Virus record (IMG/VR): IMGVR_UViG_3300035208_002255
Location: 128,001 to 169,027 of that record
Direction: 5' to 3' (one strand)
Source of the DNA: a virus
Taxonomy: Duplodnaviria > Heunggongvirae > Uroviricota > Caudoviricetes
Length of the DNA stretch: 41,027 bases
Shown: positions 1 to 41,027 of the stretch, in pieces
Numbering within the stretch: the first letter of the stretch is position 1
How the letters are laid out: each line of letters starts with the position of its first letter
Position numbers and translations under genes: made by a program
Notes under the pieces: model-generated
What the model was told of the DNA's origin: nothing
The model's database searches: none
What the model saw: the letters and a program-made list of their open reading frames with translations, nothing else

Positions 1-2
1 TT

Positions 3-833
3 ATGGTGGAAGCCAAAGAAGCTGGTAAGCCGCTCGATGGATACAGTGAGCAACTGGCTGATTACTTTGCAAAAGAAGTCAGTGTAAAAATCGGAATTCT
101 AACCAATGGTGTTCATTGGAAATTCTTCGTTGACAACAACCATCCAAACATAATGGATCGTGAGCCTTTTGCGGAGTGGGATGTATTGAAAGACCCACCT
201 CCAATTGAGGTTATCACTCTTCTTCAAAAGAAATCTCTAAATTTCGAGCTTGTCAAGTCATATGCCAATCGCAAAATCTTTCAGAACCTGCTGATTGGTG
301 AAATCAGTAGACTTCTCGAACCGAGTTCCGAGTTTACGAAGTTAGCAGTTGCTAATATCGAAACGCGAAACCTCACACCATCGGTTCTTGAACATTGGAA
401 GCCAATTGTTACTGGAGCAATTCGGGAGTGGGCGGCAAAGAAAGTAATTAATACCACGCTGGAATCAGTTGACATCACTGCAGAATCATCCGAGAAGTCA
501 AAAATCGTAACCACAAAAGAAGAGCTTGAGTTTTTTGAGGTTGTTAGTAAAATTCTTGGTAACGAACGTCCGTGTGAATATGAAGACTCGCAGCAATACT
601 TCAAGATCAATGTATCAAACTCAAATGTGAAACGTTCGTCGTTTGTTAGGCTTCAAATAACGTCACGGAACATCTGGGTTTCGGTTCCGCTTTCTGTAGA
701 CGAAACTAGAAAGTTTGTTCCAGAAAAAGATGTGTTAACAAACAACGGATGGAGTAGACTCTCTATCGAATCAATTAACAACATTGGTGATTTGGTTTTG
801 TTGCTAGTTGCTGCTTATGACAGCGTGAAGTGA
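3..833 (+). CDS. Type I restriction HsdR N-terminal-like (PD-(D/E)XK) nuclease domain protein, probably 5'-truncated by the window edge
   Basis: VEAK...QLADYF...GILTNGVHWKFF matches the E-x-K, QxxxY and ILTNG motifs of HSDR_N-like proteins. Confidence 0.7.
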   Translation: MVEAKEAGKPLDGYSEQLADYFAKEVSVKIGILTNGVHWKFFVDNNHPNIMDREPFAEWDVLKDPPPIEVITLLQKKSLNFELVKSYANRKIFQNLLIGEISRLLEPSSEFTKLAVANIETRNLTPSVLEHWKPIVTGAIREWAAKKVINTTLESVDITAESSEKSKIVTTKEELEFFEVVSKILGNERPCEYEDSQQYFKINVSNSNVKRSSFVRLQITSRNIWVSVPLSVDETRKFVPEKDVLTNNGWSRLSIESINNIGDLVLLLVAAYDSVK

Positions 834-860
834 ACGATGCTTCCGAGGCACTGTACGAAA

Positions 861-889
861 GGGCTCGGCGAGAAATCGTCGGGCCTTTT
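861..889 (+). terminator. Intrinsic terminator
   Basis: GGGCTCGGCGA-GAAA-TCGTCGGGCCT stem followed by a T run, just after the stop at 833. Confidence 0.7.
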
Positions 890-901
890 CTACGAGGGAA
901 T

Positions 902-1354
902 ATGAAAAATCAAGGTACACAAGGCACACGATCTTTGGGTGAAGTTTTCTACACAATTGGTGGTATCAGCATCACTGTTGAACAAGTGATGGACTTGTTA
1001 CTTGGAGCGCTTGAGGGCGGCTCGAATTACTGGTACTACATTCCAGGCTTTCAAGAACCAAGCGATATGTCAAAAGTTCCGGCTGGCGAGTTCAATTCGG
1101 TAGAACTTTGCGCATGGAGCGATGGTCACATCAAGATTTGTGACAAAGAAGCTTTCTACGATCACCAATCCGGAAACTCTCAAGAGGAACCACAGCGTTG
1201 GATTCTTAATGAAGAAGCGATGAAGAAGGGTCTTGACCTGATGCACAATCAACACATCAAGCATTTCGCTGACTTCGTTATTGGTGATGGCGATGCAAAC
1301 ACGGCAGATGTATTTCTGCAAATGTGTTTGTTTGGCGAACTTGTGTACGGCTAA
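902..1354 (+). CDS. Hypothetical phage protein
   Basis: ORF ending DANTADVFLQMCLFGELVYG; ATG 902 preferred because it follows the terminator and GAGGG. Confidence 0.75.
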   Translation: MKNQGTQGTRSLGEVFYTIGGISITVEQVMDLLLGALEGGSNYWYYIPGFQEPSDMSKVPAGEFNSVELCAWSDGHIKICDKEAFYDHQSGNSQEEPQRWILNEEAMKKGLDLMHNQHIKHFADFVIGDGDANTADVFLQMCLFGELVYG

Positions 1355-1367
1355 AGGATTGTGAAAC

Positions 1368-2693
1368 ATGGCAAAATACGAACTGAGTATCAAAGCGAGT
1401 TATCTTCCTGGCTGGGGAGTTTTTGAAGGAATCAGAGAGATTGTGGCTAATGCCCGTGACGCTGAAGTTCAACAAAATGCTCCGATGGGGATCAAATACG
1501 CCAAGCGTGTTCGGAACAAAAAAGAAACAGGATCTATTGTAATTGTTAACAATGGAACGACCCTACCTACTGAAGCTCTTTTGGTTGGTTATACAACTAA
1601 GGTTGGTGATTCAAGACTAATTGGACGTTTTGGAGAGGGAATCAAAGGAGGTATTCTTGCTCTGCTTCGGTGTGGAGTTGATATTAAAATCCGAAACGGT
1701 TCTGAGGTGTGGATACCGAGCATTGAGCACTCTGACAAGTTCAACGCTGATGTTCTTGTGTTCAATGTAACGAAGGAACACAAGGAAGAGAACAGAGTTC
1801 AGTTCGAGATTATTGGGGTAGATGAAGCTGACTGGAAAACAATTTCGGAACGATTGCTGTTCATTGGTGAGTATCCCGAGGCAATCAAGGTTTCTGGAGG
1901 AAACATACTCACATCACCTCGCTACAAGGGACAGATTTTCGTCAAGGGTATGTTTGTAGCTCAAACAAATTCTGCTTTCGGATATGACTTTGAAGATGCA
2001 GATATTGACCGTGACAGACGTATGGTAAATGATTTGAGTGAGAAAACATCAAATCTCTTAGCCGGTGCGGTTAACGATGGTCATCTTGTATCTATGGTTT
2101 TTACAATGATGCAAGATGGTTCTGAGGAAGTTGGGTACATAAGTTCTTGGCGATTAAATGAAAAAGGTCGCAAAGCGATTGCTCAAGAATTCCAGCGCAA
2201 TAATCCTGGTGTGATTCCTGTTGAACGGGATGATCAAGTAAAAGAGCTAGAATCCTATGGTAAGAAAGCAAGGCAAGTACCATGGGGAATGCGAAACATC
2301 CTAGAAACAGAACTTGGTTCCGCTGCGAACGTTCTGGTAGAGCTTAGACGTTCTGAAAAGACGTTGTACAGTATCGGAGATTTAGAACAGGATGAACGAG
2401 ACAATCTTCGTAAGGTTGTTTCAATGACTGGCCGGGCTTGTCAGAAGCTTGCTGAGAACGTTGTATCCCTGGATGATGTTATGGTTGTGGATTTCCACAC
2501 CAACGATCGTTTAGGAACCTATGATCCAAACACTGGTAAGGTTCGGTTGGCTCGAAAGATTCTGAAGTCCAAGGGCCAAGCGTTGTACACTTTCGTACAC
2601 GAGGTTGCTCACACTCATGGCGGAGATGGTGTTCGCTCTCACGAAGAGGCCATCGGTAATATCATGGAGAAGATTCTGGACGAATTGATGTAA
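1368..2693 (+). CDS. GHKL (Hsp90/MutL-type) ATPase fused to a C-terminal HExxH zincin-like domain
   Basis: IREIVANARDA (N-box), NNG, IGRFGEGIK (G-box); C-terminal FVHEVAHTHGGDGVRSHEE. Confidence 0.75.
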   Translation: MAKYELSIKASYLPGWGVFEGIREIVANARDAEVQQNAPMGIKYAKRVRNKKETGSIVIVNNGTTLPTEALLVGYTTKVGDSRLIGRFGEGIKGGILALLRCGVDIKIRNGSEVWIPSIEHSDKFNADVLVFNVTKEHKEENRVQFEIIGVDEADWKTISERLLFIGEYPEAIKVSGGNILTSPRYKGQIFVKGMFVAQTNSAFGYDFEDADIDRDRRMVNDLSEKTSNLLAGAVNDGHLVSMVFTMMQDGSEEVGYISSWRLNEKGRKAIAQEFQRNNPGVIPVERDDQVKELESYGKKARQVPWGMRNILETELGSAANVLVELRRSEKTLYSIGDLEQDERDNLRKVVSMTGRACQKLAENVVSLDDVMVVDFHTNDRLGTYDPNTGKVRLARKILKSKGQALYTFVHEVAHTHGGDGVRSHEEAIGNIMEKILDELM

Positions 2694-2697
2694 GGAT

Positions 2698-2722
2698 AGG
2701 GGACTTCGGTCCCTTTTCTTTT
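2698..2722 (+). terminator. Intrinsic terminator
   Basis: AGGGGAC-TTCG-GTCCCTT followed by TTCTTTT. Confidence 0.8.
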
Positions 2723-2737
2723 ACCAAAGAGGTTGTA

Positions 2738-3005
2738 ATGACATTGGTTCAACGAACAAAATTAACACTTCAGTTTCTCGCCGAGGACATCATCAACGAA
2801 ATCTCACTAGGGCGAACAGGTTCTTGCTTACGGACGTGACCGTAATGATAGAGATTGCAAGGCAGAGAATCACGGAGATGATTGGCCTGATACGGGATTG
2901 TACCAATACCTGTGGGAGAATGGAGCTTGGAAGTTCCGTTACACGGAATCTGGAAGGGGTCCAATTGATTGGGCTAAACTAACAAAACTCGTAACCGAGG
3001 AGTAA
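2738..3005 (+). pseudogene. Frameshifted phage gene (one extra G at ~2810-2812)
   Basis: SD GAGG + ATG 2738 reads ...EISLG; the +1 frame continues EQVLAYGRDRND...WKFRY...EE to TAA 3005; span 268 nt = 3n+1. Confidence 0.55.
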
Positions 3006-3008
3006 CAT

Positions 3009-3413
3009 ATGTACGAAGAACGATACGAAGAACGATACGAAGATAATAAGGATGATGAGCCCGAAGACATCGGAATTTCTTTGTCAGTACCTTTCGCTTT
3101 TATGAGTGAGAGGGGAATCATTGCCAAGGAAAACTTCCAATGTTGCACCACCTGTGGGTGTGCAGCAATAGAAGATGCTATCAAAGAAGATGGACATGAG
3201 TTCCATGGATGGTGTTTCTATCATGCACAGGATGATGAAGATCGTGCCCGTGGAAATAGCTTCTACCTCACGTATGGTTCAGTTAACAACAACGATGATG
3301 AGGCCAAGAAAGTCGGTGAGCAAATCGTTCAAATTCTGAAAGACCACAACGTCAAAACAGAATGGGATGGTAATGTTTCCCATCGAATTGAAGTGCTTCA
3401 GCGCACGCGATAA
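3009..3413 (+). CDS. DUF6891-like protein
   Basis: GIIAKENFQCCTTCG and FYHAQD motifs; SD GAGGAG. Confidence 0.65.
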   Translation: MYEERYEERYEDNKDDEPEDIGISLSVPFAFMSERGIIAKENFQCCTTCGCAAIEDAIKEDGHEFHGWCFYHAQDDEDRARGNSFYLTYGSVNNNDDEAKKVGEQIVQILKDHNVKTEWDGNVSHRIEVLQRTR

Positions 3414-3503
3414 CACGGGTGTGTGATAACCGCGCACCGGGTAGTCCGACCGCCGGGCCGATGCTTCCGAGGCACCGGGACTAAAAGAGAGCGGGACAAA
3501 ATC

Positions 3504-3695
3504 ATGAAACAAGAAACCATAAAGAGGATTGAATACTTGGCAGCTGCGCGGCGAGCCCAACTTGATTATAAGGCTAAATCTATGGTAATTGCCAAGGGTC
3601 GGCTAAGTAGGCGTCATGAGCGTCAAGCCAACCAACATGCGAGGAAGGCTAACCACCTGGCAAGTGAGATTATTTCCATCTTAGACATAGCATAA
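3504..3695 (+). CDS. Small basic hypothetical protein
   Basis: ATG 3504 (MKQETIK) within ORF 3423..3695. Confidence 0.55.
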   Translation: MKQETIKRIEYLAAARRAQLDYKAKSMVIAKGRLSRRHERQANQHARKANHLASEIISILDIA

Positions 3696-3800
3696 GAAAG
3701 TTTGTCTGTAGATTCTCGGGATGCAAATCCTGGACTTCCTTAAAGATTCCTGTAGATGAGAAATCTGATACAGAAAAATCTCAAGCGAGTAAAAAACCGA

Positions 3801-3829
3801 TTGACACTCTGAAGAACTCAGAGTAACCT
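3801..3829 (+). promoter_or_regulatory. Sigma70-type promoter with an inverted repeat in its spacer
   Basis: TTGACA-17-TAACCT with upstream A-tract; ACTCTGA-N5-TCAGAGT at 3806-3824. Confidence 0.7.
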
Positions 3830-3900
3830 TATCTTAGTTCAGTTACGCAATCATCACAACAACCGCCCAAAAGGCAAACGTACAAGAAAGAAACAACAAC

Positions 3901-4482
3901 ATGACCAAGACCAATACTAACACCACCGTTTCCACCATCCTCTCTACTCTGTCTCCTGCCGCTGCTGAGGCTCTTCGTTCGCACTTCCGTGAGGAAGCTG
4001 TTGCTGAGATCACCTCAACGCTTTCCGGTTCCGCTCCGAAGGCTCCGAAGCGTGCTGAGAATGCAGAGAAGGCAGAGAAGCGTGGGCAGAATCGTCAGCA
4101 CACGACTGATGGTACTAATCGTTCTGCATCTCAGTTCATCCGTGATTGTGGCGAAGATATGAGTGCGAAGGATGTGGTCGAGGCCGCTACTAAGGTCGGT
4201 CTCAACATTGAGGCTATGCTTGTCTACAATGTTCGGGCTCAGGCCAAGAAGAAGGTTGAGGAAGCCCTGAACACTGAGGAGACGGCCAAGAAGGATGCGG
4301 ATCGTAAGGCTAAGTTGCAGGAAAATGCGAAGAAGGCTCGTGATGCTCGACAGGTCAAGATTGCCGAGCGCAAAGCTGCTGAAGAGACGGCTACTGAGGT
4401 TGCAACTCCCGCTGAGGCTCCCGCTGAGGCTCCCGCTGAGGCTCCCGCTCCGAAGGCCAAGGGCAAGAAGAGTTCCAAGTAA
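3901..4482 (+). CDS. Ala/Lys/Glu-rich putative DNA-binding (nucleoid-like) protein
   Basis: Small helical core SASQFIR...SAKDVVEAATKVGL...VYNVR, PAEA tandem repeats, basic tail, strongly biased codons. Confidence 0.6.
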   Translation: MTKTNTNTTVSTILSTLSPAAAEALRSHFREEAVAEITSTLSGSAPKAPKRAENAEKAEKRGQNRQHTTDGTNRSASQFIRDCGEDMSAKDVVEAATKVGLNIEAMLVYNVRAQAKKKVEEALNTEETAKKDADRKAKLQENAKKARDARQVKIAERKAAEETATEVATPAEAPAEAPAEAPAPKAKGKKSSK

Positions 4483-4535
4483 TCCGGTTGCTTGGTCTCC
4501 AGTGATGATTGCACTCTAGTGCGTTGAATATGTTT

Positions 4536-4567
4536 CCATAGCGTAGTGGTTTTTCACTACGCTATGG
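4536..4567. terminator. Perfect 13-bp hairpin (terminator or processing site)
   Basis: CCATAGCGTAGTG-GTTTTT-CACTACGCTATGG. Confidence 0.55.
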
Positions 4568-4615
4568 GCATATCTACTACTTAGCTTGCAATTTAGAGGA
4601 GGAGTTAAGTAGCAA

Positions 4616-4888
4616 TTGGAGATAAACTTGCAACAACCAAAGATCAGTCAGCTTGACCAGCTCTTAATTGACGTAGGTTTTGCCGCACGTCAAAAATTTG
4701 GTAAGACGCCGTTTCGTGTTTGGTATGTAATGCTTAACGAAAAGGCGTGGAAAGGAATTGTCATTAATACTGCTAGCAAGATAAAACTAGCAGAGGGTCC
4801 GGTAAGATCAACACTTAATGGTTCTCTTGCTTCATTCAAGGCCCAGTTAGAGAAGAGCCCGACGAAGACGCTTAACAGCGGTTCTTGA
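4616..4888 (+). CDS. Hypothetical protein
   Basis: TTG start after GAGGAGGAG. Confidence 0.6.
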   Translation: MEINLQQPKISQLDQLLIDVGFAARQKFGKTPFRVWYVMLNEKAWKGIVINTASKIKLAEGPVRSTLNGSLASFKAQLEKSPTKTLNSGS

Positions 4889-4950
4889 TAAAAACCGTTA
4901 GCGAGATTGGCCGGTTTATCACCGGCTTTTTCAATTTCGTTGTGCAAAAC

Positions 4951-5697
4951 ATGGTGCAAAACATGATCGCAGCATTTACCCGAGTTTCTGGAAATGCGAA
5001 GACAGGTCCTATCCCGATCTCGATGACAGAACAAAAGTCTTGTCCTGACGTTTGTCCCTTCAAGGCTGGCAAGATGTGCTATCCGTACTTCTCTCCGCTT
5101 GGATTCATGTGGGAAGCGTTGGATACTGGTGGTTTCTACCCTGGTTCCAACCGTCGTAGTTCAACTCCCATATCTTGGGAAGAACTTTGTAGACAAGTGA
5201 GCAAGCTTCCAAGGGGACAAATCTGGCGGCACAACACGGCAGGTGATTTGCCTGGTGTAGGAAACGTGATTGACACTCAAAAGCTTGATGCTTTGGTACA
5301 AGCTAACAAGGGTCGTAATGGTTTCACGTACACTCACAAGCCTGTTGGTTACCGAGGTCAAGCGCTAGTTAATGCGAGAGCAATCTATGCAACCAATCGT
5401 CAAGGGTTCCGTATCAATCTGAGTGCGGATTCATTGAAGGAAGCTGATGAGCTTTTTGATTTGAAGATAGCTCCAGTTGTAGTAGTGATTCCTTCTGATG
5501 CTCCCAGGAAGTTGTACACTCCTAAAGGACGCTTGGTAATTGGATGTCCAGCTGAGCAGAAGGATGAGGATGGAAATCCTAGAATCCAATGTGACCGATG
5601 TCAGTTGTGTTCTAAGGAACGCAACGCGATCATCGGATTTCATTCACATGGAAAATCTGTAAAAAAAGTAAACGTTATGTTGAAAGTTATTCAGTGA
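4951..5697 (+). CDS. Conserved Cys-rich phage protein (gp88/DUF7227-like)
   Basis: SGNAKTGPIP, CPxxCP, RHNTAGDL, YTH, NLSAD, CxxCxLC motifs; start 4951 or 4963. Confidence 0.65.
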   Translation: MVQNMIAAFTRVSGNAKTGPIPISMTEQKSCPDVCPFKAGKMCYPYFSPLGFMWEALDTGGFYPGSNRRSSTPISWEELCRQVSKLPRGQIWRHNTAGDLPGVGNVIDTQKLDALVQANKGRNGFTYTHKPVGYRGQALVNARAIYATNRQGFRINLSADSLKEADELFDLKIAPVVVVIPSDAPRKLYTPKGRLVIGCPAEQKDEDGNPRIQCDRCQLCSKERNAIIGFHSHGKSVKKVNVMLKVIQ

Positions 5698-5799
5698 ACT
5701 ACCCCTATCTTCAAAGTATGCCGTGAAGATTTTCAATCAGTAATTCTGACTTAAATAGTGGCCCTGGGAAACCAGGGCTGCTTCTTTACCAAAGGAACT

Positions 5800-6159
5800 A
5801 TGTCAAGAGCTGAACCTCTAATTACATACGATTTAGTAACCGAAGAATCCGCAATTGACGGAGATGTTGCCGAGCGGGGTACGGTACATCTTTTCTTTAG
5901 AGAAGCGTTCATTGAACCAATGGACCCTGAGATTATTGGGGAACAAGCTAAAGCGTATCTGGAAGATAAGACTACAGATACAATGGACTGCATTCGTTGG
6001 ATGAGGAATCGATCCTCTTGGCGAGATTCTGGTAATGGGTCTTATTACGATGAGACCGAAGAGCGAACAGATGAAGGTGTTGTTACCTACGCAGTTCACT
6101 TTGGAAGATCAAGAACAAATCTTCTGAAGATGGCTGGGGTTAACATAGAGAAAGGATAG
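5800..6159 (+). CDS. Hypothetical protein
   Basis: AAGGA + ATG 5800, after hairpin 5760-5779. Confidence 0.65.
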   Translation: MSRAEPLITYDLVTEESAIDGDVAERGTVHLFFREAFIEPMDPEIIGEQAKAYLEDKTTDTMDCIRWMRNRSSWRDSGNGSYYDETEERTDEGVVTYAVHFGRSRTNLLKMAGVNIEKG

Positions 6160-6173
6160 TTAGGGACAGTACA

Positions 6174-6389
6174 ATGAAAACCAAATTCTACGCAGTAACA
6201 AATGCCAACGGCCTAATTTCCCAGGAACTACAGGCTTCTTCTAAGGAAGAGGCGATTAAAGAAGTCAAGAACGCGGTTGCTGATCGAGCAGCAATTTCTT
6301 GGATCGATGACAATCAGACAGATCTGGAAGATGCATGTGGCGTCAGCTGCAATGACATGAGTTACGACGAGGCCCTCGCATGCTCATAG
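6174..6389 (+). CDS. Hypothetical protein
   Basis: ORF track, operon-like packing. Confidence 0.6.
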   Translation: MKTKFYAVTNANGLISQELQASSKEEAIKEVKNAVADRAAISWIDDNQTDLEDACGVSCNDMSYDEALACS

Positions 6390-6398
6390 AAACAAAAC

Positions 6399-6692
6399 AT
6401 GATTGATATCAAAGAAAAACTTCAGGTAGATATTTCTGAAGAGGGGTTAGAATTCCTCACACTAAACAATGGAGTTGTTGAAACAACAGAACACTTTGAT
6501 GACTCCCATGAGCAGAAAGAGTTGTTCCATGAGTTTTCATTGGTTCAACTAGCGTTAGAGAGTGGTCGCGTCAAGGTTTCGGAAGATGGTAAAACCGCTC
6601 AGATTACAATCACTATACCGGTGAGATTGAACTGTGGTTGTTCAAGTATAAGATCACAAATCTCAAAAATTATAACTGATATTGACAAGTGA
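6399..6692 (+). CDS. Hypothetical protein
   Basis: ORF track, operon-like packing. Confidence 0.6.
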   Translation: MIDIKEKLQVDISEEGLEFLTLNNGVVETTEHFDDSHEQKELFHEFSLVQLALESGRVKVSEDGKTAQITITIPVRLNCGCSSIRSQISKIITDIDK

Positions 6693-6706
6693 TCTAGGAG
6701 TTCCAA

Positions 6707-8881
6707 ATGATTGTAAACCGATACCCTGGCAAGTGTCAGAATTGTGGAAAACCCCTGGCCCAGGGTGAAGGGTTTGCATACAAGAACGATTTCAAATGGT
6801 TCTCGGTGTGCAGCTCTTCAGCTTGTCATCGTAAACTTGGACTTCAAGCTCCAGGTCCTGAAACCAAACCAATCCGAACGCTGAGTGATGACGGCTTTGT
6901 TACGATGCCGTATGACTCTGCAGCGATTCCGTTGCTTCGGTCAATGCCAGGTGCTAGATGGGTTCCAGAGAATAAGCAATGGAAAGTTAGTACAGAGACC
7001 AAAGACCTTCGCCGAGTTCTTGAGATTGCAGACCAACTCCAATTGGAAGTGTCTGATGTTTTCAGGCATCTAGCAGCTGAAGGAACTCCGGAGTCCCGAG
7101 AAGCAATTAAGAGAGCTGAGCGCAAACGTGCTGATGGTGCAGAGCTGTTCCTTTACCAAAAGGTTGGTGTGGAATTCTTAGCTTTGCATGACCGGGCTCT
7201 GCTCGCAGATCAGATGGGACTAGGAAAAACGGTCCAAGCTTTGGTTGCATTGCCAGAGAATGCACGAGTCATCTTGATTGCACCAGCGGCGGTGAAGTAC
7301 AACTGGGCAGATGAGGCTCAGCAGTGGCGTCCTGATTACAAGATTCATATCTGCAATGGTAAGAACTCTTTCAAGATGCCTGAGCGTGGTGAAATTACGA
7401 TTTTGAACTACGAGATTCTGCCTGACTGGCTGACTCCTAAAAAAGTTCCTGGTAAGAAATACGAGGAAGCCGTTCTAACAGAAGATCAGATTGCAATTCT
7501 GAAAGAAACGACATTGATTGCGGATGAAGCTCACCGCGTGAAACACTATAAAACTTCACGTTCTAAGAAAGTCACGCAGCTGTCCAAGATTTGTAAGCGA
7601 GTATGGTTCCTGACTGGTACGCCACTGATGAATCGTCCGCAAGATTTGTATGGCGTTCTTCAGGCTGGAAACATGAATGTCTTTGGTTCGTGGAACAAAT
7701 TCGTTGAGCTGTTCAACGGGTATCCAAACGGTTTTGGTGGGTACGAATTCGGTATTCCTTCTCCCGAAGTTCCTGAGAGAATGAAGCGAGTCATGCTTCG
7801 CCGTCTCAAGATTGAAGTTCTTAAAGATCTTCCTTCTAAGACTTACCAGAAGGTTGAGGTTTCCCTTGACAAGGAAACAATCAAGAGTCTTAATGAGTTC
7901 TTGATTGGTGAGGGAATCAAATCCAAGGATGAAGAAGCTATTCAGGCTGAGCTTGAAACAGCGGACCTTCCTGGGTTTGAGAAGTTCTCAGAGATTCGTG
8001 CTCTGTTAGCCAAGTCCCGCATCCCTGCTGTGTTGGAAATGGTTGAAGAGTATGAGGAAACTGAGACACCTCTGTTGGTATTCAGCGCTCACAAGGCACC
8101 TATCGAAGCGTTGAAGGATCGTGCGGGTTGGGCAATCATTACTGGTGATACATCTGCTGAAGAAAGATTCAACATTGTAAAGCTTTTCCAAGAAGGAAAG
8201 CTAAAGGGTGTTGGGTTGACTATTCAGGCAGGTGGTGTTGGTCTTACGCTCACACGAGCATCAAATGTATTGTTTGTGGATTTGGATTGGACACCTGCAA
8301 TGAACATTCAGGCGGAAGATCGCGCACACAGAATAAGTCAAAAAGATAATGTACTCATCAAGAGAATGGTTTCTAATCATCCCCTTGATAAGCACATACA
8401 GATGCTTCTGGAATGGAAGCTTCTGATAGCTCAGCAAGCCTTGGAAGCGAGTATCAAGTTCACTCCGTTGAAGCCCAGACCACTGGCCCAAGACATTAAT
8501 ATTGTCCAGGAAACGGATGAGGAGCTATCTGCTCGAATTGAGGCAGCTGAAAAGGAAGCGAATAAAGAGGAAGCCCTTGGAAAGCTCAGCAGGGTTCTAG
8601 GAAGGGAGTCGGTAAAGGTTAATGATGTTCCTGAGCCTGTTCTAACAAGTGGTCGTAAGGCTATGTTGATGGAGGCTTTGGATTACATGATTAGCCGATG
8701 CGATGGTGCTGAGACCCGAGATGGTATGGGATTCTCGAAACCCGATGCAGGAATGGCTCGTTGGATTGGTGCAAGTCTTACTTCGGGTGAGGATCTTCCG
8801 TTCCGAGTCTTGGAAAGAATCCTGTGTAGGTACCGACGGCAACTGAAAGGACATTTCGAGGAGATTTGGAAGCCTGAATGA
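6707..8881 (+). CDS. SNF2-family (SMARCAL1/HARP-like) helicase with N-terminal Zn ribbon
   Basis: LADQMGLGKT (motif I), IADEAH (II), LTGTP (III), GGVGLTLT (V), QAEDRAHRI (VI); N-terminal CxxC and PYD...PGARW HARP-like segment. Confidence 0.9.
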   Translation: MIVNRYPGKCQNCGKPLAQGEGFAYKNDFKWFSVCSSSACHRKLGLQAPGPETKPIRTLSDDGFVTMPYDSAAIPLLRSMPGARWVPENKQWKVSTETKDLRRVLEIADQLQLEVSDVFRHLAAEGTPESREAIKRAERKRADGAELFLYQKVGVEFLALHDRALLADQMGLGKTVQALVALPENARVILIAPAAVKYNWADEAQQWRPDYKIHICNGKNSFKMPERGEITILNYEILPDWLTPKKVPGKKYEEAVLTEDQIAILKETTLIADEAHRVKHYKTSRSKKVTQLSKICKRVWFLTGTPLMNRPQDLYGVLQAGNMNVFGSWNKFVELFNGYPNGFGGYEFGIPSPEVPERMKRVMLRRLKIEVLKDLPSKTYQKVEVSLDKETIKSLNEFLIGEGIKSKDEEAIQAELETADLPGFEKFSEIRALLAKSRIPAVLEMVEEYEETETPLLVFSAHKAPIEALKDRAGWAIITGDTSAEERFNIVKLFQEGKLKGVGLTIQAGGVGLTLTRASNVLFVDLDWTPAMNIQAEDRAHRISQKDNVLIKRMVSNHPLDKHIQMLLEWKLLIAQQALEASIKFTPLKPRPLAQDINIVQETDEELSARIEAAEKEANKEEALGKLSRVLGRESVKVNDVPEPVLTSGRKAMLMEALDYMISRCDGAETRDGMGFSKPDAGMARWIGASLTSGEDLPFRVLERILCRYRRQLKGHFEEIWKPE

Positions 8882-9300
8882 ATGCGAATCAGCTGTTTAA
8901 ACTAAGAGAGCTTGCAGCACTTACCAGACAGGAACTATCTCAGTTTGTTCAAAGGAATGAAGACTTTGACGATGACTGGTGTGGTTCCTGTCTGTTGTGT
9001 TCCTGGGTACTTAACAAAGTACTCAGGGCACACGGGTTCAATTCTGAGTTGTGTGTTGGTACGTACGATAAAATCTGTCATGCATTTGTAATGCTTGATG
9101 AGTACGTTGTAGATATCACAGCAACGCAATTCGAAAACCCAGAAGTGTTCATCGAAGTTTTCGAAGGTTCTGACTACAAAGTCAAAGCCAAGAGCGAGAA
9201 GATTTACAAAACAATCAGGAACTGGCCTGCTGAACAAATCCCAAAGACTTATAGAAGAGAGTTGAGTAGGATTTTCAGACGCATCATAGGTGGTAAATGA
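8878..9300 (+). CDS. Transglutaminase/papain-like fold protein
   Basis: GSC...HAFV...VVDITATQF Cys-His-Asp pattern. Confidence 0.5.
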   Translation: MNANQLFKLRELAALTRQELSQFVQRNEDFDDDWCGSCLLCSWVLNKVLRAHGFNSELCVGTYDKICHAFVMLDEYVVDITATQFENPEVFIEVFEGSDYKVKAKSEKIYKTIRNWPAEQIPKTYRRELSRIFRRIIGGK

Positions 9301-9794
9301 AACCAGGACAACTCTGTGAGTTTGCTGGATGCCTAAATCCGGCAGTTCATCAAGCAAAGATTGGGCATCCGCTTGAGGGTAGGTGGTGTTGTCAAGAATG
9401 TCTTGATAACCCTTTGGGAGTTCAAGAAGACACGGAAGTGAAACGGCTCGGACGCAAGATTGAAGAGAAGCAAAAGTTTCTCAGAGAGATGCGGCACGAG
9501 ATACAATCTCAGATTGTAGAGCACCAAAACGAAATCTTGCAAGCAATCTTCGATGGGTTGAAGACATACAAGACTCATCCAAAGATTTTACTTGACCGAG
9601 AGATGAGGAATGGTAAGAATGATTTGGAAGAATATCTTACCAAGAAAAGGCTTAAGGTTGAAGACCCTTCGTACTTGGCACTTGGAAGTTGGACATGCCT
9701 AGCAAGCCCAACTGGTTCATGTGTGTATGATCACATTAATGATCCTGTCAAAGACTGCTGCATCTTCTGCGGCGGACCTGAAGAGCGAAAATAA
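9297..9794 (+). CDS. Hypothetical Cys-rich (Zn-binding) protein
   Basis: Cys clusters at both ends; ATGA overlap with the previous gene. Confidence 0.65.
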   Translation: MKPGQLCEFAGCLNPAVHQAKIGHPLEGRWCCQECLDNPLGVQEDTEVKRLGRKIEEKQKFLREMRHEIQSQIVEHQNEILQAIFDGLKTYKTHPKILLDREMRNGKNDLEEYLTKKRLKVEDPSYLALGSWTCLASPTGSCVYDHINDPVKDCCIFCGGPEERK

Positions 9795-9951
9795 ATGTCC
9801 TGTCTGTGGGGAGCGCGAGATACACATGAGTTCTTGCGCTTCTCACAACGGACACAACTGTGATTGCTACGATTGGCAGTGTTCAATCTGTGGCGAACCG
9901 GTTGACAGTTGTGATTGTAAACGATGTCCCAAATGTGGGAGGGTAAGATGA
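9721..9951 (+). CDS. Small Cys-rich protein, start uncertain
   Basis: Multiple CxxC motifs in the 3' part; fills the gap between genes. Confidence 0.4.
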   Translation: MCMITLMILSKTAASSAADLKSENKCPVCGEREIHMSSCASHNGHNCDCYDWQCSICGEPVDSCDCKRCPKCGRVR

Positions 9952-10400
9952 AAGAAACTGATACCTACATCAGCGTACATATCTCTGATCTTAAAAGTCT
10001 GCCAGGTGAATATCTTGACAAATTGAATCATGCACTTGAAGTAATGAAATCATCAGAAGGTAGAGTTGTTTCATTTCAAGTTGTATCTGTTTCGAAAGTA
10101 CTTGATCAAGTCCAGTTTCTGTGCTATCCAGCATTCTGGAGCAAGATTTTCCCGGAGCTTACTGAGTCCTGGATATTGACATTCGGAGATGGGGGAACAC
10201 GGATTGTACACGAAAAGTACGATGCTATCAATCCTCCTATACTTCACCACAAGGAACTCTACATCAAGGATACAAATCCCGATGTTGCAATGCTTCGGGA
10301 AGTGACTCGAAAGTGTGAAGAGGCTGGATGCTTTGAGCAAACGATTGAGAATCGGTATCAATGGATTCAGACCCTTAATGAGAAAGGAGTAGAACTTTGA
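9948..10400 (+). CDS. Stand-alone domain resembling the non-catalytic repeat of DNA-phosphorothioation-associated putative methyltransferases
   Basis: FLCYPAF...PELTES...Y..INPPILHHKE...T..CEEAG...W...L...G pattern. Confidence 0.55.
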   Translation: MKETDTYISVHISDLKSLPGEYLDKLNHALEVMKSSEGRVVSFQVVSVSKVLDQVQFLCYPAFWSKIFPELTESWILTFGDGGTRIVHEKYDAINPPILHHKELYIKDTNPDVAMLREVTRKCEEAGCFEQTIENRYQWIQTLNEKGVEL

Positions 10401-10624
10401 GCTATATTCCAAAGCTGTTCATGCACTGCAAAACGTGTGGAGGTAATCAGCTTGTGGTTGCAATCTCAACCGAGAACGAGCTGCTGATGATGTGTGAGAA
10501 ATGCAAGAAACTCGTAGCGGTTATCAGTGAGTGGCCGGATCAGACCAACGTTCACGGAAACGATTGTGAATGTGACCGCTGCAAAGAAGAACAAAGCAAG
10601 ATATCAAAAGATATGTTGAACTAG
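10397..10624 (+). CDS. Small Zn-ribbon protein
   Basis: CKTC, CEKC and CECDRC motifs. Confidence 0.6.
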   Translation: MSYIPKLFMHCKTCGGNQLVVAISTENELLMMCEKCKKLVAVISEWPDQTNVHGNDCECDRCKEEQSKISKDMLN

Positions 10625-10667
10625 CCTTGAAGGTCCCTGGATTTTTGTGGTAAAGCCATATAAGTTC

Positions 10668-11297
10668 ATGGGACTTTACAAGCTTTCTTCTCAATTCACC
10701 GATTTCATAAAGGCAAGGTCAGCCAATCCAGAAAAGATTCTTGAGCAAGTATCTGATGCTATTGAGGATCTTGGAGACAAGGGCCACATACTTCCTGGTG
10801 GAGCCGCTGCACTGGAAGCTTTTCACTCATACACTCCTGGAAAAGGGGATGCGAGTGACCAGGATATGTTTGATTACTTAGGAGAGAATGCTGCACCGGT
10901 TATCAACAGGATGTACAGAATTCTTGGTGAGTTGGTAAGCACTGGTAAGCTTGATATGGTTACCAGAAAAGTGATTGAGACTTTCTTAAAGTCATGGACA
11001 CCATATCCTGAGGAGAAAGTTCAGACAGGTGTTCCTGGAGTTTCCGGAGTGATTCGACGCAAGAAGCCTGAAGGTCAGGAACCTGTTGAAGATGTTAAGC
11101 TTCCTGAGATGGAGACTAGAAATAGATGGTCCAGTCCAGAGGATAGAATGATTGCTCGATTGGATCGTGAGCGTGTAGCATCATCGTTGTATGATTTGTT
11201 TACCAAGGCTGGGGTACTTGAGAAGCTTCCAGACTTTGAGGAGCGCAAGGTTAGATTAGCTGAGCGTTCATTTGAGTGGGCAAAAATAGCTCAGTAA
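10668..11297 (+). CDS. Hypothetical protein
   Basis: Long ORF; ATG 10668 lies downstream of a TTGAAG...TGGTAAAGC promoter-like sequence. Confidence 0.7.
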   Translation: MGLYKLSSQFTDFIKARSANPEKILEQVSDAIEDLGDKGHILPGGAAALEAFHSYTPGKGDASDQDMFDYLGENAAPVINRMYRILGELVSTGKLDMVTRKVIETFLKSWTPYPEEKVQTGVPGVSGVIRRKKPEGQEPVEDVKLPEMETRNRWSSPEDRMIARLDRERVASSLYDLFTKAGVLEKLPDFEERKVRLAERSFEWAKIAQ

Positions 11298-11324
11298 AGT
11301 GGTCGAGGAATATAGCTACCATGC

Positions 11325-12032
11325 ATGGTAGTTATGTCAGAGAACAAAACAAAATTAACATGCATATGTGGCAAAACCTTTCACCGAAAAGTTGTAGAGG
11401 GTCAGGTCTATGCTTGCAGTAGAGAGTGTAGGAGAAAACTACTCTCTGAAATAGGTTATCAATGTAGTATCTGTAAGAATCGTTTTTCTGAAGATAAGTT
11501 CAGATGGTTTAATGATTCAAGATATCACACTGGGAAGAGAAGGTTTCCATATTGTTTGGATTGTGAAAAACAAAAGATACAAACTTATAGAGACACTCAC
11601 CAAGATGATATGAAAAACCAACATGATAAGTGGCGTAAGAAAAACTTATCTATTGGAGGTGATTTTTCGTTACGTTGGTATTTGATGAGAAGATTAGGTT
11701 CTTATCGAAGAACATGCAAAGAACTTGGTGTTGAATGTGATATAGATGCCGATTATCTTCTCGAACTATATCACAAACAAAACGGTAATTGTTATTACAC
11801 ATCTGAAAAGATGGAATGGAACAATTACGGTAAAGGAAAAGGAAAACAAAGAAAATCAACATTATCAGTTGATAGGTTAACTCCAAACTTAGGATACGTA
11901 AAAGGTAATGTTGCTCTTTGCACATGCAGTTCTAATCTATCAAAAACTGATAGAACAGAATCTGAGTTTTACTTATTTTGCGAAAAAGTTTTAGCTGTTA
12001 GAGATAAGCGTAATACGGAGATTAAGTCATGA
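11325..12032 (+). CDS. HNH-like (His-Me finger) homing endonuclease with Zn fingers
   Basis: CYYT...LSVDRLTPNLGYVKGNVALC...N..K; N-terminal Cys clusters; visibly more AT-rich than neighbours. Confidence 0.75.
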   Translation: MVVMSENKTKLTCICGKTFHRKVVEGQVYACSRECRRKLLSEIGYQCSICKNRFSEDKFRWFNDSRYHTGKRRFPYCLDCEKQKIQTYRDTHQDDMKNQHDKWRKKNLSIGGDFSLRWYLMRRLGSYRRTCKELGVECDIDADYLLELYHKQNGNCYYTSEKMEWNNYGKGKGKQRKSTLSVDRLTPNLGYVKGNVALCTCSSNLSKTDRTESEFYLFCEKVLAVRDKRNTEIKS

Positions 12033-12889
12033 AACTTATCTGGGGAACAGATTTCCATTTTAATTTTTTGCGAAATGATTTTGCTGTTCGTAAATTTGGA
12101 GAATATCTTTCAAAAGAATATCCTGATAATACTGGAATAATTATAACGGGTGATATTTCTGATGGAACACACATAGTTAATCACCTTAAAGAATTTTCTA
12201 GTAGTTTTACTAATCCGATTTATTTTGTCTTAGGTAACCATTCGTACTACGACGCATCATGGTCAAAAATAGATTCTTTGGTAACAAAGATTGTAGATGA
12301 AATTCCTCATCTATACTGGCTTAACCAAGGCATTCATGAAGTTTGTGGTCATGTTATCTGCGGCGTATGTGGATGGTACGATGCGTATCATGGAAACTCA
12401 AATTCAAATGTAGAGCTAAATGACTTTTATAATATCGCGGAATTACTTCCACAATCAAGGTATAGACCTTTACTTCTTGAAGAGATTCGAAGACGAGCTG
12501 GTTTTGAGGCAGACACTCTAGCAAGACACTTGAAAGAGGCTTGCAAAACTGACAATGAAGTAATCATTGTTGGTACTCACATTCCTCCATATGCTGAGAG
12601 TGCTTGGCATAACGGAAAGACTTCTGATAGGGAATGGGTTCCTTGGTTTAGTTCTGCAAGTACAGGAGCAACCCTGGATAGATTTGCTGAACATAATCCA
12701 GATAAAAAGTTCATTGTACTAACAGGACATTCTCACGGCTCTGGCATTTACCAGAGAAGAGACAACATGACAGTGTATACCGGTCCCGCTGTTTACGGAT
12801 TTCCCAATGTAAGCGGCTGGATTAATACCAAAGAAAGAAAGATCCAGGCGTATGGTCCTTCTGGCGAAAAGGTGGAACACAAGTATTAA
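12029..12889 (+). CDS. Calcineurin-like metallophosphoesterase
   Basis: TDFH, TGDISD, LGNH, THIPP and GHSH motifs. Confidence 0.88.
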   Translation: MKLIWGTDFHFNFLRNDFAVRKFGEYLSKEYPDNTGIIITGDISDGTHIVNHLKEFSSSFTNPIYFVLGNHSYYDASWSKIDSLVTKIVDEIPHLYWLNQGIHEVCGHVICGVCGWYDAYHGNSNSNVELNDFYNIAELLPQSRYRPLLLEEIRRRAGFEADTLARHLKEACKTDNEVIIVGTHIPPYAESAWHNGKTSDREWVPWFSSASTGATLDRFAEHNPDKKFIVLTGHSHGSGIYQRRDNMTVYTGPAVYGFPNVSGWINTKERKIQAYGPSGEKVEHKY

Positions 12890-13598
12890 CCCCACTGGTT
12901 ATTGGGGTTCTGAAAAAATGGATGGATTCCGTTGCTACTGGAATTCTACACAACTTCTAAGCCGAAACGGAAACGTAATATACGCACCCAGGTGGTTTAC
13001 AAAAGACTTTCCAAAGATTGCCTTGGATGGAGAGATATGGGCAGGACGAGGAAGTTTTGAGAGGGTTGCTTCAGTTGTAAAAGGTTCCAGGGAGAATGAT
13101 TGGCGCAGCGTAGTGTTTGCTGTGTTTGATGCCCCTGAACATAAAGATCTTTTCGAGGGACGCATACAGGAAGCTAAGCGAGTGTTGACTAATAAATCAG
13201 CACACGCTTTAGTGATTCCATTCTGGATGTGTACTTCACGAAAACAACTCCTAGAGAAGCTTGATGAGATTGTGAACGCAGGCGGTGAGGGAATCATGCT
13301 TCGCCAAGCGCGTTCCATTTACATCAATGATCGTTCTTATATCCTGCTCAAGGTTAAGAAGTGGTATGATGAGGAGGCTGTTGTAATCGGATACGAACCC
13401 AGCAAAGCTAACAAGAAACTCTGCGGCGCTTTGAAAGTGATAACGCCTGACGGAAGAATCTTCAAGGTAGCTGGGTTCGATATGGTGATCGCAAACAACC
13501 CACCACCAATTGGAACAATCATCACGTACAAATACACGGCGTTGTCTAAGGAAGGGATTCCAAGACCAGCTGTGTTTGAAAGGGTTCGGGATGTCTGA
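12852..13598 (+). CDS. lig: ATP-dependent DNA ligase (minimal)
   Basis: SEKMDG (motif I), LDGEI, VFDAP, EGIMLR, LLKVK and an OB-fold tail. Confidence 0.92.
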   Translation: MVLLAKRWNTSINPTGYWGSEKMDGFRCYWNSTQLLSRNGNVIYAPRWFTKDFPKIALDGEIWAGRGSFERVASVVKGSRENDWRSVVFAVFDAPEHKDLFEGRIQEAKRVLTNKSAHALVIPFWMCTSRKQLLEKLDEIVNAGGEGIMLRQARSIYINDRSYILLKVKKWYDEEAVVIGYEPSKANKKLCGALKVITPDGRIFKVAGFDMVIANNPPPIGTIITYKYTALSKEGIPRPAVFERVRDV

Positions 13599-13651
13599 AC
13601 AAACGAAACGTCTGAGCGTTGTAGGTTTTTACCTTCTGAAGAAAAGCTGAT

Positions 13652-13936
13652 ATGTCTAAGAAGTTCTATGTACTAGCTAAAGCGAATCTTCCAAACCGTA
13701 TTGAATTTGCTGACGAACTTATTACGGCATACAGTGATGTTGTATTTGATAATGGAAAGTTTAAGGGAGAGATTCTGGTAACTGGAGTGGTTCATGCTGA
13801 GACTGATGAGCAAACGCTTGGAGCGGTTATTACGGATTATCTCAAAGTGCATACGGATTTTGTTGTGATACGCAAGGTAGAAATCCGAGACAACGTAGTG
13901 GTTGAGAAATCAATTAGTTACCAGCGAACCGGGTAA
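13652..13936 (+). CDS. Hypothetical protein
   Basis: ORF track. Confidence 0.6.
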   Translation: MSKKFYVLAKANLPNRIEFADELITAYSDVVFDNGKFKGEILVTGVVHAETDEQTLGAVITDYLKVHTDFVVIRKVEIRDNVVVEKSISYQRTG

Positions 13937-13948
13937 AGAAAAAAGTTG

Positions 13949-13977
13949 TTGACATCTCCGACAAAGTGTGGTAAAAC
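13949..13977 (+). promoter_or_regulatory. Sigma70-type promoter for ku
   Basis: TTGACA-17-TAAAAC with TGTG extended -10 and upstream A-tract. Confidence 0.55.
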
Positions 13978-14035
13978 TGCCAAGGCTGTTTTGGAAAACA
14001 ATCACAAACTTTAGTTTTAGAAAGATACAAATATC

Positions 14036-14941
14036 ATGGCATCACGATCCGTAGCACGAGTGGTCCTCACCTTTGGAATGGTCTCTGTGGGCATCAAGCT
14101 CTATCTGAGCGCATCTGCCGAGCAGGTTGGTTTCAACATGATCAATCCGGAAACGGGTAATCGTGTCAAACAGAAGTTGGTGGATGCAGTTACCGAGAAG
14201 GAATTGAATCGTGGAGATACGGTGAAAGGTTATGAGTACCAAAAGGATAAGTACTTGACCTTCACGGAGGAAGAGGTTGCCAATATGCAGGCAGCCAAGC
14301 GCGATACATTGGACATTGCGGAGTTCGTTCCGCTCAGTGAGATTGACCCGTTGCATGTCGAGAAGACGTACTACACTGGTCCCGACAAGGGAATGGATCG
14401 TCAGTATCAACTTCTGTTCCAGACTCTTAAGACCGAAGGCAAGGCTGCAGTTGGTACGTGGGTTGCTCGTGGCAAGGAACATTTGGTTACGGTTCGCGCT
14501 TACGAACACGGACTTATCATTCACCAGATGTTCTACAATTCGGAAGTTCGAGCTTTCGATGATACCTGTGATAAGGTTACTCTGTCTACGGTTGAGTTGG
14601 CAATGGGCAAGATGCTCATTACTCAGTTTTCTAAGGATACGTTTGACAAGTCTAAATACCGAGATCAGTTCGTGGACAAGTTGAACAAGGCAGTTGAGAT
14701 CAAGCTTGCGGGTGGTGAAATCACTGAGGTCCAGATCAAGACTCCTACGTCCAGTATGGCTGACTCGCTTCGTGCATCCCTTGCTGCAATGGGCGTTCCC
14801 GAGGCTCAAATCAATGACATGATTGCCAAGGCAGAAGCCGAGGTTGGTGTGAGTGTTCCGGTTAGTGCTCCAGTTGTTGAAGTTGTGGCTGAACCGGTAA
14901 AGCCGGCTCGTAAGAGTCGGGCCAAGAAGGCAGTTGCCTAA
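14036..14941 (+). CDS. ku: Ku DNA end-binding protein (NHEJ)
   Basis: LTFGMVSVGIKLY, VKGYEY, IAEFVPLSEIDP, YRDQF, SLRASL and a basic C-terminal tail. Confidence 0.93.
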   Translation: MASRSVARVVLTFGMVSVGIKLYLSASAEQVGFNMINPETGNRVKQKLVDAVTEKELNRGDTVKGYEYQKDKYLTFTEEEVANMQAAKRDTLDIAEFVPLSEIDPLHVEKTYYTGPDKGMDRQYQLLFQTLKTEGKAAVGTWVARGKEHLVTVRAYEHGLIIHQMFYNSEVRAFDDTCDKVTLSTVELAMGKMLITQFSKDTFDKSKYRDQFVDKLNKAVEIKLAGGEITEVQIKTPTSSMADSLRASLAAMGVPEAQINDMIAKAEAEVGVSVPVSAPVVEVVAEPVKPARKSRAKKAVA

Positions 14942-14954
14942 ACTTGGTAACAGC

Positions 14955-14981
14955 GAGGGGGCGGGCAACCGCCCCTCTTTT
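14955..14981 (+). terminator. Intrinsic terminator
   Basis: GAGGGGGCGG-GCAA-CCGCCCCTC followed by TTTT. Confidence 0.8.
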
Positions 14982-15021
14982 CAATACAAAATTAAAGATT
15001 CTAGATACGAAAGATACAATC

Positions 15022-15888
15022 ATGACTGAACTTAATGTTACTGAAGCGAAATCCCTTGCTCTTGTCGAAAGCTTCATTGATGACATTCAGAACTATGTCG
15101 ATGTAAATATCGGCGAAGGAACTGCGATGACGGCAGCTGCCATCTATGAAGGCTTCAAGTCAGATATCGGTTGTAACTTGAACGAAGAGGATTTCATCAA
15201 GGGTTTCCGTGCCGCTGTTAAGGCAGACCGTATCACTGGTATCGAAGGTGCTAAGCGCGCTGGGTACAAGCGAATTGGAGAGGCTCTTACAAAGAATGCT
15301 GTTGATATAGACTTGGAAAATATCGAGCCATATCTTGACGGTATTCAAGCTTTCGTTGACAAGTACATTCAGGGCGTAACGAGAATGACGGCTTCGGTTA
15401 TCTTTGAAAAGTTCTCAAAGACTACCAAATTCACATTGTCTGAGGAAGAGTTTGTGAAATCTTTCCGTCTTGCAATTCGCGAGGGTAAGATTCAGGGATT
15501 GGAGAGTGCTTACAAATTTGGTTACAAACGAGCTAGTACTGAGATGGTTGTTACCGATGACACCACTGAGGAAGAGAAGACTGGTCATGACATCTGTGAG
15601 ATTGTCATCGATGAGCGTAGGAAGTTGGTAGTTCTAGACCGATTGAACTGGGCATTTCAAGTTCGGCGAGAAACTGGAACCTGGGCAACAGAGGCATACA
15701 TTCCAAACATTCCTTCTGGAATGCAGTGTTTGGCGCGACGATTGATGGATGATGAGCTGAAAGGCTTGAGTAAATTCACGTTGAAAGATTTTATGTCTCG
15801 TATCATCGAGGCAGAAAATCACATAATTGAATTGATTACAAAGATTGTTCCAGAAAAGAAAGCTGAAAGGGAAGTTAAGGCGGCATGA
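15022..15888 (+). CDS. Hypothetical protein with a tandemly duplicated ~85-aa domain
   Basis: MTAAAIYEGF..EEDFIKGFR.A...I.GIE.A...GYKR recurs as MTASVIFEKF..EEEFVKSFR.A...I.GLE.A...GYKR. Confidence 0.75.
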   Translation: MTELNVTEAKSLALVESFIDDIQNYVDVNIGEGTAMTAAAIYEGFKSDIGCNLNEEDFIKGFRAAVKADRITGIEGAKRAGYKRIGEALTKNAVDIDLENIEPYLDGIQAFVDKYIQGVTRMTASVIFEKFSKTTKFTLSEEEFVKSFRLAIREGKIQGLESAYKFGYKRASTEMVVTDDTTEEEKTGHDICEIVIDERRKLVVLDRLNWAFQVRRETGTWATEAYIPNIPSGMQCLARRLMDDELKGLSKFTLKDFMSRIIEAENHIIELITKIVPEKKAEREVKAA

Positions 15889-16091
15889 GTTCAACGAAAG
15901 AAATTGACCTCCTGGCAAAAGAGATTGCGGATGTATTAGGAATTAATCCTGATAGCATTTCGCTTTCCAAAATGTCGGGAGGTTTCTGGATGGCGGATGT
16001 TTCCAATCTAGAAAGCGAACTATTAGACTCTCCGATAAAAGTAATGCAGAGTCTGTTGACGAAAGCGAACGATTCGGTTAGCACCTGCTAA
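15885..16091 (+). CDS. Hypothetical protein
   Basis: ATGA overlap. Confidence 0.55.
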   Translation: MSSTKEIDLLAKEIADVLGINPDSISLSKMSGGFWMADVSNLESELLDSPIKVMQSLLTKANDSVSTC

Positions 16092-16157
16092 ACCCCTGTC
16101 GCGCCGTTGTGAGCCCATATAGCGAGTTACAATGATATTTCCTGAGCAAGGTGTAAT

Positions 16158-17204
16158 ATGCTTACTTCAATGAACGAAGTGCTTCAAGGACTTGGTATTC
16201 AGGGTACTTGCGTACGGGCCGAAGCTCATAGGCATCTAGCTTTCTATGACATCAAGCTTAATCGTAAGGCCTCTGCACTAGGAAAACTTCGTCGAAGTGC
16301 TCAGGAAATTGCCCTTCACCTCAAGACCAAGACCGTTCCTATTATGCGTCTTGTTCCTGAGGAAGGTATTGTAAGGCTGCAGGTTGCTCTTAACGATGCG
16401 CAGCCTGTAAGCCTTGCCGATTTATATCGAGGAGAGTGGATCCCGGACAATATGGTGTTCCCCATGTTGCTTGGTGAGAACGATGAAGGTAAGAAGCTTT
16501 GGATGGATATGAATCACAATCCACATTTAATTGTGGCTGGATCAACAGGTTCAGGGAAAAGTACTTTACTACACGCTTTAATTGCTAATGCATTCTTTAT
16601 TCACGCTCTACGGGTTCGTAACGTTAATGTTTACCTTGCGGATCCTAAACGTGTTGAGTTCACGGAGTACAAAGACCCTTCTCTTAATAATGTGATTCGT
16701 GGTGTAGCTTCTTCGTATGAAGAAGTTACCAAGATGCTTCAATACATATACAACACAATGGAGTACCGATACTCTGAGATGCATTCAATTGGGATGCGTT
16801 CAGTTGAGGAGAATCCTAAGAAGTTTCCTCTTATTCTATGTGTTGTTGATGAAGTTGCTGATTTGTTCATGCAGGACAAGGGTAATGCTCTTCAGTCTCT
16901 TGTTGTTAAGATTGCTCAAAAGGGTCGTGCATGTGGTATCTTCCTAACTCTGGCTACTCAGCGTCCTAGCGTTGATGTTATCACTGGTCTAATCAAGGCT
17001 AACTTCCCTGGACGAATTGCTTGTAAGACAGCTTCTCGCAAGGACTCTGAAGTTATTCTTGATCGTAGCGGTGCTGAGACGTTGTTGGGTCGTGGTGATG
17101 CAATGCTTCAAAATATGAAGTACGAATCAGTTCGATTCCAGGTTGCATATACAACACCTAAGGCAACGATTAGCAAGTTCAACAAACTTGTTTCAATGAA
17201 GTAG
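16158..17204 (+). CDS. FtsK/SpoIIIE motor-domain ATPase (no membrane or gamma domain)
   Basis: PHLIVAGSTGSGKS, DPKRVE, VVDEVADL, GRACGI.L.LATQRPS, GAETLLGRGDAM. Confidence 0.9.
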   Translation: MLTSMNEVLQGLGIQGTCVRAEAHRHLAFYDIKLNRKASALGKLRRSAQEIALHLKTKTVPIMRLVPEEGIVRLQVALNDAQPVSLADLYRGEWIPDNMVFPMLLGENDEGKKLWMDMNHNPHLIVAGSTGSGKSTLLHALIANAFFIHALRVRNVNVYLADPKRVEFTEYKDPSLNNVIRGVASSYEEVTKMLQYIYNTMEYRYSEMHSIGMRSVEENPKKFPLILCVVDEVADLFMQDKGNALQSLVVKIAQKGRACGIFLTLATQRPSVDVITGLIKANFPGRIACKTASRKDSEVILDRSGAETLLGRGDAMLQNMKYESVRFQVAYTTPKATISKFNKLVSMK

Positions 17205-17210
17205 GTTAAC

Positions 17211-18416
17211 ATGGATCAAATCGAAATGTATTGGAAGTGTTCCACATGCGGGACCATCAATGGTGGTTTGAGCAAGAGATGTGGGGAGCGTGTCATCAAG
17301 GACGGCAAAGTAACCAAAGGTTCTGGTGAGGGTTGTGGCAAACCTCAGGACCGCGAAGAGTGGTTCATGCCTGAAGACATTTCCGTGAATGCCAATCTCA
17401 CGGATGAGGAAAATATTGCAAAGGCTACCTGTGGGGTTGATTGGTATTGTGGATATTGTGGCTCCACGCAACGCAACTCTAATGGTGAGTGCGCTTCTTG
17501 CGGCGGTGATAAGGAAGCTTCTAAGGAAGACCGCAACGGAAAACACGGGTCATGGAATCCAGATAACAAAGAATCTTGGAATCCAGATAACAAAGAAGAT
17601 TTAGATTATTACAAAGAAGAGATGGGTTACAATCCGCGATACGAATCCATTCCTCCAAAGATTCCGATGAAGAGAAACATTCTACCGCTTGCAATTGGCG
17701 GGGCAGTTCTTGTGCTGCTGATCGGGTTCATTGTTTGGTTGTTCACACCAAAGTATCTGGAGGCGAAGGTTCAATCAGTTGCTTGGATGGGAACCGTTCA
17801 GGTAGAGCGATTCGTTCGCGTTCCTGATTCTGGTTGGTACTCTCCTGGTAACGCAGAGAATGTTCATTTTGAAGGGCCGAGAGTTCATCACTACGATCAT
17901 GTATTGGTTGGATCTCATCGTGAATCGTATTACGAACGGGTGGCTTGTGGACAAGATTGTAGGTCTGTAAGCGTTCCAAGATCTTGTAGGACTAATAAGA
18001 ATGGTTCTGCTAGTTGTAGTGGTGGAGGAACGAGACGAGAATGTTCTACAAAGTATTGTTCAGAAACTCGGTACAGAACAGTGAATGATTACCGAGAAGA
18101 GCCAAGGTATCAAATGTGGTATTCATGGCACGTTTGGCGATGGCGTCACAACCGGAACGTGCAGTCATTTGGTACTGACTTGCAACCCAAAGAACCTACT
18201 GGAATTCAGATTGCTTTGAACTCTGGTTGTTTCGGGCGGGAGCAAGAGCGAAGGTCGGAGAACGTGTTTTCTTACAAATGTGTTTTCAAAGATGAAGGTA
18301 AGAAGCTTCAAACATACGAACCCAAATCCTTGCAAGAGTTTCAGAGATGTACTGCAGGACGTTCGGTTCGGTTGAAGTTTGTAGCTGGATCGATGAGCGT
18401 TGAAAGGTGGGAATAA
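17211..18416 (+). CDS. Membrane-anchored protein with RanBP2-type Zn fingers and a Cys-rich outer domain
   Basis: WKCSTCG..N and WYCGYCG..N..C..CG, one TM helix, SWNPDNKE tandem repeat. Confidence 0.75.
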   Translation: MDQIEMYWKCSTCGTINGGLSKRCGERVIKDGKVTKGSGEGCGKPQDREEWFMPEDISVNANLTDEENIAKATCGVDWYCGYCGSTQRNSNGECASCGGDKEASKEDRNGKHGSWNPDNKESWNPDNKEDLDYYKEEMGYNPRYESIPPKIPMKRNILPLAIGGAVLVLLIGFIVWLFTPKYLEAKVQSVAWMGTVQVERFVRVPDSGWYSPGNAENVHFEGPRVHHYDHVLVGSHRESYYERVACGQDCRSVSVPRSCRTNKNGSASCSGGGTRRECSTKYCSETRYRTVNDYREEPRYQMWYSWHVWRWRHNRNVQSFGTDLQPKEPTGIQIALNSGCFGREQERRSENVFSYKCVFKDEGKKLQTYEPKSLQEFQRCTAGRSVRLKFVAGSMSVERWE

Positions 18417-18417
18417 A

Positions 18418-18741
18418 ATGACTATTAGAACAGAACTTCACGAAGAAGAAAGCATAGCTATCAGCGAACCAATTTATGCTATGTTTCTTGGTGATTGCTT
18501 TGGCGTTGTACTTACCAAGCGTGGTCCAGAAGATCCGCACGTTTGCTTTACCATTGTTGTTGAAGATGATGGTACCTGGGCAGAGCGAAGTAGATCTTCT
18601 TTTTATTGGATGAACGATCTTCAAGATGTATTGAAAGCATCAATGAAGTTCGTGAAGAAGTTCTGTATTAAAAAGGATAAGTTTGAACACCAATTCACAC
18701 AAGACCAATTAGCTAGACCTATTCGGGTAAATGAAAGGTAA
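18418..18741 (+). CDS. Hypothetical protein
   Basis: ATG 18418 directly after the previous stop. Confidence 0.6.
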   Translation: MTIRTELHEEESIAISEPIYAMFLGDCFGVVLTKRGPEDPHVCFTIVVEDDGTWAERSRSSFYWMNDLQDVLKASMKFVKKFCIKKDKFEHQFTQDQLARPIRVNER

Positions 18742-18743
18742 TT

Positions 18744-19016
18744 ATGGAATCTGTTTACAAAAAGATAAACAACGATGAGTACAAAACAAAGTTGCCATAT
18801 GTACCTCGCAGAGAGTCTGAGGCAGCTTACAAACAACACATAGAAGACTTTGCCAGACTTGAACAAGAATTCAAGAACGATGCGATTGAGGCGGTTGGAT
18901 TGAAAGGTCATCCAAAAGCTGAGAAGGCGTATGCATTGGCGTGGGATCATGGGCACAGTGCTGGGTTCAGTGATGTGCTTGATTATCTCAGTGAGTTTGC
19001 GGATTTGATCCTATGA
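18744..19016 (+). CDS. Hypothetical phage protein
   Basis: AAGG SD; KAYALAWDHGHSAG. Confidence 0.7.
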   Translation: MESVYKKINNDEYKTKLPYVPRRESEAAYKQHIEDFARLEQEFKNDAIEAVGLKGHPKAEKAYALAWDHGHSAGFSDVLDYLSEFADLIL

Positions 19017-19050
19017 AAGTACTTGCAATGAAAGAACAAGAACAAGTATT

Positions 19051-19416
19051 TTGCTAGACAAAATTGGACAACCTATCCAAGAGGGTTCCTACATTGTCTA
19101 TGGACATGCTCTTGGAAGGTGTGCGGCTCTCAAAATTGGTTTGGTTCTAAAGGTTGCAGTTATAGATCCAAAGCATTCTTCGTTGTCAAAGCACCGCATT
19201 ACGGTTGTTGGTGTTGATGAATACAATCCTTTTAACACCAACAAACAGATACCGTATCTAACCAAGATTGGTACGTTGCAGTTTCCTGACAGGGCTATTG
19301 TACTACCAAGGGAGCGTATCCCTCAGGCGTACTTAGAACTATTCGACGAGTACCAAAAGCAAGGGAAGAACTACAAATTCAAAAGCTGGGCCGATCTAAG
19401 GGAGGATAACCAATGA
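19051..19416 (+). CDS. Hypothetical protein (start uncertain)
   Basis: D..GQPI..G N-terminus typical of SH3/KOW-like phage proteins. Confidence 0.6.
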   Translation: MLDKIGQPIQEGSYIVYGHALGRCAALKIGLVLKVAVIDPKHSSLSKHRITVVGVDEYNPFNTNKQIPYLTKIGTLQFPDRAIVLPRERIPQAYLELFDEYQKQGKNYKFKSWADLREDNQ

Positions 19417-19589
19417 AGTACGTTAAGGGAACTCAAACATATTCGCTGGACCTTGATAACAAGACTGCTCCTACAACTAAAGCCAACATCATCTGCAATG
19501 GCGAGGTTGAAGGAATTTGGATCAAGCAAGGCGATGGTATGTCAGCCTTTATGTGGAGGAATTATGCCAACTGTAAAAACAGAAATTGA
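19413..19589 (+). CDS. Small hypothetical protein (58 aa, below the ORF-track cut-off)
   Basis: GGAGG SD + ATGA overlap; MKYVKGTQTYSLDLD... Confidence 0.6.
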   Translation: MKYVKGTQTYSLDLDNKTAPTTKANIICNGEVEGIWIKQGDGMSAFMWRNYANCKNRN

Positions 19590-19932
19590 TTTCGAAGACA
19601 TCCTTAGAATGCAATGTGAAGAGCTTGGATCTCCACCATATGCTTCTAGATTTCATCTCAATGATATCACAGATTGGTGCTACAAACTATTAGATCGCCT
19701 GGATTATCAGGGCATGTACGATGCTTTGTTTGAAATCATAGATCGTATTGAGAAAGCTCAATCTTCAGCGGACTCTGAAAGTTTCAAGGAAGCTCTTATC
19801 AAGAAGGTTGCCAAGAACAAGATTGAAACAATGCAAGCTGAGATTGATAAGCTTACAGCCGAGTTGGAGAGATCTAACAGCTTGGTTGATCGGCTTACAA
19901 CTGAGCTAGATAGAAAGTATGAAGAGGATTAG
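19564..19932 (+). CDS. Coiled-coil hypothetical protein
   Basis: GGAGG SD before ATG 19564. Confidence 0.7.
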   Translation: MPTVKTEIDFEDILRMQCEELGSPPYASRFHLNDITDWCYKLLDRLDYQGMYDALFEIIDRIEKAQSSADSESFKEALIKKVAKNKIETMQAEIDKLTAELERSNSLVDRLTTELDRKYEED

Positions 19933-19934
19933 AG

Positions 19935-20420
19935 ATGTCTGAAATTATAGACTTCTATGAGGGTAAGAAAACCTCTTGCCGTCACAACCTATCGGATATC
20001 TGGTCGTACTCTTTCGAGCAATTGGAAGATGAGCATGACTACATCCAATGGATGTTCCCATTGAATGAGCCTAGCGCTCATAACAACAAAGCTCCGATCC
20101 TTACAGCGGAAGACATCAAGACGTTCAGGGAATCACCAATGCTCAGGTGGCGTGTGATGACCTCAGTTCATACGTTCATGAGGTTCCTACACTTTACCAC
20201 TAGTGCGTGGCTTTGCGAGTACGATCACAACCATCTTCGAATCACAAGAATACTGAAGTGTCTTATGCTCTTTGGTATGGAAAATGAAGCGCATGCTTTA
20301 TTTGAAGAGCTAACCTCCCATGTAAAGTTCTACCGAGAATATCTCGGAGATCCGAAGTTCATGTCAAAGGCAACGTGCTATTGGGCAGATGCTTTAGGGA
20401 ACTCTTTAGAAACTCTTTAG
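19935..20420 (+). CDS. Opioid growth factor receptor (OGFr)-family protein
   Basis: LEDEHDYIQWMFPLNEPS.HN..AP and HNHLRITRILKCL. Confidence 0.85.
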   Translation: MSEIIDFYEGKKTSCRHNLSDIWSYSFEQLEDEHDYIQWMFPLNEPSAHNNKAPILTAEDIKTFRESPMLRWRVMTSVHTFMRFLHFTTSAWLCEYDHNHLRITRILKCLMLFGMENEAHALFEELTSHVKFYREYLGDPKFMSKATCYWADALGNSLETL

Positions 20421-20433
20421 TCTGGAGATTAAC

Positions 20434-21156
20434 ATGCCAAACCTTCGAGTTATTACCAATATGGATTGCAATGAGAAGTGTTACTTCTGTTACCAGAAGA
20501 TTAAGGATTCTCGGAGGTTGGATATCAACTTTCTAAGGTCCGAGATTGAAAGGTTCGACAGATTCAATAGGGCCGCAATATATGGTGGTGAGGCTACCAT
20601 TAGGGAAGACTTGCCAGAGTTCATTGAACTATGCGGCACAAAGAGTGATGTGGTATCTCTAACCTCCAATGGTACGCTGCTAAACCAGAGGAAGCTACAG
20701 CAATATAGAGATGCTGGTTTGGATGAATTGGGTATCTCTGTTCCAACCATTCAGCATTGGAGTGCGATGCGGGACATGCCTTGGGAAGACTTTCTCAAGA
20801 TCATCAAACTGGCTGTTAAGTACATCCCGAATGTCAGGATTAATGTTGTAGAAAACAAATACAACATGTCTGGTGACAACTACGAGATGTATGACATCAT
20901 CAAGTTCTTTACCCAGGAGCTGCACATTGGGGTATTGATCTGCCGCAACTTTACCAAGAAGTATCCAGACTTAGACTTGGGTCTTAGCGGGGCCGAGTTG
21001 CGGTGTGTTGAGAATGGGTGTGCGAAGTACACCTCCAGTGGTGCTGATGTATCATATTACGAACCTGTAAAGGTGTATAACGAAAGTGATTACATCGTGA
21101 GCCCTGTTGGAGTGTTCACTAACTGGATGAAGTTTGTAGCAACAAAGGATAAGTAA
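20434..21156 (+). CDS. Radical SAM protein
   Basis: CNEKCYFC (CxxxCxxC), GGEAT, TSNGTLL. Confidence 0.88.
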   Translation: MPNLRVITNMDCNEKCYFCYQKIKDSRRLDINFLRSEIERFDRFNRAAIYGGEATIREDLPEFIELCGTKSDVVSLTSNGTLLNQRKLQQYRDAGLDELGISVPTIQHWSAMRDMPWEDFLKIIKLAVKYIPNVRINVVENKYNMSGDNYEMYDIIKFFTQELHIGVLICRNFTKKYPDLDLGLSGAELRCVENGCAKYTSSGADVSYYEPVKVYNESDYIVSPVGVFTNWMKFVATKDK

Positions 21157-21179
21157 GTACGACCTTGTGTCGATTTTTA

Positions 21180-21207
21180 TTGACAGACTGGTCAGGTTGA
21201 GTATTAT
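21180..21207 (+). promoter_or_regulatory. Sigma70-type promoter directly upstream of motif copy 1
   Basis: TTGACA-16-TATTAT. Confidence 0.7.
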
Positions 21208-21216
21208 CCAAAGAAC

Positions 21217-21244
21217 AGCCGCACGGGGCTTCTAATACTGTGAC
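21217..21244 (+). repeat. Dispersed pseudoknot motif, copy 1
   Basis: AGCCGCACGGGGCTTCTAATACTGTGAC. Confidence 0.9.
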
Positions 21245-21460
21245 AAGACCGAGCTTGGTAGGAAGGTTTACTTACATCCACACTTGGTAATTGAGGTTCA
21301 CCACTTCAACTTCAAGTCATGATAAACATCGTCCCATATACGAACTTCCTCTGCGAACTCTTCGTATATGGGATTTGACGTTTTTCTGTAATCTCTCAAA
21401 GTATCGAACATCTGAGAAATTCTCTTCTTCATGGATTCCTGAGACATCGATCCAAGGATC
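21245..21460 (+). ncRNA. Candidate structured small RNA
   Basis: Hairpins TTGAGGTT/AACTTCAA (21291-21315) and a perfect 13-bp stem TCCCATATACGAA/TTCGTATATGGGA (21332-21373); pyrimidine-rich loops. Confidence 0.55.
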
Positions 21461-21468
21461 GTTTTCGC

Positions 21469-21497
21469 TTGCTTTTTCACTTCTTCTCTGGCATGAT
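21469..21497 (+). promoter_or_regulatory. Sigma70-type promoter directly upstream of motif copy 2
   Basis: TTGCTT-17-CATGAT with TGG extension. Confidence 0.55.
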
Positions 21498-21503
21498 TCG
21501 ACA

Positions 21504-21531
21504 AGCCGCGTGGGGCTTCTAATTCTACGAC
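21504..21531 (+). repeat. Dispersed pseudoknot motif, copy 2
   Basis: AGCCGCGTGGGGCTTCTAATTCTACGAC. Confidence 0.9.
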
Positions 21532-21565
21532 TCTGGCATGATCGTCCATTAAATCCTCCTGACCT

Positions 21566-21579
21566 ACCTACATGTAGGT
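21566..21579. promoter_or_regulatory. 14-bp palindrome, putative operator
   Basis: ACCTACATGTAGGT; a near copy lies at 21938-21951. Confidence 0.5.
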
Positions 21580-21617
21580 GTCTGTATGAGATATATCAAG
21601 AAAGGCATAAAGTTGCA

Positions 21618-21935
21618 ATGAAAAACGACACTGAAACGACAGAAACTACAACTGAAAATACGTCCAGTAGTCTCAGTATTTTTGGACAGACGATCGGTGA
21701 GCCTGCGAATCAATGGTCACAGCGTGTAAGTTATGGGTTTGTGACCATTGAGTTGGCAACTGATGGTAACTCATCGTATATTGCAACGGCATTTTGGCGT
21801 GGCACAAACAACGTCATTTCCGTAGGTGATTGGAAGGGTTCGGCACAAGAAGCTCTTGATGTAATTCAAAGCAACATTGCTTCGATGATCAAAGAGCAAA
21901 ATGTTATGTTGTCAATATCTTTTTCACTGTCCTGA
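21618..21935 (+). CDS. Hypothetical protein, paralog A
   Basis: MKN...IFGQ.I..P....R..YG....EL......YIATA..RG shared with the next gene. Confidence 0.7.
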   Translation: MKNDTETTETTTENTSSSLSIFGQTIGEPANQWSQRVSYGFVTIELATDGNSSYIATAFWRGTNNVISVGDWKGSAQEALDVIQSNIASMIKEQNVMLSISFSLS

Positions 21936-21937
21936 TT

Positions 21938-21951
21938 AACTACATGTAGGT
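21938..21951. promoter_or_regulatory. Second copy of the palindromic putative operator
   Basis: AACTACATGTAGGT, preceded by CCTGA as in the first copy. Confidence 0.5.
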
Positions 21952-21979
21952 AGAGAAATATATGTAGGTTGGAGAAATA

Positions 21980-22276
21980 ATGAAAAACGTAAAGCAGTGC
22001 AAGATTTTTGGGCAGCCGATTGAGGTACCTGGGCCTCGGCAAAACTCCCGTATTGAGTACGGTTTGTTTTCATTTGAGCTAGACTCGAATGATGGAGAGG
22101 CTTATATCGCAACGGCTCGTCTGCGGGGCTCCAAGCATATCGTAGCTATCTCGGACTACAAGAAAGCATCTGAAGCGCTTAGCGAGGTCGAAGAGAAGGT
22201 GAAGCAGATTCTTCAAGAGCAGAAGGAAATGATCGGCTCACCTCTTGGACGTTTGTTGAGCAATGTCTCAAGCTAA
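21980..22276 (+). CDS. Hypothetical protein, paralog B
   Basis: GGAG SD; similarity to 21618..21935. Confidence 0.75.
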   Translation: MKNVKQCKIFGQPIEVPGPRQNSRIEYGLFSFELDSNDGEAYIATARLRGSKHIVAISDYKKASEALSEVEEKVKQILQEQKEMIGSPLGRLLSNVSS

Positions 22277-22293
22277 TCACTTACACAAAATAG

Positions 22294-22488
22294 TTGGGCC
22301 AGGTTTATACTGCGCATTATGTCCAAAAGCAATATGTTGATGGAGATTCTTTCAGTGGTATCAGTGGTTTGTTTTCAATTATTGGTGGCATCATAGCATG
22401 GCCATCTATAGTTGTTTTATATGCCATAATGATACCACTAAAGAAGTTTCTACAGCACAGAGTAAAGTCTAATTGCCAAAGAGGTTGA
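22294..22488 (+). CDS. Possible small membrane protein
   Basis: Hydrophobic stretch; poor start context. Confidence 0.35.
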   Translation: MGQVYTAHYVQKQYVDGDSFSGISGLFSIIGGIIAWPSIVVLYAIMIPLKKFLQHRVKSNCQRG

Positions 22489-22489
22489 A

Positions 22490-22786
22490 ATGAAGATCTA
22501 TCTTGATGATGAGCGAGCGCCACCCGAGGGATGGATTCTTGCGCGAAGCGTTCCAGTCCTTTGTCACCTACTCCAAACACATCAGGTCACTCACCTCTCT
22601 CTTGACCATGACCTTGGGGAAGATGAGATGACTGGGTATGACTTCATGCGGTGGTTGGAAGCTCAGGTGTTTAGCGGAACAATCAAAGAGATTCCTGAGA
22701 TTACTTTCCATACAGCAAACCCAACTGGCCGAAAGAATATGGAGTTGGCTCTGGCTAACATTCATAAGATGATGAGTCAATGTTAA
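22490..22786 (+). CDS. Cyclic-phosphate processing receiver domain protein
   Basis: KIYLDDER.PP.GW, LSLDHDLG, TGYD, HTANP.G. Confidence 0.85.
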   Translation: MKIYLDDERAPPEGWILARSVPVLCHLLQTHQVTHLSLDHDLGEDEMTGYDFMRWLEAQVFSGTIKEIPEITFHTANPTGRKNMELALANIHKMMSQC

Positions 22787-23673
22787 ACACAGGGTTCTCA
22801 GAAATTACCGAAGAACGTTTGCTTTACAAAGGTAAAGATCCTTGGTACGTTGAGGTTGCGATCACTGGTAGGTGCAATTTCCATTGCACCTATTGCAATA
22901 GGTTTTCTCAAAACCTTGACATGGAGAAGTTTAAAGCTTGGATTGATACCCAACAAAACCAGTTCAGGCATTTGCAAATTACCGGTGGTGAGCCCACTGT
23001 TCATCCTGAGTTTGAACAAATCGTTCAACTCTGCAGGTCGAGAACAAAGGTTCTTGGATTATCAACAAACGGATCGTGGTCATTAGAAAAGTATCTACAC
23101 CTTCCTGTTGATATGTTTTCAATCTCGTTTGATGATTACGATTTAGATATCCTTCGGTCAAGAGGTTACAACAATCCTGAGCACATTCTTAACTGTATAA
23201 AAGAACTTGCAAAGGTTCGATACGTTAATATAGGATTGGTAATTGACGAACACAATGTTTCAAGAGCTGAAGCTATTATAGATTTCCTACTTCAGCTAGG
23301 CGTATCTGATGTGAAGCTTTCAATATCAACACGAGCATTGGATACGATGCCTGTGTTTACAAAATTATATGAAGGTTATCCAATTCTATCCTACAGGGTA
23401 AACAACTTCAAAAATCAAAAACCAATGAGAGGGTACCCGGCTCCTCGATGTCACATTGCCAAGAATGACATTACTATTGTTGGTGACAAACACTATCCTT
23501 GTCTTGTTTATTTTAGGGAAAAAGGATCTGCAATCGGAAATCTTGATGATGAATCTATGCTTCAAGATAGAGAAGCTTGGAGTGAGTCTCACGATTGTTT
23601 AAAGGATCCAATCTGTAGTAAGTTTTGCATGGATTTCAAATGTGACTTCAATCACGCAAAAGGTGAACAATGA
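22780..23673 (+). CDS. Radical SAM protein (paralog of 30240..31235)
   Basis: CNFHCTYC, TGGEPT, STNGS; C-terminal HYPCLVY.RE.G..IG and DPIC..FC.D. Confidence 0.9.
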   Translation: MLNTGFSEITEERLLYKGKDPWYVEVAITGRCNFHCTYCNRFSQNLDMEKFKAWIDTQQNQFRHLQITGGEPTVHPEFEQIVQLCRSRTKVLGLSTNGSWSLEKYLHLPVDMFSISFDDYDLDILRSRGYNNPEHILNCIKELAKVRYVNIGLVIDEHNVSRAEAIIDFLLQLGVSDVKLSISTRALDTMPVFTKLYEGYPILSYRVNNFKNQKPMRGYPAPRCHIAKNDITIVGDKHYPCLVYFREKGSAIGNLDDESMLQDREAWSESHDCLKDPICSKFCMDFKCDFNHAKGEQ

Positions 23674-24050
23674 ACCCATCTATAGAAGAACATTCAATTG
23701 AAGCATGGAACTCAGAGCTTCGCTACAAGAAAGAACGCCCTTTAGATAGAGCGTTGCTCGTCATACATAATGGGAAGGCTCTTTATCTTGACCATATTGG
23801 ACCTGGGATTGAATACTACTTATCCGAATGCACTCATAAGGATGATGAATTCATCGAACCCAACGGGGTCTATATCTGGGAGGGCAAATTAATCTCGAAG
23901 GTGATCACGTACTTTGAAGGGGATCATGATTGTGAAGAAGAGCTTAATGGAACATTACGATTAGCAACACTTGACGAATGGCAAGCATATATTAATGACG
24001 AATATATCTGGGATAGAAGCGAATGGCTTTTACCAGATGAAGCAACCTAA
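23670..24050 (+). CDS. Hypothetical protein
   Basis: ATGA overlap. Confidence 0.7.
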   Translation: MNPSIEEHSIEAWNSELRYKKERPLDRALLVIHNGKALYLDHIGPGIEYYLSECTHKDDEFIEPNGVYIWEGKLISKVITYFEGDHDCEEELNGTLRLATLDEWQAYINDEYIWDRSEWLLPDEAT

Positions 24051-24078
24051 TTGGACCTGGGATTGAATACTACTTATC
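23796..24078 (+). repeat. 29-nt exact direct repeat (23796-23824 and 24050-24078)
   Basis: ATTGGACCTGGGATTGAATACTACTTATC twice. Confidence 0.9.
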
Positions 24079-24213
24079 TGATGACTTTTACTAGATTAAG
24101 AAACCCTATTCATGATTCAAATACTTTTCTAAACATATTAGTAACACTACTCCAAGAATTCTTGTTGATAAAATCCTTTTGTTTTGCTAATTGTTCTTCT
24201 AGAAAGATTTTGG

Positions 24214-24242
24214 TTGACAAAAGCTTCCCGTACTGGTACCAT
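24214..24242 (+). promoter_or_regulatory. Sigma70-type promoter
   Basis: TTGACA-17-TACCAT with TGG extension. Confidence 0.75.
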
Positions 24243-24275
24243 TGGGGGTTACTTGTGAACTTTGGAGTAAAAAGA

Positions 24276-25139
24276 ATGTCAGAGAAAATGGGACGCAAGA
24301 TGCCGGAATCCGCTTATACCAAGGCTAAGAGAATTGCAGAAGAAACCATGGATGCAATTCATGCATTAAAGTACAAGACTCCTAGTGGTAGGACCCTATC
24401 ACTGGATAAGCTTGTTACGCCAGCTGTTCGACGATCAAAGATGTACAAACCTGATTGGAATGAAGAGATCAGTGCCGAGAAGAATACATCTCCAAAGATC
24501 TCTGTTACCAGAGAATCAACTTTGGAGGCGGCGTATCGTTTGTCTGAGGACAATGCTTGTGTCCTAAACTTTGCCAGTGCGAAGCATCCGGGTGGGGGAT
24601 TTCTTCGAGGGGCTATTGCTCAGGAGGAATCCCTTGCTCGTTCTAGTGCATTGTATCATACATTGATTGAGCATCCTGAATACTATGAAGAGAATAAGCG
24701 TTCAGGTCGCAATGGTCCCGGTATCTATACGGACTATATAATCTATTCTCCTAACGTTCCTGTGATTAGAAATGATCGCGGGGATTGGTTGGAGGATCCT
24801 TACATCATGAGTGTCATTACTTCACCAGCGCCTAACCGTACCGCAATTCTTGAAGACTCAGATGATAGTACGATTACCGAGGATCAAGACAAGACTCTTG
24901 AAGAAGCTTTCAAGGCAAGAACGCTTAGAGTTCTAAATCTCATGGCCGCCAATGGTCACCGGAGTATTGTACTTGGCGCTTGGGGTTGTGGAATCTTTGG
25001 CAATGATCCTTGGAAGGTTGCGAAGATGTTTAAGGAAGCTCTTAAGGTTTGCCATTACTTCGATGAAGTGGTGTTCGCCATCTACGATTCACCAGACTCC
25101 GAAACATACAAAGCATTTGAAAAGGTATTTGCTTCTTAA
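24276..25139 (+). CDS. Bacterial-type poly(ADP-ribose) glycohydrolase (TIGR02452-like macrodomain)
   Basis: LNFASAKHPGGGFLRGAIAQEESLARSS (GGG-x6-QEE) and LGAWGCGIFGN; start after the promoter and GGAG SD. Confidence 0.9.
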   Translation: MSEKMGRKMPESAYTKAKRIAEETMDAIHALKYKTPSGRTLSLDKLVTPAVRRSKMYKPDWNEEISAEKNTSPKISVTRESTLEAAYRLSEDNACVLNFASAKHPGGGFLRGAIAQEESLARSSALYHTLIEHPEYYEENKRSGRNGPGIYTDYIIYSPNVPVIRNDRGDWLEDPYIMSVITSPAPNRTAILEDSDDSTITEDQDKTLEEAFKARTLRVLNLMAANGHRSIVLGAWGCGIFGNDPWKVAKMFKEALKVCHYFDEVVFAIYDSPDSETYKAFEKVFAS

Positions 25140-25147
25140 GGTGAATT

Positions 25148-25585
25148 ATGAAAGCTAGAAGATGTTTTGTAAGTAACTCTTCATCCAGTTCATTTGTTTT
25201 CATTGGCAACAATGGTGACTGTTCTCGTCGTGTGAAAGCTTTAGTTGAGGATGGTATTCTTATCTTGGGCACCCAAGGTGAGAATGAATTCGGCTGGGGA
25301 CCTGAAACAATTTCTGATGTCTTTAGTATGATTAACTTTGCTAAGTTGCAAGTTATCAATGGTAGCAATCCTCACTGGGGTGTTATGCTTGATGATGTTA
25401 TCAAAGAAGCAACTGGGTGTACAGAAATCATCTGGGACGAAAAACTTACCGATGAAGGATACATCGATCACCAATCATCCTCAAGCGATGGTTCTAATAC
25501 AGAAATCTTTGCGGATGAAGATACGTTGAGAAGGTTCTTGTTCTGTACAGATTCAGAAATCGTATTAGATAACGACAACCACTGA
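25148..25585 (+). CDS. Conserved phage protein with FVSNSSSSSF N-terminus
   Basis: MK.R..FVSNSSSSSF and IDHQS motifs. Confidence 0.75.
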   Translation: MKARRCFVSNSSSSSFVFIGNNGDCSRRVKALVEDGILILGTQGENEFGWGPETISDVFSMINFAKLQVINGSNPHWGVMLDDVIKEATGCTEIIWDEKLTDEGYIDHQSSSSDGSNTEIFADEDTLRRFLFCTDSEIVLDNDNH

Positions 25586-25591
25586 GGTATT

Positions 25592-25981
25592 ATGACGCTC
25601 GATATACCAGACACGCTTGAGTTTCATGGTGTTAAATTCCCACGTCATTTTGGTGGGATCTATAAATCATCAGAGCTTGGTGATGAGTTATATTTAGACA
25701 CCATTATACAAAGACTTCCTAATATGGATCATGTAAAAGTCCAAATCATTGTGAACCATTTAGTATCGATGGAGAGCAAATGGTGCAAAACATACGCGGA
25801 AGCGCTTAGCTTTCTTGAAGCTAGGACAAAACCATTTACAAAATTCAATCAAGAAAAGAAAATGATTGATGCAATAACCAATGCATTAGAAGCATTGATA
25901 GCTGGAAGTGAGCATATCAGCACTGCAATTGATATACTTGCTGACGCACTTAATAGTAAAGAAAAACAGCCTAGCCAATAA
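25592..25981 (+). CDS. Hypothetical protein
   Basis: GAGG SD. Confidence 0.65.
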   Translation: MTLDIPDTLEFHGVKFPRHFGGIYKSSELGDELYLDTIIQRLPNMDHVKVQIIVNHLVSMESKWCKTYAEALSFLEARTKPFTKFNQEKKMIDAITNALEALIAGSEHISTAIDILADALNSKEKQPSQ

Positions 25982-25992
25982 AGAAAAGTAAC

Positions 25993-26199
25993 ATGCCAGG
26001 ACCAGTTAGTGAATCTTATCAAGGGCCGTCTGATGACGGTCCATATGTTCCATCATGGTGTTATAAGAATGGACCGCATATGTGTCCATGTGGTCATCAT
26101 GAAGGATATCATAACGATAAAGGCGAATGCATTCTTCAACATAAATGTAAGTGTACAGGATTGCCAGAAGAGTGTTGTACAGCAGTAGGGGAAGGATAA
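25993..26199 (+). CDS. Small Cys/His-rich protein
   Basis: CPCGHHEGYH...C...CKC. Confidence 0.6.
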   Translation: MPGPVSESYQGPSDDGPYVPSWCYKNGPHMCPCGHHEGYHNDKGECILQHKCKCTGLPEECCTAVGEG

Positions 26200-26421
26200 A
26201 TGTTAACCAATATAGAGATTAGTCAAATACTAGACAGACTTGATAATACGAAGATTTCGTGTCGAAGACTTACACACTCTTCTTGTTCGATGCGTGTTAT
26301 TGGTGTATATCCAGAAGGCACAACGCAGGAAGAAGTTGAAAAGGAAGTTCAAGGAACATTTGGTGGTAGGTTTGTTTCATTCGACAAAGGCCTATTTGAA
26401 TACATTGCATATACGGATTGA
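26200..26421 (+). CDS. Hypothetical protein
   Basis: Abuts the previous stop; GTFGGRF...FEYIAYTD. Confidence 0.65.
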   Translation: MLTNIEISQILDRLDNTKISCRRLTHSSCSMRVIGVYPEGTTQEEVEKEVQGTFGGRFVSFDKGLFEYIAYTD

Positions 26422-26430
26422 GAGTTCACC

Positions 26431-26664
26431 ATGAGTTTATCTGATTGTTCAAAATGTTGGGATACTCCGTGTACTTGTGGATACGAATGGGAAAAGTATT
26501 CGTTAGAATACCTTCTTAAGTTTCGCACCATGATTAACGGTGTTATTGATAATAAACAACTTCACAACACTGAAAAGAAATGTGTTAGATGTGGTCGTTC
26601 TTTTAACGATCAATACAATATCCTTTGCTTAGATTGTAATGGAGATGACGATGCAACAGGATAA
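26431..26664 (+). CDS. Small Cys-rich protein
   Basis: SDCSKCWDTPCTCG and further CxxC pairs. Confidence 0.65.
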   Translation: MSLSDCSKCWDTPCTCGYEWEKYSLEYLLKFRTMINGVIDNKQLHNTEKKCVRCGRSFNDQYNILCLDCNGDDDATG

Positions 26665-26935
26665 AATGGAAATCGAATTCGCTTCAGATAATCTTGCAGC
26701 GCAATACAATAAAGAGATTCAAGAAATCTTTGCAAGCCTCAGACTCGCTGATGGTCACGAGCTCAGAGCGCGTGGCATTTGGGCTTCAGATGAATCTTAC
26801 ATCTCTGACATCGGACCATCTGAAGAAGCCTTGGAAAAGGTTAGCAAAGAGCTTGGTATCACTCTAACAAAGCATATGAGATTCGTTGACGCTGCGATGG
26901 AGTTGAGGAACAATCGCTCTAATGCAAAATCATAA
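26651..26935 (+). CDS. Hypothetical protein
   Basis: GGAG SD; start uncertain. Confidence 0.6.
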   Translation: MQQDKMEIEFASDNLAAQYNKEIQEIFASLRLADGHELRARGIWASDESYISDIGPSEEALEKVSKELGITLTKHMRFVDAAMELRNNRSNAKS

Positions 26936-27049
26936 ATCAAATATAGGGCACGATATCGAACGTCAACTTAAAGCCGTCAGCGGCGATAGTAAGGTTTTGT
27001 GCAGAGGCATGAAGAGAGTGTTTTAGTTCTTACCAACGTGAGGTTTAAG

Positions 27050-27307
27050 ATGGCTTGTTCAAGATGTAAATCAATTCGTATTGCAAATGCTGGTGGAAAA
27101 TGCTCAGATCTTTTCGGAGTTAGCATTCAGATTGATGAGGAAAACGTTCAGGAGCATGACGGATATGTTCCAGATGATTTGGGAATTGGCGGTGGAGATT
27201 ACATGGAGGTTTCGTATTGCCTTGATTGCGGACAGATACAAGGCACATGGCCTCTCCCGAGAACTGAACTAGAAGAAAAAGCACTTGCAAAGCTCGAAGA
27301 AGAGTGA
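27050..27307 (+). CDS. Small Zn-binding protein
   Basis: CSRC...GKCSD...GYVP..LGIGGGDY...CLDCGQIQG. Confidence 0.7.
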   Translation: MACSRCKSIRIANAGGKCSDLFGVSIQIDEENVQEHDGYVPDDLGIGGGDYMEVSYCLDCGQIQGTWPLPRTELEEKALAKLEEE

Positions 27308-27319
27308 TACAGTGCGGGT

Positions 27320-27733
27320 ATGTCCGACCACAAGTATACCCTTCATTTGACCGAGAGACAGGCCAGAGTTATCGTAGATGCTTTGGATCTGTTCTCCCGT
27401 ATTGGTATGGGGCAACTGAAAGAAGTTGCATATGTGTTGCGACAAAACCCATTACCAAGCTCTGACCCTGATCTTGAGGCGAGAACAACTCTGCTATCTG
27501 AGATTAGGGATAAACTAGATACCCTTTCCCGATATTGGATGAAGGGGCCCGGGTTTTATGGAATTACTTCCAAATCAATCTCAGATAGGTTTAGAATTGC
27601 TTTTGATATTCAACAAGTGATTCGTCACAGACTAGCCTGGGATCGTAATCCACAAGGTGATATTACCGTAGATTTCGATAATCCGACGAAAACATCCGAA
27701 GAAGATTTACCAAAGATTGAAACTGTCAAATGA
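27320..27733 (+). CDS. Hypothetical protein
   Basis: ORF track. Confidence 0.7.
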   Translation: MSDHKYTLHLTERQARVIVDALDLFSRIGMGQLKEVAYVLRQNPLPSSDPDLEARTTLLSEIRDKLDTLSRYWMKGPGFYGITSKSISDRFRIAFDIQQVIRHRLAWDRNPQGDITVDFDNPTKTSEEDLPKIETVK

Positions 27734-28050
27734 ATGCGCAATACAGTTTGGAGCAACAACTACAAGAACTAATTGGTATTGCAAACCGAGAAGGTTTGTA
27801 TGACGCCGCTGATTGGTTGAAGACAGCATTACATCAACCTAGCAGAGTGTTCGATGACAGTGATTGGAATGCATTCAATGATGTCTTTTTTGATCTAGGA
27901 TCAGATTCCAAATTAGATCGTAAAACTCTTCAACAGGCTTACGATAGCCTTCCAAATCATATCAAGTCTATTGCAATTCAGTGGGGTATGGGTGATACTG
28001 TGTTCCGCGATGAAGCTTGCAAATTTCTAAAAAAGATCAAAAATACCTAG
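27730..28050 (+). CDS. Hypothetical protein
   Basis: ATGA overlap. Confidence 0.65.
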   Translation: MNAQYSLEQQLQELIGIANREGLYDAADWLKTALHQPSRVFDDSDWNAFNDVFFDLGSDSKLDRKTLQQAYDSLPNHIKSIAIQWGMGDTVFRDEACKFLKKIKNT

Positions 28051-28056
28051 GTCAAT

Positions 28057-28413
28057 ATGGAAAAGCCACCTATTGTATTTCAACTACCGGATACCGGGGA
28101 GTGGGCAGTTGGTACTATCAAAACTGTTCACCCAACAAAGGGTGCTGCGGATAAAGCGGCAAGCAAAGTAAAACATGAGGTTCCTGAAGAAGAACCCCAA
28201 GAACAAGAACAACTTGGAGTGCCCGATCATATAGCCATTTTCTGGGAAGATAAACAGTTCACATTTAGCTTCTTTGAGAACAGATCTGGAATGTGCATTG
28301 CTGTATGTGACACTCCTGGATATGGAAAATTCTTTGGTAAATCAACAGTCTGGTGGAGTGCGGCTGAAGAGTGTTTAGCTGATATCGTAATGAACGAGAG
28401 AACAAATTCCTAA
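28057..28413 (+). CDS. Hypothetical protein
   Basis: ORF track. Confidence 0.65.
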   Translation: MEKPPIVFQLPDTGEWAVGTIKTVHPTKGAADKAASKVKHEVPEEEPQEQEQLGVPDHIAIFWEDKQFTFSFFENRSGMCIAVCDTPGYGKFFGKSTVWWSAAEECLADIVMNERTNS

Positions 28414-28676
28414 TGCCAGAACCTCAGCCAGAACAAAAACTTTGCAGAAGAGATAGGGAAAAGCTTAGAAAGCAAGCTCTCTATAAAAAGCAAAAAGAAA
28501 ATCCAGAGTTCGTTGCCAAAGAGAAAGTAAGATTAAGAAACCGCTCACGCGAATATGAAAAGTTTAATCGTGATATATGTATTTTCATTCCAGTATTACG
28601 GGAATGTCTAGGTCTAGATCCTAGATCTGATATCTGGGCAAGGCAAAAGAATGACCATTCCACTCCGATGGATTAA
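28413..28676 (+). CDS. Basic hypothetical protein
   Basis: TAATG overlap. Confidence 0.6.
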   Translation: MPEPQPEQKLCRRDREKLRKQALYKKQKENPEFVAKEKVRLRNRSREYEKFNRDICIFIPVLRECLGLDPRSDIWARQKNDHSTPMD

Positions 28677-28887
28677 GAATGATGTTGAAGGTTCCAAGTT
28701 TACATTCCGATATAATGGAACTGAGTTTACTTACTTAGGTGCCCCTATCAATGCTGACTTTGAATTGAGCTATGAAACTCTAGCTCCATACGTAACCCAA
28801 GTCCTAGACCTAGCCGCCCCACTAGAAGGTAACGGTCTTATGATTAGGTTTGTGGAAATCAAAAACAACACAGTGAAAGTTTGGTAG
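28651..28887 (+). CDS. Hypothetical protein
   Basis: ORF track. Confidence 0.6.
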   Translation: MTIPLRWIKNDVEGSKFTFRYNGTEFTYLGAPINADFELSYETLAPYVTQVLDLAAPLEGNGLMIRFVEIKNNTVKVW

Positions 28888-28888
28888 T

Positions 28889-29272
28889 ATGACTACTGAA
28901 GCTGAAGCACAGAAGCGTTTGGAAGAGTTTAAAGAAGCCGCTGCCAAAGGTGAGGTGGAAATAAAAGCAACAGACGAAGAGATCCATGAGGTAATGGAGA
29001 CTTTCAAATCTGGCCGAGAAATAGACTTTACTGTGACTCGTGCTGAGATTTCTGGTGTTTGGAGCTATAATGGGGGTCAAGGCTTTGAGATCTCTTGGGG
29101 TACAAAGTCAGCTGGCTTTGGAACAATTACATTTACCACAGATGAAAAAGGAAATACTCGTATAGATAATGAGGGAATGGATATCGAATTCTGTGGTAAC
29201 GTTCTTCTAAAACTTCTCGAAAATGCATTTAAGCAGAAAGAGAAAGATACAGAGAAAAGCGATAAAGAGTAA
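28889..29272 (+). CDS. Hypothetical protein
   Basis: ORF track, tight packing. Confidence 0.7.
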   Translation: MTTEAEAQKRLEEFKEAAAKGEVEIKATDEEIHEVMETFKSGREIDFTVTRAEISGVWSYNGGQGFEISWGTKSAGFGTITFTTDEKGNTRIDNEGMDIEFCGNVLLKLLENAFKQKEKDTEKSDKE

Positions 29273-29919
29273 TGGAAATCAAATTCTGTGTCAGTAATAT
29301 CTGTACAGCCTTTCAATCTCAAACGGTTGGCTCCAAAGTATTAAACACTCAAGTCTTTCTAGAAGATTTGCGGTCTGCTCTGCAGAGCTATAATCCATCA
29401 AAGGACCGCGAACCCGGACAACACTTCGTGTTGATGCCAGACTCTTTTCACACCGTAAGTGCGGGTGATGGTCTTAAGTCTGATAATACTGAAGACTACA
29501 TTGTTAGAACACATCGCGAGGGACCTAAGATGTTCCTTAAGCGGCATTGCGCTGGAAGCGTTAAGTTCCTAGCTTGTGTAGTCTATACTCGCGAAGCTTA
29601 TCTTAAAGATCCTGACTACGATGGCTCTGAGGATCTTGGTGATGCAACCCACATCATCGTTGCAGTGATTGCTTCTAGTGGACCCAATGCTCCAGTAACT
29701 CCGTTCAGGTTTGTTCATAACTTGGCTGGTGGAAATCTGGAATACAAACAACCGCCTCGAAAAGATTTTGCTCCGCAGATACCTTCGTATTGGCACAATT
29801 ATCTAAGTCCACATTGGATGGATTATGCTAAGGCATTAGAGGATTGGGGCGAATTCATTACCAAGAAGGCTAAAGAAGTTGTAGAGCATTGGAATTCATA
29901 CAGCGTTGTAGCTGATTAA
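29272..29919 (+). CDS. DUF3228-like protein
   Basis: VVYTRE, IVAVIA..., P.TP....NL.GG, VEHW pattern; TAATG overlap. Confidence 0.55.
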   Translation: MEIKFCVSNICTAFQSQTVGSKVLNTQVFLEDLRSALQSYNPSKDREPGQHFVLMPDSFHTVSAGDGLKSDNTEDYIVRTHREGPKMFLKRHCAGSVKFLACVVYTREAYLKDPDYDGSEDLGDATHIIVAVIASSGPNAPVTPFRFVHNLAGGNLEYKQPPRKDFAPQIPSYWHNYLSPHWMDYAKALEDWGEFITKKAKEVVEHWNSYSVVAD

Positions 29920-29927
29920 GGTGAAGT

Positions 29928-30158
29928 ATGTTTAAAAACTTTGATTGGATGATTTTAATAATAAAAATCTTTGTGGTTATATGTGTATATATAATTGTAT
30001 TTTCGCTTGTTATGGCATTCAAAGAATCTCAGAGAGAAATTGATAAGAAAAACCAATGTACAACTGCTTGTCACCCATATGCAGTTATGTCATCCGAAGA
30101 TAAGTATTGCCTATGCGCTAACAGTTCTACAGTTTTGTGGCGTAAAGATATCAAGTAG
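29928..30158 (+). CDS. Small membrane protein
   Basis: N-terminal TM helix and Cys-rich tail. Confidence 0.6.
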   Translation: MFKNFDWMILIIKIFVVICVYIIVFSLVMAFKESQREIDKKNQCTTACHPYAVMSSEDKYCLCANSSTVLWRKDIK

Positions 30159-30180
30159 AATAAAAGCAGTACGAAAGTTC

Positions 30181-30209
30181 TTGCACTTCGAAAACTCTTC
30201 TGGTAGAGT
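30181..30209 (+). promoter_or_regulatory. Sigma70-type promoter
   Basis: TTGCAC-17-TAGAGT with TGG extension. Confidence 0.55.
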
Positions 30210-30239
30210 GCTGCAGTTGCCGATGATTGAGAGGACGCA

Positions 30240-31235
30240 ATGAAACTCGAAGAGATTGGTTTTTATACTCTATGCGATGAACGTGCAGCTCACTCCAATG
30301 GTGAGTCTCCTATGTGGCGATGTGAAATGATCCTCACATCAGCCTGCAATTTCAAGTGCCCGTATTGCCGCCCTCTTCGTGAGGATTGCCGTGGCACTAT
30401 GCCTGTAGAGCGTGCTCTTTACACTCTTGGCCAATGGTGTGACCAGGGTCTAAAGAATATCAGATTCTCTGGCGGTGAACCTACACTATACAAAGACCTT
30501 GTTACTCTAGTAAAGTATTGCAAGCAACGCGGCGTGGAGCGTATTGCAATCTCATCCAATGGTTCTGCTTCGCGTGAATTGTATGCTGAGCTAATCGAAG
30601 CTGGCGTTAATGACTTCAGTATTTCATTGGATGCTTGTTGCGCAGAGGATGCAAACAAGATGTCCGGTGGTGTATTGAAGGTCATCGACAATGTTTCAGA
30701 GAACATTCGGTGGCTTGCGTCTAAGACCTATGTCACAGCGGGCGTTGTTCTTACCAATGAGAACTACAAAGAGATGAATAACATCATTCGCTTTGCAGAC
30801 TCTTTGGGATGTGCAGATGTTCGAATCATCTCAGCGGCTCAAGAGAACTTCCTATTGGAAGGTGTACTTGGCATTGAGCAAGAGCTGCTTGATAAGCATC
30901 CTATTCTAAAGTACAGAGCGAATAACATTCGCAATGGACGCGGGGTCCGTGGTTTAAGCGATGGAGATCCTCATACATGTTATCTAATGTATGATGACTC
31001 TGTGGTTGCAGGGGATCAACATTTCCCTTGTATTATTCACCTACGCGAAGGTGGCGCACCCATTGGGAAGATTGGTCCGAACATGAGGCAAGAGCGCATT
31101 GAATTCTTGCAGAAGCATGATCCTCACAAGGATCCTATTTGCAAAGCTAATTGCCTGGACGTATGTTCAGATCACCTTAGGAAGTGTGATTCTTTTCGGA
31201 CGGACAAGAGCCAATCAGCGCACAAATCTCCTTAA
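30240..31235 (+). CDS. Radical SAM protein
   Basis: CNFKCPYC, SGGEPT, SSNGS; C-terminal HFPCIIH.RE.G..IG and DPIC..NC.D. Confidence 0.9.
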   Translation: MKLEEIGFYTLCDERAAHSNGESPMWRCEMILTSACNFKCPYCRPLREDCRGTMPVERALYTLGQWCDQGLKNIRFSGGEPTLYKDLVTLVKYCKQRGVERIAISSNGSASRELYAELIEAGVNDFSISLDACCAEDANKMSGGVLKVIDNVSENIRWLASKTYVTAGVVLTNENYKEMNNIIRFADSLGCADVRIISAAQENFLLEGVLGIEQELLDKHPILKYRANNIRNGRGVRGLSDGDPHTCYLMYDDSVVAGDQHFPCIIHLREGGAPIGKIGPNMRQERIEFLQKHDPHKDPICKANCLDVCSDHLRKCDSFRTDKSQSAHKSP

Positions 31236-32040
31236 ATTTATCATGCTTACGATCCATGTGAATAGAACTATCTTGGTAAATGAAATCTAAAAACCTTCTA
31301 CCAACTCTATTACCATGGAGGACAAGTTGTTTAATTTCAGATCCTTTCTTCGCATGACATATACTTGTCTTTATTCCAAGATGTAATAGTTTATCACGCA
31401 ACGTCTCTGTAAAGTCTTGTGTACCTAAAATAGAGATAGCAATTTGGCCAGAAGAAAAACTAAGAGAGCCATCTCCATCGAAATATCCTCTTACAAAATG
31501 TGAGAGTAATTCATCTGGTACACAAGTTGGAAACTTTACTTTCAGACTTTTAGCTTTAACTAATCCATAACTTTCAAGTTGTTGGCTGATATGTTTACTT
31601 GATATAGTAAGACAGTAACTATCTTTACGAAAATAATCTTTGCCATTATCTTTAAACCATTTACCTTTCCTCTTTAAAAGAGGTCTATCACATTTGTAAA
31701 TCAACTTACAAAGTTTAGTTAACAAACTAACATCTTGTTCACTAAGTATTAGGCGAACACAAGTCATTTCCGTGCTATTACAACCATCAGCATACAAAAT
31801 ACCAAGAAAATAAGCTTTCTCTGGTGTGTTGATAGTATCAAAGAAATCTTCATAAACATCATATGTACGATTTGCTTGACTATGATCTCTGGTTTTAATT
31901 TTTTCCTTCTTAAGAAGGTAATGAATAGACCCAGGGTTAACTCCATATTCTGTCCCTAGTTCTAAAGTACTTTTACCAGAAAGATATTTCTCAATTATCT
32001 CTTGTGAGAATCGTTTATCAAGTTTGCGTTTCTTTTCCAT
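31177..32040 (-). mobile_element. Free-standing LAGLIDADG homing endonuclease with N-terminal HTH
   Basis: AYFLGILYADG and HFVRGYFDGDGS motifs; only minus-strand gene; AT-rich; AAGGA SD before ATG 32040. Confidence 0.88.
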
Positions 32041-32177
32041 AATCACTATCCTTATTTTAAAGAGATGTAACTAATAACAGCTTTAAAAGCTCCTCGACAA
32101 AATCTGGAAGAGATTTTGTAGGCGAGAAACTACAACAACTAACTCTTTGGTAATAAAATCAATGCATACAACTCAAG

Positions 32178-32831
32178 TTGTCAGAATCTGTGAAAGCTCA
32201 TGCGGCGGATATGAGTATTGCAAATACACTTGCACATCCCGGGTTGCAATTGGATTCATTGGGTAGATGGGATCGATTCATGACAATCAATCATCGAGCT
32301 TATCAGTTCATTAAAACCCACATTGAGTTTTACATTGATTCTCACAATCGTGATGCGTGTTTTCGTATCATGGAGGAAAACAAGGAACGATTTGAGAAAG
32401 CTCCTGGTTCAACTCACAATCATCAAGCATGGGAAGGTGGTTATCTAGATCATATCCTAGAAACAATGGATATCGCATATATAATTCTTCCAACCCTTAA
32501 ATTAACAGGAAGACCAGTACCAAAGTTCGGCGATGTGATCCTTTGTCTTTTTCTCCATGACATTGAGAAGCCGTGGAAGTATGTTCTGGGTCAAAACGAA
32601 TTGGATGATCCAGACCTTAATACCAAGACAGATCGCCATGAGTTCCGAAGAAAACTCATCCAGCTCTACGGTTTCGAGTTGACAGAAGAGCAGTGGAATG
32701 GTATTGAGTACGCCGAGGGTGAGATTCATAACTACTCCAATCACAAACGGAACATGGGACCATTGGCAGCTTTAGTTCATATGTGCGATGTGTGGAGTGC
32801 TAGAGGATGGCCTGAATATCCTCATGGGTAA
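32178..32831 (+). CDS. HD-domain phosphohydrolase (start uncertain)
   Basis: APGS..NHQA..GGYLDH, FLHDIEK, HMCD. Confidence 0.8.
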   Translation: MSESVKAHAADMSIANTLAHPGLQLDSLGRWDRFMTINHRAYQFIKTHIEFYIDSHNRDACFRIMEENKERFEKAPGSTHNHQAWEGGYLDHILETMDIAYIILPTLKLTGRPVPKFGDVILCLFLHDIEKPWKYVLGQNELDDPDLNTKTDRHEFRRKLIQLYGFELTEEQWNGIEYAEGEIHNYSNHKRNMGPLAALVHMCDVWSARGWPEYPHG

Positions 32832-32833
32832 TT

Positions 32834-33091
32834 ATGAATGTCAAAGAACTCAAAGAAGCAATTGTAAATCTTCCTGATGATATGGAGGTGATTCTCCAAA
32901 AAGATTCTGAAGGAAACGGCTACTCTCCATTGGCGGGTGCAGATCCTGACACAGTATATGTACCAAGGAATACTTGGTCCGGTGAAACATACAGTACGAA
33001 CTATGGAGCTTCAGAACATTGTCTGGAAGAAGATGAATGGGAAAAGCTCAAAGCTGGTCCACACGCTTTGGTTCTATTTCCAGTGAACTAA
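32834..33091 (+). CDS. Hypothetical phage protein
   Basis: LPDDMEVILQKDSEGNGYSPL. Confidence 0.7.
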   Translation: MNVKELKEAIVNLPDDMEVILQKDSEGNGYSPLAGADPDTVYVPRNTWSGETYSTNYGASEHCLEEDEWEKLKAGPHALVLFPVN

Positions 33092-33113
33092 TTCAGAACG
33101 GTTCGAAAAACTC

Positions 33114-33142
33114 TTGACTTTCGAGAGCCTAGTGAGTAAAGT
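33114..33142 (+). promoter_or_regulatory. Sigma70-type promoter (a second, extended -10 TGATATTAT lies at 33175-33183)
   Basis: TTGACT-17-TAAAGT. Confidence 0.65.
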
Positions 33143-33190
33143 TCTCCCTCGCTGGAACGAAAGTTCTCGGTCCTTGATATTATCGATGAA

Positions 33191-33218
33191 AGCCGCATGG
33201 GGCTTCTAATACTATGAC
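33191..33218 (+). repeat. Dispersed pseudoknot motif, copy 3
   Basis: AGCCGCATGGGGCTTCTAATACTATGAC. Confidence 0.9.
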
Positions 33219-33260
33219 ACAATCACGGAGGAGGCGGGGCGTGTGCCCTCCTGAAATGGA

Positions 33261-33710
33261 ATGATTGAACTCAAAGATGGAACGTATTACAAGGCCGTTT
33301 GGAATTTCGAGTTCCGCGCAGGGACTGGGATTATTCCAACTGAACATGACGGAAATGTTCTAGGCGCGTTGTTCACAACGGACCCAGAAAGAAAACTCTG
33401 GACAATGACGTATCGTTTCAGGTACTATGTGGACGACATCAACGACAATACTTCTCAAGATGTCAAGAATTGGTACAGGGCTGAAAATACTGGACCTGAA
33501 GATAAAATCTGGGAAGATGCCAAAAAAGCTATGACCATGTTGGCTACAGTTCAGCTATCAACTCTCAACTGTGTTATGATTGAGAGTGATAAGTCAGAAG
33601 ATCAGTTGAAAAAGATTCAGGAACTCCCTGGTATGAATGTTGAACAAAAACTCAATTCAGAACAAGAAGAAGCCAAGATCAATGTTCGACCAAGTTCCGC
33701 ATTGAACTAA
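33261..33710 (+). CDS. Hypothetical protein flanked by motif copies 3 and 4
   Basis: ORF track. Confidence 0.7.
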   Translation: MIELKDGTYYKAVWNFEFRAGTGIIPTEHDGNVLGALFTTDPERKLWTMTYRFRYYVDDINDNTSQDVKNWYRAENTGPEDKIWEDAKKAMTMLATVQLSTLNCVMIESDKSEDQLKKIQELPGMNVEQKLNSEQEEAKINVRPSSALN

Positions 33711-33737
33711 ACCGCATGGGGCTTCTAATACTATGAC
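33710..33737 (+). repeat. Dispersed pseudoknot motif, copy 4
   Basis: AACCGCATGGGGCTTCTAATACTATGAC. Confidence 0.88.
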
Positions 33738-33744
33738 AACTAAT

Positions 33745-33868
33745 CAGAGCTGCCGATACCTCCCTCCTTTTTTTAGGTGGCTCTGTGCGGGAGTTTCCAT
33801 GACTCGCCTCACGCACTCCCTGTGTGCGCAGTTGCTGGACTGCATCACATACCCTCCCCTCTTGTGTG
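33745..33868 (+). ncRNA. Candidate sRNA: hairpins with CCUCC-rich loops
   Basis: CAGAGCTGCC/GGTGGCTCTG with loop ..ACCTCCCTCC..; CACATA/TGTGTG with loop CCCTCCCCTCT. Confidence 0.55.
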
Positions 33869-33886
33869 TAAACAAAACCAGCGCTT

Positions 33887-33958
33887 GGGACATTAACTCA
33901 ATGGTAGAGTAGGACCCTTTTAAGGTCAAGGCTACAGGTTCGAGTCCTGTATGTCCCA
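33887..33958 (+). tRNA. tRNA-Lys(TTT)
   Basis: Acceptor GGGACAT/ATGTCCC, D arm ACTC/GAGT, anticodon loop CTTTTAA, T loop TTCGAGT; no encoded CCA. Confidence 0.93.
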
Positions 33959-34009
33959 CTAACCGATTGGTTGATAGGACTTAACAGGATGAAACCTGTT
34001 AAATTCACT

Positions 34010-34167
34010 GACAATCTCTAACCTGTGAAGCAACTGGGTTTGCGAAAGAACTCATGAATCTTTCAAGATAAAAAGGTTGCGATAGCGTGAAGTGATGCTA
34101 GCTACTAAACACTTCTCAACTACTCTGAGTTGACAATAAGCGGCAGAGTCGAAAATTAGAGATTGTC
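34010..34167 (+). ncRNA. Candidate 158-nt multibranch RNA
   Basis: Perfect 12-bp closing stem GACAATCTCTAA/TTAGAGATTGTC enclosing several hairpins. Confidence 0.6.
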
Positions 34168-34177
34168 TTAATTTAAA

Positions 34178-34204
34178 AGCCGCATGGGCTTCAAATACTA
34201 TGAC
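34178..34204 (+). repeat. Dispersed pseudoknot motif, copy 5
   Basis: AGCCGCATGGGCTTCAAATACTATGAC. Confidence 0.88.
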
Positions 34205-34231
34205 CGGAGATACGGTGCCACGAAAATGATT

Positions 34232-34299
34232 TTCACAAAGGATATAGGTTCGATTCCCATCAGTAACGTCATCTAATATGGCTTAAGATACTTTGTGAG
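34232..34299 (+). ncRNA. Circularly permuted tRNA-like domain (T arm before D arm; YrlA/Y-RNA-like topology)
   Basis: TTCACAAAG/CTTTGTGAG stem enclosing ATAGG-TTCGATT-CCCAT, a short linker, then ATCT-AATATGGCTTA-AGAT-A. Confidence 0.65.
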
Positions 34300-34302
34300 T
34301 TT

Positions 34303-34376
34303 GCCCTAATAGCTCAGTTGGATAGAGCAGGAAATTTCTAATTTTCAGGTCGGGAGTTCGAATCTCTCTTGGGGTA
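34303..34376 (+). tRNA. tRNA-Arg(TCT)
   Basis: Acceptor GCCCTAA/TTGGGGT, D arm GCTC/GAGC, anticodon loop TTTCTAA, T loop TTCGAAT; no CCA. Confidence 0.93.
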
Positions 34377-34383
34377 CTAAATT

Positions 34384-34704
34384 ATGTATTGTGATTTTTG
34401 CCAATGTCATATGTGTCAAACAGGTCAAACACACTATGTTGCCATTGACGGCTCCATAGATGAACCTGATGGAGTAATGCGAGTATTGTTTCACACACAA
34501 ACAATTGATGGTCATTGGATTTGTGAAACGTGTTATACATATGATGTGTGCGCAAGAAATAAATCTGATCCATGTGAAGGTTTATGTGGAGAATTCAAAT
34601 GCGATCACAGACCAAAACTAATTAATAACGAGTGGACATTCTGGACTTGGCGAACTGGCTCGCAAGAGAATACAATTGAAGAACCTCACTATGACTTAAC
34701 TTAA
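34384..34704 (+). CDS. Cys-rich hypothetical protein
   Basis: CDFCQCHMC, WICETC, CDHRP. Confidence 0.65.
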   Translation: MYCDFCQCHMCQTGQTHYVAIDGSIDEPDGVMRVLFHTQTIDGHWICETCYTYDVCARNKSDPCEGLCGEFKCDHRPKLINNEWTFWTWRTGSQENTIEEPHYDLT

Positions 34705-34723
34705 TCTCTGGTAACATATATAT

Positions 34724-34874
34724 GCACTGGTAACTCAATTGGTCAGAGTATGATTAGAATTGATTCGCGGTAAGTTCTAATCGGTCAGATGAAAACTTTT
34801 GGTTGCTCTTAGGTTGTAGTCTGATTTATCACCCGGCAGGGAGAAGGTTGTTGGTTCGAATCCAGCTCAGTGCA
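34724..34874 (+). ncRNA. tRNA-like RNA with the anticodon/variable region replaced by a ~99-nt three-hairpin insert
   Basis: Acceptor GCACTGG/TCAGTGC-A, D arm ACTC-AATTGGTCA-GAGT, T arm GTTGG-TTCGAAT-CCAGC. Confidence 0.75.
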
Positions 34875-35124
34875 CGCGAGCCATTTAACTAATGGCTAGT
34901 CGGAGCCGTAAACAAATAAGATATCTGGTAACAGATCTCTTATGACCGATGAATAGAAGTAAAATGGTTTTTTACAAAAACGGATTGACAAGTAATCACC
35001 TCTAGGCTAGACCAATGTGGTGAAAGTTGTGGTGGTTGAGCACCGCGTATGCATTGATACATACAAAGATAAGCAACAAAATAATAAGCTCTTTACTTAT
35101 ATCAAGTTGCTCATCACTCAACTT

Positions 35125-35141
35125 GCTTCTAATACTATGAC
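35125..35141 (+). repeat. 3' half copy of the pseudoknot motif
   Basis: GCTTCTAATACTATGAC, 25 nt before copy 6. Confidence 0.8.
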
Positions 35142-35166
35142 GTTCGACCCCAACCCAGTGCAACAT

Positions 35167-35193
35167 AGCCGCATGGGCTTCTAATACTATAAC
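35167..35193 (+). repeat. Dispersed pseudoknot motif, copy 6
   Basis: AGCCGCATGGGCTTCTAATACTATAAC. Confidence 0.85.
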
Positions 35194-35212
35194 CTAAAAA
35201 CACGAATAGAAT

Positions 35213-35515
35213 ATGAGTAAAGATCATAAGGTCAAGGATGCGTCAGCTGACATGACCGAAAGGCGATTACTTCCAAATCATTGGGTTGGTGTAATGCCAA
35301 AACGTCAATTACCGCAGCTATCTCATTCAGTTGCTCAAGCGCGTCTTTGTGGCAGTTGTCATGGATGTTCTAATCGAGCCGTAGACGATAAGTCTATTAT
35401 AACCACTGCGGGAGTAGATTACAGCGATATCGTGTATTGTTCTATGCATGGGTGGCAATTTGAGAGTATAGAACAAGAGCGGATGTACACCTGCTTCGAC
35501 TTTCATGAAGCTTAA
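35213..35515 (+). CDS. Hypothetical Cys/His-containing protein
   Basis: ORF track. Confidence 0.6.
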   Translation: MSKDHKVKDASADMTERRLLPNHWVGVMPKRQLPQLSHSVAQARLCGSCHGCSNRAVDDKSIITTAGVDYSDIVYCSMHGWQFESIEQERMYTCFDFHEA

Positions 35516-35529
35516 TGATGCCTAAGCCC

Positions 35530-35557
35530 TTGACTTCTTTTGAAAGTCTGGTACAGT
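35530..35557 (+). promoter_or_regulatory. Sigma70-type promoter directly upstream of motif copy 7
   Basis: TTGACT-16-TACAGT with TGG extension. Confidence 0.7.
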
Positions 35558-35562
35558 AACTC

Positions 35563-35589
35563 AGCCGCGTGGGCTTCTAATTCTACGAC
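35563..35589 (+). repeat. Dispersed pseudoknot motif, copy 7
   Basis: AGCCGCGTGGGCTTCTAATTCTACGAC. Confidence 0.9.
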
Positions 35590-35606
35590 CGCCCTGACCC
35601 TTGCAT

Positions 35607-35678
35607 GCTTCCTAAGCATTGTTGGCGATGCACTTGATTTGTAATCATGAGAAATCGGTTCGATTCCGGTGGGAAGCT
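35607..35678 (+). tRNA. tRNA-Thr(TGT)
   Basis: Acceptor GCTTCCT/GGGAAGC, D arm GCAT/ATGC, anticodon loop TTTGTAA, T loop TTCGATT; no CCA. Confidence 0.9.
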
Positions 35679-35697
35679 CAACTTGTAGACTAAAAAC

Positions 35698-35752
35698 GCT
35701 CGTGTGACAGAATTGGCAGACGCGCTGGAAGATTCAAGTCCTGCCGCGAGCA
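35698..35752 (+). pseudogene. Anticodon-less tRNA remnant (Leu-type D loop)
   Basis: Acceptor GCTCGTG/CGCGAGC-A, D region GAATTGGCAGAC, degenerate T arm with TTCAAGT; only 55 nt. Confidence 0.65.
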
Positions 35753-35816
35753 CGAAGAGAAGAGGAAATGAAGACGGCCAGCGGGGAATGTTATTGATTC
35801 AATATCAGATTTCTTC

Positions 35817-35844
35817 TTGATTTCTGTCATAGTCCTGGTACAAT
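35817..35844 (+). promoter_or_regulatory. Sigma70-type promoter
   Basis: TTGATT-16-TACAAT with TGG extension. Confidence 0.65.
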
Positions 35845-35862
35845 CGTCTTCGACAGGTTAAT

Positions 35863-36132
35863 ATGACATTTACAATTATTGTTTGGATATCATCCCTATT
35901 TCTCGGATGCGCACTTTTTCTAGGATACATTTTGGGAATCTGGAAAATACTGAAGCCAAAAACAAATGCGGTATTAGGAACAGTATTTTGTGGATTTCTA
36001 ATAACAATGGTACTACTACCATTGTCATGTATGGAATCAAAGTCCGAAGACGCAAAAATGCGTGACGAATATGGTTGCCATCGAAAAAATCCGAACTATC
36101 ATGCATGCAGAGAAAAAGGGATTTACTGGTAG
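35863..36132 (+). CDS. Small membrane protein (possible -1 frameshift extension to 36257)
   Basis: Two hydrophobic helices; AGGT SD. Confidence 0.65.
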   Translation: MTFTIIVWISSLFLGCALFLGYILGIWKILKPKTNAVLGTVFCGFLITMVLLPLSCMESKSEDAKMRDEYGCHRKNPNYHACREKGIYW

Positions 36133-36260
36133 CAACAACGGCAGGTTCTCCGAATGGTTACTCGTGCAATAACAAACATCATAAGATGCGAGTTGAGCCG
36201 GTAACAAAAGCTGGTGAAGAGATTGGTGCTTTAGTCTTTTGTGAATGTGTAAAGTAACTA

Positions 36261-36609
36261 TCCTCTTAGGAACTACAGGCGCTTATCTGTAGTAGCTGAA
36301 GTCTGTATGGGATTATGCGCAATGCTATACAGATGCAGAGTTGCAAGCACTCTGATGAGGACTCATTCCTTCGGGAGTGATGGTGGAGGAGGAGCGAGTT
36401 AAATCGTTCGTCCCTAGGTATCTACAGTACCAGGACTTATCAATGGACATTAAATGCTTTGTGTTCGATAAGTTCAATCTTCTCATATAAAGAGTAATTT
36501 GACAAAAGCCTACTCGGCGCGAGATGATATGTACAGGGATTGAGAGTTCCTGTAAGTAACCAAGGTGGAGGAAGAGATAACATCAAATCCGTAGAAGCTT
36601 TGGTTACTT
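36261..36609 (+). ncRNA. Candidate hairpin-array RNA upstream of the tmRNA
   Basis: At least 8 consecutive stems including a cUUCGg hairpin (36363-36380) and a 12-bp stem (36554-36609); no credible ORF. Confidence 0.55.
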
Positions 36610-36619
36610 CTCAAACAAC

Positions 36620-36978
36620 GGGGCAGACTGGTTTCGACGTGGCTAATGAGGATAGAGTGAACATGCAAGCGGGAGTATGTTACCGCTTTGAACAATGACA
36701 TGCCGTATTAACTGCCAACGACAACGCAGACCTCGCCATCGCTGCCTAATAAGCAGTAGGCGACATCCCGAGACAAGGAGTCTTAGTAATCAAGGGGTGC
36801 CAACCCACAAGGACTGGTTTTTTGGAATGATGTTACCAAAGAATGAGATTAATATCTAGGGTTGCTAAGTTTGCCGAATTACTTAGCGGGGCTTCTATCG
36901 CCTTAAGATAGATAAGCATGTGAGCGAGCTTTGTAGTACGTAGTCGCGGACCGGGGGTTCGACTCCCCCGATGCTCCA
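36620..36978 (+). ncRNA. ssrA: tmRNA (one-piece), tag peptide ANDNADLAIAA
   Basis: 5' GGGGCAGACTGGTTTCGAC; 3' T arm CGGGGGTTCGACTCCCCCG and TGCTCCA with a G3-U pair; tag frame 36714-36749 after TTAACT. Confidence 0.95.
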
Positions 36979-36996
36979 CTAAATAGAGTGTTGAAT

Positions 36997-37278
36997 ATGA
37001 ATACGTACAAATACGGATCAACGTTTAAAACCCGCACTTCAAGTATTGCCAAAATCTTTGGAGCCATCTTTGGTTTCATTACCTTGGCCCTTGGTACTGT
37101 TGCTGTTATTGTTGGTCTAGCCATTCTTATGGCGTTTCCAACGATGTGGTTATGGAACTATGTTATTCCTCATATCTCCAGAGGAAATGTTCCTTGCATT
37201 AGTTTGTGGCAAGCGCTTGCGCTGAATGCGTTGTGTGGTATTCTTTTCAAATCTAATTGCAAGAAATCTGAGAGTTGA
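36997..37278 (+). CDS. Small membrane protein
   Basis: PTMWLWNYVIP...ISLWQALAL..L..ILFK. Confidence 0.7.
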   Translation: MNTYKYGSTFKTRTSSIAKIFGAIFGFITLALGTVAVIVGLAILMAFPTMWLWNYVIPHISRGNVPCISLWQALALNALCGILFKSNCKKSES

Positions 37279-37285
37279 TAACAAA

Positions 37286-37438
37286 ATGAACTCCAAGTAC
37301 GACATAGATTATCTCAGAGCTTTTACAGATGTTTTGGCAGCTGGTAATCCCAATACCAAATCAATGCATCAAATTGTAGAGCGTTATTACAGTGCCTTAG
37401 ATCAAGCTCCCAAGAAGAAAGAATACAACAATGTTTGA
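37286..37438 (+). CDS. Small hypothetical protein
   Basis: ATG 37286; overlaps the start of the ATPase gene. Confidence 0.5.
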   Translation: MNSKYDIDYLRAFTDVLAAGNPNTKSMHQIVERYYSALDQAPKKKEYNNV

Positions 37439-38897
37439 ACGTGACTTTCGTGAGGAAAATAACAAACTCCGTGATAAGCTTTCAGAGGCTTCCTCCTACA
37501 TTAAAGAGCTTGAAGGTTTCATTGAGGAGGTAAAGGACGGGCCAAGCTCTTACGCTTACGTTATTCAGACTCATGGTAATAGAGTCACTGTCAGTACCAA
37601 CAATGGTATTGTTGAAGTTCCCAATACTCTTAAGGCTCAGATGCCTAAGATTGGTGATGGTGTTATGTTTGGTGGTCTAGGAATCATCACTGGGCCAGCG
37701 GCACAAGAGATTGTTATTGGAGATCTTTTTGTTGTAACAGCTCACGGTAATGGTTGGGCAGAAATTAGTGTTGATAGCTCTCCTCGCCGAGTTGTCTGCT
37801 CTCTTCAGGTTGAAGATGGTGATCGTGTTCTTATGGATACGAATAATACCATTGCCCTAAAGAACTACGGCCAAGATACAACGAAGTTCTCTTTTGATGG
37901 AGATACCGGAGTTCAGTGGGATGACATCGGAGGTTTGGAGAATGCCAAGCTAACTTTACAGGAAGCTATTGAACTTCCTAGTAAGCATCCCGATCTATTC
38001 AAGAAGTACAATAAGCGCCTTCCTAAGGGAGCAATGTTGTACGGTCCCAGTGGGACTGGAAAGACTTTGCTTGCAAAGGCTGCCGCCACTTCCCTTGCGC
38101 AGACTCATGGTAAATCTGCAAAGAGCACTGGCTTTATTTATGTTAAGGGACCAGAGCTTCTAAATATGTGGGTTGGTAACACTGAAGCAGAGATTCGTGG
38201 ATTGTTTGCTCGTGGTCGAGACCATTTCAAGAAGAATGGATATCCTGCAATTCTATTCATCGACGAAGCTGATGCTCTCCTCGGGGCTCGTGGCGGATCT
38301 TCTCATACATCTCAAGGAACTCTAGCCAACACTATTGTTCCTCAGTTCCTAAGCGAGATGGATGGTCTTGAAGATTCTGGAGTCTTTGTTCTGCTTGCAA
38401 CGAACCGTCCAGATTTTTTGGATGCTGCCGTAACTCGTGATGGTCGTATTGATCGAAAGGTTGCAGTACTACGTCCGAATGAGGATGCCGCAAAATCTGT
38501 TCTTCGAATTCATATGAAGAACCGTCCCATCTTTGCTGGAGCTGAGTTGGAAACCCTTCTCGATCATTCAATTGCGTATCTGTATGGAGAGAAGTTCTCG
38601 TTGTATGAAGTAACTTACAACAGGGCTAATCCTCAGAAAAGAACTATGCTTCTCAAGGATCTTGTCAATGGTGCAATGATTGCTGGTATTGCAGAGCGTG
38701 CGGCTAGTATTGCAATGCAGCGAGATATTGAGAATGCAATGAAGGGCGTAAAGGAAGCTGATGGTATTTCTATTAGTAATATTTACGAAGCCATCGATGC
38801 GGTGTATGAGGAGAACCTTCACATTAATCACGATCTAGCCATTCAAGAATTCGGTGAATCCCTGGATGGTGACATCACTAACATTCAGCGAGTATAA
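37431..38897 (+). CDS. ARC/Mpa-like (proteasome-type) AAA+ ATPase
   Basis: N-terminal coiled coil and OB-like region; WDDIGGL, YGPSGTGKT, VKGPELLN..VG.TE, LFIDEAD, TIVPQFLSEMDG, ATNRPD..D.A..R.GRID. Confidence 0.88.
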   Translation: MFERDFREENNKLRDKLSEASSYIKELEGFIEEVKDGPSSYAYVIQTHGNRVTVSTNNGIVEVPNTLKAQMPKIGDGVMFGGLGIITGPAAQEIVIGDLFVVTAHGNGWAEISVDSSPRRVVCSLQVEDGDRVLMDTNNTIALKNYGQDTTKFSFDGDTGVQWDDIGGLENAKLTLQEAIELPSKHPDLFKKYNKRLPKGAMLYGPSGTGKTLLAKAAATSLAQTHGKSAKSTGFIYVKGPELLNMWVGNTEAEIRGLFARGRDHFKKNGYPAILFIDEADALLGARGGSSHTSQGTLANTIVPQFLSEMDGLEDSGVFVLLATNRPDFLDAAVTRDGRIDRKVAVLRPNEDAAKSVLRIHMKNRPIFAGAELETLLDHSIAYLYGEKFSLYEVTYNRANPQKRTMLLKDLVNGAMIAGIAERAASIAMQRDIENAMKGVKEADGISISNIYEAIDAVYEENLHINHDLAIQEFGESLDGDITNIQRV

Positions 38898-38898
38898 T

Positions 38899-39096
38899 AT
38901 GTGGGCTCAAAAAAAGCGACATGGTAATTATGGTGGGAACAATAATGATGCAACCCAACAACAAGCCGTTCCCAAACTTCGTGGTACCGGAGATATTGAA
39001 GCTCTTCTAAAAGAAAGCCAATCCAATGATAAGTTGGAAAAGCAAGAGAAAGAACGCGGATACGAAAATGGGAGTAGTTGCGGATGTGGATGGTAA
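38899..39096 (+). CDS. 65-aa hydrophilic protein ending SSCGCGW (Pup-like size and composition)
   Basis: ATG 1 nt after the ATPase stop; low-complexity polar sequence. Confidence 0.65.
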   Translation: MWAQKKRHGNYGGNNNDATQQQAVPKLRGTGDIEALLKESQSNDKLEKQEKERGYENGSSCGCGW

Positions 39097-39419
39097 TCAA
39101 AACCATTTTGGTTTTAGGAATCGCAGCTGGATTCATTTCACTGACGGTTACTAAATCCACAATCTTCGAACCCTTCAGGGACTTCTTCTTCCATCACTCT
39201 GAAAAGAGTGCCGTGATGAAGTTTCTGTATGACTTAGTGACGTGCCCATATTGTTTCAGTCATTGGGTATCATTGGTAATGGTCTGTATTTGGCAACCAA
39301 GGATTGTTAATTGTGGTTGTATTTGGGTTGACCTTGGAGTAAGTTGGTTCGTGATGGTTGGTATTGCATCTTACGCTTGGGGAATCTTCTTTAAGATCAC
39401 TTCAGAAAATTCGGAATGA
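39090..39419 (+). CDS. DUF1360-family membrane protein
   Basis: IFEPFR...LVTCPYCFSHWVS. Confidence 0.75.
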   Translation: MVIKTILVLGIAAGFISLTVTKSTIFEPFRDFFFHHSEKSAVMKFLYDLVTCPYCFSHWVSLVMVCIWQPRIVNCGCIWVDLGVSWFVMVGIASYAWGIFFKITSENSE

Positions 39420-39539
39420 AATCTTTACATGGAAAGAGCTTGCGCTTGGACTTATTTTTGGGTTACTGTTTTGAATGATCTCTCGCAAACCGCATGATAA
39501 TAGATTGATTTTATTATCATTGTGATGGGAGATAATAAC

Positions 39540-39567
39540 AGCCGCATGGGGCTTTTAATACTATGAC
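39540..39567 (+). repeat. Dispersed pseudoknot motif, copy 8
   Basis: AGCCGCATGGGGCTTTTAATACTATGAC. Confidence 0.9.
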
Positions 39568-39597
39568 ATTGTTCAAACTCAGAAGGTTTCTCTTCAA

Positions 39598-40542
39598 ATG
39601 AAGATATTCGATGTTTCAAATTCAAAAGCTTCTTTATTGGATAAATCCAAGCTATATGGTCCCAAAGAGAATGATATTGTAAGATACCTTAAACAATACG
39701 CTCCTGAGTTTGGTCATCAATTTGTACAGTCCGCAGAAGATGCTGATGTAATCTTCACCAACGATATCTTTCCTGAACCTTTTCTTGGTAAGAGGAAGGT
39801 GAAGCGGATGGATGGAGTATTTTCTCGTGCAGATGTTGTACATCGTAATGAAGCTTTGAATCGTGCCGCCCAAGAAGCTGATAGCGTTATCTTCATCTCA
39901 GAGTATTCCAGAGAATCGTATTTCAACTTATACGATCCTAAGAGGGATACAATCAAGAGCTTTACGGTTATTCCAAATGAAGTTGATCCGACAGTTTTCT
40001 ATCCAAGCACTGTTATTTCAGAACATCCTAGAGAGATGATAGCTGTTGCTTCTGATTGGATCAGACCTGAAAAAAGACTTAATGACTTGTTGTTTCTAGC
40101 TAGAATTGCACCTGAAACTAACTTCACCTTGATTGGTAAGGTACCTGAGATCAGTTATCCTAAAAACATTATACTAAAAGGATACGTTGATACGCCCGAA
40201 AAGCTAGGCGATGCTCTTCGTATGGCGGATGGAATGGTATCTTTGTTTTACAAAGACGCATATCCAAAGACCATGGTACAAGCAAAGTACTGTGGACTAC
40301 CTGTAATTTTTGCCGGGTCTGGTGGTCAGACTCAAATGGGTGTTGCAGGCGTATGCATTACTGATACTGACAAGTATTCATTTGACAATTCTGTTCCAAG
40401 ATTAGATCCCTTCGAGATTGAAGTTGGATGGAAAGATTTCAGCGGTTACTTTCCAGGACTGAAACAGTTTGCAATGCAATACAAAGGTCGAAATGACTTC
40501 GTTGGAATGCTTAGAAGTTATTTCGAAAAACTTCAGGGATAA
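39598..40542 (+). CDS. Glycosyltransferase family 4 (GT-B)
   Basis: ADSVIFISEYSR, VIPNEVDP..F, W.RPEKRL, DAYPKTMVQAKYCGLPVI. Confidence 0.8.
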   Translation: MKIFDVSNSKASLLDKSKLYGPKENDIVRYLKQYAPEFGHQFVQSAEDADVIFTNDIFPEPFLGKRKVKRMDGVFSRADVVHRNEALNRAAQEADSVIFISEYSRESYFNLYDPKRDTIKSFTVIPNEVDPTVFYPSTVISEHPREMIAVASDWIRPEKRLNDLLFLARIAPETNFTLIGKVPEISYPKNIILKGYVDTPEKLGDALRMADGMVSLFYKDAYPKTMVQAKYCGLPVIFAGSGGQTQMGVAGVCITDTDKYSFDNSVPRLDPFEIEVGWKDFSGYFPGLKQFAMQYKGRNDFVGMLRSYFEKLQG

Positions 40543-40633
40543 TCATGGGTGCAACATTAGCATTGAAGTTTCCTACAAAAGAGATTCGTGACACTAGGAA
40601 ACTGAATAAATTAACCAAGTTATGGTCTGAAAG

Positions 40634-40819
40634 ATGAATGATGAAAGGCTAGCATAGCCTTTTTGTTTTATTTGGTCTATAGCAAGGCCGGCTAGCTGAT
40701 TAAACAAACCAGAACGGAGTAATAGTAACCCGGCAAAATACTCTTGCTTTACTGGTACCGTGCAAAGAAAGCTCCAATGCTTTAGCTTGGAGATGAATTT
40801 GCCGTCTTATATCATTCAT
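40634..40819 (+). ncRNA. Candidate 186-nt multibranch RNA
   Basis: Closing stem ATGAATGAT/ATCATTCAT; inner stems AAAGGC/GCCTTT, TTGTTT/AAACAA, CGGCAAA/TTTGCCG, CTCCAA/TTGGAG. Confidence 0.5.
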
Positions 40820-40864
40820 GTGTTTATTATTTCTAGGTCGAGAAACATTATTTATTCACCTTAA

Positions 40865-40951
40865 AATTCTCAAGAGAATTTACCTCTCTTGAGAATTGAC
40901 AATTGAATATCTGGTTCTCTTGAAATAATCTTAAATGATTTCCTCAAGAGA
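40865..40951. promoter_or_regulatory. Four TCAAGAGA boxes in two inverted pairs around a promoter
   Basis: Boxes at 40870(+), 40885(-), 40916(-), 40944(+); TTGAAT-17-TAATCT at 40903-40931. Confidence 0.55.
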
Positions 40952-41027
40952 TAAAATTCTAAGGTTAAAAAATGATATTATGATTAACCAAAGTAGTAAT
41001 ATCATAAAAGATTTTCTAAATTAGAAA

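What the first reader, a model, noticed from the sequence alone, without database searches (positions are those of the whole stretch)
21217..39567. Dispersed 27-28-nt covarying pseudoknot motif at the 5' ends of predicted transcripts
Seen: 8 full copies (21217, 21504, 33191, 33710, 34178, 35167, 35563, 39540) and a 3' half (35125), all on + and all outside coding sequence apart from copy 4 sharing a stop-codon base. The consensus folds as an H-type pseudoknot: S1 AGCC/GGCT, a 1-nt loop G, S2 CAYGG/CTRTG and a TCTAATA loop. S2 shows compensatory changes at two positions: CAT/ATG (copies 3, 4, 5, 8), CAC/GTG (copy 1) and CGT/ACG (copies 2, 7). It also keeps a G-U pair, which favours + strand RNA. 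Copies 1, 2, 3 and 7 start 5-9 nt after a -10 box, at about +1. They lead tRNAs, unknown RNAs and some mRNAs. I do not recognise it as a known family. Inference, in competing forms: a 5' protective cap or protein-recruiting tag, a put/nut-like antiterminator, a ToxI-like pseudoknot decoy against type III toxin-antitoxin defence, or a guide-RNA scaffold.
Basis: partly seen in the sequence, partly recalled or inferred. Interest (0 to 1): 0.92.

Follow-up and report, generated by a model that had tools for sequence, protein, structure and literature searches.

The report
Lone Cas12m repeats aimed at kin
A large phage carries 13 scattered copies of the 28-base RNA handle of a CRISPR-Cas12m system; copies come and go between sister phages, often right where a target-recognition signal would lie, so each likely turns the phage's own neighbouring DNA into a guide that would silence relatives lacking that copy.

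Summary
The motif is real: 8 copies plus a half copy in the window, 13 full copies in the 169-kb record, all co-oriented with nearby genes, with a covarying pseudoknot. It is not a new RNA family. It is the 3' 28 nt of a type V-M (Cas12m) CRISPR repeat. Near-identical repeats (1-4 mismatches) form arrays or follow Cas12m-like genes at 12 loci. No cas12m was found in this record, which is a jumbo-phage fragment; a sister contig holds a cas12m remnant. The 5'-cap reading fails for most copies. Copies are present or absent between sister phages. In 9 of 12 such comparisons the repeat's 3' end abuts the homologous repeat-free sequence, preceded by TTN in 4 of 9 and NTN in 7 of 9; array spacers indicate a TTG PAM. 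At one locus, two sisters' guides match each other's DNA at 16/17. Best reading: crRNA-like units, loaded on Cas12m supplied in trans, silence kin and may also decoy Cas12m. Expression, loading and function are untested. The scan noted the same pattern before on another phage (e1-5625372).

The parts
21180..21207 (+). sigma-70-like promoter (TTGACA-16-TATTAT) ending 9 nt before copy 1; the promoter+repeat cassette is kept in sister contigs L078 and L092
21217..21244 (+). copy 1: solitary Cas12m-type repeat (CAC/GTG variant); filled in L092 (same guide, 1-nt indel) and L078 (different guide followed by a terminator-like hairpin)
21487..21497 (+). 11-nt duplicate of copy 2's guide start, preceded by TTC and overlapping the likely -10 box in front of copy 2
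21504..21531 (+). copy 2 (CGT/ACG variant), 2 mismatches from the Sorangium-MAG Cas12m array repeat in L021; absent at this site in L092
21532..21548 (+). predicted guide of copy 2; matches the repeat-free allele in L092 at 16/17, preceded there by ATC
21606..21622 (-). site matched 16/17 by the guide of a sister-only copy in L092, preceded by TTT; it covers the start of ORF 21618-21935, which L092 lacks at this place
28841..28857 (+). repeat-free allele of a site that carries a repeat in sister contig L063 (guide match 15/17, preceded by TTA)
33191..33218 (+). copy 3; filled identically in L077
33710..33737 (+). copy 4, directly after a stop codon, flanked by a 5-7-nt duplication, one S1 pair broken; absent in L077, where TTG precedes the site
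33863..33879 (+). repeat-free allele of a site that carries an extra repeat in L077 (guide match 16/17, preceded by TCT)
34178..34204 (+). copy 5 (27 nt); L077 has a short ORF in its place and no clean junction
35125..35141 (+). 3' half copy; the 25 nt after it match 17/22 to the 3' end of the tRNA-like gene at 34854 (preceded by TTG); with copy 6 it forms a one-spacer mini-array
35167..35193 (+). copy 6 (27 nt, one S2 pair broken)
35530..35557 (+). promoter-like site (TTGACT-16-TACAGT, extended TG) ending 5 nt before copy 7
35563..35589 (+). copy 7 (27 nt), 17 nt upstream of tRNA-Thr (35607)
39540..39567 (+). copy 8

Best explanation
The motif is the 28-base pseudoknot handle of a type V-M (Cas12m) CRISPR repeat, scattered as lone copies through a jumbo-phage genome; each copy is predicted to be transcribed with the DNA after it as a guide RNA that would load onto a Cas12m supplied from outside this contig and likely silence sister phages that lack the repeat at that site. 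Shown: the repeat's identity, its covariation, its co-orientation with nearby genes, its presence/absence between sisters, the junction at its 3' end, and PAM-like triplets at most repeat-free alleles. Inferred: transcription, processing and loading; a TTN/YTN PAM for this clade; silencing by DNA binding rather than cutting, as for the tested Cas12m orthologs; immunity of the carrier, because the repeat separates PAM from protospacer (the logic of a TnpB element end); and the source of Cas12m (an unassembled part of this phage, a co-infecting phage or a prophage in a probably myxobacterial host). The same RNAs would also occupy Cas12m, so a decoy effect is expected on top. How new copies are planted is not shown. 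Recombination with an array that held a spacer against the site fits the [X][Y-repeat][X'] anatomy seen at copy 2, copy 4, L077, L083 and L029.
For: Identity: a pattern scan found a 35-repeat array directly after a 578-aa protein with PF07282. Its best PDB sequence hits are UnCas12m4a and Cas12m, and the top four Foldseek hits of the model are Cas12m2/Cas12m. The gene is followed by this repeat at 12 distinct loci (L002, L014, L021, L027, L035, L052, L056, L057, L080, L096, L099, L100). The 13 copies differ from a cas12m-linked repeat by 1-4 nt. The published Go and Ap Cas12m crRNAs have the same two-stem layout and GAC end (supplement table), and the Cas12m2 scaffold is a pseudoknot with a G:A pair and a terminal C read by the protein. 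Polymorphism: of the 10 copies in this record with non-identical sister data, 5 are absent and 5 present; 4 more copies occur only in sisters. Junction: in 9 of 12 presence/absence or duplication comparisons, homology to the repeat-free sequence begins at guide position 1-3. The triplets before those 9 are ATC, TTG, TTA, TTT, TCT, AAC, TTC, CTC, CTG: TTN 4 of 9 (binomial p 0.007 at this genome's TT frequency of 0.095) and T at -2 in 7 of 9 (p 0.004). Independent PAM: among 210 spacers and guides searched, two array spacers hit other contigs at 25/25 and 24/25, both after TTG, and those contigs (L075, L089) carry the repeat themselves. Reciprocal match at one locus: this record's copy-2 guide matches L092 at 16/17, and L092's own guide matches this record at 16/17 after TTT. 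L092's unit is on the transcribed strand although its target is on the other strand. A sister contig, L071, has two repeats followed by a 51-aa cas12m N-terminal remnant (HMM E 4e-8). A complete 68-kb phage (G004) has three copies and no cas12m hit.
Against: No cas12m was found in this record or in the related 208-kb fragment G001. The clade is rare in host genomes: a full-length hit in 1 of 401 genomes of the Sorangium MAG's order. Three comparisons show no clean junction (copy 5, copy 54244, the L079 copy at 3048). Two of the nine have a non-PAM-like triplet (AAC, TCT). The guides of copy 4 and of 48168 differ from the repeat-free allele by a 1-nt indel in the seed. The sister allele for copy 2 has ATC, not TTN. 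The PAM statistics rest on nine events, with YTN/NTN defined after seeing them. For most of the 14 guides no target was found in this record, G001 or the sister contigs. Several downstream sequences look like ordinary leaders or conserved ncRNAs. No expression data support transcription. Repeat-free alleles could also arise by deletion.
Confidence: 0.5

Rival explanations
1. Pure RNA anti-CRISPR (Racr): the many lone repeats are transcribed to titrate a Cas12m carried by the host, a prophage or a rival phage, and the downstream sequence does not matter.
For: 13 intact, covarying, co-oriented copies, many in the tRNA-rich regions. No cas12m in this record, G001 or complete phage G004. At orthologous sites the repeat is kept while the downstream sequence changes (L078 vs copy 1, L085 vs 54110, L004 vs 59240). 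Racrs are established for I-C, I-E, I-F and V-A.
Against: It does not explain why the repeat's 3' end abuts the homologous repeat-free sequence in 9 of 12 comparisons, the PAM-like triplets, or the reciprocal 16/17 matches. A sister contig holds a cas12m remnant, so the clade has carried its own effector.
Confidence: 0.25
2. Escape scars: each copy arose when a Cas12m-targeted site recombined with the array that held the spacer, which separated PAM from protospacer; the RNA has no later role.
For: [X][Y-repeat][X'] duplications of variable length, 5'-truncated copies (copy 4, the half copy) and exact 3' junctions. The phage encodes a Ku-like protein and an ATP-dependent ligase in this window.
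Against: All 14 units are co-oriented with local genes, including the L092 unit whose target is on the opposite strand. Pairing is almost fully preserved. Some copies sit at promoter starts kept across sisters.
Confidence: 0.12
3. Selfish homing mini-element: the loaded guide makes Cas12m cut the repeat-free allele in a co-infecting sister, and repair copies the 28-nt repeat in (a TnpB-like drive).
For: The repeat-between-PAM-and-guide anatomy and the presence/absence polymorphism. The clade keeps a D-E-D RuvC triad in all 7 aligned proteins.
Against: None of the eight Cas12m orthologs tested in Bigelyte et al., four of them with D-E-D, cut dsDNA. Seed indels or missing PAMs occur at some sites.
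Confidence: 0.08
4. The repeat serves as a 5' cap, processing tag or antiterminator for the tRNAs and RNAs that follow it, possibly through Cas12m's pre-crRNA processing.
For: Three copies lie 5-9 nt after a likely -10 box; several precede tRNAs. Cas12m processes pre-crRNA within the repeat.
Against: The downstream RNA, tRNA or gene persists without the repeat in sisters (L077, L079, L085, L092). Most of the 40 tRNA genes called in the record have no repeat in front of them.
Confidence: 0.05

Closest known systems
Type V-M CRISPR-Cas12m (MmCas12m2, PMC10442227; GoCas12m and orthologs, PMC11013384; phage MvCas12m, bioRxiv 10.64898/2026.09.14.751636)
   Same: Same scaffold layout (stem plus pseudoknot, G.A pair, GAC end). 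The repeat forms regular arrays beside 520-600-aa Cas12m-like genes in related loci. PAM is T/C-rich.
   Different: Here the repeats are 13 lone, dispersed 27-28-nt copies without the first ~8 nt of the array repeat. No cas12m is in the record. The 'spacer' is the phage's own flanking DNA. The effector clade is distant from solved Cas12m (16-18% identity).
Solitary repeat units / RNA anti-CRISPRs (Racr; PMC10651486)
   Same: Intergenic lone CRISPR repeats in a phage, some with their own promoter.
   Different: V-M, V-U and Cas12m are not mentioned in the main text, and V-M, V-U1, two motif strings and two contig ids were not found in 9 supplement files. Here there are 13 copies per record, polymorphic between sisters and placed at PAM-adjacent sites.
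Viral mini-arrays against related viruses, and Cracr/crlRNA guides (review PMC11656645; bioRxiv 10.1101/2024.10.29.618823; bioRxiv 10.1101/2023.03.03.530964)
   Same: Virus-encoded crRNA-like guides that use an effector in trans; mini-array spacers target related viruses.
   Different: Mini-arrays hold spacers taken from elsewhere in the target; here the guide is the carrier's own adjacent sequence at the homologous site. Cracrs target cas promoters; none of the 14 guides had a PAM-proximal run over 7 nt upstream of 9 cas12m genes.
TnpB/omegaRNA of IS200/IS605 elements (recalled; Cas12m-TnpB scaffold likeness)
   Same: The scaffold ends at the element's edge and the flanking DNA is the guide, so the empty site is the target.
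   Different: No transposase, no element left end and no effector travel with the repeat; tested Cas12m proteins do not cut.

Membership tests
Type V-M (Cas12m) CRISPR repeat | same repeat occurs in arrays or directly after a cas12m gene | tested here: met
   12 loci; copies 1-4 nt from such repeats
Type V-M (Cas12m) CRISPR repeat | adjacent effector is Cas12m rather than TnpB or Cas12f | tested here: met
   best PDB sequence hits UnCas12m4a E 2e-22 and Cas12m E 3e-20; top four fold hits Cas12m2/Cas12m, from a model of pTM 0.30; TnpB NCBIfam score 46 against a cut-off of 100
Type V-M (Cas12m) CRISPR repeat | stem plus pseudoknot scaffold ending in G.A pair and C | tested here: met
   covariation; published layout
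[quoted passage not shown] | cas12m gene and regular array in the genome | tested here: not met
   no hit in the 169-kb record; the record is a fragment, so absence from the whole phage is not shown
Racr / solitary repeat unit | lone intergenic repeat matching a known CRISPR repeat in a mobile element | tested here: met
Racr / solitary repeat unit | expressed RNA inhibits the cognate Cas effector | not testable with these tools
   needs an interference assay
Cracr / regulatory crlRNA | guide with 9 or more PAM-proximal matches to a cas promoter | tested here: not met
   longest run 7 nt in 560-nt windows around the starts of 9 cas12m genes; the true cognate locus is not in hand
Viral mini-array against related viruses | guide matches a related virus next to a PAM | tested here: inconclusive
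   met for the sister-only copies in L092 (TTT) and L063 (TTA); weaker for this record's own copies (ATC, TTG with a seed indel, AAC)
Type III toxin-antitoxin ToxI-like repeat | tandem 34-57-nt pseudoknot repeats linked to a ToxN-type RNase (recalled) | tested here: not met
   no Rfam hit; linked gene in related loci is Cas12m
Rfam RNA family | match to a curated covariance model | tested here: not met
   only tRNA and tmRNA hits in the window at E up to 1

The most novel reading that the evidence does not exclude
A 28-nt CRISPR repeat behaves as a minimal RNA-guided mobile element in jumbo phages. Planted between a PAM and its protospacer, it immunises the carrier, converts the adjacent DNA into a guide against every sister that lacks it, and spreads through the phage population using a Cas12m borrowed from another element, so sister phages wage a site-by-site arms race with no cas gene of their own.
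Probability: 0.25. Interest if true: 0.88.

Novelty: new variant of a known kind. Interest (0 to 1): 0.72.

Why it matters
It shows a route to new CRISPR guides that needs no spacer acquisition: move the repeat instead of the spacer, which is the logic of TnpB element ends reappearing in a Cas12 system. It also gives candidate RNA inhibitors or hijackers of type V-M, for which my searches found no report, and a phage-borne Cas12m clade of over 100 proteins with a PAM predicted from natural targets. All key steps can be tested in E. coli or cell-free reporters.

Tried and rejected
Rfam: no family for the motif. Plain folding of the eight copies with their downstream sequence gave z-scores from -0.7 to 0.13; the program cannot model pseudoknots, so this is uninformative. 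Search for cas12m in this record, G001, G002 and G004 by tblastn, PF07282 and an own profile: none. The L071 remnant found no longer homologs (weak evidence). Self-targets of the 14 guides: only copy 2's upstream duplicate, a tandem duplicate after copy 51434 and the half copy's 16/20 match to the tRNA-like gene stood out. Guides against cas12m upstream regions: none. Host link by spacers: window 21100-41027 against 401 genomes of the Sorangium MAG's order gave only tRNA and tmRNA matches among the rows listed; 51 further matches were not listed. More sister phages in IMG/VR through the AAA ATPase, Ku and a clade-specific element: none. INPHARED: no close relative and no Cas12m-clade hit. Expression: no RNA holder listed. 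Run X1 (contigs, probably DNA) has one 228-nt contig across copy 4 with one difference and otherwise mostly tRNA-sized pieces; this says nothing about expression. A systematic test for guide-to-upstream duplications found clear ones only at copy 2 and L029 among the solitary copies; the gapped ones (copy 4, L077, L083) were seen in alignments, so duplication is not a general rule. The half copy's 17/22 match was left out of the PAM count as weak. Three comparisons without a clean junction were left out of the triplet count (copy 5, 54244, L079-3048).


Full report
Observation. The whole record G000 (169,027 nt, 41% GC) holds 13 full copies: 8 on + in the window and 5 on - at 48-59 kb. In all 14 units the strand equals the majority coding strand nearby. 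A strict pattern gave 13 hits against 0 in 20 mononucleotide shuffles, and a covariance model found no further convincing copy. On 30 sequences from this record and related loci, both helices hold in 99.3% of cells with 25 two-sided changes, beyond all 500 shuffles and the slid controls (relatedness inflates such counts). Rfam has no match. The '5' end of transcripts' claim holds for about three copies: promoter-like sites end 9 nt before copy 1 and 5 nt before copy 7, and an extended -10 is visible before copy 2.

Setting. The record encodes a Ku-like protein, ligase, helicase, tmRNA and 40 called tRNA genes. No capsid, terminase or tail match appeared among the proteins scanned: 62 window ORFs against PHROGs, and 112 Pfam plus 51 PHROG scans drawn from 162 ORFs outside the window. 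One weak terminase hit fell on an FtsK-like protein. The terminal inverted repeat is 127 nt. The related record G001 shares many proteins with the left 72 kb and carries tail and replication genes in a part G000 lacks. Ku relatives lie on contigs of 446-463 kb. I infer that G000 is a fragment of a jumbo phage. The host is inferred to be myxobacterial: the nearest Ku homologs named as bacterial are Polyangiaceae (a closer one on a 463-kb contig carries an archaeal bin label), and the effector clade below occurs in Polyangiaceae and Sorangium MAGs. No spacer link was found.

Identity of the motif. Pattern scans returned tandem arrays of the same repeat with variable spacers. In L002 a 35-repeat array follows a 578-aa protein with a Cas12f1-like TNB domain. 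Sequence and fold searches place it with Cas12m. The family has 131 homologs in one search and a D-E-D RuvC triad in 7 of 7 aligned proteins. The gene is followed by the repeat at 12 distinct loci. Each of the 13 copies is 1-4 nt from such a repeat; the nearest is the Sorangium-MAG array in L021. The Cas12m2 crRNA scaffold is a stem plus pseudoknot with a G:A pair and a protein-read terminal C, and its first 7 nt are disordered; the Go and Ap crRNAs show the same layout. The motif is therefore the 3' 28 nt, the structured handle, of a V-M repeat.

No effector in view. Four searches found no cas12m in G000 or G001. A complete 68-kb phage, G004, also has three copies and no hit. G005 has the gene, arrays and dispersed lone copies. 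A low-GC sister contig, L071, carries two repeats of the G000 type followed by a 51-aa cas12m N-terminal remnant. The clade is rare in host chromosomes (1 full-length hit in 401 genomes), and several of its loci are viral records or have phage-like neighbours such as helicase, methyltransferase and integrase genes, so it looks mostly phage-borne.

Copies move. Metagenome contigs of sister phages allowed site-by-site comparison. Ten G000 copies have non-identical sister data. Five are absent: copy 2 in L092, copies 4 and 5 in L077, 54244 in L085, 48168 in L079. Five are present: 1, 3, 59240, 54110, 51434, with the downstream sequence differing at copy 1 in L078, at 59240 and at 54110. Four copies occur only in sisters. 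Adding three cases from GC-rich elements (L087, L083, L029) gives 12 comparisons. In 9, homology to the repeat-free sequence starts at guide position 1-3, right after the terminal GAC. The other three (copy 5, 54244, L079-3048) have no clean junction. The triplets before the nine sites are ATC, TTG, TTA, TTT, TCT, AAC, TTC, CTC and CTG: TTN 4 of 9 (p 0.007) and T at -2 in 7 of 9 (p 0.004) (small numbers, and the looser motifs were chosen after the fact). Array spacers give an independent hint: two of 210 spacers and guides searched hit other contigs at 25/25 and 24/25, both after TTG, and a third hit its own genome at 22/25 after GTG. Tested Cas12m PAMs are T- and C-rich. Five cases show a duplication [X][Y-repeat][X'] of about 5-30 nt. 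At the copy-2 locus the matches are reciprocal: G000's guide matches L092's promoter region at 16/17 (ATC), and L092's own, differently placed copy has a guide matching the start of G000's ORF 21618 at 16/17 (TTT).

Mechanism. The anatomy is that of a crRNA whose guide is the flanking DNA and whose target is the repeat-free allele, as in TnpB element ends (recalled). Tested Cas12m orthologs, including D-E-D ones, bind and block DNA without cutting, so silencing of co-infecting kin is more likely than homing. I put kin silencing at 0.5, pure decoy at 0.25, neutral escape scars at 0.12, homing at 0.08 and cap or processing roles at 0.05; the identity of the repeat itself is about 0.95. Against the leading reading: the effector's source is unknown, most guides have no target in the limited sister data, two of this record's three clean empty alleles carry a seed indel, and nothing here shows expression.

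Relation to what is known. Lone repeats as Racrs, viral mini-arrays against relatives, Cracrs and a phage Cas12m are all published. What I saw of each paper: PMC11013384, passages, sections 37 and 42 and supplement hits; PMC10442227, passages; PMC10651486, passages, section 9 and a supplement term search; bioRxiv 2024.10.29.618823, abstract, section 7 and a term search; bioRxiv 2026.09.14.751636, PMC11656645, PMC12607003 and bioRxiv 2023.03.03.530964, passages. Supplements of the bioRxiv preprints could not be seen and may list V-M units. Searches listed no paper on dispersed V-M repeats at PAM-adjacent sites; the library lacks most subscription journals. I had reached the reading before seeing it (notes); it is an unchecked AI note and is not counted as support. 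What this window adds is a lineage without a detected effector, a cas12m remnant in a sister, and a reciprocal pair of guides.

Verdict. A real feature and a known repeat in an unusual deployment: new variant of a known kind, interest 0.72.

Noticed in passing
window 21245-21470: About 230 nt of non-coding sequence after copy 1, well conserved in L092 with compensatory changes in a long hairpin and ending at a terminator; no Rfam match. A candidate phage ncRNA.
   Followed up: partly
window 33738-33885: Hairpin-rich non-coding stretch before tRNA-Lys, conserved in L077 without the repeat; one X1 contig spans it.
   Followed up: partly
L008 (G000 54278, 54144, 51467, minus strand); L079; L085: A palindromic hairpin starting GTTACCAA precedes three minus-strand copies and travels with the repeat in sisters; its 10-nt start also occurs elsewhere in the record, including inside the tmRNA.
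   Followed up: partly
L008 about 10850-11410 and 13350, minus strand; L071 20-90: A repeated element of about 25 nt recurs among the tRNA genes and in places seems to replace the 5' half of tRNA-like sequences.
   Followed up: no
L008 about 18980-19090 minus; L004 about 9700-9850 minus: A conserved structured element downstream of the copy at G000 59240, shared with G001; no Rfam match at gathering threshold.
   Followed up: no
window 34724-34874: tRNA-like gene with a long insertion (Rfam 37 bits, missed by ARAGORN).
   Followed up: no
window 36620-36981: Phage tmRNA with tag ANDNADLAIAA read from the sequence.
   Followed up: no
window 21618-21935 and 21980-22276: Two paralogous small ORFs (35% identity) downstream of copy 2, each preceded by a CTACATGTAG palindrome; no credible family hit; possible counter-defence genes.
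   Followed up: partly
L002 9199-11730: A 35-repeat Cas12m array with irregular spacers and mixed, covarying repeat variants, and no cas1/cas2 among the 21 neighbouring proteins scanned; how it grows is unclear.
   Followed up: partly
L007:11840-11934 (G000 31840-31934), minus: ARAGORN calls a tRNA with anticodon TTA (stop suppressor-like); weak Rfam score of 29 bits.
   Followed up: no
window 37431-38897: AAA ATPase whose best phage hits are annotated proteasome-associated ATPase (38.5% identity).
   Followed up: no

Follow-up and report, generated by a model that had tools for sequence, protein, structure and literature searches.

Lone repeat handles of a Cas12m-like CRISPR family dispersed along a jumbo-phage contig, with local phage DNA in the position of the guide

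Results

The short motif that recurs in this phage DNA is the 3'-terminal segment (28-31 nt) of the repeat in a phage-borne Cas12m-like (type V-M) CRISPR family, and the tails that follow its copies are local phage DNA, not foreign spacers. Arrays lying directly behind Cas12m-like genes in contigs L015, L017, L035, L036, L038 and L100 have repeats that end in the same 28 nt, and one copy of the phage contig (C1 54244) differs from the L100 repeat at 1 of 28 nt. The scaffold that an earlier note had suspected is thus CRISPR-derived, and the sequence after it would serve as the guide. The 3' part of the repeat consists of a stem and pseudoknot with an AC end, in the layout described in PMC10442227. 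The handle is an H-type pseudoknot with compensatory changes, its 9 pairs being kept in 99.0% of 393 cells, with 33 two-sided changes affecting 5 pairs; none of 500 shuffles was equally high, and slid controls reached 31-48%. Compensatory stem variants were found in arrays too.

Within the window, that is, the whole 41,027-nt stretch analysed, there are nine motif matches against 0.06 expected, while the 169,027-nt contig holds 14 lone handle copies and the reversed contig none. All 14 are oriented along transcription, 12 of them have both stems intact, and the contig motif scan gave no series of intermediate, decaying copies between scores 12 and 38. A second repeat nearby is absent for 12 of the 14. 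As single repeats in a viral genome with no cas genes nearby, they resemble the solitary repeat units or Racrs of phages; lone CRISPR repeats in phages are already known. A CRISPR array with foreign spacers was also considered for the contig and rejected, the copies being lone and the sole repeat-spacer-repeat arrangement consisting of a half repeat and a decayed tRNA end.

In the window all handles lie on the plus strand, and five further copies found by motif search lie on the minus strand of the contig's left arm (C1 48141-59240). Copy 1 (21217..21244, motif search; stem 2 variant CACGG/CTGTG) lies 9 nt downstream of a sigma-70-like promoter with 11 of 12 consensus positions (21180..21207, plus strand, consensus match only); this promoter and handle are shared with L031, with a similar tail, and with L027, with a different tail and a different downstream gene. 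Copy 3 (33191..33218) is shared with L026, copy 4 (33710..33737) sits at the stop codon of the ORF 33261-33710, and copy 8 (39540..39567) was found by motif search. Copies 5, 6 and 7 have a three-G form. Promoter-like sites scoring at least 8 precede 5 of the 13 full copies, 2 of the 13 strongly, compared with 7.8% of 5000 random positions, a background drawn mostly from coding DNA. Handles lie 17-87 nt upstream of tRNAs and genes, and the majority of the 40 tRNA calls lack an upstream handle. A hairpin-plus-handle cassette recurs at three sites here and three in relatives with differing tails, demonstrating that it has been copied inside the lineage.

Copy 7 (35563..35589) follows a sigma-70-like promoter with a TG extension at 5 nt (35530..35557, plus strand, consensus match only). 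As the earlier note had stated, exactly 17 nt (35590..35606, plus strand) separate its end at 35589 from the start of tRNA-Thr(tgt) (35607..35679, plus strand). This tail is the tRNA leader, and the target search with it gave nothing above chance. The gap equals the Cas12m guide length given in PMC10442227, yet the proposed release by RNase P is not required, because PmCas12m cuts its guide itself, at 17-18 nt (bioRxiv 2026.03.26.714355). The half copy (35124..35141), which retains the 3' 18 nt without stem 1 and the 5' strand of stem 2, is separated by 25 nt (35142..35166, plus strand) from copy 6 (35167..35193), in which one stem-2 pair is broken. This layout is as had been described, but the 25 nt are not a spacer: they align with the T-arm and acceptor end of a tRNA-like gene (34724..34874, plus strand; Rfam tRNA, 37 bits; the ARAGORN call includes an intron) and are thus a decayed local tRNA end. 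Copy 5 (34178..34204) is followed by a decayed tRNA-like stretch, its tail being read from sequence. The identity of 34206-34217 with 14213-14224 in ku holds, although it starts past the first guide base and is at chance level, a second exact 12-mer in the contig being found for 3 of 14 tails against 27.6% of 5000 random 20-mers.

Comparison with relatives revealed sites that are filled in one strain and empty in another. Neither this presence/absence polymorphism nor the local origin of the tails had been foreseen in the earlier note, and matching the tails against other genomes, as it had proposed, returned no foreign targets. Relatives are empty at three of the contig's own sites, so that empty alleles are known for only 3 of its 14 copies: copy 2 (21504..21531; stem 2 variant CGTGG/CTACG) is missing in L031, the copy at C1 48141 in L029, and for copy 4, L026 lacks a stretch of 32 nt (33710-33741), as do contigs from runs X3 and X4, the site being preceded by TTG in these alleles. 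Copy 4 is retained in a contig of run X7; X3 and X4 represent two studies, and X7 a third. Conversely, L022, L026 and L031 each have one handle at a site that is empty here, with a tail matching this genome at 15-16 of 17 positions. The site filled in L022 (28841..28857, plus strand; 15/17) follows TTA, and the site filled in L026 lies in the tRNA-Lys leader (33863..33879, plus strand; 16/17) and follows TCT. The site matched by the tail of the second L031 handle (21606..21622, minus strand; 16/17, TTT before it on this strand) overlaps the start of the gene 21618-21935, which is absent from L031. Matches are reciprocal in two regions, between copy 4 and the L026 tRNA-Lys handle, and between copy 2 and the second L031 handle.

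The predicted 17-nt guide of copy 2 (21532..21548, plus strand, from sequence comparison) matches the empty L031 allele at 16/17 after ATC, and its own upstream duplicate at 13/17 after TTC. This duplicate (21486..21497, plus strand) contains an extended -10-like box, and 21531-21542 is identical to it, as previously claimed. With 11 anchored nt the duplication exceeds chance, since 550 tail swaps gave at most 8 nt except for one homologous pair; the vacant L031 site confirms the simpler alternative that had been offered for it, a local duplication, through which the -10 box has retained its position. Of 34 solitary copies, three (copy 2, L026 and L034) have the handle flanked by a duplicated target, the second L031 unit has an inverted target in transcribed orientation, and upstream junctions vary among duplication, deletion and inversion.

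The TTN/YTN motif was fixed beforehand from published Cas12m PAMs. The trinucleotides before the six jumbo-phage junctions are TTG, TTA, TTT, TTC (own duplicate; ATC in L031), TCT and AAC, so TTN directly precedes the handle at 3-4 and is missing at 2-3 of the 6. Including the duplicate of G008 (CTG) gives 3-4 of 7; as the local frequency of TT is 0.088, this corresponds to a binomial P of 0.018-0.002 for a small sample. The six guide/empty-allele pairs match at 15-16/17 or with one indel; all are imperfect, and in five of them a mismatch or an indel of one base falls among the first 12 positions, where such changes abolish PmCas12m activity (bioRxiv 2026.03.26.714355). As the strains are about 78-96% alike in aligned stretches, these mismatches may be drift or escape. 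The matches to related viruses follow from insertion itself, since any insertion yields a tail matching the empty allele; only the PAM bias and the reciprocity argue for targeting. Array spacers of the effector clade gave no convincing protospacer, and no PAM could be derived from them.

More than 120 Cas12m-like proteins make up the mapped family; they are compact and tracrRNA-free and have kept the catalytic triad intact. A protein of the partner clade matches Cas12u1 (E 3e-31), and five Cas12m-type chains are among its 9 PDB matches; one, 8pm4, is listed as a transposase and is presumably GoCas12m. The clade is distant from solved Cas12m proteins (profile E 7e-22 to 8e-10). Its RuvC D/E/D is invariant (A1), so cutting by its members may be possible; the D-E-D orthologs described in PMC11013384 did not cut. 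Carriers of the clade were found in 4 IMG/VR phage records and in 1 of the 251 Polyangiaceae genomes searched, and a Polyangiales phage with Cas12m and an array has been published (bioRxiv 2026.09.14.751636). The absence of a Cas or TnpB-like gene, noted earlier for the window, extends over the whole 169-kb contig, which represents the accessory arm of a jumbo phage without the core arm. The 208-kb relative G001 yielded no cas12m either, nor did a further 19 related jumbo-phage records, one of them 91% complete; these 19 gave two weak TnpB-type matches only, and none of them has a handle. In L025, a related contig of 30% GC that shares an intergenic element with this phage, two handles lie upstream of a 51-aa Cas12m N-terminus (hhalign probability 97%). 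P0123 is a full-length family member matching the phage's proteome composition (ratio 0.77 vs 0.74), and phage G004 combines cas12m, an array and four lone handles.

Discussion

In regard to function, we would give an even chance to the reading, drawn from sequence comparison, that each copy makes a Cas12m guide RNA which spares its own site and is aimed at sibling phages without the insert. The handle RNA would be transcribed from a local promoter or by operon read-through, and Cas12m, supplied by the unsequenced part of the phage or by another co-resident phage, would make one cut upstream of the handle and another some 17 nt into the tail, like PmCas12m. The filled allele would be immune, as its target is preceded by the GAC of the handle and not by a PAM. 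In a co-infected cell, the complex could bind the rival's empty allele where this lies in a promoter, a tRNA leader or the start of a gene, and block transcription. New copies are likely to arise when a repeat-spacer unit recombines with the very sequence that it targets.

Such an arrangement resembles the type V-M systems of MmCas12m/Cas12m2, GoCas12m, PmCas12m and the phage-borne MvCas12m, for which a repeat of about 36 nt with a 3' stem and pseudoknot, an AC end and a G opposite the next-to-last A, no tracrRNA, a guide of about 17 nt, a T-rich PAM and effectors of 520-600 aa are described (PMC10442227, PMC11013384, bioRxiv 2026.03.26.714355). However, this contig has no array or cas gene, its handles are lone, dispersed and trimmed, and their tails are flanking DNA. 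With viral mini-arrays it shares a virus-encoded guide against a close relative with Cas in trans (PMC11656645), here with reciprocal strain matches, but it has neither a repeat-spacer-repeat unit nor a spacer from a distant locus, the guide being the DNA adjoining the insert.

Alternatively, the handles could be RNA anti-CRISPR decoys, transcribed in bulk from promoters and tRNA operons, so that Cas12m proteins encoded by rival phages or prophages become loaded with guides unable to hit this phage, the tail sequence being irrelevant. The many copies, all sense and in highly transcribed tRNA regions, would suit this role, as would tails of arbitrary local DNA without foreign targets, and a Cas12m clade that is carried by other phages and missing on this contig. 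Solitary repeats are reported to inhibit type V-A systems (PMC10651486), and Cas12a to be sequestered by non-targeting cr-like RNA (bioRxiv 2024.10.29.618823). We nevertheless regard decoys as rather unlikely, as neither the TTN bias at the junctions nor the reciprocal matches are predicted, 19 relatives do without handles, and the AT-rich handle form preceding the cas12m remnant of the AT-rich L025 points to the lineage's own system. The known Racrs are likewise single viral repeats, often promoter-driven and away from cas genes (PMC10651486, PMC11656645), whereas here there are 14 copies in a single genome, the partner system is phage-borne and not the host's, and the sites are polymorphic and PAM-biased; the main text and nine supplementary files of PMC10651486 hold no mention of V-M or V-U and no matching repeat word. 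A decoy role is compatible with guides aimed at siblings, and both can act in parallel.

The copies could also be scars or relics with no present function. The repeat-spacer unit of an attacking array could have recombined into its own target, parting the PAM from the protospacer and allowing escape, or the copies could be leftovers of a cas12m system since lost by the lineage. Junction position and PAM bias would then be explained without expression, and the target duplications, the truncated cas12m of L025, the half copy, the copy with a broken pair and the lack of a detected effector all fit; the compensatory variants, being present in arrays, could be inherited and not selected here. On the other hand, the intact stems of most copies without a decay series, the recurrence of the cassette with different tails and the transcribed orientation of the second L031 unit with its inverted target speak against this, and we consider it unlikely.

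Doubtful to a similar degree is the idea that the handle, with its 28 bp, acts as a selfish homing element of minimal size that is guided by RNA. It would insert between a PAM and the following bases, making these its guide, borrow in trans a Cas12m of the clade with the catalytic D/E/D, and attack the empty allele of a co-infecting sibling, into which it would be copied. Whatever their role, the handles with their tails are comparable in layout to TnpB homing with omega-RNA in IS200/IS605 elements, where a motif and the element are followed by a guide derived from the flank and vacant sites are targets (PMC10690162). In contrast to those elements, this is a 28-nt CRISPR handle and not a long omega-RNA, there are no TnpA or TnpB genes or transposon ends, and 210 ORF scans gave neither PF07282 above cut-off nor transposase families.

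Very improbable is self-regulation, in which Cas12m would cut or bind messages and tRNA precursors of the phage itself at the handles, and copy 2 would repress its own promoter: the position of copies 17-87 nt ahead of tRNAs and genes, the 11-nt seed of copy 2 after TTC over its own extended -10 box, the sufficiency of 10-nt seeds for Cas12a repression by cr-like RNAs (bioRxiv 2024.10.29.618823) and the gene content of G004 favour it, but a PAM-flanked 10-nt seed in the own contig occurs for 1 of 14 tails against a shuffled mean of 0.37, most tRNAs lack a handle and sites are not kept between strains. The general self-promoter autoregulation put forward earlier therefore fits, at best, one copy, copy 2, in which a single repeat with a short-seed tail against a promoter recalls CreR, Cracr and regulatory mini-arrays (bioRxiv 2024.10.29.618823, 2023.03.03.530964). 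In a search for a Cas-repressing seed, the best anchored tail match in the regions upstream of eight cas12m genes or remnants was 7 nt long, in a set without the phage's cognate cas12m promoter.

A natural minimal 28-nt handle has been identified alongside a map of the Cas12m-like family. Since filled alleles are available here together with their empty counterparts, the origin of lone repeats and the role of the sequence that follows them become directly testable. If insertion on the PAM side is true, phages could turn stretches of their own genome into new Cas12 guides with no need of Cas1-Cas2. This would bear on the source of spacers in phage-borne Cas12m systems, which have no adaptation genes, and on the passage from flank-derived TnpB guides to CRISPR arrays. 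Should homing prove true, the CRISPR repeat would be a mobile element of its own that gains guides without Cas1-Cas2, and this may be a route by which adaptation-less Cas12m arrays are seeded.

Identity and distribution of the motif

The 28-nt motif occurs nine times in the window, against 0.06 occurrences expected, and 14 times in the whole contig (13 full copies and one half copy, the latter at 35124..35141), with none in the reversed contig. All 14 copies lie between genes or at gene edges and are co-oriented with the transcription of the surrounding genes and tRNAs. Pattern scans returned 3 viral, 20 metagenome and 2 genome-collection stretches with the motif, several of which are true CRISPR arrays with repeats of about 36 nt and spacers mostly of 35-39 nt, and the motif corresponds to the last 28 nt of these repeats. 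In L015, L017, L035, L036, L038 and L100, the array is located directly behind an ORF of 530-610 aa.

The fold of the motif is an H-type pseudoknot, with AGCC/GGCT and CATGG/CTATG pairs. Among 44 copies, hand-chosen out of 144 to span the variants, 99.0% of 393 cells were paired, with 33 two-sided changes, a score somewhat favoured by the search patterns, which set purine or pyrimidine at stem-2 positions; none of 500 shuffles scored as high and slid controls were 31-48% paired. Compensatory stem variants are also present inside the phage's own contig. The layout agrees with the Cas12m2 scaffold as described in the consulted part of PMC10442227: a stem and a pseudoknot, a G facing the penultimate A, disorder in the first 7 of the 36 repeat nucleotides, and a guide duplex of 17 bp. 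According to the consulted part of bioRxiv 2026.03.26.714355, PmCas12m produces a 50-nt crRNA, itself trims the guide at 17-18 nt and recognizes a YTN PAM, while other Cas12m orthologs, in the section seen of PMC11013384, recognize T- and C-rich PAMs and, even when they have D-E-D, bind but do not cut. The motif is thus almost certainly the handle of a Cas12m-type repeat. An antitermination signal, a promoter element and a riboswitch were abandoned as its identity when the arrays were found. No Rfam family matched it at gathering level, and the known-phage collection held no match to the handle or to a marker protein.

The earlier note had taken the motif for a scaffold followed by a guide, an interpretation that is partly supported here. 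The four sequence facts on which it drew are all present. The 12-nt match between the sequence after copy 5 and ku is attributable to chance, as 27.6% of random contig 20-mers have such a twin, and what had been read as a 25-nt spacer between the half copy and copy 6 aligns with the 3' end of a tRNA-like gene at 34724-34874. This gene is an intron-like tRNA call, and its decayed paralogue at 35050-35166 now contains the half handle.

Some handles have recurrent neighbours. An inverted repeat with 8-bp arms and a 14-nt gap stands 4-5 nt upstream of the handle in three own copies (contig positions 51434-51467, 54110-54144 and 54244-54278, minus strand) and three in relatives (L029 57-117 and 3014-3075; L030 27-87). 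The handles behind it carry differing tails, and the few looser matches elsewhere are unlinked to handles; it may represent an array leader hairpin or an operator. Furthermore, a tRNA trailer of about 15 nt, resembling a boxA antitermination signal, is conserved after several phage tRNA genes (contig 44254, 51228 and 55048, minus strand; 51378-51404). The tail of the handle at contig 51407 starts with this trailer and repeats it 26 nt on.

Phage setting

The virus contig has 169,027 nt and 41% GC, the window being its right end, and carries 40 tRNA calls and one tmRNA. Its ends bear 272-bp inverted repeats, from which alone its "100% complete" label derives. Capsid, tail, polymerase, Cas and TnpB families were absent from the contig in Pfam (210 ORFs) and PHROG (57 ORFs) comparisons. 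A relative of 208 kb, G001, is collinear with the left arm and extends past the contig's left end into tail sheath, baseplate, PhuZ, helicase and reductase genes. Because G001 runs on into such core genes and has a completeness estimate of 49%, the contig is the accessory arm of a jumbo phage whose genome measures about 400 kb. As G001 continues beyond the equivalent point, the AT-rich end repeat (window 40756-41027; contig 1-272), which contains an internal palindrome, may mark the boundary of a 169-kb arm capable of inversion and not the end of the genome. From the occurrence of the repeat family we infer a host among the Polyangiaceae; for a 19-kb stretch of the window, the matches listed among 201 Polyangiaceae genomes were to tRNA and tmRNA only and yield no link to a host.

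Several other features were recorded on the contig. A free-standing LAGLIDADG-like ORF (window 31177-32046, minus strand) opposes the direction of its gene block, and the left-arm tRNAs are interspersed with HNH genes and ORFs related to it. The tmRNA at window 36620-36981 scored 98.5 bits in Rfam and was missed by ARAGORN, which called a 95-nt tRNA with a stop anticodon (tta) at contig 31840-31934 (minus strand). A paralogous family of small ORFs with a serine-rich start motif, without a family-wide Pfam match, is found at window 25148-25585 and contig 86600-93900, with about ten consecutive members in the left arm.

Filled and empty alleles

Sites of the handle are found in related contigs both with it (filled) and without it (empty). 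Copy 4 (33710..33737), together with four more bases, is missing in L026 and in contigs of two studies, from sequencing runs X3 and X4 (at depth 2 in the latter). A contig from X7, a run of a third study and probably of DNA, has it; among the sequencing runs listed as containing the phage, none was of RNA. Copy 2 (21504..21531) is missing in L031, and the copy at contig 48141 in L029. Empty alleles were thereby found for 3 of the 14 own copies; for the other 11, relatives are filled, rearranged or not in hand. A second round of read mapping gave one weak joint (side 30) near contig 48141 and nothing firm, and distant jumbo relatives, too diverged in sequence, offered no usable empty allele.

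Upstream junctions vary. Target duplications accompany 3 of 34 solitary copies, the junction in L022 is a deletion, and that in L031 is an inverted 30-nt piece whose source gene is absent from L031. Two small genes, paralogues of each other, follow a repeated leader hairpin at window 21618-21935 and 21980-22276; L031 retains only the second, while the start of the first, inverted, forms the tail of a handle in L031. In L034 (4980-5070; also L101, of G008), a lone handle lies within the 3' end of an integrase-like ORF adjoining a GMP-synthase-like gene, both labels coming from reading the sequence; beside the handle, a 34-nt stretch nearly duplicates its tail. In L102, the 3' end of a lone handle is echoed by two short stretches behind it. 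The phage also bears an end-joining pair, an ATP-dependent DNA ligase and Ku adjoining at window 12852-14941, which could help to repair the irregular junctions at handle insertions.

Origin of the tails and bases at the junctions

The relatives' filled and empty alleles indicate that the tails, the DNA directly 3' of the handle and predicted 17-nt guide, are local phage DNA and not foreign spacers. Tails of handles in L022, L026 and L031 match the phage's genome at 15, 16 and 16 of 17 positions. Two regions are reciprocal: the phage is filled at copy 4 and empty at a tRNA-Lys leader 125 nt on, with L026 showing the opposite, and it is filled at copy 2, where L031 is empty and has a phage-matching handle about 50 nt on.

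The triplet that precedes the matched site reads TTG for copy 4, TTA for L022 and TTT for the second handle of L031; for copy 2, TTC before its own duplicate and ATC in L031; and TCT for L026, AAC for contig 48141 and CTG before the duplicate in the GC-rich G008. TTN, an expectation drawn from published papers, thus stands at 3 or 4 of 7 junctions (P = 0.018 or 0.002 at a TT frequency of 0.088, in a small sample). The array spacers gave no convincing protospacer from which to read a PAM.

Targets further afield, for which the earlier note had proposed a search in phage and host genomes, showed no excess over controls. The 14 tails had no PAM-flanked match in 590 kb of six other phage records (null mean 0.115), and upstream of 8 cas12m genes or remnants the tails match at most 7 nt. 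In 121 Polyangiaceae genomes, a comparison covering the tail of copy 7 (35563..35589, before tRNA-Thr) alone, YTN-preceded matches numbered 16 against 15 for the control, and a host target for it was rejected. Its five exact matches in IMG/VR, at three distinct sites preceded by ATG, AAC and CAC, are likewise ascribed to chance.

The Cas12m-like effector

The array-adjacent protein matches PADLOC Cas12u1 (E 3e-31) and a Cas12f-labelled model (E 4e-32), and its top matches in the PDB are Cas12m chains. A word search assembled a clade of 128 relatives, in which D, E and D are kept in the three RuvC motifs. This clade is phage-borne; it was found in 4 IMG/VR records and, on a short contig, in 1 of 251 Polyangiaceae genomes; the known-phage collection gave distant matches only. 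One genome (G004) combines cas12m with an 11-repeat array, a 3-repeat cluster and four lone handles. The Cas12m array at L038 5700-8230 (G005), with about 34 repeats, many repeat variants and irregular spacer lengths, is unlike an array built by Cas1-Cas2.

The search for a Cas12- or TnpB-like gene that the earlier note had suggested for the rest of the genome found no cas12m in the 169-kb contig or in G001. Neither the handle nor a protein of the effector clade is present in any of 19 related jumbo-phage records, one of which is 91% complete; their TnpB-type ORFs, of another clade and without handle, were rejected as effector. In L164 (G267), a 493-aa TnpB/Cas12-like ORF (325-1806) carries N where the first RuvC aspartate would stand, and three spaced repeats of another kind follow about 1 kb after it (2873-3113). 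L025, a contig of 30% GC that has an intergenic element in common with the phage, carries two handles of AT-rich form before a 51-aa ORF corresponding to the N-terminus of the family (probability 97%, E 3e-11); a word search found no full-length relative of this fragment, and an AAA ATPase search no relatives. P0123, on short contigs, is a full-length member with the amino-acid bias of the phage's proteome. Given this remnant and P0123, AT-rich phages of this kind have carried cas12m, and at least one has lost most of it.

Proposed function and spread of the handles

Since array and gene are both missing from the contig, the handles on it are not a V-M system and constitute a set of V-M-type solitary repeats. 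The consulted parts of earlier reports already describe lone repeats and RNA anti-CRISPRs (PMC10651486), viral mini-arrays aimed at relatives (PMC11656645), cas-repressing cr-like RNAs (bioRxiv 2024.10.29.618823; 2023.03.03.530964) and a Cas12m array in a Polyangiales phage (bioRxiv 2026.09.14.751636). Within the literature covered, to which subscription papers and bioRxiv supplements did not belong, there was no report of Cas12m handles dispersed in many copies, with guides derived from the flanks and with both filled and empty alleles, nor, most subscription papers again falling outside, a description of repeat capture at the protospacer. Nine supplementary files of PMC10651486 describe no such dispersed handles, and PMC12607003, in the part consulted, contains nothing on the handle locus.

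In regard to function, the handle would be carried on a promoter-driven or operon transcript. A strong sigma-70-like site precedes 2 of the 13 full copies against 0.4% of random positions, and a fair one 5 of 13 against 7.8%, the random positions being mostly coding. Cas12m present in the cell would then trim and load the handle RNA; a single repeat is enough for another phage type V effector, according to the part seen of bioRxiv 2026.04.20.719267. The filled allele would be spared because GAC, rather than a PAM, precedes its target; in a sibling phage, the loaded Cas12m would bind the empty allele, at a promoter, a tRNA leader or the start of a gene. We give an even chance to this reading, in which the handle units serve as Cas12m guides against sibling phages with empty alleles. 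Against it counts that all six guide/empty-allele pairs are imperfect, five of them through a defect among the first 12 positions, which would abolish the activity of PmCas12m (bioRxiv 2026.03.26.714355, in the part consulted).

A purely decoy function of the handle RNAs, akin to the RNA anti-CRISPRs, is a less probable explanation; it would ask nothing of the tails, and the two functions can exist side by side. About as improbable is that the copies are functionless scars or relics. Self-regulation, suggested in the earlier note from the match between the tail of copy 2 and its own extended -10 region, is highly improbable: copy 2 is the only one of 14 with a PAM-flanked 10-nt seed elsewhere in the contig (null mean 0.37).

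New copies would arise, by the route that we favour, when a repeat-spacer unit recombines with its own target. Spacer-driven recombination between phage and array was reportedly observed by Varble and colleagues in 2019. The layout is similar to TnpB homing at vacant sites (PMC10690162, in the part consulted), the handle set differing in that it is not an IS element. In the boldest reading, which we consider unlikely, the handle would itself be a 28-bp RNA-guided homing element.

Follow-up and report, generated by a model that had tools for sequence, protein, structure and literature searches.

The window analysed here forms the closing 41 kb of a virus record of 169,027 bases and carries in close succession genes for an ARC/Mpa-like ATPase, a Pup-like small protein with a cysteine-bearing tail and a DUF1360 membrane protein (Table 1), and the same three genes recur together in viral and bacterial genomes. 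Judged from sequence, the set is ARC-Pup-like in its motor and probably also in its recognition module, and fails membership of the Pup-proteasome system on four features: GQYL, G[EQ], the ligase and the 20S core. The interpretation we tentatively favor, drawn from sequence and analogy, is that the small protein would act as a Pup-derived adaptor, with a dithiol that exchanges with the CxxC of DUF1360 and transiently with clients, on a proteasome-free ARC-type unfoldase. No description of the ATPase/Pup-like/DUF1360 gene set was found in the open-access literature searched.

Table 1. Positions in the window of the three genes and of the reading frame preceding them.
Feature	Position	Strand	Description
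50-codon ORF	37286..37438	+	Probable N-terminal part of the ATPase; in this assembly an extra base near 37425 parts the two
ARC/Mpa-like AAA+ ATPase	37431..38897	+	488 aa, C-terminus ITNIQRV; TIGR03689 match and fold comparison
Pup-like small protein	38899..39096	+	65 aa, polar, ends SSCGCGW; homologues and family profile
DUF1360 membrane protein	39084..39419	+	CPYC; three predicted transmembrane helices, with the CxxC opening the second helix

The record is flanked by inverted terminal repeats of 127 bases, and 40 tRNAs were called in it. Searches of it for terminase, T4-type capsid, thioredoxin and FtsH protease families gave zero matches, and the capsid control matched nowhere; with no terminase or T4-type capsid match, the rated completeness of the record is uncertain. 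The initial annotation had proposed an ATPase, a 65-aa polar ORF one base later and an overlapping CPYC membrane ORF, and all three were found where it had placed them, with a single base between the ATPase stop and the small ORF. The membrane ORF starts at TTG 39078 or, more likely, at ATG 39084, where a GGAG lies 9 nt upstream. The true start of the ATPase is probably at 37286, since the base at 37425 is missing from contigs of two other sequencing runs (X3 and X5) and homologues P0005-P0008 open with the segment encoded by the 37286 ORF (69% identity over 46 residues for P0005). Without the extra base this ORF is in frame with the ATPase, and the protein would be 536 aa long. Promoter-like sites were not in excess (8, vs 10.5 in shuffles).

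The best NCBIfam model for the ATPase was TIGR03689 (pup_AAA), matched at 276.5 bits over residues 7-465, below the model cut-off of 504.75. Walker A and B, the pore loop, sensor 1 and the arginine finger are all intact, unfolding activity being a prediction. In an AlphaFold model (pLDDT 84.7), an N-terminal helix (residues 6-36) is followed by two beta domains (39-148) and the AAA module, and the chain closes with a strand. When this model was compared with known folds, Mpa took the first seven places (Z 27.9-31.6), with PAN next at 26.6, and residues 37-488 superposed on Mpa 97-587 (best Mpa Z 31.6 over 420 residues, rmsd 6.5). As modelled, the ATPase has the coiled coil, double OB, AAA and beta-grasp architecture of Mpa (domain names as given in passages of PMC8755798), sharing the coiled coil, both beta domains, the AAA module and the C-terminal domain with PDB entries 5kzf, 7px9 and 5kwa. 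Coiled-coil profiles of the cassette ATPases and of ARC aligned at 91%.

The cassette ATPase differs from ARC/Mpa in scoring below the TIGR03689 cut-off, in ending 20-24 residues earlier, in forming its own clade and in having no 20S or ligase genes with it. Its chain ends with the final strand of the C-terminal domain, short of GQYL, the motif described in PMC8755798 as docking ARC/Mpa on the 20S core. Past this point, 12 ARC proteins have 20-24 further residues ending in GQYL, vs 0-12 in 36 cassette ATPases (one with 33), and a GQY[LM] terminus was found in none of the 120 nearest homologues. The annotation of the protein as an ARC/Mpa relative devoid of GQYL thus agrees with both the fold comparison and the homologues. 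FastTree, run on 137 sequences and 321 columns with UBact-linked ATPases, two unpublished genomes and sequences with <200 matched residues left out, placed 112 clade members in one group (support 0.88), sister to 12 actinobacterial ARC proteins (0.98), vs 13 other AAA sequences.

The association of the three genes was surveyed in clade loci drawn from viral contigs and GTDB genomes. DUF1360 lay just downstream of the ATPase in 35 of 110 non-redundant clade loci. Of these, 21 were viral; among the 14 from bacteria, 12 carried the title of a CPR lineage. Between the two genes, 34 of the 35 had a small ORF with cysteine in its last 14 residues; the 35th had an internal cluster. The metagenome scan yielded generic CDC48-like loci only, which served as controls. 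DUF1360 occurred in no non-clade AAA control locus, the small-protein profile in 0/118 (best 6.1 bits), and a next ORF with a CxC or CC tail in 0/100 control AAA loci. The neighbourhood survey suggested at the outset therefore shows that the small Cys-tailed ORF is conserved beside ATPase homologues, and that the membrane protein belongs to the gene set as well. No fourth gene recurred, the largest shared cluster, antisense shadows aside, covering 5 of the 35 loci. Likewise, tmRNA was found in none of the 35, and the upstream tmRNA lies outside the cassette.

The 65-aa protein has a basic, glycine-rich N-terminus, a short amphipathic segment and a C-terminal CGC dithiol. It is not a chance ORF on the sequence evidence, as direct homologues and a family profile both recover it: two homologues were 65% and 58% identical, and when 150 database relatives were made into a profile, it alone was matched of the 829 ORFs in the record (E 1.4e-7). 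With a 37-sequence profile of the small proteins, 256 clusters were retrieved at E<=1e-3 among 1.84 billion representatives. A single-sequence locus search in viral contigs gave no match, and the ESM Atlas gave no usable match for the small protein and DUF1360 clusters only for the membrane protein.

When the family profile was compared with 177,635 PDB sequences, Pup ranked 1st, 2nd, 5th and 7th, at borderline E values (0.016-0.02), in an alignment spanning Pup residues 1-51 only. According to passages of PMC8755798, residues 21-51 of Pup form the helix that binds the Mpa coiled coil, and its N-terminus acts as the threader. Profile-profile alignment (hhalign) to 20 Pup-like ORFs, one of them spurious, gave 89-92% probability over 18-20 columns. 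The score of 32.9 compared with at most 15.7 for column shuffles, 24.8 for the reversed profile and up to 32.2 for heptad-block shuffles, and the reversed profile still reached 69% probability vs 92% in the true orientation. The likeness to Pup is borderline, consisting of one short amphipathic motif that is persuasive mainly through the neighbouring ARC relative. Individual small proteins seldom matched Pup models (Pfam 2/37, best E 0.058; TIGR03687 1/37, E 0.032), one phage family member from an ATPase-less record matching Pfam Pup at E 1.1e-4. The three-sequence subfamily of the window itself has a shortened motif and no direct Pup alignment (0.7%), and the window member matched none of the Pup models. 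The proposal of a Pup-like protein has this borderline support for the family, over the Mpa-binding segment, and does not extend to a direct match by the window member.

The family resembles Pup (PF05639, TIGR03687) in its length of 56-89 aa, its disordered N-terminus, its D-x-x-L-x-E-I-D-x-x-L helix motif and the position of its gene beside an ARC-type ATPase. After the equivalent of Pup residue 51, however, it has a variable stretch and a cysteine pair, and its partner is DUF1360 rather than PafA/Dop. A G[EQ] C-terminus is named as the Pup signature in passages of Iyer et al. (2008, PMC2588565); none of the 150 best relatives of the small protein ended in G[GST][EQ]. Their last 20 residues contained two cysteines in 134 and four in 16, mostly as CxC (124) and also as CC or CxxC, and the tails of the 37 locus-derived proteins contained two in 30 and four in 7. 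The two-cysteine count is partly built in, as the profile favors CxC; the absence of three-cysteine tails is not obviously so. The terminal residue was cysteine in 60 of the 150, while 90 had residues beyond the last cysteine (at least three in 25), and the CGCGW ending of the window protein, present in just 3, is not the family motif. The conserved feature of the tail is thus two or four cysteines, a pattern more in keeping with a dithiol that can be resolved than with a stable tag at the C-terminus.

The annotation had noted no ligase or proteasome subunit within the window, and extension of the search to the whole record and to 14 cassette genomes, metagenome-assembled and maybe incomplete, gave the same result. 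PafA/Dop family members were found in neither (0/1 and 0/14), the C. glutamicum control being positive, and 20S or HslV subunits were likewise found in neither (0/1 and 0/14). PF00227 and PF01434 had no match in the record. Throughout the neighbourhoods surveyed, no protease, E1-like or other enzyme recurred near the cassette.

The membrane protein of the window scored 19.5-20 bits against DUF1360 (PF07098; cut-off 21) and matched phrog_781 at E 3.7e-8; all 36 cassette membrane proteins matched PF07098 at E<=1 (best 3.6e-9). Both cysteines of the CxxC are invariant in the 36 and are followed by a near-invariant SHW. A structural model (pLDDT 95.5) has three long and two short helices, and helix 55-70 opens with the CxxC. 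K/R residues average 4.9 in the loop ahead of this motif vs 0.9 in the next loop, and by the positive-inside rule the CxxC likely faces the cytoplasm. The fold had no Foldseek match at E<=0.001, a best VIA Z of 6.7 and no sequence relative in the PDB. Alignment to 25 VKORs by hhalign covered 17 columns at 20%, with the CxxC helix start alone aligned. Among 57 viral loci with the DUF1360 profile, 20 were by the ATPase, 18 followed a motif-flagged thioredoxin and 19 had neither; of 12 thioredoxin candidates checked, 11 belonged to Pfam thioredoxin families. These neighbours lend weak and partly discordant support to a redox role of DUF1360. Their loci look like one phage lineage, and hydrophobic segments at the thioredoxin N-termini make export likely, a poor fit with a cytoplasm-facing CxxC.

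Partial sets suggest which parts act together. In thirteen Bacteroidales loci, which branch within the cassette clade, the coiled coil and a Pup-like protein are retained and the Cys tail and DUF1360 are both missing, and a 30-member, mostly acidobacterial ATPase subclade has a replaced coiled coil and no adjacent small gene. These matched losses, each a single event on the tree, suggest that the helix is linked with the coiled coil and the Cys tail with DUF1360. A genome-wide search found no small protein in 11 acidobacterial genomes; it is a weak search, as it missed two Bacteroidales members. Two phage records rated complete encode a Pup-like CxC protein and DUF1360 with no ATPase found, in a search that had no positive control. 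One of them starts 0.7 kb before DUF1360, so that an ATPase could have been cut off. Several phage loci that do not have DUF1360 instead encode tails with three- or four-Cys knuckle-like patterns (CxCx4C or CxxC..H), suggesting metal binding.

The adaptor model would predict that the amphipathic helix of the small protein docks on the ATPase coiled coil, by analogy with Pup and Mpa, and that its N-terminus enters the ATPase pore. The cysteine pair of the tail would exchange disulfides with the DUF1360 CxxC and hold a client by a transient mixed disulfide while the motor unfolds or disassembles it. We infer the docking, the choice of thiol-disulfide over metal chemistry, the cytoplasmic position of the CxxC and the existence of clients, partly by analogy. 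A cysteine pair in the tail is well suited to attack followed by resolution, and less so to a durable tag. Passages of PMC4019985 describe the C-terminal CxC of Erv2 as a shuttle exchanging disulfides with a CxxC, and passages of PMC8223512 describe ARC acting in the absence of a proteasome in C. glutamicum. Less firmly, it is possible that in phages and CPR bacteria DUF1360 is a membrane thiol oxidoreductase that replaces PafA/Dop, charging and recycling a Pup homologue which captures proteins through a disulfide and passes them on to the proteasome-free ARC motor.

The main rival to the adaptor model, and in our estimation an unlikely one, is a zinc clasp in which one zinc ion is bound jointly by two cysteines of the tail and the two of DUF1360, either tethering the unfoldase to the membrane or making DUF1360 its client. 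A CxC with a partner cysteine pair is the arrangement of the CD4/CD8-Lck clasp, as described in passages of PMC12198760. The joint loss of tail and DUF1360 in Bacteroidales, and their joint retention where no ATPase was found, would both be expected of a clasp. A nearly invariant histidine three residues after the DUF1360 CxxC and the self-contained CxCx4C or CxxC..H tails of the phage variants that have no DUF1360 point in the same direction. The clasp leaves unexplained, however, why tails with four cysteines exist and tails with three do not, and the four-Cys tails, which could fill a site alone, still lie beside DUF1360 in 7/7 loci. The thioredoxin neighbours of DUF1360 in its second context also argue against the clasp. 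The initial annotation had itself proposed cysteine-based tagging in place of PafA ligation, and its negative half stands in that no ligase was found. A stable form of such tagging, with DUF1360 in the ligase role and a durable disulfide or thioester attachment marking targets for the ATPase, appears improbable. The Pup-like body with its conjugation tail replaced by cysteines, the absence of PafA/Dop from 14/14 cassette genomes and the relatives that end in cysteine are in its favor. A second cysteine next to the first would nevertheless be expected to resolve such a bond. With residues after the last cysteine in most relatives, the C-terminal carboxylate is not a conserved handle, cysteines come in twos or fours, and the neighbourhoods share no recurrent enzyme, E1-like or otherwise.

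It is more doubtful still that the module feeds a host protease or a host ARC, the tail and DUF1360 setting the motor by an FtsH-like membrane protease and the ATPase-less versions borrowing ARC from the host. The two ATPase-less phage records, and the match of the small protein of one of them to Pfam Pup, would be accounted for in this way. No protease gene recurs by the cassette, however, PF00227 and PF01434 are absent from the record, and the ATPase of one of the two records was possibly lost to truncation. Hardly credible is the suggestion, raised as the alternative in the initial annotation, that the small protein is a radical SAM precursor peptide. The window does contain three radical SAM genes (at 20434, 22780 and 30240), but the nearest is 6 kb from the small ORF, no ORF of >200 aa with CxxxCxxC was present in any of the 35 cassette neighbourhoods, and it is the ATPase and DUF1360 that the small gene accompanies.

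Among known systems, that of Corynebacterium glutamicum likewise combines ARC-type unfolding with the lack of a 20S core, and pupylated ferritin is disassembled by ARC (passages of PMC8223512). Its tag, however, is attached through an isopeptide bond, and it retains intact Pup, PafA and Dop. Analogous features in Erv2 and VKOR/DsbB are a flexible terminal dithiol and a CxxC at a helix start. Only 17 columns align between DUF1360 and VKOR, however, no cofactor of DUF1360 is known, and its gene is linked to that of an unfoldase. UBact pairs a Pup-like modifier with an ARC-like ATPase outside Actinobacteria, as the cassette does, and has a G[EQ] end with ligase and proteasome genes, whereas the small-protein family has no G[EQ] end and no ligase or proteasome genes were found with it. 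No family member matched an NCBIfam model named UBact at E<=10. The passages of Iyer et al. (2008, PMC2588565) on proteasome-free, membrane-linked Pup ligases do not describe the ATPase/small protein/DUF1360 set, and a term search of a 2025 review (PMC12288473) located no passage on UBact, phage or Pup-like proteins.

If the adaptor model is correct, the ARC-Pup recognition module could be driven by other chemistry, with the motor-engaging half of Pup joined to a dithiol tail; to our knowledge, Pup is known solely as an isopeptide tag written by PafA. Phages and CPR bacteria would then carry an unfolding system of their own. On the less firm reading of DUF1360 as a thiol oxidoreductase replacing PafA/Dop, phages would gain a redox-switched means of dismantling host complexes, and DUF1360 would acquire its first function. 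The cassette offers a direct test of this uncharacterised family, its three genes being small enough for reconstitution in a laboratory strain.

DUF1360 also occurs outside the cassette. A search of viral contigs for selenocysteine forms with two patterns returned 26 matches, all off-frame chance hits. A solo actinobacterial DUF1360 was present in 37/401 genomes, with no consistent partner gene in the 26 loci parsed of 30. The cassette itself is rare in CPR, where Pfam DUF1360 was detected in 7/401 genomes; three of these had internal stops, and two belonged to the solo type.

The window cassette is made up of an ARC/Mpa-like ATPase gene followed by two partner genes, one for a Pup-like, cysteine-tailed small protein and the other for a DUF1360 membrane protein. 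At position 37425 the window has one base more than contigs of two other runs, and this extra base, which may be an assembly error or a true variant, splits the ATPase from its probable N-terminal extension. The cassette lies 0.3-0.4 kb downstream of a tmRNA that was matched by the Rfam model, with no call from ARAGORN, and that encodes the tag peptide ANDNADLAIAA. A tmRNA was found beside none of the other cassettes (0 of the 35 cassette neighbourhoods checked).

Features in the window and at related loci
Feature	Location	Strand	Detail
tmRNA, phage-encoded	window 36620-36981	+	RF00023, 98.5 bits
ATP-dependent DNA ligase near Ku, three radical SAM genes, PARG-type hydrolase, LAGLIDADG endonuclease, glycosyltransferase	window 12852-14941, 20434-25139, 30240-32046, 39598-40542
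Pup-like CxC protein + DUF1360, ATPase-less	L299:2339-3282		record G447
Pup-like CxC protein + DUF1360, ATPase-less	L279:3-1168		record G446
Thioredoxin-DUF1360	loci L288, L296, L298, L303, L306, L313, L316, L318-L321

Parts of the cassette also occur separately. Two phage records rated complete encode the Pup-like CxC protein and DUF1360 without the ATPase, and both are candidates for borrowing a host ARC. ATPases of the cassette clade are encoded by the cultured Brevundimonas phages Polewnik and Strzyga; in Polewnik both partner genes are absent, and in a 462-kb phage record the ATPase and a DUF1360-like match lie on one strand, 0.25 kb apart (records L260 = ON529863 and LR756500). In a further group of viral contigs, DUF1360 directly follows a thioredoxin with a hydrophobic N-terminus.

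Among bacteria, the gene after the clade ATPase at Bacteroidales loci (L186, L190, L202 and others) encodes a Pup-like protein of 55 aa that has neither cysteines nor the C-terminal Pup signature G[EQ]. DUF1360 is absent at these loci, and neither a ligase nor a 20S/HslV gene was found in genomes of this type (0/14 for each). In the Parcubacteria genome G015 (loci L212, L261-L263), genes for three homologues of the Pup ligase are scattered, and the gene for a clade ATPase has no adjoining small gene; no match to the 20S/HslV family PF00227 was found in this genome.

At seven loci (L008, L011, L016, L025, L183, L284 and L295), at least two paralogous small proteins surround the cassette; the tails of some of them are longer and rich in Cys and His. 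Separately, several tandem ORFs in record G000 (C1 68794-93883) share the N-terminal motif MK[IV]RxGF[VI]SNSS at their start, and one more ORF of this type is located at window position 25148.
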